Source: Hypanus sabinus
Taxonomy: Eukaryota
DNA: 64,000 nt
Direction of reading: 5' to 3'
NCBI RefSeq assembly: GCF_030144855.1
Contig: NC_082724.1
Location: 41,168,001 to 41,232,000, forward strand
A program made the translations under genes and the position numbers. Of this stretch, positions 1 to 64,000 are shown in pieces. The notes below the pieces were generated by a model that was given only the letters and a program-made list of their open reading frames with translations, searched no databases and was not told the origin of the DNA. The number at the start of each line of letters is the position of its first letter. Within the stretch, counting starts at the first letter, position 1.

Positions 1-119
1 CGTTTTACCTTCATTGTTAAATCATTAAATCCACTCACACCCCTCTTCACTTGACAACACAGCAGCAGAAACTGCGAGCAGTTTCAAACTTCTGGGACTG
101 CGCATCTCACAGAATGTCT

Positions 120-260
120 CATAGTACCACAACATATTCAAAAAAAAGTCCATCAATGCCTCTATCTTCTGAGGAGGCTGAAGACAGCTGGTCTATGCAC
201 ATCAATATTTATGTACTTCTACAGGCGTGCAGTTGAGAGCATCCTAACATGTTGCATTAC
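120..260 (+). mobile_element. Rex1/Babar-type LINE fragment (RT C-terminal region)
   Basis: Decayed KK.HQ.LY.LRRLK and FYRRAVESILT.CI coding remnant, homologous to 11150-11290 and 56340-56460. Confidence 0.7.
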
Positions 261-975
261 ATTCATCAAAATCTCTTTCATTGATGAATGCTGAAGCAAA
301 GTATTCATCCAGGACCTCCCCTACTTCCTACACCTCCAGGCACACATTTCCCCCTTTCGCTGAATGGTGTGATCCATTCTCTAGTCATTCTCCTGTTCTT
401 CACATACAAGGATTTCCTTAATCCTACTCCAGTATCTGCTGAAAACCATTTCAGTAAAATTAAACTGAGAACAAAGCATCACAAAGAAAAATGTGGAGTG
501 ATAGTTCTTTGCTGCAGTGCAAATTCGAATTCCAATTTTTTTTTTGTTCCCAGTAGTCAATTGTCCTCCTCTAAGTTACTCGCAGAAAAGCAAGGCAGAA
601 GTTTCAAGCAATTAACACTGGGATATGCCTTGCTGGGCTGGAGCTGACAGTTCCAATTGGAACTGCCAACGTTCAGCTATTGTAACTTCACTAAATCTCA
701 AATGTAGGGATACATACTGCAGAAAAGGGAAGTCCAACACTTATTGAATAACAGATGGTAATACATACACTCCAGTGACATGGTGGGATTCCCTAGCGTT
801 ACCATGTGGAATGAGCCCTTCCAGCCTGTGGCAGGCCAGACCTAACGTAAGATTGGGCACTGTTGATTTCAATTGTGATTACAGGAATATGAGTTAGGAA
901 AGTACTTGTATGTTAAGGAAAAATCTCTTAGCTCAATGTTTTAATGCTTTTATTCTCCCCAGGAAATACCACATG

Positions 976-1250
976 TCTGGCGACCCACTTCCCAGTGCAC
1001 TCGAACGGGCTCACAAAGCGGCGCGCGCCGGCATTGAGGCAGGTCCCAAAGAGGGCGCCAAGCCTGCTTCACCAGCAAGAGGAAAAGCCCGCGCACGGGA
1101 CTGGACTGTGAATACAGCATTCCTGCCCGGGGAGGGCGGGATCAGGGAGGCTTTGAAGCAAGGCCACGAAGTTTAAAAAAACTTCTTTTACAACTGCAGC
1201 TCACTGACTCCGTGTCTTTAATTCAGCGCTGTTTGTAGCACACCACTACA
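976..1250 (+). mobile_element. Solo LTR (Gypsy-like), CpG-rich
   Basis: Termini tctggcgaccc...caccactaca match the TG...CA termini of the copy at 16121; 4-bp TSD catg (972-975) / tatg (1251-1254); GC box gggcggg near 1134-1140. Confidence 0.8.
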
Positions 1251-1339
1251 TATGCATAATTTTAATTACAGATGGTGTACAATTTGCTGAACAATATAAT
1301 GTCCTTCATATATCAATAGAACGTACACTATATGCATCA

Positions 1340-1870
1340 AACCAACTTAAATGAATTATGTTAATTTTTTATCTTTATTCTTAGATTTCAAATAGTCCAA
1401 GTTTGTATTGACAACAACCAAACACTTCATGTTCCAAATTTTGTCCATCTATACCATATTTTTTTAAAACTTAAGTGATAAACTTTTGAACAATAAAAAT
1501 ATAAATATAACATTTTTAGCAATTGTGATCTCCTCCTGCCAAAGAATAAACGTCTCTAAAATTCTTTCCAAATAACACCAAAAACACATGATAATGTTCA
1601 GCCATTTTGATTCTACAATGTGAAAAATTGGATAATCTGAAATTTGCAGCCAGTAATGAAAAATCAGCACTATCTTCTAATTTTAAAGTAAGTTGCCAAT
1701 AAAGATCAAGCAATATCTTGGGCAAAAAATCTTTCTCCAATTATCTGTATAAAAAGAAATCTCTCATATCTGGTAGCTGTGATGACATCAATCTGCCAGA
1801 GAAGCTAATTCTGTTGAAGAATTCTTCCAATTCACCTAATATGAAACAAAATTCATAATTTTTCAAATAT
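1340..1870 (-). mobile_element. Decayed L1/Tx1-type ORF2 fragment
   Basis: Minus-strand remnants such as LPKILLDLYW and KNVIFIFLLF resemble the post-RT region of fish L1; A-rich minus strand. Confidence 0.5.
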
Positions 1871-2589
1871 TGCTTTAAACTTAGTCCTGAATAAAATATG
1901 GGGAGTACTGTTTTGATTATTACACAAGCAAAAGAGTCACGAACTTTAAAAGAAATACATACCTTATTTTATGAAAAATTGAAGGAGTGAATTACAATAC
2001 ACATATCTAACGGTAGATTTTTTTTTTGAAGCAAAGTGGTTTGCTGAACAGCAATTATGGCTCAATAAATGATTAATAACTTGCAGACATCATAAAAATA
2101 TAAAGGTTTTTGGGATATTGTGCAGCAGGTCAAGCATGTCAATACACAATTTAAATTCATAAATTTAAACTCACATACAGATAATTTCCATTTTTCTTTT
2201 GGAAAACGATCAGAATTGAGCAACAGCTATTAATGCACTGAGTAACTGGCTGCAACCTCAGGCCTTATGACTTAAAATATGAATGCCCAGAAATCTTACA
2301 TTTATTCTCAGCTTCACAGAACATGAATGGTAAATGTTGCGGCTTTTTATGTATTCTTTTCTTTAAGGTTTTAAAATTTTGAACTACTTGAAAGACTTCT
2401 GGAGCAGGTGGGACCTGTACAAGTGGGATGAGTTGCAGCTAAATTGGAAGAAGGTGCAATATCCAGGTTGGGAGGTTCACTTGTGCTATTAGCAAGGGTA
2501 TCGGGCACAGAAGGTCCATGATTGGGGAAGGATGTGCTGGGAGAGGGGCATTCAGTCAAATACATAAGCAAAACTATGTCAGTTTACAT

Positions 2590-3010
2590 AAAACATAGAA
2601 TACCACAGTACAGAAGAAACCGGCAGTCCTACAATGTTGTGCTGACCTTTTAACCTACTCTAAGATCAATCTAATCCTTCCCTGCCATACAGCCCCCCAT
2701 TTTTCTATCATCCATGTGCCTAACTAAGAGTTTCTTATATGTTTGTGAAGGATCTCCCTCTACTCTCCCCTCTGACCTACCACTCCAGGTACAAACAACC
2801 TACTTCTGACATGCGCCCTATACTTTCCTCCAATCACCTTGAAATCATTGCTGATTGACTCCGTCATATAAGCCATTTCTACCCTGGGAAAATTCCTCCA
2901 ACTATCCTTTCAATCATTGCTTCTTATCATCGTGTCTCCTCTATTAAGTCACTTCTCATCCTCCTTTGCTCCAGAGGGAAATACCATAGTTTGCTCTACC
3001 TATTGTCAAA
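2590..3010 (-). mobile_element. Older CR1 LINE 3' fragment
   Basis: aaacatagaa tail remnant and CR1 3'UTR/ORF2-end similarity to the adjacent younger copy. Confidence 0.7.
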
Positions 3011-3012
3011 AG

Positions 3013-3366
3013 ACATCGAAACATAGAAAACATACAGCACAATACAGGCCCTTCGGCCCACAAAGCCGCACCGAACATGTCCCTATCTTAGAACTACCTG
3101 GGCTTTACCCATAGCCCTCTATTTTTCTAAGCTCCATGTTGCCATCCAGGAGACTCTTAAAAGACCCTATCGTTTCTGCCTCCACCACCGCTGCCAGCAG
3201 CCCATTCCGCACACTCACCACTCTCTGAGTAAAGAACTTACCCCTGACATCTCCTCTGTACCTGCTTCCAAGCACCTTAAAACTGTGTCCTCTCGTGCTA
3301 ACCATTTCAGCCCTGGGGAAAAGCCTCTGACTATCCACACTATCAATGCCTCTCATTATCTTGTAC
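3013..3366 (-). mobile_element. Young 5'-truncated CR1 LINE
   Basis: ORF 3105-3356 (MRGID...FFTQRVV...IEGYG) is the CR1 ORF2 C-terminus; (acatagaa)n tail; same subfamily as 43791-44949. Confidence 0.92.
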
Positions 3367-3379
3367 GTACTCTAAGTTT

Positions 3380-3587
3380 GACAGCTGGTGGTGCAGTACT
3401 GGACTTTGGGGCGAGAGGTCCCAAGTTCAAATCCGGCCGGCTCCCTTGCACGCTCTCCATCCGTGCCTGGGTTGAGTGTCGAGCTAGCAACTTGACCTCA
3501 TAAAAAAAAAACCCTAGATGGGTTTCAGATGCCCAAGACACACCGTACAATGAGCAATCACTAAGGGCATGTGCACACACACACTCA
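3380..3587 (+). mobile_element. tRNA-derived SINE with (CA)n tail
   Basis: B box gttcaaatcc near 3424-3433, shortened A-box region, CA-repeat tail, TSD ctaagttt at 3372-3379 and 3588-3595. Confidence 0.75.
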
Positions 3588-3609
3588 CTAAGTTTAATGG
3601 GTAGAATGT

Positions 3610-4600
3610 AGCGAGAGTCATGGTAGGTTCACTTTGGAGCATTCATGATGCTGAAGACACTGGGTTAAGCTCATTTAATAAGCTTGTCATACTGCAAGCA
3701 ATGGCCACACAGAGGAAAAATGACAGATATCCACCAGGATAAGTAATAGGTTAAGTATCTAGTGCACAAATCCCCTGTGGCCATCCTGCTTCCAAACAGA
3801 TATACGTGTTGGTAGAGTGCATAGTCTCTTAGGGTAACGGTCTATGGTCAAATTGGTGGCACCATGTCTGACTCTGCTGCACCACAGGGGATCAAAAAGA
3901 GTAGGAGAATTACATGGGCCTTGTTTTAAGAGGAGCAGACAACTATTCTAGTAGCTGTGAACAAGATTATCAAATGGTATTTTGACTCCCTTGTGCCAGG
4001 TAGGGATATTTGAATGGCTGTAGATGAACAGCTCGTGTTCAAAGTAAATATTTTTAATTGGCATTCATTAAGACATTGTAGTTGAAGATTCTGATCAGGA
4101 CAGTGAAGTTCTCAAGCATGTCAAGCTTATAAAGGAGGAACTACTGAATGTTTCAGCATTGATTACGTGGGATAAATTTCCAGGGCCTAAAGATATGAAC
4201 CCCAAGCTACGGTGGAAAACAAAGGAGGAAACTATGGGGCCTGAACAGAGGTTCATTTTTGGTGGGGGGGGGCAAGGTCAAATAAGGGTAGGGTATATAC
4301 CATAAATTAATGGACCCTAAGGAGTAGTCAGCCCAAGTCCAAAGAGCCTTAAGGATGAAAAACGAGTGGTGAGGGTGGTGAATAAGTCTAGACTTCACAA
4401 GCAACAACATAGAATTTCAGTGCAGGGAAGTCTGGGCGCAACCAGATATTGGTTAGGCAGCAGATTCAATAATATGTACATACTGGTTTACATACTGTAG
4501 GAAGGACATAATTGCACAGCAGAAGGTGCAGAAGAGATCTACCAGGATGTTACTGGGATAGAATGTTTAATTTCCAAGGAGAGTAGATAGTTTTGATTTG
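3610..4600 (+). mobile_element. Heavily decayed, internally deleted CR1 fragments
   Basis: Patches resembling CR1 ORF1 (esterase-like) and ORF2 (gataaatttccagggcc; aaggtgcagaagagatctaccaggatgtt = KVQ.R.TRM). Confidence 0.55.
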
Positions 4601-4606
4601 CTTTTT

Positions 4607-7432
4607 AGAAGACCATTAGATATAGGAGCAGAATTAGGCCATTTGGTCATTGAGTCTGCTCTATCATTTCATCATGGCTGATCTACTTTTTCCTCTCAGC
4701 CCCAATCTCCTGCCTTCTCCTCTTATCCCTTCACACCCTGACCACCAAGAATTTATCAAACTCTGCCTTAAATATACATAAATATTTGGCTTCCTAGCTG
4801 CCTGTGTCAACAAATTCCACAGATTCAACACTCTCCAGCTAAAGAAATTCCTTCTCAACTCCTTTCTAAAAGGCTGCCTCTATTTGAGGCTGTGCCCTCT
4901 GGTCTTAGACACTCCCACCACAAGAAACATCCTTTCCACATCAACTCTATCAAGGCTTTTCACCATTAGAGAGGTTTCAATAAGGTCATTCCTCACTCTT
5001 CTAAATTCTAATGAATACAGGCCCAGAGCCATTAAATGATCCTTATATGACAAGCCATTTAATCCTGGGATCATTTTCGTGAACCTCCTTTGCACCCCTC
5101 CAGCTTCAGCACATCCTTTCTAAGACAAGAAGACCAAAACTGCACACAATTCTCCAAGAGAGGCCGCACCAGTACTTCATAAAGACTCAACATTACATTC
5201 TTGCTTTTATATTCTAATCCTCTTGAAATGAATGATAACATTGCATTTGCTTCCTCAATACAGGCTCAACCTGATAATTAACCTTTAGGGAGTAATTCAG
5301 AAGCACTCTCTAATCCCTTCATGGCTCAGATTTTTGTATTTTCTCACCATTTAGAAAATAGTCAACCCTTTCATTTCTTCTACCAAAGTGCATGACTGTA
5401 TACTTCCCAACACTGTATAACATCTGCCACTTCTTTGCCCATTTTCCTAACCTGTCCAAGTCTCCCAATGTCCTAAAAACTACCTGTCCCTCCTCCCATC
5501 TTCATATTTTCTGCAAAATTTGCAACAAAGCCATCAACTTCATCATCCAAAACATTGATTGTATAAAGAAGAATCGTTCTCAACACAGACCCTTGTTAAA
5601 CACCACTAGTTACCGGCAGCCAGTCAGAAAAGGCTCCCTTTATTTCCACCTTTTTGCCCCCTGTCAATCAGCCACTGCTTTATCCATGCTATAATCTTTC
5701 CTGTAATACCATGGGCGCATCAATTGTTAAGGAGCCTCATGTGTGAAACCTTGTCAGAGGCATTCTTAAGATCCAAGTACACAACATCAACCAATTCTTC
5801 TTTGTCTATCCTGCTTATTTCTTCTTCAAAGAATTCCAACAGATTTGTCAAGTAAGACTTTGCCTTGCTGACTACGGCTAATTTAATCATGTCCCTCCAA
5901 GTACCCTGAGACCTCATCCTTAATAATAAGCTCTAACATCTTCCCAATTACTGAGGTCAGACTAACTGGCCTATAGTTTCCATTCTTCTGCCTCTCTCCC
6001 TTCTTGGAAAGTGGATTGACATTTGCAATTTCCAATCTTTTGGAACCAATCCAGAATCTGGTGATTCTTGAAAGATCTTTACTGATGCCTCCACAATCTC
6101 CTTAGCCACCTCTTTCAGAACTCCATGGTGTACACCATCTGGTCCAGGTGACTTTTCAGTTTCCCGAGAACCTTCTCTCTAATAATGGTAACTTTGCACA
6201 CCTCATGACCCTGACACCTGGAACTTACATCTGGTGTATTCCTCAGTGAAGACTAATGCAAAATACTTATCCAGTTCACCTGGCATTTCTTTATACAGCA
6301 TTACTGCCTCACCAGCTTTGTTTTCCAGCAGTCAGATATGCACTCACTACTCACTTTTACAATTCTTTTATCTGAAGAAACTTCTGGTATCCTGTTTAAT
6401 ATTATTGGCTAGCTTACTTTCTTTTTCCATCTTCAACTTCATAATGACTTTTTAATTGCCTTCTTTTGGTATTTAAAATCTTCCCAATCCCCTAACCTTT
6501 CAATAATTTTTGCTCTATTAAATGCCCTCCCTTTGGCTTTTATGTTGGCTTTGATGTCCCTTGTTTGCCATGGTTGTGTCATCTTGCCTTTGGAATACTT
6601 CTTCCTCTTAGGGTTGTATACATTTTGTGCCTTCCAAATTGTTTTCAGAAGTTCCAAACATTCCTGTTCTGCCACTATCTCTACCAGTGACCTTTTCCAA
6701 TCAATCCTGGGCAACACCTTTCTCATGCCCCTGTAATTTTCCTCACTCCACTGTAATACTGATGCATCTGACTTTAGCTTCTCTTTCTCAAATTTCACAG
6801 TGGGTTCAATCATATTTTGATCACTCTGCCCTAAGAGTTCTTTTACCTTAAGCTCTTTAATCAATTCTGGTTTATTGCACAACACCCAATCCAGAATAGC
6901 TGATCCCAAGCTGCTGAAAAAAGACATCTCATTGGCATTCTAGAAATTCCCTCTCTTGGAACCCCCCATGAATCTGATTTTCCAAATCACCTGCATATTC
7001 AAATCTTTCATGACAATTGTAATATTGCCATTTTGGCATGCCTTTCCTATCTCCTGTTGTAACATGTAGATCACAACCTCACTACTGTTTAGGAGTCTGT
7101 ATATAACTCTGATCTGACTCTTTTTACCCTTACAGTTCTTTCCATCTATCCACAATGATACAAAAACTTCTGACCCTATATCACCTCTTTCGAATGTCTT
7201 TATTTCATTTTTTTACCCATAAAGCCACACTACTCCCTCTGCCTTCCTGTTTACCCTCTAATATAATGTATATCCTTGGACATTCAGCTCTAAGCTGTAA
7301 TCTTTTTTCAGTTCTGATTCAGTGATGCCTACAACATCATACTTGCAAATCTGTAACTGTGCTACAGGTTAATCAACCTTACTTCATATACTGTGCGCAT
7401 TCAAATATACCACCTTTAGTCCTGTATTCACC
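4607..7432 (-). mobile_element. CR1 LINE, long decayed ORF2 (endonuclease to RT to 3' end)
   Basis: Minus-strand ORF pieces AILDWVLCN, SYLTNLLEFFEE...VDVVYLDLKNASDKVSH, QRRFTKMIPG, RRNFFSWRVLNLWNLL; CR1 3'UTR at the left end. Confidence 0.92.
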
Positions 7433-8204
7433 TTTAATAATGCACAATAATAACATGTATACAACTTTTTCCTTGTAGCAGAGCAGAATGGTGTGGTATG
7501 GGTAACCTGAGAGAAGAGTAGAACACTCTGAGAGACACAATAGGGAAGACGCTTAGAAACATTTCCCTATGGGAAAGACATAACTTTAAGGTCAGTTATA
7601 ATATTAGAAAATATCTGATGATGTATTTTTCACCCCACGTGGGACACAATCTGCAATGTACTATTTGAGAAGGCTGTGATGGAATTTGCTCCTTCAATAT
7701 TTGGGAAGCATCTGGCTTGGGTTGCCAAGGCAAATATGGTTATAATCCAAGAGCTGGCATACAGGATTAGTATCAATAGGTACACAGTCATGGTGCATCA
7801 AAGCGTCTGTTTCTCCACTGTATGGCACCATGACGCCAAAGATGACTAATCTTAAGATACCGTGAAGAGCAAAGATTGGGGAAAAACAAAATGATTGAGC
7901 TTTATCATGCTATGTATTTAATTTAACTTTTGCAGATGCTATCTGAACAGCCAAGTACATTGAAAACAGACATTACTTACTTTGCTGAGCTGTACTTGTG
8001 GAATTTCAGCATTCAATTCTGAGAAATACATCTCTGAGGATTTTGGATTATACTTGCTTCTGCATAAGATTATTTGTAGTGGTTCTTTTATCTTCAACGG
8101 GATGTCTTCATTAAATAAGGCACCCTGACTCTCAAGGAAAATTCCATACTTGGCAATTAATTAGAAACCCAGTTAATTACAATAAAATAGAGGGTAGATG
8201 TTAG

Positions 8205-8515
8205 CAACACACACAAAATGCTGGTGGAACACAGCAGGCCAGGCAGCATCTATAGGAAGAAGCACTGCCCACCTTTCCTCACTGGCAGAAGCTGCGCAGT
8301 AGTGAATTTAAAAACGCAAACAAGAGGAAATCTGCAGATGCTGGAAATTAAAACAACACACACAAAAAATTCACTACTGCGAATTACTAAGGGTTTCGGC
8401 CCGAAATGTCGACAGTGCTTCTTCCTCTCGATGCTGCCTGGCCTGCTGTGTTCCACCAGCATTCTGTGTGTGTGTTCCTTGAAATTCCAGCATCTGCAGA
8501 TTTCCTCGTGTTTGT
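8205..8515. mobile_element. Penelope-derived fold-back element, rearranged copy
   Basis: Inverted arms 8205-8267 / 8413-8477, 38-nt tail 8478-8515, TSD gagggtagatgttag (8190-8204) / gaggatagatgttag (8516-8530). Confidence 0.88.
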
Positions 8516-11004
8516 GAGGATAGATGTTAGTTCTGGATTTTGGGTTCCCTTTCTCAAAGGAGTTGTGACCGGGATAGTAAGTTATATTTAAAGTTCAGCA
8601 GAGGAGTTATTATGTCTAATAATCAGTATTCTCCGTATAAATGGAAAATCATCTGAAATTCATTCAAAAATATTTATGGGTCTTCAAGGCAAGTAGTCTA
8701 TCACTTTATGTGTAATATGGAAGTAATTATCACATTGCCAATAATCTTATTCAGAATAGCTACCAATACACATTTCTCTTTTACTTTGCTCCCTTCCCTC
8801 ACACATTATAATCAGCTCTACTATGAATTGAAGAATTTACCACTTTTACAGAGGCACAATTCAAATTACTCAGTTAAGTTAGAAACAGTCTTTCTGTAAA
8901 TATAACACTGACTCTATTAACATTATTCTTGCTGATGAGCAAGTAATGGTAACATGCAACAGAAATTGCAACCTGATTTTATTTCCAGACTTTGTTGCCT
9001 TTGATTAATTGAAATTAGTTCTAATAGTCAAGGAAATTATTCCTTATTAACATCATTTTAGCAGCAAAATACTTGGCTAGTAAAGTATATTACATAAACT
9101 AATCAGGGAAATATGTGCTTGAGGCAGTGTGCACAGGGCACCAAATGGATTGCTGATTGAAGCTTGAATTTAGATTATGACGACCATAAAATAGATATAA
9201 AAGTAAGTTAATTGATTATAAAAATACAGTACATTTATGGACTGCTCTGTTAGTTTAGTGAGGCTACAACTAAACAAAATGATGGTGTGCAAATGGAAAG
9301 ACGAGGTCACATTTGTCTTGTCTTATTCCTGTTGGAGGAGTCACCAGGATGCCCTAACCATGGGCCATACCTAATGGGCCAGTCATTGAAGCATGCCAGT
9401 GTGAGACAATGTTTAAATGGAATAAGGATAACAAAGCAGAATAGTTTGCTGAGCAATTCCTATAATTTGGGAAATTTGCAGCTGATCTCAATACCCAACA
9501 GTGGATTGAATATGATTAGGGATAATCAGGGATGCATGAAAGGCAGAAAGTGTTGGAGCAGGGTTATCTAAGAGAATTATAGATAATGAAAACTTCAGAA
9601 GGATTACAGAAGTTATTAGAACTATTTGAAAGGAAGAATAACAACTTCAAGTTCAAATCAGTGGAGATGAGAAAGCTTGAGTTGATAAGTGAATGGGTCA
9701 ATTTAGGCAAAGGGGAAACAGCGTTTTCTTTTATCAAGTACATGGAGGCTGAAGGCAGAAAATCAGCTTAGACTGTTTACATGCATGTCCACAACTTGCA
9801 ATTCTAATGCACCTGTGGGTCAGGTCTCCACACAATTTCATAGCAATTACAATTTTCTCATATTACCTCACACTTCAGCACAACATCCTGAAAACAACGC
9901 TTGGAATGGAAATTATTGGGAAAGTTAAGATGAGAATTTTCAACAATTGCATATATGGGTTAAAATTAAGATGTCCACACTTGAAGCCACTTTGAAAGAT
10001 CTTAGCAAGCAAAAGTCTAATTTAATTTAAGTTTATACATCAAATAAAAATGTTCATCTATTTTTTGTGTTACTTTTCCAGCCTTTTCTTGTGTCCCTCA
10101 GTTCAAAGGAATGACCCAGAGACACTTGTAGTCCAATATATGAGCCTGCACTGTTTTGGTAACTGCAGGTCTATAAATAGGATCCCCTCTTTTCAGAGTT
10201 GCACCTTCATAATGTTATTAGGATTTAAGGATTTGCCGTAAGTCAACTTCGCTTTGTACACTGATCACTGCCTGCATTCAAGTCCACCCGATTATTTTGC
10301 ATGCAAGTTCTTAAAAAATGTGGGTTCTATTACTAGGTTTTAGTTCTCTGATCAACTTTCTTACTGCCCAATGCCCAAGCAATTGCTTTCCACCTGAGTG
10401 AAAAAGAAATAAGTTTACATATCTTACTTCCTATCACTACCGTGGTGGATGTCCTTGGATCACATAGCGGGAAGAGACTGAATATTTTCATATTCATGGC
10501 ATCCATTACAATTATATATCTAACTGCAATGTGCAAGTTACTAGCAAAATAATTTGCATGCATTAAATCTCTTTTGCAACTTCAGCCACCTGACTAAGTT
10601 TTCATCGAAAATTAAAAGGCTAAATTTGAAATACAAATCGGCTTTAGTTTACATGTCATGTAAAATACATGTCATTAAATGGTCCAGAGCAAAATGGGAA
10701 AAAATGATCTGCAAGCTCTTATCCACATCATCATGGATTGGAAAAATGTCAACATTTCTTCACTACCCTTGATTTAATATCTTGGATGTCCCTGTGCTGC
10801 ATCACCATACCAGTACCACCTGCACACAGCTAGCAGCAGAAACATGAAGTTTCCTCAAAACTAGAAATAACAACTATTCTAATATCTAAGAACAAAGTGA
10901 ATAATATTGATAGAAATAATCTGGAGGAAGCTGAGAGGAAAATATACAAAATGATGACTTTTGGATGAGTTGAACTGTAACATCCTTTGGTGAGGGAGGT
11001 GAAA

Positions 11005-11740
11005 TAAGACCAAAGAATTGATTGTGAATTTCAGGAAAGGGGCGTCAGGAGAATACATACCGTTTCTCTTTAAGGGATCAGTGTAGAAATAGTAAGCAGA
11101 TCATGAGTGTCAACATAGCTAAAGATCTATCCTGGGCCCAATATTTTGATGCAATTATGAAGATGGTACACCAGTGGCTATACTTCATTTGTAGCTTGAG
11201 GAGATTTGGTATGCCACCAAAGAATCTAATGACTTTCTACAGATATATCGTGGAAAGCATTCTATCTGATGGCATCACAGTCTGGTATGGAGGGGCCAAT
11301 GCACAGAATCAGTAAAAGCTGCAAAGTGTTGTAAACTCAGGCAGCTCCATTATGGGCACTGGTCTCCCCATCCATGAGGACATCTTCAAAAGATGATGAC
11401 TCAAGAACGCAACATCCATTATTAATGACCCCTACAACCCAGGATATGGCCTTTTGTAATTATTACCATCAGGGAGGACATACAAGAGCTTGAAAACACA
11501 CACTCAATGTTTTAAGAACAGCTTCTTCCCTTCCACCATCAGATATCTGAAGAGACAATGAATGCATTAACACTACCTCATTATTTTAATCACTTTTTGT
11601 ATTACTTATTTCATTGGATTTTAATATTTTTTATATTTCTTCTTATAACTTATCATATATTTTATGTACTACCATTTACTGTTGCCACAGAACAACACAT
11701 TTCATGACGTGTCAGTGTGAATAAATTTGATTCTGATTCA
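11005..11740 (+). mobile_element. Rex1/Babar-type LINE 3' end
   Basis: ORF 11103-11315 (HQWLYFICSLRRFGM...FYRYIVESILSDGITVWYG); aataaa followed by a (gattct)n tail. Confidence 0.85.
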
Positions 11741-12149
11741 GAGGAGGAAGGACACAAAAATAAAATAAAAAGAGATGAGTAAACTCTTCATATGGGCTAT
11801 TTATCTGGAATCTGGTCTGAATTGGTCTGCAGATGTGGTGGAGGCAAGATCTACCATAATGTTTGAGAGGGAAGTGGATAAAAATAAAATATAGAGGAGG
11901 ACAATGTGCAAAGTTAAAGTGAAAGGGCTAGTGAGGGAATCAGTGGTTTGGCTCGAGTACAGAGGCAGCATGGGCATAATAGCTGACAGGTCTCCTGCAC
12001 TTGAACCATTCCATGACTCTGACAGATCTGACTTTCACTTTATCTCCTTTGCCGGTGCAAACCTATTGCCACTCAATTAAGTTTCCAAGAGCAGGCTTTA
12101 CTGGGACAACAATCAGGAAGCTGCCATTGCAAAATGAACTGAAATTGGA

Positions 12150-13820
12150 TACGCACAGAGCAAAGACAGGGTAGTTTATGTTGGAAGTTTTACCTTGCAG
12201 ATACCTTAAAAAACCTGATAATTTCATTTTTAAAATTTATGGGTGGGTATTCTGCAGCAATATATCTGTAAATCAATGAGGGACAAGCTATATTATATTA
12301 ACAGATTAGTAAATAGAATTGTAGCCAAAAAGTGTATGGACATTCACATAGACACAAGAGGTACTGGAGATGCTGGAAATCTAGAGGAATACACATAATG
12401 TGCCAGAGAAGCTCAGCAGGTCAGTCAGCATCTATGGAAGGGAATAAACAGTTGATGTTTTAGGCCGAAACATTTCATCAGACGAAGGGCCATGGCATGA
12501 AACATCAACTGTTTATTCCTGTCCATAGATGTTACCAGATTCGCTGAATTCCTCCAGCACATTGAATGGCAAACATAACATTCTCAATAGCATGTTAGCT
12601 TCTAAAGGGAAAGTCTTCGACTAGATACCAAGATTTTGTAGTTGGGTAAGGTCGATTACCAAATGATGAGGCAGAAGCTGTCATGATAAAGTGGGAAGAC
12701 CCTTGAGTGGTTAAAATGGCTGTACATCAGTGGGACTTATTCACATTTGTGACTTAGGCCAACTCCTTATCCCTGAAAGCAAGACCCCACTTCAGTGGAT
12801 AACAGAGAGGCTAAAGCATAATAAAACTACAGAAAGAATGCAAAAAAAAAGTCTCAAACGGATCCTGGTGTCAAGGAAAGATACAGGAACAGTAAAAGTT
12901 GATAAACCAGATATTAGAAATAACAAAAAAAGGCCTCTAAAACATATTTGGCAATATGTCTAAATCAATATATTTAAAATTACTAGGAGAATTAAGGAGT
13001 CAGGAGCAATGGAGGGTATTTAAAATAGACAACAGTGATATTGGAAATGAATATAAGGAAATGATGAATATGCTCAATAACAGCCATGTTTCAATATTCA
13101 CAATAAAGAAGTATGACACTCTAGTAATCCTTATGAAACCATTCCTTTAGATTGTCACTCAACTACTTAACAAAGGTGAAGGGGTGGCAATAGTGGTTAC
13201 ATGGAATATTGAGAAGTTAGTTAGCATCTGCTGTCAGGAAATGTGTGAGGATTTAATTAAAGGCAAAATGACTGAAGACATATTTTCAGTTAATCACAGA
13301 GAGCTGGCATGTATTTGAAAAGGGTAGGTCATGCCTGCTGAAGCTGATTGAATTCTTTGAGAAGGTGACAGTGGTAGGGCAGGTAGATGGTCTATTGATG
13401 TCATTTAAATGCACTTCCAAGAAGCATTTGATCGTATTCATTAGACACAGTAAGCTCGTGGAATTGAAGCTGAATCATTTAGATGATGAGCAAACTTACT
13501 AAATAGTAAGTGGAGGTACTCAGCAGCACATTCCAAAGTGACGCATAATATCACACATGAATCTCTGTTGGAGACACAGCTATTAAATGTTACATAGCAA
13601 AGCTTGACACAAAGTTTGCAGCGTTACAGTATATTTAATATAGATGCATTAGATCAATCAAAAATTAAAAGAATGAATGAGGATAAAACTGTAGCTAACT
13701 GTAATAGATTTCAGAGCAAACAAATGTAATGTTATCTACTTTGAAAATGAAATGTTTAAAATGGTGTATTTTGCAAGTACTAGCAGGCTAGAAGCAGTAA
13801 AGATTCAAAGGACTTTGTGA
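12150..13820 (+). mobile_element. Old fragmented CR1 ORF2
   Basis: Remnants such as ggtaggtcatgcctgctgaagctgattgaattctttgag (GRSCL..LIEFFE) and cacttccaagaagcatttgat (F..AFD); interrupted by 12351-12564. Confidence 0.65.
12351..12564. mobile_element. Penelope-derived fold-back element (older copy)
   Basis: Inverted arms (catctatgga...gaataaacagttgatgttt / aaacatcaactgtttattc...tccatagatg) joined at ttcatcagacgaag; both hammerhead cores mutated. Confidence 0.8.
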
Positions 13821-13849
13821 TTTCACATGCTTCAGAGCTTTCCAGGAAT

Positions 13850-14085
13850 CAAGTTAGAAATGTTTTTATTTCAAGATACAGCACAGTAATGGACCTTTCC
13901 AACCCAATGAGCTTGCAGTGCACAATTACACTGATGTACCAAATAATCTGCCAACCTGGAGCTCTTTACAATGTGGTGGAAACCCATATGATCATGTACA
14001 AACTCTGAAGAGACAGCGATAGAATTGAACCCCGGTCTCCTTTTCTGTAATAGTAACATGCTAAATGATGCTACACCATTGTGTT
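13850..14085 (-). mobile_element. V-SINE (HE1-like), decayed
   Basis: Reverse B box gaattgaaccc near 14021-14031, V-domain-like gtacaaactc...gacagc, CR1-like tail toward the left. Confidence 0.6.
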
Positions 14086-15179
14086 GACCCTTTATGCAAA
14101 ATACTTTTGCTTAAGGGGAGGCTAAAGATTTGGAGCTTCTCTGCAAATGAAGGCAATGCAGGATGAATTGTGATTGACATTTCTTGTTAAAGTACAAGGA
14201 GAACTGGTGAAGAAATAGACGCTGAGTTAGAATGCAGACACACCAGTGAATGGTGGAACAAGTGACTTATTATCCCACTTGTGTCTATGATCCCATTTAA
14301 TCTAGATTTAGCGAAGAAATTTTTCTTGCGATATTCAAGAGTCAAGATTCAAAGTACATTTATCATCAAAGCGTATATAAATTATTCAACCTTGAGATTT
14401 GTCTGCTTACAGGCAGAGAGCCCAGTTTGAGAATGTTAGCTTGCTATTTTGGTGCTGGAAGAGTTCTACACTCATGGGTTGACACCAGCATATCCCTGAT
14501 GCAAGCAATGCATTTTACTGTATGATTCAATAGTTTAATGTACATATAATAAGTAATGTTAATCTTTATTTTTAGAGTTGTGAAAGAACCCACAAATATT
14601 TCTAGCTTCACAAAAATCATAGTTATCTTTAACAGAGACTGCTGCCCCTTTACTGACTCTTACCTTGAGTATTTTATCCTCTAATAATTTTGCATCCCAA
14701 TACTGCTAACAATTATAATATGAAATACAGTCCACTATACAAATCACACGATCTATTAATTACACTCATTTTCATAACATTGCCTCATCATCCATGCTCC
14801 ACAAAATAGTTTGTGGAGTTTTCGAGAGCCAAGTGCTTTTCATTTCAGCTGTTCCTCTTTCCCACCATACCCACCCAAAGGTAACCTGGGAATCTGATTC
14901 AATATTTAGGTTTCCTTAGTAAAATAAACAAGAGTCTGGACTGATTTATTAAATTATTCAACACTGCTCTGAACAACATTTGTTTAGGCAAAACCTCAGT
15001 CAGCAATATTCAATAAGACGTTAACACACCCTTTACTATTAATTAAAGAAGATAAATATTTGGTGTAGATTGAAATGTTGCTAATTAGCCATAATCATAA
15101 CTCTTAGACAACAAGACATTTTTCCATGTAAAGACATCATTCATGATTGTAGAGCTTTATATAGGGATACTGACTGAAG

Positions 15180-15420
15180 GATTAGTATTAGCCAGACCTA
15201 AGGATGTCTCCATTGCTCTTCTTCAAAAATGAGCCTTGGTTGTAACTTACATCAACCACAAAATGTAAAATGAGACCTTAAGTTAATGCTGGACCTGAAA
15301 GAAGGTAGTTTTTCCTCAGAAACAGAGTGGCAATTTTGAGTTTCTTTTATTTTTGCTTAAGTCTCTTTGTGGGATAGGAAGCCACAATGTTGTATCCCAA
15401 AGCAAAAATGCTGCATATAT
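15180..15420 (-). mobile_element. Ancient DeuSINE-like remnant
   Basis: tgctcttcttcaaaaatgagccttggttgtaacttacatcaacc resembles the Deu domain and the copy at 31725-31970. Confidence 0.45.
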
Positions 15421-16120
15421 GAACCAGAGCAAACACTATTTCTTTTAAAGGATGATTCTATGGGTCAAATTCAGAAGCTTAGAAAAATATACTCTACATT
15501 CACACAGTTATTGTGCATGCTAGAATGCTACTTCACATAAAAAAAATCCAAATGAATTCCGTTGCTTGATTGACCAACCTTCTGAAATTCAGATACATTT
15601 ACATAATTTCCTTAAGTTTCTGATCAATAGGAATCTCGTAGGTCCACTGTTAACCTCTAACAGTGAAAAAAGCAGTTGGGAATTGCATCTTTTTTTTTAG
15701 GAAGAAACTCCAGCATCAACAAGAATGACATTATCTGAGATTTCTCTTGGTCACTTGAAGTCTTGTGCTGCAGGAAAATCAGAAATGAAGTTGTTCCTCA
15801 CATCCAGGCCCATCTTACTACTGTTAACTTGCTCAGATTTTCCTTTCATCTCAGTCTTGATCACTCACTTCTATCACTATCTATTCTATTCTCTAATGTG
15901 GACTAATTACTTGGTGCGGAATTTCCAAAATTAGCTTATTAATAATTCCTCACATGATTGATGCAGAAGACGTGGTTGATAGCCTTCTTCACACAAATCC
16001 CAACTACTTTGTGGATCTCACTGTGATTCTGTGGATGACATGAGCATTGCAAAACCACAAATAGATCTATAATGAATACCCATACTATTGTTTAAGTGAT
16101 AAATGTATTATTTGTCCAGT

Positions 16121-16335
16121 TGTGGCGACCCATTTCCTGGCACATCCGAACCGGCTCACAATTAGATAGCCTACGGGGGTTTGCGAGCACAGAGCTTTGG
16201 AGCCTCTGCGCCACGGGGGGCAGGTTGAGGGAGGCTTAAAAGTGAGGCTGAGGATTTCGAATAAAGTTTTTTCCTTCGATTGCAGTTACCGACTCTGTGT
16301 CATAATTTTAGCGCTGCATGTAGCACACCGCTACA
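16121..16335 (+). mobile_element. Solo LTR (Gypsy-like)
   Basis: tgtggcg...cgctaca inverted termini (TG...CA), AATAAA at 16260-16265, 4-bp TSD cagt / caat. Confidence 0.85.
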
Positions 16336-18112
16336 CAATTATATTTATCATCTGATGAGGAACTTTCATCCAATGAGTGTCACCAACCAAGATCACCAAT
16401 TCCACAGGATGTTTAATGAATGAACAATTACCACAGCATTGCAATCAACTGTTTGAAAAACACTTAACACAGGATTGGCAAAATATGCAAAAGATCAGGT
16501 GATTAAAAAATCTTGGAGGGAAAAATACTGTAAGGAAATATTTATAAAATTGAAATAACTAAATCAAGACGGCTTAGTTTCTTACTCCAATACAGTTAAT
16601 TATGGTTCTAATTTACTGAAGGCTATCAGTTTCCAATGCAGGCTCAGTATATCTCACCCTATATTCAACTGCAGAAGATAAATTAGATCATCCCTTTTAT
16701 CTGTGTTATAAAAAAGATACTGCAAATCAATGACACTGAATTAACAGTAAAGGGATTTAAGCCTGCACAAAGTTTATTGGTGTGAAATTAAGATTAAAAA
16801 CATAGTTCTTAGTTTTTAACATAACACCTTCCTATTTGACAGTAAATAACTGTTTTACAACATATAAGTAAAAAATAAGAATTGAAATGTGTCCTCAAAA
16901 TGTCATGATAAATTTAGCTTATATTCAGCTGTAAGGAGATCAATTGGGAAGAATTTACAATTGAGTGGTATGCAAGCTTCTTAGATATTCAAGAAATGAG
17001 GTGATTACTTTGTATTAACTTTATATTCTAATAACTTAGAACTTCATATTTTTCATTATAAGTGAATTGCATGAGACCTTTTTCCCTCTTGACAAAAAAA
17101 TCAAAAAATATGACTACCTACCACTTTGTCAGCTGAGGAATTTTTATTTGAGTGGCTCATTGAAAGACATGGATATGTAGTATTCTGCAGGTTTTGCTAA
17201 CTACTGTTCACACATTTTTTTATTATTCATTCGTGACAGCTGAGGCATGACTTTAATACTGGCACAAGCCCCATGAATCTCTTGTCTTTAAGTCAAATAT
17301 GGATAAGGACATCTGCTCTTTACAACTGGCCATCTCCTTCACCTGATCAATTAACACTCCTCTGTGTTGGACTCCACTTGGCTACAGTGAGAAAATTAGC
17401 ATTTAGGGCAAGATACCTTCAATGACCATCATTAAATCACACTCATAATGACTGAGAGCTCCATTCCTGAATGTTTCTGTTTCTCCTGTGATTAGGAAAG
17501 GTAGCAAGTTAAGTAATGTAAAAATAAAAATATTTAACCTCTCACTCAGCAATCCATATGCTGCAGTAGCATTTAACCTTTTCTACTTTGCCTTGAGTTT
17601 ATCACAGAAAACCCTATCGTTCTCTTCAGATGCTTCCTGGCTGGAGAACATATTCAGCATTCTCCAGTTCAGTCACTATGAGTATGATTTGACAATGGTC
17701 AATGAAGTTAGTTTGTCAGATGCAGCCTCAGAATGTCTCATCCACTTTCAGAATAAAAACTGTGAATGTGATACTTGTTCTGAAGAACAATGCTGTTGAC
17801 ACAAGACGTTGTTCAGCAGAAGAAGAGCAATGCCGCTGGTACAACGAGGGGTGATTGATAAATTCATGGCCTAAGGTAGAAGGAGATGAGTTACAGCTCA
17901 CGTTACATGCACATGCAGTTCAACTCTTTGAGTGAAAATGCAGAAAGTTTGAAGTTAATAACTCTTCTCCTTCTACCTGAGGACACAAACTTATCAATCA
18001 CCCCTGCTGTGGACCATTTCTGGAGGTCCAAGATGCTGATTTCTACAAAGAAGGTATCTGTATGCTCTATGACCACTGGACTAAGTGTGTAAATGTAGGA
18101 AAAATAAATGTG

Positions 18113-18330
18113 ACACGAGTGAATCTGCAGATGCTGGAAATAAATAAAAACACAAAATGCTGGCAGAACTCAGCAGGCCAGACAGCATCTATAGGAGGAG
18201 GTAGTGACAACGTTTCAGGCCAAAACCCTTCATCGCTCCTGACAAAGAGTTTCGGCCTGTAACGTTGTCACTATCTCCTCCCATAGATGCAGTCTGGCCT
18301 GCTGAGTTCTGCCAGCATTTCGTGTTTTTT
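18113..18330. mobile_element. Penelope-derived fold-back element
   Basis: Inverted arms of about 90 bp centred near 18235; about 33-nt tail on the left; perfect 14-bp TSD gaaaaataaatgtg (18099-18112 / 18331-18344). Confidence 0.92.
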
Positions 18331-18984
18331 GAAAAATAAATGTGCTAGGTTTTCTAAGATTGACTCCATCTACCTTGGGCCATTAACTTACCAATCACCC
18401 CTCGTGTTTGTTCTTTCCAGGAAATATTGTGAGTGAGTTGTTTTAAAGACGGTGTACTAAAGCAAAGTGCACTTGCACCTGAAAAACCCCATATAAAAAA
18501 GTAGAAAATTAAGGATAAAAGCAAATAGTGTGAATGTTTCAGGACTTGCCTTATCCTAAGATGTGTGCTTTATCTAGTCACTGCAATGATCCACAAGAAC
18601 AAGAAGGGACATAATGAACAAAGGATATTTACAGTTCTTAATGATAAAATCTAGTAATGCCTGAATACAGATTTATTATTTTTTTATCAGAGGTTGCTTA
18701 ACAATTAACAATGTGGAGCCTTGCAACTTAAAAGAAAACAGTACAGCTGCACTGACAATGGCTTGGAATAAGAGAAGAACTCTCAGTATTTCCTGCACAT
18801 TTACCTGCCTGATTACAGCCTCTGTAAACCGAAAGTTCAATGTCCAAATCCGAAAGTTGCAATTAGTGGTTCTTTGCTCTTTCAGAATTGGTACAATCTT
18901 TGAAGGAGCAAAAACCATACAAGTACTGATCTGGATTCATTGAATAGGATGCAACTTACTTTTTAAACTGATTAAACAAGAATA

Positions 18985-19680
18985 TAAGAGACAAAAGCAG
19001 AAGCAGATCATTTCACCTTCTTGTGCCTCCTTCACCATTGAAGATAAGGCTAACAGTTCACCTTGGCTTCAATTGCTGTATTAATGCATAAACTTGATTC
19101 TCTTAATAATGATCTATCCTGAGAAATAAATTCAATGCAAATCCTCCATAGCCTTTTCAAGGAAGTATTTCAAAGTTTCGCTGTCCTCTCAAGTTAAGTA
19201 AAAAAAAAATCATCTCATCTCATTCCTGAATTATAAGCTTCTTATTTTAAGACTGGGATCGCTTGTCCAGCACAACCTTAGTCAATGGTAAGATAATCCC
19301 TGCATCTAACCTGTCAATAAGATGACCACAGGCATACTTTGATTAGCCTTCCCTCAACGGACATCCTCTCTCTCAAAAATCAATCTGATGCACTCCCTCC
19401 ATCACAAATATATTCTTCTTCAAGTCTGAAGACTAAACTTGTAATAATGTCTCAGGACCCTATATAATTTCATAAAAATGACTTTAGTCCTTTGTTCAAT
19501 TTTTATCAATAAAACACACAATTTTCTTTCTTAGTGGCTTGCTGCACATGTATAAATCACTTCTGGCAATTAGAATACAAGGACACCCAGGTGCCTGCCA
19601 ATTTCATATGATTTACAATTACCCTACTTCCCCAGTTTTTTACTGCAGTGGATGATTTCACACATATTATTTCTCCCATT
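18985..19680 (-). mobile_element. Old CR1 3' fragment
   Basis: Decayed similarity to the CR1 3' end at 4607-5450. Confidence 0.6.
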
Positions 19681-19746
19681 GGATAATTCAAATGGAAGGT
19701 GAAGTTATTCTCACCACTCCCTTGAAAAAGGTGATCTATTTCTTAG

Positions 19747-19982
19747 ATACACAAATAAAATGCTGGAAGAACTCAACAGGTCAGGCAGCATCTATGGAAA
19801 AGAGTATAGTTAACGTTTTAAGCTGAGATCTTTCATCAGGATTCATCAGTCCTGATGAAGGGTCTTAGCCCGAAATGTCGATTATACTCTTTTCCATAGA
19901 TGCTGTTTGGCCTGTTGAGTTCCTCCAGCATTTTGTGTGCGTGGCTTGGATTTCCAGCATCTGCAGATTTTTTCTTGTTTGG
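19747..19982. mobile_element. Penelope-derived fold-back element with hammerhead motifs on both strands
   Basis: Inverted arms centred near 19845; 40-nt tail on the right; perfect 14-bp TSD gatctatttcttag (19733-19746 / 19983-19996). Confidence 0.93.
19847..19884 (+). ncRNA. Minimal type-I hammerhead ribozyme motif
   Basis: CAGUC-CUGAUGA(19852-19858)-A-GGG UCUUAG CCC-GAAA(19872-19875)-U-GUC^GAUUA; stem I AGUC/GAUU; no helix III; predicted cleavage after 19879. Confidence 0.75.
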
Positions 19983-20273
19983 GATCTATTTCTTAGGGGT
20001 GTATTTAAGTTAAAAGCATAGCTCTCTTTTTTTTGTTTAACTTTAAGTTAAGCAGCTGGTAAACTCAATTGCAGTTTGACATTTCTTGCCATTTCTGATT
20101 TTGTAATCATGAACCTTAATTCCTTTGAAATAATTATGTCAAAATACTATGGTTTTAACAAAAAAAGTATATTCTTCATTTGTTTGTATTTTAGCTTCTG
20201 TCTTAAATTCCACCTGTATATCCCAAAGTTTATTCACTTTCTTAAAACACTGAAAAACTAAATTCATTTTATT

Positions 20274-20410
20274 GACACAAGAGGTTCTTTAGGTGCTGGA
20301 AATCTCGAGCAATACACATTGTGTTTTGGAGGAGCTCAACAGATCAGGTAGATATATAGATGGGAATAAGCAGTCAACGTTTCAGGCCAAGACCCTTCAT
20401 CAGGGCTGAT
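20274..20410 (-). mobile_element. Single-arm Penelope terminus (hammerhead + arm + tail)
   Basis: Homologous to the arms of the fold-back family; possible decayed TSD aattcattttatt / cattcagtttttt. Confidence 0.8.
20371..20408 (-). ncRNA. Minimal type-I hammerhead ribozyme motif
   Basis: Minus strand reads CAGCC-CUGAUGA-AGG GUCUUGG CCU-GAAA-C-GUU^GACUG; core intact; stem I 4/5 pairs; palindromic AACGUU in place of helix III. Confidence 0.75.
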
Positions 20411-20799
20411 CATTCAGTTTTTTTTTATACCTTTCATCTGCCATGATCACCTTGTTGTTGGTCTCTCCGAAACATCGTCCAAAGACTGAAGACAGCTACT
20501 CATTTCAGGTAAAGCAAAATCTCACTGGAGAGCTTACACTTAGTCTAGAAAGGTTACTTTGAAGTTATTGATTCTTCATGCTAATTACTAAATCCACCCT
20601 TTTATAATACATATACAATTGATCCTTCTTTTATTTTCCAAGAGGATTCAATATTCATTCTGCAAAACATAAGGTAGACAATAATATCTATTGATATCTA
20701 ATGATAACTATTTTCTGTGTTCCTCCAATAATTCACCTTCACTGTGGTGGAACCATAGCAGACGAACAGAGCATAAATGACTTTGAAAGCATTTTCTGG

Positions 20800-21197
20800 T
20801 TATCCCTCCTGGCATTTATTCCTGCAAGTGTGATACACTGTTACTACACCTTCTCTCACATCACCATTTAAAACCCTAAACAGTCCTATCTGCTGAGAAA
20901 ACACTTCACCTCCAACTACAGCGGGATCAACCATTGTATCCAATGTTCCTGGTGTTGTCTCCTCTACATTGGTGAGAAAGCAAGTTGGGAGACCGATTTG
21001 TCCAGCATCATCTTTCTGTCCACCACAAAAGGCAGGATTTTCTGCGTGCCTATTCATTTCAATTTGACTTTCTGCTCCCATTTTGACATGTCTGTTCATG
21101 GCCTCCTCTACTACCATGATGAAACCAAGCTTAGTTTGGAGGAAAATCACCTCATATTCTGTGTGGGTAGCCTCCAACCTAATTGCATGAACATTAA
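20800..21197 (+). pseudogene. Penelope-like element GIY-YIG endonuclease remnant
   Basis: 20923-20976 translates GINHCIQCSWCCLLYIGE (decayed GIY...CxxC...YIG); downstream HFN...DMSVHGLL...LEENHLIFCVGSLQPNCMNI is a typical vertebrate PLE C-terminus; frameshifted. Confidence 0.85.
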
Positions 21198-21403
21198 CAA
21201 ACATGAAAATCTGCAAATGTTGAAAATCCAAGCAACACACACAAAATGCTAAAGGAACTCAACAGCCCAGGCAGCATCTATGGGAAAAAAAAAGTACAGT
21301 TGATGTTTCGGTATGAGACCCTTCAGCAGGACAGCTGCATTCTGAGTTCCCCCAGAATTTTGTGTGTTGTCAAGATTTCCAACATCTGGAGAATTTCCTG
21401 TGC
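21197..21403. mobile_element. Penelope terminus pair (full minus arm plus partial plus arm)
   Basis: Tail, arm and hammerhead remnant (minus-strand core CUGCUGA...GAAA) followed by the inverted ctgagttcccccagaattttgtgtg...tail. Confidence 0.8.
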
Positions 21404-22529
21404 TGGGTCATCTGTTACAATATTTCTTGATAGCAATAGATGATAACAACATGGTAATCTACTTTTCTTAAGGTACCAAAGAATGTACTCTCAATGTAAG
21501 TTATTGACAGCAATATCGCACTTCAATGCTAGCTCTCACTGCCAAAGAACAATGGTTCAGTGATGTGTTCTAACAGAGACAAAAATCACAAGTTATTGTT
21601 TGTACAAAAGATATTATTGGACTCCCATCAACATGGATGGTTAGTGTAGTATCTCAAATTATAGTAAGATTCACCAAATAATCCTTAAAGCCTTAGAGAC
21701 CTGAAAGTGTCAAACACATAGAAGTCTAAATTGCTTTGAATGAGGTCAGTGCTCAGGCTTTTCCATTTAATTTAATTTTCACTGAACAGACTGATGTGTT
21801 CATATGCCTGAAAAATACTGCATGTTCATGTGAATAAGCTATAAGTAGGTAACACTCAGAAGACGAGTTCAATTTGCATCTTCACAAATTCTGAACTCGG
21901 AGTTGAATTTATTGGGCCATTTGAGGTTCTGCACCAAATTATTGGACTATTTATGATTTTCCACCAGATTCTTGACCAAGAAAACTGAAAGTACCCAAAT
22001 GCTTCACTGAAACTTGTGAAGAAATATACTGAACCAAGTGTGTTTTTGCAGTTAGTTTAAAGTATTTTTTGTGACTTCTTTTCAGGTGCTCAAGTGCAAT
22101 GTAGCAAAACGGTAGATCTGGATTATTTCCTGTCAATCGCATTGGGCTTGACAATTTACTGTTTCACATAGGAATGGGATCAAACAGTTTATTCCATGTG
22201 TGAGGTCTATTATTCATTAGCATAGATGACCCATTTGTTTACTTTCTCTTCCCTTTCCACATCTTAAACCATGAAAAATATCAACTGGGTGTTGTGTATA
22301 AAAATAACTATGGAGCACCCATTTAAAATCAACAATGGACTTAAATTTCTACCTTCCTGCGCAGGTAAAAATGTTCCAACTTTACTCCTCAGAGGTCAGG
22401 CTTTAATCTCTATTCGCAAATCACAAGTTCACTTTAGAATCTGACCACCAGGAAGTCAGGTAATAGGTGATTGTGAAAGATCTAAATAGGACAACTCTTT
22501 CTCATTTGTTATTTTTAAATCTCCTTGGC

Positions 22530-23220
22530 TGCCTAAGTTGAGTTTATTCTCATGCACAGGTGCAATGAACAACATGCCTGCAGCATTGTCACGAGCACAT
22601 AGGATTGTATAGGTAGCATTCACAAGAAAATTTAATTATGTACAATATTTGTGCAAAGAATAATTACAACAAAGAAAAGCAAAGTCCACTTTAGTGCTAA
22701 TTGGTGGATGTAATAATAGGTGCTAAAGTGTAGTGATTAGGGTTTTGTCGATGGCTTCAAAATCTGAATAGTTGAAGGGAAGGAGCTGTTCTGGAACCTC
22801 GTGGTGTGACAATTTTGACTTCTGTATTTCAAGCCTGACAGTAACTAAATGGTTATGGTCCAGATGTTCCAGAATTATCGAGAATGATAAGGCTCCTCTA
22901 ATTTGATGATAGATATTGCCTTCTTGAGACAGCACCTCATGTAGATTCTGCCAATGGTGACTGAATAGACTTCATGGGCCAAATTGTCTAATTCTACTTT
23001 TACCCCTTATGGATGTATCGGGCAGAGTCCATGGCATTCTGTGGCTTCTTTATTTTCCCGCACATTCAAATTGACATAGCAGACCACGATGCAACCAATT
23101 AGGATACCTTCAATAAGACCTCCATAGAGGTTTGTTAGAGTATTTGATAACAAACTGTACCTCCTTAACCTCCTTGGAAAGCAAAGTTGCTAGTGTGCTT
23201 TTATTTAGATTGCATTGATT
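22530..23220 (-). mobile_element. Rex1/Babar-type LINE 3' fragment
   Basis: Reverse-complement similarity to 11005-11740; short CR1 3' tip inserted near 22963-23012. Confidence 0.7.
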
Positions 23221-24872
23221 TCCAGAACCCAGAAGCATGTATGAATTGACAGCAAAAACATTATAAGGTACTTAATAGTGAGTTATCAATCTGTATGAGC
23301 CATTCATGGTGGCCTTGCATTGAAATGATAGGTAAATAGGACTTAGTCTTTGTTTTGGTTAATCTCATGCTTGTGCGTTGACTAGCCGAAGTACTCAAAT
23401 CTGGAAATGATAAAATAGATGCTAAATACAATAGATCAGGCTTTCAATACTTGAGGAACTGAATGAGGAATATTTTGGATGGCATTATGGAAATGGAAAT
23501 GTTGAGGATGCTATTATTTAATCCAAACTTACTTGAGGTTAGACATGACACTAGCTGGGGTTGGCAGGTGCAGTTGGGTGTTAGGAAACAAAGTTTACTT
23601 GCCAATAATTCTTCTTGGAAATTTAATGCTCATAATGTACTGAAGGTCAAACAATTGATTTTACAACCTGGATATAGTCAAGGGAGGCAGTGATGAAATG
23701 TGCCTGGGAGTCATCAACATACCAATGGCAGCTATTACAACTTTTCTTAAGAGGAAAGAAGGTGTAGAGAAGGTCCATGATATAAGCCTGGGAATCCGAA
23801 GGTACGGGGGCTGGAGCAGAAGGGGAAAAATAATAATAGTGATTCTATGACAATGAATTGAACCAACCAAATAAAATGCAATCAGGCTCAACGACACTGA
23901 ACTGATAACATTTCCTTATGATTGCATCTGTATGCTGGGCTCAACACAAATCATTCAATATGTCAATGTGCAGGAGTTTAAAGCTGCTGACTCTCTCACC
24001 TGCCAATCTCTCAATGTTGAATGATGTATGTTTGTATCTCTTCCTCTTCCTGAAGTCAAAAATCATCTCTTTAGTTTTGCTGACACTGAGCAAGGACATC
24101 AAGCTCTTCAAACCCATTAATTAGTTAATTGTAAATATAAATGAATGCAGGCACAAAGTTATTCTGTCAATTTATTTACAGTTTCATCAGATAGCTCAGG
24201 CATTTTTCTCCCCCCGTTCAACAAATTGTCTTTAATCTTCTGTGATTCAAATTTAGGTAATCGTCTTTTGTGGGAAAGTAAGCCACTAACACTAACAGAG
24301 AATTGAACCAACTGGAATTCATATTAATGTATATATCATTTTTATTAACTCATTTAAATGTCAATTTAAAAATATCAGTGGGTTCATCAGCCATGGCCTA
24401 GTAGTTACCAACTAACTTGGAAAACTTGAGTATTGAGTTATCCTGTCTTTAATTATAACTCTAGTAGTCCTCTTATAATAACTTTCATAATTGTCTTATT
24501 CTTTATTTTTGCGATCACAAACGTTAAATTTTATTCTTTCAGTGGTAGCAATGTGTACCATGTACAAAATACATTGTGTTTGTTCATATAAACTCCTTCA
24601 TCAGCATTTGTCCTTTACCAGTAACAAGGACAAAGTTCTCAGATACAATGGAACATCACCATCTGTAACTCCCTCCAAGTCACACACTGCCCTGACTTGG
24701 AAATATATAATTGTTCTCTTATCAATCATACAACTCAATCCTGAAATTTCTTTCCCTCAAGCATCTTCATCAGAAGGACTGTATTGATTGAAGACAGCTC
24801 ACCAAAACCTTCTCAAGGGTAGTATTTTTTTTCTTTAAAAAAAGTGAGTAAATTGTGGTTGTGCAATGCCAG

Positions 24873-25419
24873 TGTAATGACCTGGGAAATGTTTCCCTGC
24901 TAATGTAATGACATCTCTGTAGCGCAGTGTTTTGGTTATGACTAGAAATTAAGGGGACTTTTGAATATGTGCTGGCCAATGAGGGGAGATGTTTTCTTTC
25001 TTGTGTGCCCAAGCAAAAGTTTTGCAGTCTTTTGTTTGACAGAAGATGGAGAGGGAAGATGCCAGAATGGGGAAGTCATAGACTGCGAGACAGAATGGAT
25101 TTGGAATGGGCTCGGGAGTCAACGCCTGGGGTGAAAATCAATGGAGAAAGAACAGATGGAAAAACTATGAGCTCTGACGTTGATTCATGAGAATGGGCCC
25201 TTTTTCTTTTTTGTTTCTTTACTAACCCTATAGTCAAATTAAGAATTATAAAGCTGAATCATTTAAGTGCATATTGTGTACTATTTGCTATTTTGTGGTA
25301 TTGATTTGTAACAGGGGAGCACATCACACAGCATCCAAACAAACAAGATTTCTCAAGTTTGGCCAGGCCAGAGACTGTCTTCCCCTAGATTAAGCTGTTA
25401 GCCGAACCTGGGGGTTATA
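24873..25419. mobile_element. Solo LTR (second family)
   Basis: tgtaatgacctggg...cctgggggttata termini (TGTAA.../...TTA[C>T]A); 4-bp TSD ccag / ccaa. Confidence 0.72.
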
Positions 25420-25539
25420 CCAACCATTCACATATACTGAAAAATGAATAAATAAATGTAGGGTTATTAAAAGTATAATATTTATACTTCTTTGCTTATT
25501 TTCTCCCTTAGACTAATCCTACCTTCCTTCCTTCTCTTG

Positions 25540-26185
25540 TTAGTATCAGCATTAGATGTATTATCACGGATGTATTTTGTGAATCTTCTTGTTTTGCAAT
25601 AGCAGTAAAATGCAATGCCAAAAAAACTATAAGAATATATATAGATAAACAGAACAAAATGGGAAAATTCTTAGTGTGCATTTCAGGCTCCTGGACCTTC
25701 TCTCTGTTGCTAGTAATAAGGATAGGGCAGGTCCTGCTTGGTGAAGTTCCTTCATGCTGGAGTCACCTTTTTGAGGCTTCACCTTCTGAGGATGTCCTCA
25801 ATGGTGGGGAGGCTAGCGCCAGCGATGGCTTTGGGTGAGTTTATAATGCTTTGCAGCTTTTTATGATACTATAAATTGGTGACTTCATACCAGATGCGGA
25901 TGCAGCCGGTCAGAATTTTCTCCACCGTATATCTGCAGAAATTTACTGGAGCCTTTCATGTCATATGAAATCTCCTCAAACTCCCAACAAAACATAGCTA
26001 GTAAAATGGCTTCTTTGACATTGCATCTATATATTGGGCCCAGGTTAGATCTTGAAAGATGCTGACATTGAGGAACTTGAAGCAGCTTACCCTTTCCACT
26101 GCTGAACCATTGATATAAACTGCAGTGTGTTCTCCTGATTTCCACTTTCTGAAGTTCACAGTCAATTCCTTGGCCCTAGTGATTT
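25540..26185 (-). mobile_element. Rex1/Babar-type LINE 3' fragment
   Basis: ORF 25998-26204 KELTVNFRK...VYINGSAVERVSCFKFLNVSIFQDLTW. Confidence 0.85.
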
Positions 26186-27879
26186 GTATATCATCACTTC
26201 TCATATTTTATTATTACCCTTCAGAGTGAATAGAAATAAACAATTAATGTTGTTTAACCATGCCATACAAATTTGAAGAATAAATCTATTTAAAATAATT
26301 TGCTACTGTTAACTTCGGGTCCCTGTACTCTTTCTAGTTCCATGAGCCATATACATGGAAATAGAATTTCAAAACCACTGGATTTCAACTATTCCGTGAT
26401 TATTATCTCCATTGCTGTTGAAACAGAAATAAAAAGGAAAAGAGCTACTGGAGACCAAAACTTGTGACATTGTCATTTTGCAAAAGAAGTAGCCCTTGTA
26501 TAACTGATCTCTTAGTCAGTGAAAACACTTTAAAACAATCAGATCATTGATAATGAATGACAAATTAAAACTGAATATTTGATAGCAAGAACTATCAGCA
26601 GTCTGTGGAAAAAGACCTAACATTAGGGAAAAGATCTGACATTAAGAAGCTGCCAGAAGTCTCGAGTTGCTGATAGAATTAATGTAGAAATATGTGCAAA
26701 CCAATAGGAAATGAACATTGGTTTTATTTTGGAGTGTAAACAGGGACTCAAAGCAGCACTTAGCTAATTATTTCTCAACTTCAAGTTACATAAAGATATG
26801 ATAAAATTGTCAGTGCTTCAAAATACATTTGGAATGTAACAATTATCGCTGAAGACGTTAAGAGTTAAATTGTTTTATTTGACAACTTTGCCACTAACTG
26901 TATTGATCTCTGCTCAGCAATTGTTGTTGCACTATCTTAGTGCCCAAAAACAGTGATGTGAAATATTTGAGTTACAGAAATATTGGTATTATTGCAAAAC
27001 ATTATTCATTTCAATTTTAGTTTGTGGTATCAATGCTCACATGAAATGTGATACCACAAAGATACAGAGAAAATTGTCAAGGTTCATAAAATATAACAGA
27101 ACGTAGGGATAAAGCTCTCTTTAATGCCTCAGTATGAATTTTCATTTACAGGCACTGTCTTTCCAAACCTGGTAGAATAAATAAAAAAGACAAACTTAAT
27201 CTACTACAAGATCAGTTAAATTTGCTGTATTTCATAATTCATTTTAAGAATGGATGACAGCAATTCTTAACAATTGACTGTTCACCAGAATGACAGATGT
27301 GATGATGTATATTTCTCATTCAGGTACACAACAGCTGAAGCTTTTGTAATATCCATAACATTTTTTTTGGCGACCAAGTACACAAAGCAGAAAAATTGTG
27401 TAACTGAAGTGCCACCCGTTTCTTTGTCTTGCCTTTTCAGCTCTTGGGAGAGAGTATAGAAAGAAGAACATGGCTATTTTATTATATAGAAACTGAAATT
27501 ATGAGTATGTTAACTGTAAATTTTATGCCGAAGCTTGAATACTAACAGATAAAAACAAATCCTTATTTTAGAAGTCTGCATTAGAGGCAGAAAATTCTAG
27601 AAATACTTTATCACACACTATTTTTCAGAGACAAGAACAGTTTATGCTTCAAGTCTAACTTGAAAATGTTGAAATGTTAGAATGTTGAAATGCTCTGAAA
27701 AGGCTGCTGACTTAAAATTTTCATCAAGACGGAATCTTGAGAGATGGTGCATTCCCAAATCAGATAAGGTGTGGATCCATAACTTACATCAGGGATCACC
27801 GAAACAATTTAAGAGGCCAAACGAGAGAGAGAGAGAGAAGGAGATCAGAGCAGAAGTGTGTTGACAAATTGAAGTGACA

Positions 27880-28640
27880 TGCAAGTGGAGATAGAGTCAC
27901 CTTTCCTCAATCAGCAGAGCTGTTCTGCAGAGTAATTATCCAAATTCATCGAAGTGCTCCTGAACAGAGATTCCTATAATGACCACGTAATGAATACCAA
28001 ATGCAATGCACAAAATTGAAAGTAAATTGCTGCTTCACCATAAAGGACTGTTTGGGTCCTCGTATTCTCAACTAGGAAAATGTAAAAGATTCCGTGGTTT
28101 CTACCCTCCGTGGTTGCATGGGGAGGTGCAATAAGAAAGGAATGGGTGTCATTGAGAATAAAAGAATGAACCAGAGAACCACAGAGAAAAGTTCCTTTTT
28201 GCTTTCTTTATTTCTCATCCAGTGACCAAAGCACAATTCGCTTCTACTCCTTCTGATTCATGTGCATTCCATCCATTTATTTGCACTGCTTTTGATGTGA
28301 TTTCTGCAATACTGGGAAAAGCAAAACACAGATCAGATAACAGCTTTTGCAGTAAAAAATACCTTAGTTGAGTACACCAGTGTGATGATAAGTTTCCCAG
28401 TTGCTGATCACTTTAATTCTCCATTTAATTTTGACCCCTGCCATCTTTTCTTTAGCATATAAAGCTATTCTAATAGCGCCAAATACAAACTCATTGAACA
28501 GCATTACACCTTCCAACCAGGCACATCTAGCCTCTCTGAAAGCTGGCTGTGTCAACTAACAATGTCATTTACACTGATGCCGCCTCACCTGCTGGGTGTG
28601 TCCAGCATTCTCTTTTATTTCTCATTTCAACTACTGCAGT
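27880..28640. mobile_element. Ancient inverted Penelope remnant
   Basis: Minus-strand piece (aaaggactgtttgggtcc, complement of the GPKQSF region seen near 20873) followed by a plus-strand GIY-YIG-like piece (ccagttgctgatcactttaattct = PVADHFNS) and an arm remnant at 28575-28640. Confidence 0.55.
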
Positions 28641-31600
28641 GTATTGTATCTCACAGCTCTAGTTGTTTAATTCACAGGTCTATATTCATCTTCAGTTCAC
28701 AGTTACTCCAGGGAAACATTTGTGACAAAGCTTCATCATCTTCTCTCAGCCAACATAAACATCAGTTAAGTAATTGAGACTGTTGTTTTTTTGTCCTATC
28801 ACAAGCATTTTCTTTGTTATCTCTATCCCATCCTCTGTAAGTTAAAACATTGATTGGAAATGTTATCTCTCCTGCTATTTCCCCGGATGCTGCCTGTCTT
28901 GGTGAATCATTCCACAAAAACTCTTATGTATTTTCGTCAATCCACAACCGTTACAATGACACAGGCTATTTTTTCTATAGTTGTGTGTTAATAGAACAGT
29001 GAAACACCATGAACACATATCTTCCAGGAAATATTGTCCATTGAAAGACTTTTAATTAATTGAAATAATGTTAACACTACATTGTGGTGAACTGTGTGCA
29101 GGTAATTATTTGACATCAAGGCAATGCAGATGGGCTGATGGAATTGGGGCAGAGGTGGCAAATGATGTTTAACGGCAAGAAAAGCAATATGTTACCTTTT
29201 GGTTTGATGAATAAGAAGAGACAACATAAACAAAAAAATTCTAAAACAGGTTCAATAACATTTGTAGGGTTATTGGGAAAGGGACAATTTAATTGCTTTC
29301 ACATAGTTCCAGTACAAGCAAAAGCATTCTGAGTTTGTTATTTGGAGAAAAAAACTATGAACCTATTCCTAAATCTCTATTATTTTATTTAGTTTTATGT
29401 AAGAAATTGCACAGATATTAACCAGGTCAACCTACAGGCTCATATCTTTTCTAATGTAAGAAGGTAGCTAAAAATTATCTTCTGCTGAATGGATCAGCGA
29501 CTTGCTACAAGATAGATTCCAGAGTGATTTCTGAAGGCAGCCTCAGTGAAGGACTGTTAGTCCCAGCGGGAGGATTTAATAGCCTCTTTATTTCTGTATT
29601 TTACCTAGAAACAAAATTCAACAAAGCACACCATGGTGTAATTGAGTCTTCAGTTCTTAAGATATACTGTACAATGCAGTATTAAATATCTTCACATTAG
29701 TTAAATAGGTACCAAAAGACAACTTGATTTAACTTCAGCAAGAAAGGAAAAAGGGATTGAAAATGATTGGAAATGTTTTTCATTCTAATTTACACTTCAG
29801 TGAGAACCTTAAAGAAAAAAAATCACTGCAGAAGACGTGGAGATGATAACATTTATCTAAAAAATATTTCTTATGACAAGCAGTTCTGCATCATTATGCT
29901 ACTAACTGAATGTTACATATTCATGGGCAAAATAACTTGCTTAGAAAATGAATACCCCCATGAGGTTTAGTGATAATTCAAATGAATGCACCAGCATGAA
30001 AGTTGCTTTCAGCAGGCTTGAGGTAGGATAAAGATGTTGACTGTTACAGCAAAGACTTTAATCTCATTTGTTCCTTCAACAGTCAATCAAACAGTGATCA
30101 CAAACATGTGTTTTAGTTTCCACCTCTTCCCAAACACAACAATGCTGAATTCAGCAATGGGATATGTTACATTGAATGCATGCTTGCTCTTCCTCTGCTA
30201 AGGCCTGTAAATTCCTCATCTATAGGACGACACATACACTTACAGAAAACTCTGAGATGTGAACTGAAAGATGACAAGCCTCTTTCTTAAATCTCCATTT
30301 CCCATATGTTTAAAATCAGGCAAACATCTGCTTTAAAGTAACCACTGTACAAGTTCTGCCAGTAAAGAAAACAGAATAAGCAAAACCATACATCAAAACC
30401 TACACTTGAAATATCATTAATTGCTAATGTTCTCCTGCCTTTGTATCTATTTCTGAGGATGCTCTTGGCACACTGAATATATCATGTTGGATTCAATGTG
30501 ATTCTTTCAGAAACCCTGCACTAGAAATTAGTTTCACAGATAGCATGTGTGTGTGCATGAAGACCTCATGAGGCAGCAGATCTAAAGCTTTGCAGTCCAG
30601 GTATCCAGTTCCATTAACTGCTAAACAAATGCAATGATACTAAGCTGATGGCATTAGAACCAGAAAAAGCTTGACATTTTCTGCAGGAAATTGACCTGAA
30701 ATGTGAACTCCATTTTTCTCACTGACAATATTGCTTGACTGATAAACCATGTCCAATATTTTCTGTTCTATTTTGTATAATATTACTCATTCACTCGATT
30801 CTTTAAAAAAAAACAATGACTCCGGAATAAAAGGAAATAAAATGCAAGAAAGTTAAGTTTGCTTGCATAAATGCTGTCCTCATGCAATGTACAGTTGGTT
30901 GTAGATACAAGTGCTGAAAACTATGAAACAAAAAATCTTCATGTATTGTACATGGAACAAATCATATACTATTAAAGTCAGTAGAAGTTAAAATCTTGTT
31001 ATTACCACAGTCAACTGATATAAAATGGGCAGAAGAAAATTTTCATTTTAAATTAATTACCAATGAGGAACAAGCAATCAAGTTGTTCCATGCAATTGAT
31101 TGGGCTTCTTAACTGGTTAGTGCCAACAACATTAATGTTAAAAACTACACCTACAGTATCAAGCTATCACAATAAAATGCAAAGTAGTTGTTCATGACTT
31201 ACTGTGTGCTTACAGCTGGAAATGCGCTCAGACCAGTGTTAACTGGGTGTTGTCTGGGGCCCACACTGACAATTCAGACTTCTTATGGCTATAAAATCAT
31301 TTAATCTAGATCTCCATACCAATCTTACTGACAGAGACCATAACAGTTTGGTATTACGACCCTGAGCTGATCAATAAAAAAAAATGGTATATTAAGTAGA
31401 TGGCCCAAAATGTCAAGTTAATTCACAGTATGCATGAGCACTGATCTGTGGAAACAGTAGGGCTTGCTATAAGAGCAAATTATTCTAATCAGGGATGTTC
31501 TTAGCCGTAAAATATTTTTATACTTTTCTGATATAATGAACTGAGCTCCAGATGATTTTAATGCAAAACAAACTGCACCAAAATAAATATATTTTCTGGT

Positions 31601-31724
31601 CTTATGGTCTTTTTTGATTCAAAGAAGTACTTTTGAATTATCAGTGGTGTTTTCTGAAACAGGAAAGCCTATTTATGCACAAGCTCTCAGTTTTCTTCAA
31701 ATCCCCCCATTTTTTTTTAGCAAT

Positions 31725-31970
31725 GTTGAGTAAACAATATTGTTCAAGACACCTGCGACAACATTTCTGCTCTTACTCAAAGTAGCACAGTGGGATTGTT
31801 TACATCCACCCAAGAGAGTGGGCAGGGTCTCTGCTTAATAATTCAACCAAAAGATCATCACTTCTCCTTCACCACTCGAAGTACAGCACTCTTGTATCAA
31901 CACTGACCTGGAAATGCTAGCCTAGATGTTAAATCTCTGGAGTGAACTTGCTGATAAAACAAGAGCCAAC
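31725..31970 (-). mobile_element. Ancient DeuSINE-like remnant
   Basis: ctgctcttactcaaagtagcacagtgggattgtttacatccacccaagag...cagcactc resembles the Deu domain of AmnSINE/SacSINE (from memory). Confidence 0.55.
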
Positions 31971-34900
31971 AAACTTATAATTTGAATGCTCTCCCTGAAA
32001 GACTGGATTAGATTCAACAGTAAATTCTGAAATGAAATTTGATACAATATTCAGGCAGCACGCTTGGTTAAGTTGGAGGCATCTGCATATCTGCATTCAT
32101 GTGAGAAGGTGCAACGTGGAAGCCAATGTCATCACAATTGACTAAGTTGTAAGGAAAGAGGGTGCTATTCAAACTGATGAGGAGTAAGCAGCAGCTCTTA
32201 GTATGGCTTGGTGCCTGAATCATTACTTTTTCATCCTTTGTATAAATGTGATTCTTCTGGGAATCAAACAAGCAATACCCATATTTATTGGATGATATCA
32301 GATTTTTTGAGAGTGTTTGTATTGCTCATTTCCAAATACAGGAAAATGTTATTATTGATTATTTTTAAAGAAAGAGGCACAACTTGGCAAACACATTTCA
32401 AATAGTGAAATGATCCAAAAGCATGAATAGTGAGAGCGGCTGCACCTTGCAAAATGAATAGGAAAGAAAAAAAATAATTTGCAGAGGGATTAACTAACCA
32501 GGTATCCTGGAACAATATCCTAGATCTGTGATACCTTATCTCCTATCACTATTCCTACTTTCTTTCCTCTGGATGTGGTTCAAAATATGCTGGCTCTGCT
32601 TCATTTTTACCAAGCCAGTCAATCATCACTTTGACATTTCAGCCAGTTTGTCTTATCTCATTTCCAGGTGTTTTTTGTCCTTTTTGATCATATTTGGGAC
32701 AGTGCTGTAAGAAGATTTGTAGCTGAATGATTCTCACAAGACTCAAAATGAGCATCAGTAAACAGATTAATGGGCAGTGTCACTGGCATTGAAGATTTTT
32801 TCCGTCACTGATAATGATTTGATAGATTCATTGAACTCAGTGGTTAATATTTTATGCTGTAAATTATATATGCGTTGTTAAAACATGAAAATAAACTTGT
32901 TAAAATTACAACTAATTTTCTAAAATGGCTGTCATACAACCTAATAACACAATGCAAGCCCATCAAAGCTTCTGTACCACTTAGTGTTCTACCAAAAACT
33001 TTGATGACATACTAATTAATACAAACAAAACCAGAAGTATTAATCAGAATAAATTTTTGTGTACATGGGGTAAGGCATTAGGTGCAAAAACAAAATAAAG
33101 AATACACATTTTTGTATCTTTTTTTCTTATTTTAAATTGTTGCAGATAATTTTGGTGAATAGGTAAGAATACGCTCCTTAGCCTAAGATAATGTGCAAAG
33201 GTCTACAGCTCACTTTGATTGTTGTGTGAAAACAGATTATTTCTTTCTCTATGAACTTGACCACTGTGCATAATGAGCACACACAACTTTGCTAATTAAA
33301 ATGAATAGTGTTTAAACAGGATTTGGCAGCTTTGGAAATGAAAAAATTGTAATCAGGTAGGCATGGATGGTTTATTCTGGAAACATGAATCAAGGCTAAT
33401 AATATTATATAAACTTGGCCAGAGCAAATCAAAGAAAGTATTCTAATAGGAACTTATTTTAATAGAGATCACATAGAAATATCCTACCTGCTGTTCTGGG
33501 TCCATGTAAACCCTAGATTGAAGATAGCGTTTATTGCATAAAATAACCACTTCTGCTCTTTAATCTTGATCAAGCAATGATTGACCATAACTGAGAGATC
33601 CACCCAAGCCTAATGTTTTGATAATGTTGCAGTTAGTGAAGTTTTTAGTTTTAATGCTATCAAATCATTACCAGCTTTTCTGTCCATCTTGTCTGGTAAT
33701 CCATTATTTGAATTTCTATTGTGCAAGTTAGAGTCATAGATTGCCTACTCAATTTTCAAGTACAGACCACCTCATATAAAAAGGAAAACAAAAATAACAC
33801 AAAAATTAGGTAGTTTTCCTAATTACGTAAATCCAGCACATTAAAATTGGATCAAGTATCTTCTATTCAAGCTATAAAATTATGATTTTATTTCCACATA
33901 TGAACAAATTATATTATTAATAGCAGAGCAGATGGAAAAGATGGTCTGAAATGTATTGGCCTTTCCACCACAGATTTATAACAGATCATAAAGATACAAT
34001 CATCACTGAATAATTTTGCAGACACCTATTATGACTCTTCTAGTTTACTTTTCAATTGATGTTGAAGGACAAGTTTGACTGCTGAATGAAGATTTCAATA
34101 CAAAAATGTTTTGAATTGAGTAAATGTAGCTTAAGGATCAAGCTGAATACCCGAATAGCAAATAAAGAGAATTCAGAATCTATTACAAAATATTGATATG
34201 ATCATGAAAGACTTGATACAGCTTAAACATAAACATAAAAAAAAATAATCCTGTAACAATTTGTGTGTACTTATGTCAGTTTTCTGGGGGCAACATCTCC
34301 ACTGCATCTTAATTTAAGCACATTAAAAACTTAGCATTCACATGAAAGATAGGAGAAACAGTTTGTGTCTGGAATTGTTAGGCATGATTGCACTTGTCAT
34401 TCCCATGAGCAGGCAAGGAAAATTGGGGCATGTGTATTCTAAATTAAATCACTTAGAAATGTGATGTATTGTACACAATCTTTTCATGATGCTTATAGTT
34501 ACTCGGTTCAGCACTTTTCATTAATCTTTATCAGAAGATCTACATAGAAAGTAGCACAAGATTTCTGTTCAGCAAAATGATACACACTTACTTCAAACCA
34601 GGTATTATGAATACAAGTCATTCCAAAAACAGACACAACATGGTTAGACACCGCAAACACCCAGAGAAGAATGGTAACAGACATTAAAAAAATCCATATT
34701 ATACATATGTAAGTAAATTCATCTAACTTTTAAAATTTAACAGTCAAAACTTAGTGGTCTACATTTCCTGAATTCATTATTGAACTTTGTAAATTAATTC
34801 TGTGGAACAAACTTCTGTAATCACATTCTATTTTAATCATAGGCAATGGGTTAAACTTTTGTGCAGCATATAATCTTTGTGCACCGCAAGAAAGCAGTAA

Positions 34901-37481
34901 TTAACCAATAGAGTCTGCCATTCAATATGTTTATTGTCTTCAATCATAGCTTCAACCTCACTTTCCTGCTCTGTTCTCATAAACTTTGCCTTCAGTCCAA
35001 TCTAAAAATCTGCCTGAGCTTTGAATACATTTAATAATCCAGCCTCTACAATGCTGTGGTTGAAAAATCAAAAGATTCTTGACAGTTCTGAAACAGAATT
35101 TCATCCAGTGAAACATGATTTTCTATTGATGGGCATACGGTACACCCATGCCTTTCAACAGCTGTACGTCCATCAGAATACAAAGCAGATGTCACTCCTA
35201 TGACATTTAATCTCCTATTTTCTCTTAAATCTGGTAACACATGGTAAAAAGCATGAATCACATTGAAAGGTGAAGACATAAATAGGATAAAATAAAGTGT
35301 GCTCCAGCACACTAAAGGATGTTATTAATTGAGTCACATCTAGCAGCTTAACTGTACCGAGATATGCTGACCATCTTTTTGATTAAAAATAGAGAAATTT
35401 GGATGTGCTTAAAATCCATTATGTGCTTTAAGAAGGAATCTCATGGAAGCAAATCAGGTCTTAAAATACATTTGCAAACAAGGATGCTTACTTCTCTCGG
35501 CAAATTAATCAGCTAATGAGCTAAATCAGCTAATCACTTAACCGCCTCTACAGGCTCCAAAGGAAATGCAATACCAATTTATGTAGGCAAATTTTGAAAT
35601 TTTTCCCCAGCCTCCACTGCTGATTTACTCTCATGCAGTAGAGTGTAGTGAGGAAAGACAGCTACAGGAGATTCTGACAGATGATATTTGAAACTAACTT
35701 GTTGAATGGGTTCAAAAAACATTTCTGTGAACTTTTGCCAAACTCAAAACAGAACAGAAAGTAATGGGATATACATTAAAAGAAACACATGTATTCTTGA
35801 CATACAGGTTGAAGCTTGGAGACAATAAAAGAGGAATTACGCAGCACATGATGACCAGTTTCACATTCAACGAAGATAGGGCAGCTTTGACCTAGCAACA
35901 TTCACAATCCACTGTTTTAGGCATAGATTCCTTTACCAACCACATCAAACAAATTGCAAGAGCATTTGGAATGCTGCACAGAAAAATGTCACAATACCAT
36001 TTATGTTTTTCTGGAATCAATGCTCCTTTTATTTTGGTGTGATTATACCAACAACATGTAAGTATGTGTTGGTCTTGGGGAGGGGGGTGGAAATTATTCT
36101 GATCCTTCACCAACAAAGTATCTTTGTGCCATACTATATCTTTCAATGCAATGCAGAATCGACAATTTCTGTCAAATTCCATAATTGCCATCCACTCACG
36201 CTAGTTACATTTAGAAAGCCAGTACTTACCCCTACTGTTGTTTAAATGGGTAGAAGATGCATATGGAAGGGAGGAGCCTCTCCTATCAGTATGGTATTCT
36301 GGCTATTTCACTGAAATGAAAAGGACAAACAAAATTAGGTATCTCCTGCTGGGAAATATACAACACAACTTACCATTTCACAAATGATCCTCCTTTCATT
36401 TACTTTAAACATCCAGTTTTTATTCAAATACACCTACCATAATTCAGAATTAAATCCACTTGAAATACAACCCCTCCCCCACCCCAACCCAACTTGCTTC
36501 AGTCACAAGAGGGCTCTGTGACAAAAGCAGCACTTGCCTTATTGTTTTACATAGGTCATAATAAATCTAATCAATAGAACCGATAACTGCAAATAGTTTC
36601 ATGGACTTAATAAGTAAAGTATGCATTTGCATAACCATTTACTTTCAAGAGCACACATATTCACTTTGCAATATCATATTAAATCTTGATGAACTAAAGT
36701 TTTGTTTGAAAAGAATAGGCTTTTTATTCATATACAATAGGACTGACAGATCTTTGAATCACAGTTCAAGTGTTTAGAATGATTGTTAATGGCACCATCA
36801 TGAGGTATTATTAATGGAACATTAATTTTCAATGTCAAATGTCAAACAGTTTAAATACTTGCTGCAGAAAGATAAGTGAAGATTAAAACATGGAATGTTT
36901 TATACAGTATATGTTTTAAACATTGCAAGATAAGGAAAGGATCATTTGGCTTACACTAAAGAACTCAACTGAAATTATCTTTATGCAACAAGAAGTTTAC
37001 AGTAGAATGAGGTCATAAAACCCATACACTGTACCAATAGGCAAAGAACCAATTTATTTTCACTTGCTTGGTCTTCAGCCTTAAATCACAGCACTTCAAA
37101 GGCCTCATGATACACTTTTTCATTGTGCTGTATTTCTTCCAACAATATCAGATAGCAAACTTCAAGCACATCTCCACCTGGATGAAAATCGTGTAGAATT
37201 CTCCTCTAATTCTTTCACCAATTAAGTTATATTGGTTGTAGATTTCCATACTAAGCGAAGCATTTCCTTCATATTCACTGTGACAAGTTCCTTAGAACTT
37301 AAATATCCCAATTACAATTCTCCTCCTCCCACCCACTGCTCATTTAGTTCAAAGAAAACAATCATCATCTACTTCATCTTTCCTCATAAATAAAATACAT
37401 TAGTTCAGATAACAAACTCATGACTGGTTTTAACAATGTGTCAACATTGAGACATAAAAAATCTAACAAATAAAGCAAATT

Positions 37482-37923
37482 CTTTTTTTGCAATTTATTT
37501 TTTATTGAAGTTCATCATCAAGTGAACATTTCCATAAGATGTTTTCAGATATTATACATATGTATCATATAGTCATATTTGCCACAAATTTCCATAATAT
37601 TTATCCAAGGTATACATTTATAGAAAAGAGAGGAAAGAAAGAACAAGCAAAAGGAGAAAACTCAGTACAAGTAGGGAGTGATCTTTCTTTTTACAACATC
37701 TTCATTGATTTGTGAGAATAAAATCAGGCCTATGAGGTATCATGTAATTAAACCATTTTTCCCAGTATGAATCAAATTATTCCAACTTATGATTAGCAAA
37801 TGCTGTTATCTTCTCCATTTTGTAAATGTCCATTGTAATTTCTATCCATGCTTTTAAAGTTGGGCTCTCCTGTGATAACAATTTCCTGGTAAGAGTCTTT
37901 TTACCAGCCACCAACAGTATATT
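37482..37923 (-). mobile_element. L1/Tx1 LINE 3' end
   Basis: Poly(T) plus tttattg at the left; minus strand encodes NILLVAGKKTLTRKLLSQESPTLKAWIEITMDIYKMEKIT, an L1 ORF2 C-terminus. Confidence 0.85.
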
Positions 37924-37993
37924 ATTTAATAGAAGTCCAAGCACAGGAACAACAAATTTAAAATATTAAAACCAAAAATAAATTAACAGCATC

Positions 37994-38180
37994 ACACACA
38001 AAATGCTCAATGAACTTTGTAGGTCAGGCAGCATCTCTGGAAGGAAATAAACAATCAATATTTTGATCAAGGTCCTCAGTGTGGGGGAGGGTGGTGGTCA
38101 CAAGCTGGCAGGTAATAGGTGAGTCCAGGTAAGAGAGGGAAGGTAGGTGAGTGGAGGAATGATGTGAGAGGCAGTAGAGA
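37994..38180 (-). mobile_element. Penelope 3' terminus and purine-rich 3'UTR fragment
   Basis: cacacaaaatgctc...gtcaggcagcatct arm followed by a GA-rich tract; probable partner arm near 38750-38850. Confidence 0.65.
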
Positions 38181-40294
38181 TAAATTCCCATGTAGAACAC
38201 ATGGCTGTTGTAGCGAGTCTGGATGAACTCAAGGTGAAAGAGCCATCCTCTTTTACTCTTGAATCTGAATTTTGCAAGTCATTTTAAACCAACTGGGTTT
38301 CATATCCTGATCTAATCTGGCAGAGGATCCCAGTGGTGATTCCCCAGAAAGCGAGAGCTCACCTCAAGACTCTGTATGGACTCTTTCCCTGGGTTCTCTT
38401 TCTTATGTATTTTGGGGTGACGTGTCACTGTTGAGGATTTAGTTGAAATGACCCTTGCAGCATTCATTTTCTATCAACCTATCTTTGGAGCTCCTCACTT
38501 TCTGGTTCACAATGCTTGGGTCCATGGGGAGCTTAGTCATTACTGTCTTAATGCCATATCTTAATCATCAACGTAGCTGCGCTCTCTGTGAACTTACTAT
38601 TTGCTTTTTCTTTTCTTTGATTAACATTTTTTTTCATTGAACCTTAGTATCGGTACTTTTTGAGATGGAGCTATAAGTGGAGATATGCACTGCAAGTAGT
38701 GATTCTACTAGTGTCACTGGTCCAGTACAAACAGACCAATAATTCCTTTGAAGGCCTGACATAGGGCTTCAACTCAAGGTAACAATTCCTACCCCTCTAC
38801 ACCCATAAACAGATGCAGCTCAATTTGATTTCCTCCAGCAGATTGGTTGCTACTAAAAAAGAACCCTTCCCTTTATCATATCCCAGAAATATTGACTTCT
38901 ATTTGTTCCCCGCCTTTCCAAATGCCGTAATGCTACACCTACATGAAATGGTATTAATGGAAAAAGTATAAATTATTTTTAATGGAGAGTGTCAGAATAA
39001 TTGCTGCAACCATTTGACTCCAGCAAGAACAGCCAATTTACCAGTCTCAAAAATAATCTTGACCTTATGATATTTTTGACTACCTAATGTCCAAATTAAC
39101 TTGATGAAAACTGACTGCAAACTATCTACTAACATAAAAGTAAGACCTGTAATTCATCCCTTATTAGCCTTTCATCTTCATCTTACAGCTGTGATCAAGT
39201 AATTTTCTTTTGTTATGTAAATACCTTTTTTGAACATCACTCATCTTATCTTTTTTCTTTAATCATGCAATCATAGTACTACACTCAGTTTAATGCAGAT
39301 AATTGCAATTTTTCCTAGCAAGTAATTACACAAGTTAAAGGCATTCACTGACAATGAGAGACAAATAATTTTACCTCAAAATAGAGCATTGACAGGAAGA
39401 AAAGGAGAAATATTCATACATTCCTCATATGTGTGACAAATTAAAACTAAATTGAAAGCACTTTATCTGTTAGTCAAGTTGTTGCTGGATGGTGGAATTT
39501 AAAATGGAAGTATTGCAGCAGGAAGAGAGTATCCGTATTCTAAATGGATTGGGTAAGTTCACATATATCACTTGACAGATGGAAGTAAGCATCTTCTCTT
39601 ACCTCTGAATAAAAGATTGTCAGTAGTATAACTTCATCTGCATGAAAGTCAGCACATAATTATTCTCTGGTCATTTTTTGTACAAGTTGCTGAGTATTTT
39701 TATTTGTTTGTAGTGACACATAGCAAAATGATTATTATGAAATATCCAACAATAAAAATTGGGAAGTGTGCGTTATTTATAGACTTTGATTTGACAAGAT
39801 GTAATGCTCTGGCAAACTAGTATTACGTACCATAGAGATAACTTTTCTATGAAAAACTTATTTCAAGATATAAACAGCAGGGTGCAAGTCAGAAGTTTAT
39901 CCTTATCCCACGTGATTTTTGGTCTTGAAGTACACATGTGAAATCCACCACTCCAAGCTCCCTACAAATCCATCAAAATGCAACGTGGCCACGGGATTGG
40001 AAAGAAAAAAATCAGAAAGGTTTGGATAGATTTACAGTCCCTTTTAATTTCCATTTTTTCACTACCCACATAATATTATGGTAAGTTTTTGAGAGTATTA
40101 CACCAATGCATTGTAATATTTTCCATATATACTGTAAATATCAAACACATACATGTATAACAACAATAGAGTATCAGAAGCCTTAGTCACTGGGCAGATG
40201 ATGTAACATGCAGGCAGAAGTGCAGGCAGATTTGTCATACCTTGACAAATCTACAACACAAATTCTGATGAAAACCCACTATCCTGCACTTCTG

Positions 40295-41010
40295 GTCAAA
40301 AATCAGAAACAGGTTTATTTTGATGATCTGATGTGGTGTGCAATTTGCTGTAATGCAACAGTAGTGCAAAAAAGTGACTATAAATTACAAACTAAACAAA
40401 AATATGAATAATGAAGCAATGTTCATGGACCATTTAGAAATCTGATGGGGGAAGAAAGGAAGCTGTTTCTGGACAATTAAGTGTGGACCTTCAGGCTCCT
40501 TCACTTTCTCCATAATGGTGGTAAGATGAAGAGAGCATGCTTGAAATAGAGAGTCCTTAATTATGGATGCCACTTTCATAAAGATGTCATTGATATTGGG
40601 AAAGATTGTGCCCATGTCCAAGATGGATGAGTTTACAACCCACTGTAGCCTCTTGCAATTCCATGAATTGGAGCCAGCATACCAGGCTGATCAGAATGTT
40701 TGTCACTCCACATCAATAGAAATTTACAGCAATCGTTGGTGAAGTATCAATTCTCCTCAAACTCCTAATGAAGTAGAGCTGATGGCATGCCTCTTTCACA
40801 ATATCACTAGGGTGTTAGGTAAAGGTCAGCTCCTCCAAGATGATAATATCTGAATTGCATGGGAATATTACTCAGAACCTCAATGCGAATCGTTGCATAT
40901 TCTCCCAACGTTACCCTTCCTGAAGTAATTGATTGCGAATTTGGTGTCATGACACCACTCAACCAGCCAGTCTATGTCATTGCTGCATACCTTCGCATCA
41001 CCATCTGACA
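40295..41010 (-). mobile_element. Rex1/Babar-type LINE 3' fragment
   Basis: Reverse tail aatcagaaacaggtttatt; similarity to 45380-47360. Confidence 0.8.
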
Positions 41011-41029
41011 AATGATTAGAGTATTAATA

Positions 41030-41620
41030 CTTTTCATCATAATAACTTGAAATGCTTCTTATTATCCATAACTTTAGGTAGTCTAAAGTAGACTTGTCAG
41101 CAGCAGCCCCCAGTACTTGACTCTGGAGTGAGAGATCACTTAGGATACCTCTATGGTATATGAAAAACTTGGAAGATTAGCTCATTTGTCCTTTCATATT
41201 ATAATATTCAAAAAATTGTCCCTCCTGTCAAATAATGATTGAGAAAAGGATCCTTCCACCTAGCTTTCAAAAAAGATAATAAAATGCAATGGAACTGTAT
41301 CACCCTAATTCCTACTTTATCAGTAGCCAAAGCTTATGAAGCATTGTATTATACTGAAAGACATTAAAACTATTTTGAATCCTTCTTTCAGCATTGAAAT
41401 TAAATTAGAAATGTGACTCTATTAGAACATTCTTCTGAATAATCCACATTGGTGGAATAAATTTTGCCTTTGCGGGAGATTTTATTTGCTAATGTTCTTC
41501 CAGAGTAACTGAAAATAAGATATTGTAATTTTTTTGATAAAAGGTTCTGCTTTTTTATCTACTAAAACATAACATTTTGAATCTGAATTGCATGGGAACA
41601 TTATTCAGAACAAAAATGTC
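41030..41620 (-). mobile_element. Decayed L1/Tx1 RT fragment
   Basis: Minus-strand remnant aatgctgaaagaaggattcaaaatag resembles DAEKAFDRV; A-rich minus strand. Confidence 0.5.
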
Positions 41621-42199
41621 ACTTGTTTTAGTAGACATTTGCATGTGTTTACAAGAAAGAGTCCAAGTTGCATCAATAAAATGTCATATTTAATCAAACA
41701 AATAGAAAAATGCCCAATTTAAAAAAACACCTGATATATACAATGAAAAATTTTGAATAACATTTGCCCCAAATGATACCACTTAAAATCAATATGGTGC
41801 AAAAACAAATTCCTCATTGTCTCGTGTTAAATACCCCATTTCTTTCAAGGGCAGATACACTGTTAATTTATATGGGAAGTAATTCTGGTGTTATAATGAG
41901 ATGATTTCCTTCAAAAGGCTATAAGAAAAACACTTTATGCCCTTCTAAGATTAGGTACTCCACTGCAATATGTATCATGATCTCCAATCAAAGGATTGAG
42001 TTTCAGGCAAAGTGATGATAGGGTACTTAATGATGATGGGCCTTGCATTTCAATGCGGACACATTGCCACCCAACCTCCAGATATTCACATGATGCTGCT
42101 GCAATCCCTGGGCAGTTGTTGTGAGGCAGTCCCTAACTGATATTTCACCTCCCAAAGACAAGACAATAGCAACTAAATTAAAATCTCCTCCCCATGAAG

Positions 42200-42650
42200 G
42201 CTGGTATTAGATAGCTTAATAGATATACTCGTAAACCTAACATTTTTGTAAGTAAATTGCGTAAAGGAATTTTGAAGGACATTTGGAAAGGTAGGGATTG
42301 ATAAGGGACAATAAACATGGTTTTGTGCATAGGAGTTCATGCCTCACAGTTTTGATTGAGTTATTTTGAAGAAGAAATCAAGAAGGTTGATGAAAGCAGG
42401 ATGGTAAACTTGTTGTATATGGACTTTAATAAGGTCTTTTATAGAAGTTCACATGTTAGGCTGCTATGAAAGATTAGTTTGGATGAGATGCAAGAAAAGC
42501 TAGCTAATTAGAAACATAATTTGTTTGATAGTACAAAATAGAATACAATGCTGGAAGATTAATTTTCAGACTAGAAGCCTGTGACCAGGGGTTGGTACTA
42601 GGCCCATGGCTATTTGTCATCTATAATCAATTATTTGGATAAGAATGGAA
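42200..42650 (+). mobile_element. Old CR1 RT fragment
   Basis: catggttttgtgcataggagttcatgcctcaca (HGFV...SCLT) and tatatggactttaataaggtcttt (YMDFNK.F). Confidence 0.8.
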
Positions 42651-43240
42651 ATGGGTAACTACTGAGAACACAAGAAACCAGAGATGTGTAATCTAAAGCA
42701 CCAAACAATTTCCTAGGGCTTGGGTTCTTAACTGGAGGATCATGAATAGATTCCAGGGGATCCATGAATTTGGATGGGAACAAATTTACATCTTGATTTT
42801 CACTAAACTCTAACTGAAATGTCACATTTCCTTCAATTATGAATATAGGCAACAAACCACAGCAGTATTAGCAGTACATGTGACTGTCACCATAGAGATC
42901 ACAGGTATTCTCACATTAGAATTGTTATAAATATATCAAAATATTTTTAACTGCACATTCATCACTACTTTGAAATTACCAGCGATATTAGATCTGTTGC
43001 TAGATCAAATGTAATCACTGTCTCCCTGTCTGCTGACATTCGTGCGATGTAGCTGGTCAAATATTCAGCAGCCCTGCACCTTCAGTGAAGTTGCATGTTA
43101 TCACATTTGTGATCCAGGCATTTGCATTGCTCTTCATTATCCCTATCTATACTTGTTTGTAGAACAATAAAAAGAAGGAGCTGAGTTGTTTTTATTGTTT
43201 GCTAAAGTTTTGTTTGAACTGGACAGTTCAAACGAGAATT

Positions 43241-43350
43241 CTTTTTTTTTTAAACTTTTTTTATTGCATTTTTAAATGGTTACAAAGTATGAAAAAACAA
43301 TGTATATAACCCATACCCCCTCCCCTTAACCCCTCCCCCCTAACTGCCCT
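43241..43350 (-). mobile_element. Short L1-type 3' tip
   Basis: Poly(T) plus tttattg and a C-rich tract (G-rich 3'UTR on the minus strand). Confidence 0.6.
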
Positions 43351-43790
43351 ATATTCTTGATTCTTCGTAAGACTGTGCAGCCTTTTGTAATACTATTCAA
43401 CTCCATGCGCACAATAGCCAAATTCCAGGAAGGACACAACTCCTGAGCTACTGCTCTGATCCTTGTGTCTATCCAAGTATCTAAAATCCAATAAAAGTAT
43501 CAAAACTTTGGATAAATTGTAAAATCTGCCTTATTTTACTTACTTGGCGTACAAATTTCTTAAATATCTTACACTTTGCTTAATTAATAATCAGATTACT
43601 TATTTCTTTGTAGATTTATCAAATTACTTAAAACCATACAAAATTAATGAGTTTCAATTGTTGCCATTATATTAACAAAACAAAATCATTGGCTGTCCAA
43701 TATGACATCTGTATTGCCTTGTAAAAGACTATCCCACAGATTAATGTTCTCATACAAGCTAAGCAACAACAACCTTCACATTGATATGTC

Positions 43791-44949
43791 TTTGATAAGG
43801 TACCCCATGCAAGGCTGATTGAGAAAGTAAGGAGGCATCGGGTCCAAGGGGCCATTGCTTTGTGGATCCAAAACCGGCTTGCACACAGAAGGCAAAGAGT
43901 AGTTGTAGACGGGTCATATTCTGCATGGAGGTTGGTGACCAGTGGAGTGCCTCAGGGATCAGTTCTAGGACCCCTACTCTTCGTGATTTTTATAATTGAC
44001 CTGGATGAGGAAGTGGAGGGATGGGTCAGTAAATTTGCTGATGACACAAAGGTTGGCGATTTTGTGGATCGTGTGGAGGGCTGTCAGAGGTTACAGCGGG
44101 ACATTGATAGGATGCAAAACTGGGCTGAGAAGTGGCACATGGAATTCAACCCAGATAAGTGTGAGGTGGTTCATTGTGGTAGGTCAAATTTGATGCCAGA
44201 ACATAGTATAAATGGTAAGACTCTTGGTAGTGTGGAGGATTACAGGGATCTTGGGTCAAAATTCATAGGACACTCAAAGCTGCTATACAGGTTGAACTCT
44301 ATGGATAAGAAGGCATACAGTGCATTGGCCTTCATCAATATTGAGATTGAGTTTAAGAGCTGAGAGTTAATATTGCAACTATATAGGACTCTGGTCAGAC
44401 CCTACCTGGAGTACTGTGCCCAATTCTGGTTGCCTCACTACAGGAAGGACATGGAAACCATAGAAAGGGTGCAGAGGAGATTTACAAGGGTGTTGCCTGG
44501 ATTGACGAGCATGTCTAATGAGAATAGGTTGAGTGAACTCGGCCTTTTCTCCTTGGAGCAACGGAGGTTGAGAGGTGACCTGATAGAGGTGTATAAGATG
44601 ATGAGAGGCATTGATCAGGTGGGTAGCCAGTGTCTTTTTCCCAAGGCTGAAATGACTAGCATGAGAGGGCATAGTTTTAAGTTGCTTGGAAGTAGGTACA
44701 GAGGAGATGTCAGGGGTATGTTTTTTACGCAAAGAGTGGTGAGTGCGTGGAATAGGCTGCCGGCGACGATGGTGGAGGCGGATACGATAGGGTCTTTTAA
44801 GAGACTCCTGGATAGGTACATGGAGCTTAGAAAAATAGAGGGCTATGGGTAACCCTAGGTAATTTCTAATGTAAAGACATATTCGGCACAGCTTTGTGGG
44901 CTGAAGCACTGGTATTGTGCTGTAGGTTTTCTATGTTTCTATGTTTCTA
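43791..44949 (+). mobile_element. Young 5'-truncated CR1 LINE (RT), frameshifted
   Basis: ORFs 43860-44363 and 44373-44852: VTSGVPQGSVLGPLLF, SKFADDTK, LVRPYLEYC; (ttctatgt)n tail. Confidence 0.95.
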
Positions 44950-45379
44950 AACATAAAATTTAAGTTTAACGCCTAAATTTTAAATATATAGTATTAATAT
45001 TTAATGCATTTTTAAAGAAGCACATATATTAACATATCACATTAAAAATCAATATTTATGTTTCATTTGTAATGCTATTTTATTTTATATATTTAAATAT
45101 ATTATTCTGAGACTGGACCCAAAAGGGTATGGTATAAAAAAACGTTAAGAGCCCCTATGCTTGAGGAATTCAGGAGCTGAGCAATATCTGTGGGAGGAAA
45201 GGAACTCGATGCCTTTGAATCAAAATTTTGCATCACAACTCCTCAATCCATTGAGTTCCTACAGCCGATTATTTTGTTGAAACGGGAAACTATTGAGTTG
45301 TTAGGCAAATGTCAGTGTGTTTTATTTGGATTTTGGAAAGCATTCATTATGCATAAGAGGTTGGGTGACAAAGTTAGAT

Positions 45380-47360
45380 AAGAATCACAATCAGGTTCAT
45401 TATCACTGACATTTGTTGTGAAATTTGTTTTTTTTTGTGCAGCAGTACAGTGCAAGACATAAAAATCACTACAAATAACAACAAATAAATAAACAGAGCA
45501 AAAAAGGAATAGCAAGGTTGTGTTCATGAACCTTTCAAAAATCTGATGGTGGAGGGCAAGTAGATATTCCTAAACATCAAATCCTGTATCTCCACTGCAA
45601 TGGTAGTATTAAGAAGAGGCTGTGTCCCAGATGTTGAGTGGCATTAATGATGGATGCCACTTTTTGAGGTATTGCTTTTCAAAGATGTTCTCAATGGTGG
45701 GAAGGCTTGTGCCTATGATGGAGCTGACTAACTCGACACTCTTTGCAGGCTCTTTCAGTCCTGCTCACTGGAGCCTCCATACCAGCTGGTGTTGCAATCA
45801 GTCAAAATGCCCTGCCGTGTTCCTGTGTAGAAATTTGCAACAGTCTTTGGGGAAGGAGCTTCGTAAAGACAATGCTACAAAACAGCGACTACTTTGCTTG
45901 CATCTTTGGAAACAGCTCTATTTCTATCTTTAATATCGCTATTTTTCCCCTTCAGGATTCATTTGAAGACCCTGACCTGGAGTTACATGCTGACTTCGGT
46001 CCTTTACAGGACGGATCCCACTCTCAGGGTCTCACGACTGGCCATTATTCAATACACCAAGAACGTGGCCTAGAAGATTAGCTCGTCTTTGTTGTTTCTG
46101 GATTTCATGGCTCTGGAGGCGGGCAGATTTGAGGTCAGTGCCTCTGCAGAAAATCGGTGTGTCATGGGAGAGCTTGGAAAAAGTGACGCAATGGACTTTT
46201 AACATCGTAACTCAGCATTGTTTGTTATTCTGTGAAATGGAGTCCCCACTTTTTCCCTTATTAGGAAGGGAGAGAGAGCCTGTGGTATGTCGAAAACCAT
46301 GTGAAACGTAGTCTTTGGGGTACGGCAAGTCTGTGCCTTTACTGATGCTTTGCGACATGCTGGGTGCTTGGTGGGAGACACCATTGCTTTTTTTTTTGCT
46401 GGTGGGGGAAGTCATTGCTTTGCTGCTGCTTACACATAGAAGGGGTTGCTGTAGGGGTTCTTTAGGCTTCTAACATTTAACTGTCATTCATTCTTTGGGG
46501 CAGTCCTCTATTTTCATGGATGGTTGTGAAGAAAAAGTATTTCAGGATGTATATTGTATACGTTTCTCTGACATTAAATGTACCTTTGAAACATTTGAAT
46601 TGCCAAATTTCCTCAAACTCTTAAAGGAGTATAGCCATTGGCATGCCTTCTTCATAAGTTGGGTCTATAAAAGATCTGAGATGTTGACACCCAGGAAGTT
46701 TTGAGCCACCACTGACCTCTTAATGGGGGCTGCTGTGTGCTTTCCTTATTTCCCCTTCCTGAAATCCACAATCAATTCCTTGGTCTTACTGACATTGACT
46801 TGAGTTTGTTGTTGTGACACCACTCAACTCAACAATCTATCTTGCTCCTGTACAACTCCTCATCACCATCTGAGATTCTGCCAACAATTGTAGTCTCAGT
46901 AGAAAATTTACATATGATGGTTGAGCTGTGCCAAGCCACACACAAGATAGTCAAGCAATGGGCTAAGCATGCATCCTTGAAATGTGTCTTTCTTGATTGT
47001 AAACAAGGAGATGCTGTTTCTGATCTGTATTGACTGTGGTCTCTGATGAATAAGTCAAGGATTTATGTATAGCGGGAGATACAGAGGCTTGGGATTTGAA
47101 GTTTGTTGATTAGTAATGAAGTGACTATGGTGTTGAATGTTGAGTTATACTCAATAAAGAGCAGACTGAGGCATGCATTGCTGTTGTCATGTGGTTCAAA
47201 GCCGATTGAAAAGCCAGTGAGATTGCATCTGCTGTAGTTCTGTTGTAGTGGTAGACAAATTGCTGTGGTGCATGTCCTGGATTAAGTAGGTGTTAATTCC
47301 AGTCATGACCAATCTCTCAAAGCACTTCAACACAGTTATGTGAGTACTTTCGGGCAATAG
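45380..47360 (-). mobile_element. Rex1/Babar-type LINE, split by an insertion at about 45860-46597
   Basis: Reverse tail at 45380; sequence resumes (ccaaatttcctcaaactc) at 46602; reverse RT motifs (gttgaatgttgagttatactcaataaaga = LFI.YNSTFN). Confidence 0.82.
45866..46597 (+). mobile_element. Non-coding retroposon with a Rex1-like (tttgaaac) tail
   Basis: 3' 400 bp is homologous to 60742-61112; ends ctctgacattaaatgtacctttgaaacatttga. Confidence 0.7.
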
Positions 47361-47949
47361 CTGTTGAATCAATGTTGTAAAGCTGCCCTCAGAGTAGCTA
47401 TGAAAGGAGGTTTCGGATTTTGATTAAGAATCCAGCAGGAATGGCAACAGATTTTCATACAAGAAAATTGTTGGAACGAAATATATAGCTGTTGGCATCC
47501 CCACACACATTTGTTAGATTCTATCTACTAGCTGTTGGTTGTGTGGGTTTTGGAGCTATTCTTAATAGAATAACCTGACTCATTGCTTGCAGTTTAGCTT
47601 GAAACTATAATGCTGCATTGAAGAAATAAATGCTTAGGGTGATGGATGATGTGATAAACAACTGGACCAAGCAAACAAAAAGCATCCTGGATGGCATGAA
47701 TCCAAAGATAGGCAACGTGTACTATTATACCAAACTTGCACTACCAGGTATTTGCATAGATGGTCCAGCTAAGGAGAAATGAAAGAGCCAAAGGCTAGAA
47801 GATATTCTTTCCATTGCCATGCAGTTTGGAGAAATGCCACATATAATAGAAAAGTTAATTCAAATCAAATGCAAATAGCATTACATGCAGACCTTGACAA
47901 TTGGGCCAGCATGGGAGAGAGCACATAGGGCAGGGACAAGGAAGAAATG

Positions 47950-48310
47950 TGTGGCATCTTTTAGTGTCGTGAGACCATGGATCTGTGCCCTCTCCAGGAT
48001 GCAGGCCTGGGCAAGGTTGTATGGAAGACTGGCAATTACCCATTCAGTGAGCCTCCCATCTCCACACCATTGATGTTGTCCAAGGGAAGGGCAAGGTGTC
48101 GTCGCACTGGTGTCATCGCAGGAGTTGCCAGAACGAGGTTGAAGACAATGTCGGACTCCCTTAGGGACTCCAGCTCCAGATTTGACCTCAGGGTTTACTC
48201 CCAAAGCCTTTCCCATGAGTGGGTATGGCCGCAAGTGAGCGGATGTCTGAAATCAGAGTTTTCCCTTTTAGATGGACTGCCTTCTCATACTAACGAGCTC
48301 CATCTACCCG
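47950..48310 (-). mobile_element. RTE-related SINE-like retroposon
   Basis: Head ggtagatggagc...gtccatcta...ggaaaactctga resembles RTE 5' regions; 3' ~170 bp shared with the SINE at 59194-59502. Confidence 0.65.
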
Positions 48311-49207
48311 GAAAAATAGACCATCTGGAAAACTCAAAGCCTCCTCTGTGATCAGTTTGCCTTACTTGTTTGGTCTCTCGTTAGTATTTGCTAATCTTTC
48401 TAAATCCCCATGATTGAGCACAGAGCATTGTCGCAAGAAAGCAGCCATTATCAGGAACTCCCACCACCCAGATCATGCTCTCTCCTCTCTGCTGGCATCA
48501 GGAAGCAGCAATGTTCACATATAACAATTAAAATAATCTCTCTGCACTCACCAGCTTTCTTCCTCATAATCAAGTACAAATGTAATGTCTCCAAGTGCCT
48601 TGATTATTATATAAAATAGATGAAAGCGATCAAGTACTGAGCACAGTAGAACTGCATTCAAAACAACATCTGCTTACCAGAAGCCTATTAAATGCCCACA
48701 CCCATTAACATTTGCCTCCTACCATTGATCCAATTATCAATCCAGCTCATCTTTTTTCTCTTGTTTTTATCTAAAATAAACATAAACTTCCATTTAACTC
48801 CTCAAAAGTATAATTACCATACAGACATAAATATGCTTTAAATTCATTCTGACCATATTTGATTAAGTATTATTTAGGGAAGCCTGGAATAATCTGTCCC
48901 ACTGTTGTTTTCCAGCAATTCTTCCATTCCTAATGTTAGGGTGATCTTCCTATATTCTGTATATTCTACTCAACCTTAGTAAACAACATAAACAATGTTT
49001 CTATCCTTTGGGGTGGATGGGGTGTCCAGAGACGGTAGCATCTCTGGGGAAGGGGCTTGTTGTATCCATTCTGAGGAGCTCACTCATCTAGAATTCCCAC
49101 TGGGCACTCAACTCTCACCTGTGGCTCCAAGTAACTACTTGCATGCAACAGTGGCCACTTCCGATACACCACTTCAACAAGCGGGCTAAGTTAGGTGATA
49201 GTAGCCA

Positions 49208-50575
49208 GTGGCCTCAGGCCCCGGTGAGATAGGTACAATTAATGGAAAATTAGTAGGTAAATTAATGGAAAGTATTTTTAGAGATGTGGTGGGTAAATTA
49301 ATGGAAAGTATTCTTAGAAATAGTATTTATAATTATCTGGATAGACAGGATCTGATTAGGAGTAGCCAGCATGGATTTGTGCGTGGAAGGTCATGTTTGA
49401 CAAACCTTATTGAATTTTTTGAAGAAGTTACGAGGAATGTTGACAAGGGTAAGGCAGTGGATGTAGTCTATATGGACTTCAGCAAAGCCTTTGACAAAGT
49501 TCCACATGGAAGGTTAGTTAAGAAGGTTCAGTCGTTAGGTATTAATGCTGGAGTAATAAAATGGATTCAACAGTGGCTCGATGGGAGATGCCAGAGAGTA
49601 GTGGTGGATAATTGTTTATCAGGATGGAGGCCGGTGACTAGCGGGGTGCCTCAGGGAACTATTTTGGGCCCAATGTTATTTGTAATATACATAAATGATC
49701 TGGATGATGGGGTGGTAAATTGGATTAGTAAGTATGCCGATGATACTAAGGTAGGAGGTGTTGTGGATAATGAGGTGGGTTTTCAAAGCTTGCAGGGAGA
49801 TTTATGCCAGTTAGAAGAATGGGCTGAACATTGGCAGATTGAGTTTAATGCTGAGAAGTGTGAGGTTCTACATTTTGGCAGGAATAATCCAAATAGAACA
49901 TACAGGGTAAATGGTAGGGCATTGAGGAGTGCAGTGGAACAGAGAGATCTAGGAATAACAGTGCATAGTTCCCTGAAGGTGGAGTCTCATGTAGATAGGG
50001 TGGTGAAGAAGGCTTTTGGAATGCTGGCCTTTATAAATCAAAGCATTGAGTACAGAAGTTGGAATGTAATGTTAAAATTGTACAAGGCATTGGTAAGGCC
50101 AAATTTAGAATATTGTGTGCAGTTCTGGTCACCGAATTATAGGAAAGACATCAATAAATTAGAGAGAGTGCAGAGACGATTTACTAGGTTGTTACCTGGG
50201 TTTCAGCACTTAAGTTACAGAGAATGGTTGAACAAGTTAGGTCTCTATTCATTGGAGCGTAGAAGGTTGAGGGGGGATTTGATCGAGATATTTAAAATTT
50301 TGAGAGGGATAGATAGAGTTGACGTGAATAGGCTGTTTCCATTGAGAGTAAGGGAGGTTCAAATGAGAGGACAAGATTTGAGAGTTAGGGGGCAGAAGTT
50401 TAAGGGAAACACGAGGGGGTATTTCTTTACTCAGAGAGTGATAGCTGTGTGGAATGAACTTCCTGTAGAAGTAGTAGAGGCCAGTTCAGTTGTGTCAGTT
50501 AAGGTAAAATTGGATAGGTATATGGACAGGAAAGGAGTGGAGAGTTATGGGCTGAGTGTGAGTAGGTGGGACTAG
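49208..50575 (+). CDS. CR1 ORF2 reverse-transcriptase domain (455 aa open frame, no endonuclease; probably not a host gene)
   Basis: QHGFVRGRSCLTNL, YMDFSKAFDKVPH, SGVPQGTILGP, KYADDTK, LVRPNLEYC; the GTG start is borrowed from the flanking element. Confidence 0.6.
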   Translation: MASGPGEIGTINGKLVGKLMESIFRDVVGKLMESILRNSIYNYLDRQDLIRSSQHGFVRGRSCLTNLIEFFEEVTRNVDKGKAVDVVYMDFSKAFDKVPHGRLVKKVQSLGINAGVIKWIQQWLDGRCQRVVVDNCLSGWRPVTSGVPQGTILGPMLFVIYINDLDDGVVNWISKYADDTKVGGVVDNEVGFQSLQGDLCQLEEWAEHWQIEFNAEKCEVLHFGRNNPNRTYRVNGRALRSAVEQRDLGITVHSSLKVESHVDRVVKKAFGMLAFINQSIEYRSWNVMLKLYKALVRPNLEYCVQFWSPNYRKDINKLERVQRRFTRLLPGFQHLSYREWLNKLGLYSLERRRLRGDLIEIFKILRGIDRVDVNRLFPLRVREVQMRGQDLRVRGQKFKGNTRGYFFTQRVIAVWNELPVEVVEASSVVSVKVKLDRYMDRKGVESYGLSVSRWD

Positions 50576-50650
50576 GTGAGATTAAGAGTTCAGCACGGAC
50601 TAGGAGGGCCGAGATGGCCTGTTTCTGTTCTGTGATTGTTATATGGTTAT
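49237..50650 (+). mobile_element. Young 5'-truncated CR1 LINE
   Basis: Uninterrupted RT frame to the natural stop at 50575, CR1 3'UTR and gttatatggttat tail. Confidence 0.95.
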
Positions 50651-52559
50651 AACCCTGTCCTAGCATGCAAAGTCAGCTCCAGCTGACTAGGTGGATGAGA
50701 TCTGTAATGAGATCCAACAGCCAGGAAGGTGGTTCTGCATCACTCTGTGGAGAGCGAAGGGCATGACAAGGCACAGAAGACATCATGTTCATCCGCTGCA
50801 ACCAAGACAGACCTGTTTGTGATGCTTGCTTGTACCGCTGGACCCAGACTTCTGAGGTTGTGAGAGTGGAACTGCCCCTGTGCAACAACCTTAGTTTTTC
50901 TTCTGCAAAAGTTTCAATTGTTTTCATAATTTCTTTATTTTAAACTATTGACTTTTCCAGGTCATCTGTACTATTAGGTTCACAGCACTAGGTTCTCTTT
51001 TTAAGGAGAAAAGCCTCAACCTACCCTATTAAATCCTTCTTACAGTAGGGTCTATCTTTTTTTTATCACTCTTTGAGTATTTGGTCATCCATAATACAGT
51101 CCCAAAGACATGATAATTACTTCTTTGTTCTTTACTTCAAGCCATAACATCAAATTCTTACAGCTTTCCAGCCTTTCCCTCCTTTGTTTAGTATTTAGTG
51201 TTAATCAATATTTCCCCACCCTAACTTTGGCAAAAGCAGAAAAACAATCCCTTATTTTATGTCTCGCTTTAACTCATTTGGAAAACCTCTCCCAAGAATA
51301 TTAACCTATCAATTCTGCCCTCTGTTAACATATTTATTATCTCGTTCTCAGAAGGTCTGGCTCCCAGAGTTATGAGCCCCCAATCTATAATTTCCAATGG
51401 TGCTTCTATCTCTTCTGTACCTTTTCTTGCATTGCTACCCCAGCAGTTAACTGGTTTTCAGTAAATCTTCCTTAACAGGTAACAGTTCATGTTCCAAAAA
51501 TATTACTGACTCTAACACTGTTGAATTGAAGTCCATCAATCTTGAAGGATCTAAGCAGGTCTAGTACCAAAGGAAGCTGAAGCATTCTGTATATGCAGAT
51601 CTCGAACCAAGCATTCATGTGCTCAATCTTCTCAAAGGAATTCGAGTAATCCAGGGATAACTACCATCATGTATTTTATTCCCCTTCCATCTTAATCTAT
51701 TTGCTTATGATCCTACTCTTGCCCTCCCTGCATTTTCCACAATGCTATTAGTAGCAAAATAAACTATAACCACTCAACTGCTCATCTGCATTCTGGGCTG
51801 CTCTCTCCTCCAGTCAGCCCTACTTGAATACCACTACGCCTTTTACATCACTTTTCCACTACGCATGTCCTGATCAGTGCTTTATTTGTACAGTCTATTC
51901 TCTTTGGGAAATCCACACAACACGTTTTTCTATAGTCTTACCCTTTCCTCAGCAACTAATCCCAGTTTCTAGGATATTATTAAACAAGTATTGGGCTCCT
52001 TCACCCCTGATGGATTATCTCTCCTCCTGACATTCTCAAAACTTCCATTTTTAATTAGTTTGTTTTCAAAATACTATTTTAAAAGGTAGAAGCATTATGA
52101 GACAAGTATTGGGATGTTGGAGAGATGATCAAGAAAAAGAAGCAAACTGTTCTTTTTTAATATGGTCTAATAGATATCTTGCCAATATATCAAATACTAA
52201 ACCATTGCTTCAGAACACATTACCAAAAATAAAAGCATATCAGTAATGTCATCTCTTTTCTATCACTTCTCTCTCCTCTGGTTTAATGTAACAATGAAAA
52301 GAAATAGATAGAATATTTGAGTTTTCTTACCAAACTGCCAATATTATCACCTATTTTCAGAAATAGCTTCCCAAAATATAAAAATTACATCAACACAAAA
52401 TTTTAAATTGCCTTCATTCATATGCTGGCTTGAAAACAAAGAACAGATGGAACCTTATGAAAGCCAGAAACTGCACAACTGAAGTAAATTAATTTGGGGA
52501 AATAATATACACAGATGCATCTTGGGAAACCAGATAACTGCACATGCTCAGTTTGCGTA

Positions 52560-53460
52560 AGTGCAATTTGAGAGAGAAGCTAAACTCAGATGTAACAGTA
52601 TTGCAGTGGAATAAAGGGAAATATAAATATGATTGATTAGAGAACTCAAAACCAACATCAAAACAAAAGATAAGGCATACATTTGAGCAAAAATTAGTGG
52701 GATGTTAGAGGATCAGAAGACTTATAAAAACTAACAGAAGGTTTCTGAGGTGCAAAGGGACTTGGGAGACCTCAAGCAGGATTCCATGAAGGTTAACTTG
52801 TAGGATGAGTCAGTCATGAGAAAGTCAAAAGCCATGCTAGCATTCAATTTGAGAGGACTAGAGCAGAAAAGCAAGAATGCATCGTGAAGGTTTTATAAAG
52901 GATTGGTGATGCCACGGTGTATTCTGAGCAGTTTTGGGTCCCTTATTTAAGAAGGGATGATGTGACATTGAAGAAGCTTTAGAGGAGGTTCACCATAGTG
53001 ATTCCAGAATGAAAGGCTTATCGTATGAGGAGCAGTTGATGGCATTAGGCATTTACTCACTAGAATTTAGAATAATGAAGGGGGTTCTCATTTAAACCTA
53101 TTAGATATTGATACACCTAGATAGAGTGTATATAGAGAAGATGTTTCCTATGGTGTGGGAATCTAAAACCAGGGGACACAGCCTCAGAATATAAGGGCAC
53201 CCATTTAGAACAGAAATGAGGAGGAATTTCTTTAGCCAGATAGTGATGAATCTGTGGAATTCATTGCCACAGACAGCTGTGGAGGATGTCATTGGGTATA
53301 CTTAAGGCACAGGTCGGTATGTTCTTGATTTGTCAAAGCATGAAACATTAGAAGACAGGAGGATTGGGTTGAGCCATGATGAAATTATGGAGTAGACTAT
53401 GATGGGCTGAATGGCTTAATTCTGCTCCTATGTTTTATGGATTTAAGGTCTAAATTATGG
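52560..53460 (+). mobile_element. CR1 LINE fragments and 3' end
   Basis: Same family as 4607-7432 (gagaagctaaactcagatgta..., gaggaggaatttctttagccag, ctgctcctatgttttatgg tail). Confidence 0.85.
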
Positions 53461-55734
53461 TCTGACTCACAGCTGTGGACTGTCATCAAACTCAAGTGTG
53501 GGCACATTGCATAGGCAGAGTTCTTCAAGGAGAAAGGTAAGTCTGTCACAATCCACAAATTATTTGTTCTTGTGGAATATACAAATCTTAATTCTAGACA
53601 CCTACTGGTCTGTTATTGACAAAAAAAAAATGCCCAGAAAACAATTTGAGTTATTTCTGTTCATAAGTGTAATCTTGGGCTGAGGAACTCAAACTCAAAA
53701 TTGAAAGTTTCATTGGTTATTGCAGGTTAAACAATTTTTATCAATGTGTCTCCTCTCTACAAGCAGAATTGAACATGTAAGACTTGTTTGCAAGACTCTA
53801 CATCTATTCTCAGAGTATTGCTGATAAATATTAAAAATACAAAGACAGTCAGGAAATTAGTACTTGGAAACTAAAATTTTAATTGGTCTAATTAAAACTA
53901 GAACTTTAATTAGTCTCCAAAATTTTAATTTTAAATTAGTTTCTCATTGTTGTTTGCCAAACAGAGACAGATTGCTTTGCATCATCGTGATGCAAATTTC
54001 ACAATTTTTCTGTGAGAAATACAGTGGAAAATCTCTGCATGTTAGAGGTATTATTAACAAGTCAAAATAATTGGCTTAGAGGCAGACAATTTAAAAACAG
54101 GAGATACTGCTTCAATTAATAATAATAAAGGATGGAAGTAAACAATCTCAAAACAACTATCAATAATTTTAAAAGGTCAAATATCACACAAATATGAATA
54201 AGCATAACAATAATAAAAGCATTGAGTACAGAGCAAACTATATGTATGTTCACATAGAACCTTTCAAATATTGTTGGTATTGTATTAAGCATGATTGCCC
54301 CCGAGATTTCAATCTGTGCTTCTGCTGTAATTGCACCGATTTTGTTTATTAAATCATGTGAACAATACCATCAAAAATATTCCATCTGATAAGCTTTGAT
54401 CCCCTACATGAACTCACTCTGTGCTGCTTTTCCACAGTCATTAGCACATTGAATGCTGCTCCTTTTGTACCTACCACATATTAGTCACCCTTCTCTTTCC
54501 TAAAGGATACAAGTTCCTCCGCACACTACACTTTGAAACTCCTTTACCTATTGCCGTTTTGCCATACTTGCAGTATACTTCTGCTCCCCAGCAATCCTCA
54601 TCCCTCCAGTCCTTCTGTATTACTGCCATTCACTCAACCATGGAGCCCAGACTTGTGCTTACTGTGCATCTGCTCAGTAGCATCCTTTTCTCTTCAAAAA
54701 TGAGCACCTCTGACAACAAAAAATAATTGGTTTGGTTAGCATCCCGCACCTTCCTTTATCTTGCAACCATTGTTGGCTGCCCAGATTTTCAAGAACTTTC
54801 TGTAGTTAGGTACATCTAAAGGAATTGTGGTCAGGGCAGCAAGTTTCCTCTAGGAACAGGTACATTTATGTTTCAACTGGGATCCTCAAATGTTTTCTGG
54901 TCTTCTTGACCATTATCCAAATTACTCAGCCCAGCACTATCAATTTCCAGTACACTTGCCAGCTTCTAACTTGTCTATTCACTCATTGATCTGGATGCTT
55001 CCAAGCCAACCTCAAGCCAACACAGCTGAGGAGGAGAAAGGTGTGGAAACAAAAAAATATGGGAAGCTAACAGGAGAGAAGATAGTAAAATATATCAGAA
55101 CAAATTTGTCAGAAATAGACAATAAATATGAAGAAAATCATCAGCACAAGTCAGTTAACTGCAGAGATTAACATAGTAAATTGGACTAGAGACAAACACA
55201 ATCTTTAAGAAATTCAAAGACAATAGGTCACAAATTCAGACAGATCATGGCATCTGAATTGTTCTGAGAATTATGTTTAAGAAGTGATGCAATTAACACA
55301 GATGCAGCTTCGGCTCCTGTAACGACCATCACTGTGGTATATTTGGGACTGTCACATCCTTCAAATGAAACACATTTGGTTCCCAAACTGAAGCAATGAC
55401 ATTTAGTGTGTAGTTTAATAGTTAGAAGATGTTGTGTGCTCAGATTCAAGGCTTTGGTGGATTTTGAGGTGGTGTGAAGAAATTAAGACTTCCTAAATTG
55501 GACAGGGCATTTAAGAAAGCTGAGTTTATATGAGACTTTGGCCTTTTTCCATGTGTGCTCTTTGCCAAAGAGAAAGATATCAGCCCAATTTTATTTATTT
55601 TTTGCCGTGCTTGAGATTTGAGAGGCACAATAAACAAAGCCCTCATGCCCATACATAACTGGTTTAGATTCTTGTTAACTGTACCTCCAACAAGTGCAGT
55701 TGCTCACAACTTCTCAATTTCCAACAGTGTTCTG

Positions 55735-56865
55735 TCCTTACATATCTGGAGAAGGGGGATGCTTACAAGAGAGTGCTGTTTTTGAGTACAGTTCAGCATT
55801 CAACACCATAATTCCCCCCTGGCTTCACAAGAAACTCAGAGACCTCAGCCTTCACCCTGCCTTGTGTAGCTGGATTCTGGACTTCCCGTCAAATCACTGG
55901 CAAGTACTAAGAGTGGGCTCCCTCACTACTGTCCCTCTGACCTTCAACACAGGTGCCCCTCAGGACTGTGTACCAAGCCCCCTGCTTTACCCTCTGTATA
56001 TCCATGACTGTGTCGCCACCCACAGCTCTAATCTGCTAATTAAATTTGCTGATGACACTACACTGATTGGCCTGATCTCAAATAATAATGAGGCAGCCTA
56101 CAGCAAAGAAATGTTTGACTTCTTTGACAAAGAAGTCTTTGACACAGTGGTGTCAAGAAAACCTCTCCCTCAATGTTGCAAAAACAAAGGAGCTGGTTGT
56201 GGACTACGGGCAGAATGGAGACAGGCTAGCCTCTATTGACATCAATGGATCTAGGGTTGAGAGTGTGTACAGCTTTCAATTCCTTGGCATAAACAACACC
56301 AAGGAATTCACATTGTCTGTACATACAGGCTGTGTGGTGAAAAAGGCACAACAGCACCTCTTTCACCTCAGATGCTTGAAGTTTAGTGTGAGCTCCCAAA
56401 TCCTAAAAACTTTCTATAGGGGCACAATTGAGAGCATCTTGACTGGCTGCATCTCTGCCTGGTAGAGGAACTGTACTTCCCTCCATCGCAGGACTCTGCA
56501 GAGAGTGGTGCGGACATCCCAGCACATCTGTAGATGTGAACTTTTCACTACTCAGAACATTTACAAAGACAGGTGTGTAAAAAAGGATCATTAGCTACAT
56601 GAATCACCCCAACCACAAACTATTCCAGCTGCTACCATTGCAGCATAAAAGCCAGGAGCAACAGGCTCCAGGACAACTTCTTTTATCAGGCCATCAGAAC
56701 GCTCAACTCACACTGATACAACTGTATTTCTATGTTATTTTGACTATTTATTATAAATTACTATGAATTGCACATTGCATATTTAGCCGGAGACTTAATG
56801 TGAAGATTTTTACTCCTCATGTACTTGAAAGATGTAAATGATTAAGTCTATTCAATTCATTCAAT
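55735..56865 (+). mobile_element. Rex1/Babar-type LINE RT and 3' end
   Basis: [49 protein letters not shown]; (attca)n tail. Confidence 0.92.
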
Positions 56866-57329
56866 TCACTTCAAGCGAAATCAACTCCCCTTCCAATGTA
56901 TAACTGGAAATCTGGCATTGAAGATCTTTTTTTAAATAGCACACTGCAATGGAGGATCTTCCTGTTGTTAAAAGGTGAGTTCCCATTATGTGCTCAACAT
57001 GTGGCATCAGCTGTTGTTGCAGTTCTTGAATCAACATTGCATGAGTACTGATATTATGGTGATAATTTTTTTGCATACATGCAATAGGACTGACAAATAC
57101 AAATCCTATATTCCTCATCTATTAAATTACAATGTGCACACAGGATTCACTACTTGAAGCAAAATAGCATCTGTGGTGCTGAAATGAATCTTTTATGGAA
57201 CATAATTGCCATGTTTAAATATCTAAACTACATTCAAAATGTACAACACTTCAGTTTTTGGGCAACGGTGAATGTCATCTCTTAATACCAATATCAGCTT
57301 AATCATTCCCATGCATGCAGGTTGAGTTA

Positions 57330-57675
57330 TCATCATGGTGTCGTAGAGGGTTCCAGCACAGAAGTAGGCCCATCAGCCCACTAAGTCCATGCTAATCAAT
57401 CATCCATTTATACCCATTTGCTGTTAATCACCTTTTATTCTCCCAACATTCTCACAAACTTCTCCAAAATGCTACTTCTCACTGACACACGAGGAAGAAT
57501 TCACAGTGGCAATTAACCTATCAACTTGCACTTCACTGAGATGTAGGACAAAATTATTATGCTCACAGAAAGGATGTTAAAACATCACACAGACAGCATC
57601 TGGAGCCAGGATTGAACATAGGACTCTTGTACTGTGAGGAAGTAGTTCTACGACCAGTGCCATTCTGCCACCCCA
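57330..57675 (-). mobile_element. V-SINE (HE1-like)
   Basis: Reverse B box ggattgaac near 57609-57617, V-domain-like cacacagacagca, CR1-derived tail (cagcacagaagtaggcccatcagccca). Confidence 0.68.
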
Positions 57676-58838
57676 TGTCTCTATCTGCCAACTCAGAAAT
57701 GTGAATGTGGTTTCCATGACTTGCTTCCAGTAATAGCTTGTGCTCCAATGCTAGAGTTCCCATGCAGTTTAAAAAGGAGTAAGAACTTTTATGATCTGCC
57801 AAATGCTTACAACAAGAACTCAACTAGAGAATTCTGTAACACCAACAGCCTCAGCTAAGAGTTTGGCAATTTAACAAATCATTTATCAGTCTCTGCTGGT
57901 CCCACTGCCATTAGTTTTTCTGCTGGTCATATGTGAAAGTAAGATAATTCTCCATTGAACAGTAGTGTGCAAAACTTCCATAAAATCTAACTCATCCCAA
58001 AATTGTTGGTCTAAATATGTCTCTGGCATTACCATGGATTACATACGTTGCTTAATGCTACAAAATATTCTTAAATTCTCTGTCAGATCTGAAAAAGTTT
58101 TTTCGCAGTTAATTAAAGTTAAACTATCAAAGAAAGTTAACAATATTCTACCGAAACTTTTACAAGTATTTTTCAGATGTCAGTTTATTTGCTGCTTTGA
58201 ATTTTTGAAATATTTAATTTGTTTGAAATAGTTTCAAAGTGTTTTCAGTTTTCTTTTCACCTTTTAATTTTAATCAATTTGCTGATGAACGAAAAATTAA
58301 TTAAAATATTCAGTGCCATTTGAAATACTGTATCTAAGAAATGCTTCTTCTGATGGACAAAGCTCTGTCACAGGAATCATGGCAAATTTCGGCAAATTTC
58401 TGCTGAGATGTTTGTCTGAGACAGGCTGTATTTTTTAACAAGCACCCCTGTTGTTAATAAGCTATTTTTGAGCGAAAGATAATCATCAGGTGAGGATTAC
58501 TGTGGTAGCAATTCACAGTTTAACAGTTTTTAATATCCCACATCAAATTAGTGATCTGTGTAATCTTTACTTACAGAACCTGACTGTTAATCAGACACAT
58601 CATTTTGAGGTGCCTCCTAAAGTTCAGCCGTTAGGGTTTGTGAATTAAGATACTGTTCTTTTTTCTGTCACTTTGCACATATTAACTAAATAATAATTTT
58701 GCCAATGTGTTCACTGCAGCACCATCAGTTTAGGATAACTCCCAAGACTAGGTAGCCTGAAATTAGATTAGATATTGATAAATAATGAAATTGGCCATAT
58801 CAGTTTAAGAAGTGCTTAAATTTTCTTGCAGGTGTGGA

Positions 58839-59057
58839 CAACACACACAAAATGCTGGAGGAACTCAGCAAGCCAGGCAGCATCTAGGAAAAGAGGACAG
58901 TCGAAGTTTCAAAACAAAAAGCCTTCAGCAGGACACAGTTTTTGTCCCAAAACTTCGACTGTTACTGTTTTCCAGGATGCTGCCTGGCTTGCTGAGTTCC
59001 TCCAGGATTTTGTGTGTGATCCTTAGATTTCCAGCATCTGCAGATTTTCTCTTGTTT
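58839..59057. mobile_element. Penelope-derived fold-back element
   Basis: Inverted arms centred near 58935; 36-nt right tail; degenerate TSD gcaggtgtgga / acaaatgtaga (four transitions). Confidence 0.88.
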
Positions 59058-59193
59058 ACAAATGTAGATTTGTGTTTCATGAATACCACAAGTATTCACA
59101 ATATTCTCTGAACTATTGTGTCTTTCCTAACCAGTGTCATTTCAAATCCAAAGGTTTAGTGACAAAGGTTTAAGGAAAAAGTGCTACCATATT

Positions 59194-59502
59194 GGTGGTG
59201 GCATCCATCAGTCTCAAGAGACCATGGATCTGCGCCTGGAGTTTCCAGGCGCAGGCCTGGGTAGGGTTGTATAGGAGACCGGCAGTTGCCCAAGCTGCAG
59301 GCCTTTCCCTCTCCATGCCACCAATGTTGTCCAAGGGAAGGGCACTAGGACCCCATGCAGCTTGGCACCGGTGACAATCGCAGAGCAATGTGTTGTTAAG
59401 TGCCTTGCTCAAGGACACAAACACGCTGCCTCAGCTGAGGCTAGAACCAGCGACCTTCAGGTAACTAGTCTGACGCTTGCCCGCTTGGCCATGCACCAAC
59501 AC
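59194..59502 (-). mobile_element. tRNA-headed CORE-like SINE with RTE-type tail
   Basis: A box tggccaagcgg (59491-59481), B box ggttctagcc (59448-59439), CORE-like tgtgtccttgagcaaggcacttaac (59419-59395). Confidence 0.82.
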
Positions 59503-60741
59503 AGTATTAGGTTACCATATTAGGTAATGTATAATGTAACTTTGGGTTATTCTCAAAGATAGATTTATTATATGATAAACAGAGAAATGAACAGCAACTG
59601 AACTGATAAATGGAGAAAAAAATAAACTATTCTTGCTGAATTGGAACCACACTTGGGATAGACAGTAGTTTATTTTGTTTTGCAGTTCACTGCTAACTTA
59701 CTGTTGAATCTAGGACCCATCAGTGTCTCTAATGGATTTCAATGTGCATCAAATCAACCAGAAATATATTTGAATGGTTCTTGAGATAGTAGATTAAAAA
59801 TGTATCCAACAAAAATATATAAATCTTCTAAACAAAATATACTTTCAAAAGATTCTATGGAAAATTTGCGTGAACTAGAACTTATTTCTTTCTCCATAAG
59901 AACAACATAATAGTGCATTTGGAAAATATTAACACTGTGCACTTATCAAGCCCTTCCTGAATGATACCTCATTTTTCTCTTCATATAAAAATAAACATGT
60001 ATATTTATTTATAACTCACCTTTCACAGTTCCAGTCACCTTCCAGCTAAGTAAGTATATTTGACATGTAACTACAATATAGATTATTTTGTATATATCAA
60101 ACCAATAACAATTTCTATGAATGAACAGATTTAATTCAAATTAAAACACAACATGACAGGTAAAAACTATAACATAACGTAGACAGGCAAAGAAAACAAG
60201 GAAAATAAAGATGTTTACATTGTGCCTCAGGTATTTTTGTATGACAATAGAAAGGAGAAGTGGTGAACCTACATAAAATCTTTAGCATATTAAAACAAAT
60301 CTAAATGCTAAGAATAAACATTACATACTCTTGTAAGCTCGAGTTCCTTTGATTTTAATTTGATATTATCTCAAGTGATCATTTTTGGGTTCATGACTAA
60401 ATACAGAAAACAATATTGATTCTGCATCTTTTGCATACTAGTGGATCCTACTGTTGATGACAATTGAAAGCAAGCACAAAGCTGACTTGGTAGATGTTCA
60501 ATAATATTTAAACATTCCTGGAAAATCAAGAGCCTTCAAAATACACAGAAGTCATGAGAATGGATTTCCCATATTCACACAGGAGAAGACAATTGGGCAT
60601 CCAGTTGGTTGCTCTGAAAAGAATTGGAAGGATAAAAAACAGGGAAGAAAATATAAACATGCTCACTTTTTCCCTTTAATTCAAAAGCATGGAGGAATTT
60701 CATTATGCATCTAAAGACTGAGGGAGGAGCTATTTTTGCCT

Positions 60742-61112
60742 GTTATCAGTGAGTTGTTTGTTATGTCTCCCCTCTCGTTGTGAGATGGAGACATCTCTTT
60801 CTCCCTTTTTAGGGAGAGAGAGCCTGTGGTATGTCAAATTACTGGGTAAACGAGTAGTCTTTAGGGTATCTGCAAGTCTGTGTCTTTATTGATGCTTTGC
60901 TGCATGCTTGAGTGCTCAGTGTGGGTGCCAATGGTTCTTTTTTCTGGTGGGAGAGGGGGAAGTCGGGAGGGGCTGAGGGGTTCTGACATTTAACTGTCAT
61001 TCATTCTTTGGGAACACTCCTCTGTTTTCATGGATGGTTGCGAAGAAAAAGCATTTCAGGATTTATATTGTATACATTTCTCTGACATTAAATGTAACTT
61101 TGAAACCTTTGA
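60742..61112 (+). mobile_element. 5'-truncated copy of the 45866-46597 retroposon
   Basis: Shared gggagagagagcctgtggtatgtc...ctctgacattaaatgta.ctttgaaac. Confidence 0.8.
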
Positions 61113-61452
61113 TAGATGTAACAACAGGTTGAAGATAGGGTCTTGAAGATCTAAACAGCAAATCCTTTCAGAAAAGATAATTCAAGTTAAATTTTGAAAA
61201 CACAGACAAGATAATGGCAACTGTTATCAATCCTGGAGGTTGCAATACCCTTGATGTAATCCAACTTTCAAAGTTTTAAAACAGGTGACAAAAGTGTTGC
61301 TCCAAATATGATGAACCTAAGCTCCTGAAAGTCCATTTGGTGGTAAAGTGCATCTACAGGTGTGAATGAAACCTGCTTGTTGCTCTTTTTGCTGGCCATT
61401 CTAGTAATGTGCCACTTGGAGGCACAAGAGAAATAATTACACACATATACAT

Positions 61453-62010
61453 CCTAAGATATAGGGACAGAATTAGGCCATTCTAACTATCAAGTCTGCT
61501 CTACCATTTGACCACAGCCAAATTATTTTCCTTTTTCACTCCATTCTCCTGCCTTCTCCTTGCAACCCTTGATGTCCTTCACTAACCAAGAAACTATCAA
61601 CCTTCTCTTTAAATATACCCAAAGGCTTAGCCTCCATAGCTGTCTGTGGCAATAAATTCCCTAGATTCACCACACTCTGGCGATGGAAATTGCTCCATAT
61701 CTCTATTTTAAAGGGTTCATCATCGATTCTGAATCTGTGTTCTTTGGTCCTGGGTTCTTCCATGATTGGAAGCATCTTCTCCATGTCCACTCTTTCTAGG
61801 CCTACAGATATTCAGTTGATTTCAATGAGATCTGCCCCACCCCCCCACCCATTCTGCTAAACTCCATTGACTACAGGGCTTGAGCTATCAAATGCTCCTC
61901 ACACTTCAACTATTTCATTCCTGGAATCATTCTCATGAACCTCCCTGGATCCTCTCTAATGCCAGCATATCCTTTCATAGATATGGGGCCTAAAACAGCT
62001 CAACATACCC
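61453..62010 (-). mobile_element. CR1 LINE 3' end
   Basis: ORF 61536-61790 (NFHRQSVVNLGNLLPQTA); same family as the left end of 4607-7432. Confidence 0.85.
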
Positions 62011-62014
62011 CAAG

Positions 62015-64000
62015 TATTGAGATGTACAGGAGGCCCCAGAGGAGGCCCTTCTACGCAGTTGGCAAATGTGCAGTCGCTGGAAAATACAGTTTAGAATCTG
62101 AGTGCAAGACTGCTGTACCAGCAGCAGATGAGTCATATCTCCAGACATACTGGATGCACCAGTTAGACCAGAAGGATTCACGATGTACAGAACAAAATGA
62201 ACTGTGCACTCAAGTGAGGAGGTGTATATTTTATGGATAATTCCCAGTGGTGCTCTGAAGTGACAGTTCTGTCAAAGTCATGCTTCCCTGACTTGGAACA
62301 CCTACCAGTCAAGTATTGTCATTCTATTTACCTCAGAAACCCCAGTGTGTAATACTGACTGCAGTGCATATAGCACCAGAGGCCAACTATAATAAAGCAC
62401 TTGCAACACTGCAGGATGCCATCTCCTAACAAGAACCAGCCCATCCCGACTCATTTCAAAATATAGTCAGAAACTTCAACCAGGCTCCTTTGAAGAAAAC
62501 TCTGCCCAATTATCACCAGCAAACAGCTAGACGTCCCAATATAATAGACCACTGTTAATTTAAGATAAGGAGTGCCTATTATTCCTTGTTCAGACCAAAT
62601 TTTGGTAAATTTAATCACTTGGCTATCTTCTTCCTACCTGTATACAGGCAGATCCGAAAAAGCAAGGGTCCAGAAATTAGGACAACTAAGTGGTGGTCGT
62701 GGGGGGCAGAGGAGCAGTTATGGGATTGCTTTGAGTCCATGGACTGGGCCAAGTTTAATCACTCATTTAGAGATCTGAATAAGTACACAATGCTTGTAAT
62801 GGACTTTATTAAAACAGCCAGAGCTGAGTGTGTCCTCACCAAGTCATTTAGAGTCTTCCCCAATCAGAAGCCCTGGATGAATCAAGATCTACCGGGGGCC
62901 AGATCAGAGGCATTCATGTCTGGAGACCAAGAAAGCTACAAGAAGTGTGGGTATAATCTCTGGAAAGCCATTTCATGGCCAAAGTGGAAATTGACACACC
63001 AAGCTTCAATCAACAAGGGATGCTGGACAGCTGTGCTAGGGCTTGAATGCTATCACTTCCTACAAAGTTATATGAAATTACATGGGCTTCACTTCCAGAT
63101 GAGCTCAGAGGCTTCTATGCTCGCTTTAACCGTCAGGACTTAGAGAAACCATTGTGGTCCCCCACACACCCCGATGATCCTATGATATCAGTCCCCTAAG
63201 CTGATGCCCAGGCTACCTTCAGAGGTAAACTATAGAAAACATCTGGACCAGGCTGGGTACCTAGTCAAGTACTAAAGACCTATGCAGACTAACTGGCTGG
63301 TGTGTTCGCCGAGATCTTTAACCACTTTGTTTGGTAGTGTGTGGTACTCAGCTGCTTCAAGCAGGCTTCACTTATAACAGTGCCCATGACGAGCATTGTG
63401 ACATGCCTCAATGACTATCACTCATTGCACTTACAGCCACAGTGATGAAATGTTTTGAGAGGTTGGTAATGAAACATATCAACTTCTGCCTGAGAGGGTA
63501 CTTGGAACTTCTCCAATTTGCCTACGGGAGCAACAGGTCCTCAGAAGATGCATCTCATTGGCTCTTCACTTGAACCTGGAATATCTGTCCAGCAAAGATG
63601 CATACATCAGCATGCTCTTTATCGACTACAGCTCAGCATTCAATACCATCATCCCCTCAAAACTAACCAATAAGCTCCAAGACCTTATGCAATTTGATCT
63701 TATATCTCCCCAACAATCTCCACTAGCATAGGTGCACCACTGGGCTATACTCACTTTACACCACACCTATGACTGTGTGGCTAAGCAGAGTGCCATATTG
63801 AAGTTTGCTGATGACACCACTGTTGTGCATCAAACCAAAAGTAATGATGTATCAGCATACATCATTATGAAAATCTGGCTGAATGGTGTCATGGCAACAA
63901 CCTCTTACTCAATGCCTGCAAGATCGAGGAACTGATTATAGACTTCAGGAGATCAAAACCAGACGTTCATGAGCCAGTACCCATCGAAGAATCAGAGGCA
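62015..64000 (+). mobile_element. Rex1/Babar-type LINE, decayed endonuclease and RT, runs off the window
   Basis: [66 protein letters not shown]. Confidence 0.92.

What the first reader, a model, noticed from the sequence alone, without database searches (positions are those of the whole stretch)
8205..59057. Dispersed family of short fold-back elements: inverted Penelope arms meeting at hammerhead motifs, with 14-15 bp TSDs
Seen: five two-armed copies (8205-8515, 12351-12564, 18113-18330, 19747-19982, 58839-59057) plus single or partial arms (20274, 21197, 37994, 42668+45158). Each is a ~200-nt hairpin with no coding capacity, built from arms of hammerhead (CUGANGA-stem II-GAAA-CGUC) plus about 70 nt. 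Three copies have clean TSDs (14/14, 14/14, 14/15), so each hairpin inserted as one unit. Established: Penelope-like elements carry minimal hammerheads in their pseudo-LTRs and often integrate with an inverted pseudo-LTR. Inference: these are either extreme 5'-truncated Penelope insertions or a self-propagating non-autonomous palindrome. A palindrome would present a ribozyme, and make long dsRNA, whichever strand is transcribed. About one copy per 7-8 kb here suggests a very high genome-wide number.
Basis: partly seen in the sequence, partly recalled or inferred. Interest (0 to 1): 0.85.

Follow-up and report, generated by a model that had tools for sequence, protein, structure and literature searches.

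The report
Minimal fold-back Penelope retrotransposon insertions
These short DNA hairpins are real, but they are the smallest form of a structure already described for Penelope-like retrotransposons (an inverted plus a direct terminal repeat made in one insertion event), so they are abundant old transposon debris and not a new kind of element.

Summary
The window has six two-armed inverted units, the five reported plus 21198-21402. It also has three single arms and two weak relatives. All are built from one 134-nt module: a loop-less minimal hammerhead, a presumptive ORF start, a GT-rich site and a 38-nt tail. Three units have significant 14-15 bp target-site duplications (TSDs). The two arms of a unit share private variants, so each unit arose in one event.

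The anatomy matches the published Penelope-like element (PLE) insertion signature: an inverted pseudo-LTR (pLTR) next to a direct pLTR, an optional 30-40 bp tail at one end, TSDs, and short palindromes at the head-to-head junction. It also fits the in vitro finding that a PLE protein nicks and extends both DNA strands from two internal reverse-transcription (RT) start sites.

All six junctions differ and no unit is a copy of another. Contigs from four related species show head-to-head, head-to-tail and tail-to-tail joints, and none of them dominates. A self-propagating palindrome is therefore not supported. In a fold-back transcript the single sense ribozyme would be locked in a long duplex.

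This scan noted the same fold-back insertions in at least 17 other stretches of this genome. Those notes are unchecked.

Verdict: a new, very abundant member of a known kind. Interest is modest.

The parts
8205..8515 (.). Two-armed unit c8. The minus arm covers 8205-8316 (body to the GT-rich site, no tail). A more-than-unit extension, 8317-8367, is the tail plus GT-rich site of a preceding tandem unit. The plus arm covers 8366-8515 and has the tail. A 15-nt linker is present in both arms (8296-8310 and 8369-8383).
8190..8204 (.). Left TSD of c8. Its partner is 8516-8530 (14/15 match).
12351..12564 (.). Two-armed unit c12. The minus arm 12352-12481 has the tail. The plus arm 12481-12564 ends at the GT-rich site. 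The junction lies inside the CUGAUGA box. No TSD was detected.
18113..18330 (.). Two-armed unit c18. The minus arm 18113-18234 has the tail. The plus arm 18237-18330 has none. The unit is inserted in another high-copy repeat.
18099..18112 (.). Left TSD of c18. Its partner is 18331-18344 (14/14 match).
19747..19982 (.). Two-armed unit c19. The minus arm 19747-19841 has no tail. The plus arm 19849-19982 has the tail and an intact hammerhead core. The junction holds an extra copy of the box, forming the palindrome 19842-19859.
19733..19746 (.). Left TSD of c19. Its partner is 19983-19996 (14/14 match).
20274..20405 (-). Single arm c20 with tail and an intact-core hammerhead. Its 5' end lies a few nt upstream of the box.
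21198..21402 (.). Sixth two-armed unit c21, with unequal arms. The minus arm 21198-21333 is complete and has the tail. The plus arm 21337-21402 covers only consensus 63-130 and also has the tail.
37987..38071 (-). Single tailless arm c38. Its 5' end is near the GAAA / cleavage-site region.
42668..42718 (-). 3' part (GT-rich site plus tail) of an arm split by a 2.4-kb insertion.
45157..45235 (-). 5' part (hammerhead region to consensus 84) of the same split arm.
58841..59057 (.). Two-armed unit c58. The minus arm 58841-58935 is complete at its 5' end and has no tail. The plus arm 58940-59057 starts inside helix II and has the tail. No TSD was detected.
28551..28650 (+). Old, 66%-identical relative of the arm (probably another PLE family). 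A second lies at 28855-28934.

Best explanation
Each unit is the product of one retrotransposition event by a Penelope-like element (PLE) reverse transcriptase / GIY-YIG endonuclease. The template was only the terminal module of the element: minimal hammerhead, ORF start, RT start sites and tail. The endonuclease made nicks staggered by 14-15 bp. cDNA of the module was laid down in both orientations, 3' ends outward and 5' ends meeting in the middle. Repair then left an inverted pLTR next to a direct pLTR between TSDs. The arm without a tail started at the internal GT-rich RT start site (consensus about 96). The arm with a tail started about 38 nt further 3'. Shown here: the architecture, the TSDs, the shared origin of partner arms, the two alternative 3' ends, the variable junctions and the age. 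Inferred: that the enzyme is a PLE protein, and that both target strands primed synthesis (my preferred route, about 0.5) as opposed to self-priming or snap-back of one cDNA (about 0.3). I also infer that many arms stop just 5' of helix I because that point is the 5' end of the pLTR transcript, which is reverse-transcribed from the internal start sites of its own 5' pLTR. The copies are old and mostly have dead ribozymes. Any present effect, such as dsRNA or small RNAs from intronic hairpins, would be a by-product.
For: Architecture. Six head-to-head units are built from one 134-nt module.

One event per unit. Three units are bracketed by 14-15 bp TSDs, seen in <=0.03% of 3000 random position pairs. 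In 9 of 10 cases an arm's nearest relative is its partner. Partner arms share private variants, at 69-87% identity against a mean of 67% between units.

Tail. Five of six units carry the 38-nt tail on exactly one arm. Tailless arms all stop at consensus 96 +/- 2. In contigs of four related species, copies run into unlike AT/T-rich DNA at the same two points. In run X1 about 1100 contigs do so just after 19939 and about 2400 at 19980/19981.

Literature match. Typical PLE insertions have an inverted 5'-truncated copy or pLTR adjacent to the direct one, a 30-40 bp tail often at only one end, TSDs and palindromes at the inverted junction. [quoted passage not shown] Here the module has an ATG plus about 14 codons, or 27 with the tail. 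The purified Anolis PLE protein cleaves and extends both strands and starts RT at two internal sites whose interval is the tail (PMC11167929). Loop-less minimal hammerheads are a PLE pLTR feature, and pairs on opposite strands 100-700 bp apart were noted (PMC4209133).

Junctions. They differ in all six units and carry small overlaps or an extra box copy.

Other joints. Relatives also show tandem and tail-to-tail joints, which is the 'complex tandem/inverted' PLE pattern. The c8 minus arm is longer than one unit.

Age. Contigs from all four related species run from unique DNA into the c19 and c20 arms, so those insertions predate the split of these species.
Against: No PLE RT or GIY-YIG coding sequence lies in this window. 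The RT ORFs present hit only the general RVT_1 family and look LINE-like to me by motif. The link to a PLE enzyme therefore rests on structural signature, the literature and unchecked notes from other windows. Three of the six units have no detectable TSD. Ten of 15 arm 5' ends fall within about 10 nt of the 5' edge of helix I, which is not what random 5' truncation of a multi-kb RNA gives. A discrete short template is needed and I could only infer its origin. Dual-strand priming and self-priming cannot be told apart with these data. The hammerhead helices show register-specific pairing (66% against 22-47% when slid) but no covariation beyond shuffles in the 10 decayed copies.
Confidence: 0.8

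Rival explanations
1. The hairpin is itself a non-autonomous element. It is transcribed as a fold-back RNA and copied as a whole by a PLE reverse transcriptase, so the palindrome replicates as a unit.
For: Whole units are TSD-flanked. The architecture is uniform: one arm with a tail and one without in 5 of 6 units. The 3' arm holds the internal RT start sites, so a fold-back RNA could in principle be primed.
Against: All six junctions differ. No unit resembles another more than its own partner arm. In relatives no head-to-head joint type stands out: 1-6 contigs each, summed depth about 9-110 against a unique depth of about 8-17. Short-read graphs under-assemble palindromes, so this last point is weak. 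RT would also have to melt a stem of about 95 bp. One-tail asymmetry is a published property of ordinary PLE insertions, and here it is not significantly above chance (my estimate P about 0.1, n = 6).
Confidence: 0.06
2. The template is a dedicated short non-autonomous RNA, either a retrozyme-like tandem or circular hammerhead RNA or a SINE-like solo-pLTR transcript. It would be mobilised in trans by PLE enzymes, and would not be a truncated autonomous PLE RNA. The fold-back still forms at integration.
For: Arm 5' ends cluster just 5' of helix I. The c8 minus arm runs tail-linker-hammerhead-body, implying a tandem template with a period of about 166 nt. Relatives show head-to-tail joints: tail end to consensus 3, GT-rich site plus TG to consensus 1, and units starting about 3 nt after the cleavage site. 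Vertebrate non-LTR retrozymes are reported as pLTR derivatives, and one chondrichthyan was included (preprint 10.64898/2026.07.22.740005).
Against: Unchecked notes from other windows of this genome describe a size series of fold-back insertions up to about 1.5 kb that include GIY-YIG coding sequence. That points to truncation of autonomous RNA. No tandem array lies in this window. Internal RT initiation on the 5' pLTR of a full-length RNA would give the same discrete 5' end. This rival overlaps the best explanation and differs only in the source of the template.
Confidence: 0.25
3. The units are twin-priming inversions of the 3' end of a LINE or SINE family and have nothing to do with PLEs.
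For: L1-type target-primed reverse transcription also gives TSDs of about 15 bp, AT-rich targets and inverted 5'-truncated copies (established knowledge). LINE-like RT ORFs are in the window.
Against: The module starts with a loop-less minimal hammerhead, which is specific to PLE pLTRs. It has the optional 38-nt tail with two discrete 3' ends. It has no poly(A) or microsatellite tail. Unchecked notes place the same hammerhead directly after GIY-YIG fragments elsewhere in this genome.
Confidence: 0.04
4. The units are DNA-level fold-back or MITE-type transposons.
For: They have terminal inverted repeats and flanking direct repeats.
Against: The ends are not symmetric, because the tail sits on one side only. 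The TSD of 14-15 bp is longer than those of cut-and-paste superfamilies (established knowledge). Single arms, tandem joints and 5' truncations of the same module exist.
Confidence: 0.01

Closest known systems
Canonical Penelope/Poseidon-type PLE insertion structure (inverted pLTR + direct pLTRs + optional tail; Arkhipova et al. 2013 PMC3846280; Craig et al. 2021 PMC8557442)
   Same: A head-to-head inverted pLTR sits next to a direct pLTR. A 30-40 bp tail is present at one end. The whole insert is flanked by a TSD. The inverted junction carries palindromes or overlaps. The hammerhead lies in the pLTR, and the pLTR contains the first codons of the ORF.
   Different: There is no ORF and no second direct pLTR between the arms: the insert is only two terminal modules of 95 and 134 nt. 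TSDs are 14-15 bp here, against 8-10 bp in the rotifer examples. Copy number is far higher, of order 1e5 by contig counts and depth in relatives (a rough figure).
PAc (Poseidon of Anolis carolinensis) in vitro integration (Frangieh et al. 2024, PMC11167929)
   Same: The protein nicks and extends both target strands. RT starts at two internal sites a few dozen nt into the ORF, and the interval between them is the tail. It prefers AT-rich targets. Hammerhead cleavage is not needed for insertion.
   Different: That work is biochemical and did not follow complete integration. Here only genomic end products are seen. The start site here is GT-rich in the sense strand, whereas PAc uses an AC-rich stem-loop.
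[quoted passage not shown]
   Same: The consensus reads CUGAUGA, one extra base, a 4-bp helix II, then GAAAC directly followed by GUC with no helix III loop. It has a palindromic ACGU and a 5-bp helix I. Pairs on opposite strands were noted in Schistosoma.
   Different: Most copies here are mutated. The pairs are only 0-30 nt apart instead of 100-700 nt.
Animal non-LTR retrozymes (Cervera and de la Pena 2020, PMC7229834; Li et al. 2026 preprint)
   Same: They are short ORF-less hammerhead repeats related to PLE pLTRs. Head-to-tail joints of the unit exist in relatives, and the c8 arm implies a tandem template.
   Different: Retrozymes are defined by tandem arrays that yield circular RNAs. These units are dispersed, inverted and TSD-flanked. 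No array or circular RNA was shown here.
L1 twin priming
   Same: It is the conceptual analogue: a second priming event on the other target strand yields an inverted 5'-truncated copy within one TSD.
   Different: The enzyme class differs. L1 inversions have a poly(A) tail and no ribozyme or optional tail.

Membership tests
Penelope-like element (EN+) insertion | Encodes, or is demonstrably derived from an element encoding, a PLE-type RT plus GIY-YIG endonuclease | tested here: inconclusive
   No PLE ORF lies in the window. The RT ORFs present hit only RVT_1 and look LINE-like to me by motif. Only unchecked notes from other windows place this hammerhead after GIY-YIG fragments.
Penelope-like element (EN+) insertion | pLTR organisation with direct and/or inverted copies, the inverted copy head-to-head at the 5' side | tested here: met
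   Six head-to-head units. Tandem and inverted joints occur in relatives.
Penelope-like element (EN+) insertion | Optional 30-40 bp tail at one end, corresponding to two alternative 3' ends | tested here: met
   A 38-nt tail sits on one arm in 5 of 6 units. Two discrete 3' ends are seen in about 1100 and about 2400 contigs of run X1.
Penelope-like element (EN+) insertion | TSD flanking the whole composite insert | tested here: met
   Three of six units have 14-15 bp TSDs, seen in <=0.03% of 3000 random position pairs. The other three have none detectable.
Minimal (dimer-type) hammerhead ribozyme | Conserved core CUGANGA ... GAAA with an NUH cleavage triplet | tested here: met
   The core is present in the family consensus and in the consensus of relatives' copies (loose ends). 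It is intact in only 2 arms of the window.
Minimal (dimer-type) hammerhead ribozyme | Helices I and II supported by pairing or covariation | tested here: inconclusive
   66% of cells are paired in register against 22-47% when slid. Helix II is 80% paired. No covariation exceeds shuffles in the 10 decayed copies.
Minimal (dimer-type) hammerhead ribozyme | No helix III loop; palindromic 15.2-16.2 that allows a dimer | tested here: met
   The consensus reads GAAAC immediately followed by GUC. Cofolding two consensus copies gives -34.9 kcal/mol against -13.3 for one. The Rfam hammerhead models do not match.
Minimal (dimer-type) hammerhead ribozyme | Self-cleavage activity | not testable with these tools
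   Only contigs were available, so RNA ends could not be read.
Non-LTR retrozyme | Tandem array of hammerhead-bearing units that gives circular RNA | tested here: not met
   No tandem array of the unit lies in the window. There is only one more-than-unit arm (c8) and a few head-to-tail joints in relatives. Circular RNA was not testable.

The most novel reading that the evidence does not exclude
These hairpins may be an in vivo record of symmetric, dual-strand target-primed reverse transcription by a dimeric PLE ribonucleoprotein. The two nicks would have a fixed stagger of 14-15 bp. The two RT start sites would be used in a coordinated way (one arm with a tail, one without). The template would be a discrete RNA of about 95-134 nt headed by the hammerhead, either a solo-pLTR transcript or a retrozyme-like unit, and not a randomly truncated element. 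With about 1e5 copies, this genome would then be a natural data set for solving the still-unknown second half of the PLE integration cycle.
Probability: 0.3. Interest if true: 0.5.

Novelty: new member of a known kind. Interest (0 to 1): 0.3.

Why it matters
The result gives a clear reading for a repeat that litters this genome, at roughly one locus per 6 kb in this window. The scan's first readers flagged it again and again: it is ordinary PLE debris, not a new ribozyme system or a new class of mobile palindrome. Annotators should expect such ORF-less double-pLTR hairpins to be mis-called as MITEs, microRNA precursors (Rfam microRNA models give sub-threshold hits purely from the hairpin shape) or novel ribozymes. 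For PLE specialists the family has some value. It offers thousands of minimal, TSD-bracketed integration products with uniform stagger, two discrete 3' ends and readable junctions. A census of them could discriminate dual-strand priming from self-priming.

Tried and rejected
- Rfam at gathering score over the whole window, and at E<=10 over 18000-21500, gave no hammerhead family. The only hits were chance microRNA-model matches caused by the hairpins.
- Two exact-pattern scans of metagenome contigs for the conserved core of the arm found nothing, so no extra copies could be fetched.
- A relaxed TSD search for the units at 12351, 21198 and 58841 and the arms at 20274 and 37994 found nothing above chance.
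- A covariation test of the hammerhead helices gave no signal beyond shuffles.
- I tried to use paralogues of the repeat that hosts the 18113 unit as an empty site. Contigs of relatives read across the site with 10 other letters between 18100 and 18329. By my reading of that joint the window copy lacks about 13-14 nt next to the left TSD. The result is therefore ambiguous and I did not use it.
- Only one other partial copy of that host repeat lies in the window.
- Depth along the arm rises 5' to 3', with the hammerhead part at about 10% of the peak. I did not use this as a truncation profile, because summed contig depth mixes conservation, related families and assembly effects.
- RNA evidence (expression, cleavage ends, small RNAs, editing) could not be obtained.
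- The PNAS 2004 paper on Penelope EN/RT is not held in the library.
- I considered and rejected two independent nested insertions per unit (refuted by shared private variants and bracketing TSDs) and DNA transposons (asymmetric ends, long TSDs).

Full report
**What is there**

The window (64 kb, 37.7% G+C, no N) holds a dispersed repeat. I reduced its unit to a 134-nt consensus. The landmarks are:
- CUGAUGA box at positions 5-11;
- one extra A, then a 4-bp helix II;
- GAAAC at position 25, directly followed by GUC, with the presumed cleavage after position 32;
- a helix I 3' strand complementary to positions 1-4 plus one base;
- an ATG at position 53;
- a GT-rich stretch at positions 84-96;
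- a 38-nt 'tail' at positions 97-134.

The repeat finder recovers the five reported inverted pairs. Profile and local-alignment searches add several more copies:
- a sixth, unequal two-armed unit at 21198-21402;
- single arms at 20274-20405 and 37987-38071;
- an arm split by a 2.4-kb insertion (42668-42718 plus 45157-45235);
- two older relatives near 28.6 and 28.9 kb.

In every unit the 3' ends of the arms point outward and the 5' ends meet in the middle.

**One event per unit**

Three units are bracketed by direct repeats of 15 nt (one mismatch), 14 nt and 14 nt. Repeats this good occurred in 0.03% or fewer of 3000 random position pairs. The other three units, and the single arms, have no TSD above chance. 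Partner arms share private substitutions. In 9 of 10 cases an arm's nearest relative in the window is its own partner. Partner identity is 69-87%, against a between-unit mean of 67% and a maximum of 78%. So both arms of a unit were copied from the same template lineage at the same time. No unit is a copy of another.

**Ends of the arms**

Tailless arms all stop at consensus 96 +/- 2. Tailed arms stop at 131-134. Five of six units have the tail on exactly one arm and one unit has it on both. With six units this asymmetry is not significant (my estimate, P about 0.1).

At the 5' side, 10 of 15 arms end within about 10 nt of the 5' edge of helix I. The others end inside helix II, near the cleavage site, or at consensus 63.

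The junctions differ in every unit. They show abutting or overlapping boxes (12351 and 18113 units) and an extra 8-10 nt copy of the box that forms the palindrome 19842-19859. The unit at 8205 has a minus arm longer than one unit. It reads GT-rich site, tail, 7 nt, a 15-nt linker, a scrambled hammerhead region, then body. The same linker heads the plus arm. This implies a tandem template with a period of about 166 nt.

**Evidence from related genomes**

Four runs of four coded organisms hold this locus as contigs, about 1.5-5% diverged in unique DNA. Contigs run from unique sequence into the arms of the 19747 and 20274 copies in all four. Those insertions therefore predate the split of these species.

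Summed depth over the arms is about 1e5 times the unique depth, and 39,000-60,000 distinct contigs per run match one 138-nt arm at 80% or better. The tool warns that this is not a copy number. I read it only as 'of order 1e5'.

Copies in these genomes run into unlike, AT/T-rich DNA at two discrete points. One is just after the GT-rich site (about 1100 contigs in run X1). The other is the tail end (about 2400 contigs).

Joints include:
- head-to-head joints with one arm ending at 19846-19850;
- tail-to-tail joints, where the GT-rich site abuts an inverted tail end;
- head-to-tail tandems, from the tail end to consensus 3 and from the GT-rich site plus TG to consensus 1;
- tandems whose second unit begins about 3 nt after the cleavage site.

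Each type is supported by only 1-10 contigs per run, and none dominates. Short-read graphs break at palindromes, so the absence of a dominant junction is only weak evidence.

**The ribozyme**

Only two arms keep an intact core. Rfam's hammerhead models do not match. I expect that for a motif without a helix III loop. In the ten hammerhead-bearing arms the proposed helices pair in register (66% against 22-47% when slid; helix II 80%), but without covariation beyond shuffles. The ribozyme call therefore rests on the consensus and on the literature, not on these decayed copies.

All units fold into hairpins of -62 to -171 kcal/mol on either strand. The consensus hammerhead folds at -13 kcal/mol alone and -35 as a dimer. 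A fold-back transcript carries one sense hammerhead of a type thought to work as a dimer, and that copy is base-paired to its antisense arm. The palindrome should silence the ribozyme, not present it.

**Comparison with what is known**

- Arkhipova et al. 2013 (PMC3846280) describe the typical Penelope insert. [quoted passage not shown] The pLTR contains the first 12 codons of the ORF (22 with the tail). Palindromes at the inverted junction are interpreted as self-priming. pLTRs alone suffice in cis.
- Craig et al. [quoted passage not shown]
- Frangieh et al. 2024 (PMC11167929) show that a purified PLE protein cleaves and extends both target strands. It starts RT at two internal sites whose interval is the tail. 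It prefers AT-rich DNA and does not need hammerhead cleavage.
- Cervera and de la Pena 2014 (PMC4209133) define the loop-less minimal hammerhead of pLTRs and note pairs on opposite strands.

The units here have all these features. The module's ATG opens 14 codons to the GT-rich site and 27 to the tail end, which parallels the rotifer pLTR. What differs is only degree. There is nothing between the two pLTRs, the stagger is a uniform 14-15 bp, and the abundance is very high.

**Mechanism, and what is inferred**

I infer that a PLE ribonucleoprotein nicked both strands 14-15 bp apart and that cDNA of the terminal module was made in both orientations. The tailless arm would start from the internal start site and the tailed arm from the distal one.

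Dual-strand priming (my preference, because it is shown in vitro) and self-priming of one cDNA (suggested by near-symmetric junctions and the extra box copy) cannot be separated here.

The clustered 5' ends call for a discrete template 5' end. My inference is a transcript that begins at the pLTR boundary and is reverse-transcribed from the start sites of its own 5' pLTR. A dedicated retrozyme-like RNA is the alternative, consistent with the tandem joints and the c8 arm.

The link to a PLE enzyme is not shown in this window. The RT ORFs present hit only RVT_1 and look LINE-like to me by motif.

**Earlier notes of this scan**

First readers flagged the same thing in at least 17 other stretches of this genome. 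Their notes include a 'size series' of fold-back insertions with 13-15 bp TSDs, a 1.5-kb fold-back with two GIY-YIG copies head-to-head inside one 14-bp TSD, and a hammerhead at the end of a GIY-YIG fragment. These are unchecked leads. If right, they support truncation of autonomous PLE RNA and supply the missing enzyme link.

**Verdict**

The 'truncated Penelope insertion' reading is supported and the 'self-propagating palindrome' reading is not. This is a new and very abundant member of a known kind, with modest interest for specialists as a natural record of PLE integration.

Noticed in passing
It contains ORFs 43860-44363 and 44373-44852. The first hits Pfam RVT_1 (E = 3e-13). So at least part of it is a LINE-type retrotransposon fragment.
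   Followed up: partly
window 49208-50575 (+): A 455-aa open reading frame has a strong RVT_1 match (E = 3e-28) and looks like a LINE reverse transcriptase. It lies just downstream of the stretch another note calls a candidate HDV-like ribozyme (49017-49201).
   Followed up: partly
window 17847-18005 and 18000-18467: The 18113 unit sits inside another high-copy repeat, whose flank depth is about 1e4-1e5 times the unique depth in relatives. That repeat has its own 47-nt inverted repeat (17847-17893 / 17959-18005). By my reading of the read-through contigs, the window copy lacks about 13-14 nt right next to the left TSD compared with paralogues in relatives.
   Followed up: partly
TSDs at 8190-8204, 18099-18112, 19733-19746: All three clear TSDs begin with GA and end with G, and are 21-40% G+C. 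This may hint at endonuclease nick-site preference. With n = 3 it was not tested.
   Followed up: no
window 18195-18280 and 19809-19882: Rfam microRNA models (mir-5681, mir-3926, mir-788) give sub-threshold hits on the hairpin centres purely because of the palindrome. This is a likely source of false microRNA calls in this genome.
   Followed up: yes
window 56088-56465 (+): An ORF inside a decayed RT region hits Pfam ALKBH8_N (E = 2e-7, 39 residues). I suspect it is a conserved LINE C-terminal motif and not a host gene.
   Followed up: no
window 19911-19940 (arm consensus 66-95): In relatives this core of the arm has 8-10 times the summed depth of the hammerhead part. It is also recognisable in the diverged copies at 28.6 and 28.9 kb. 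It may be shared by several PLE families, and might be the protein-binding / RT-start region.
   Followed up: no
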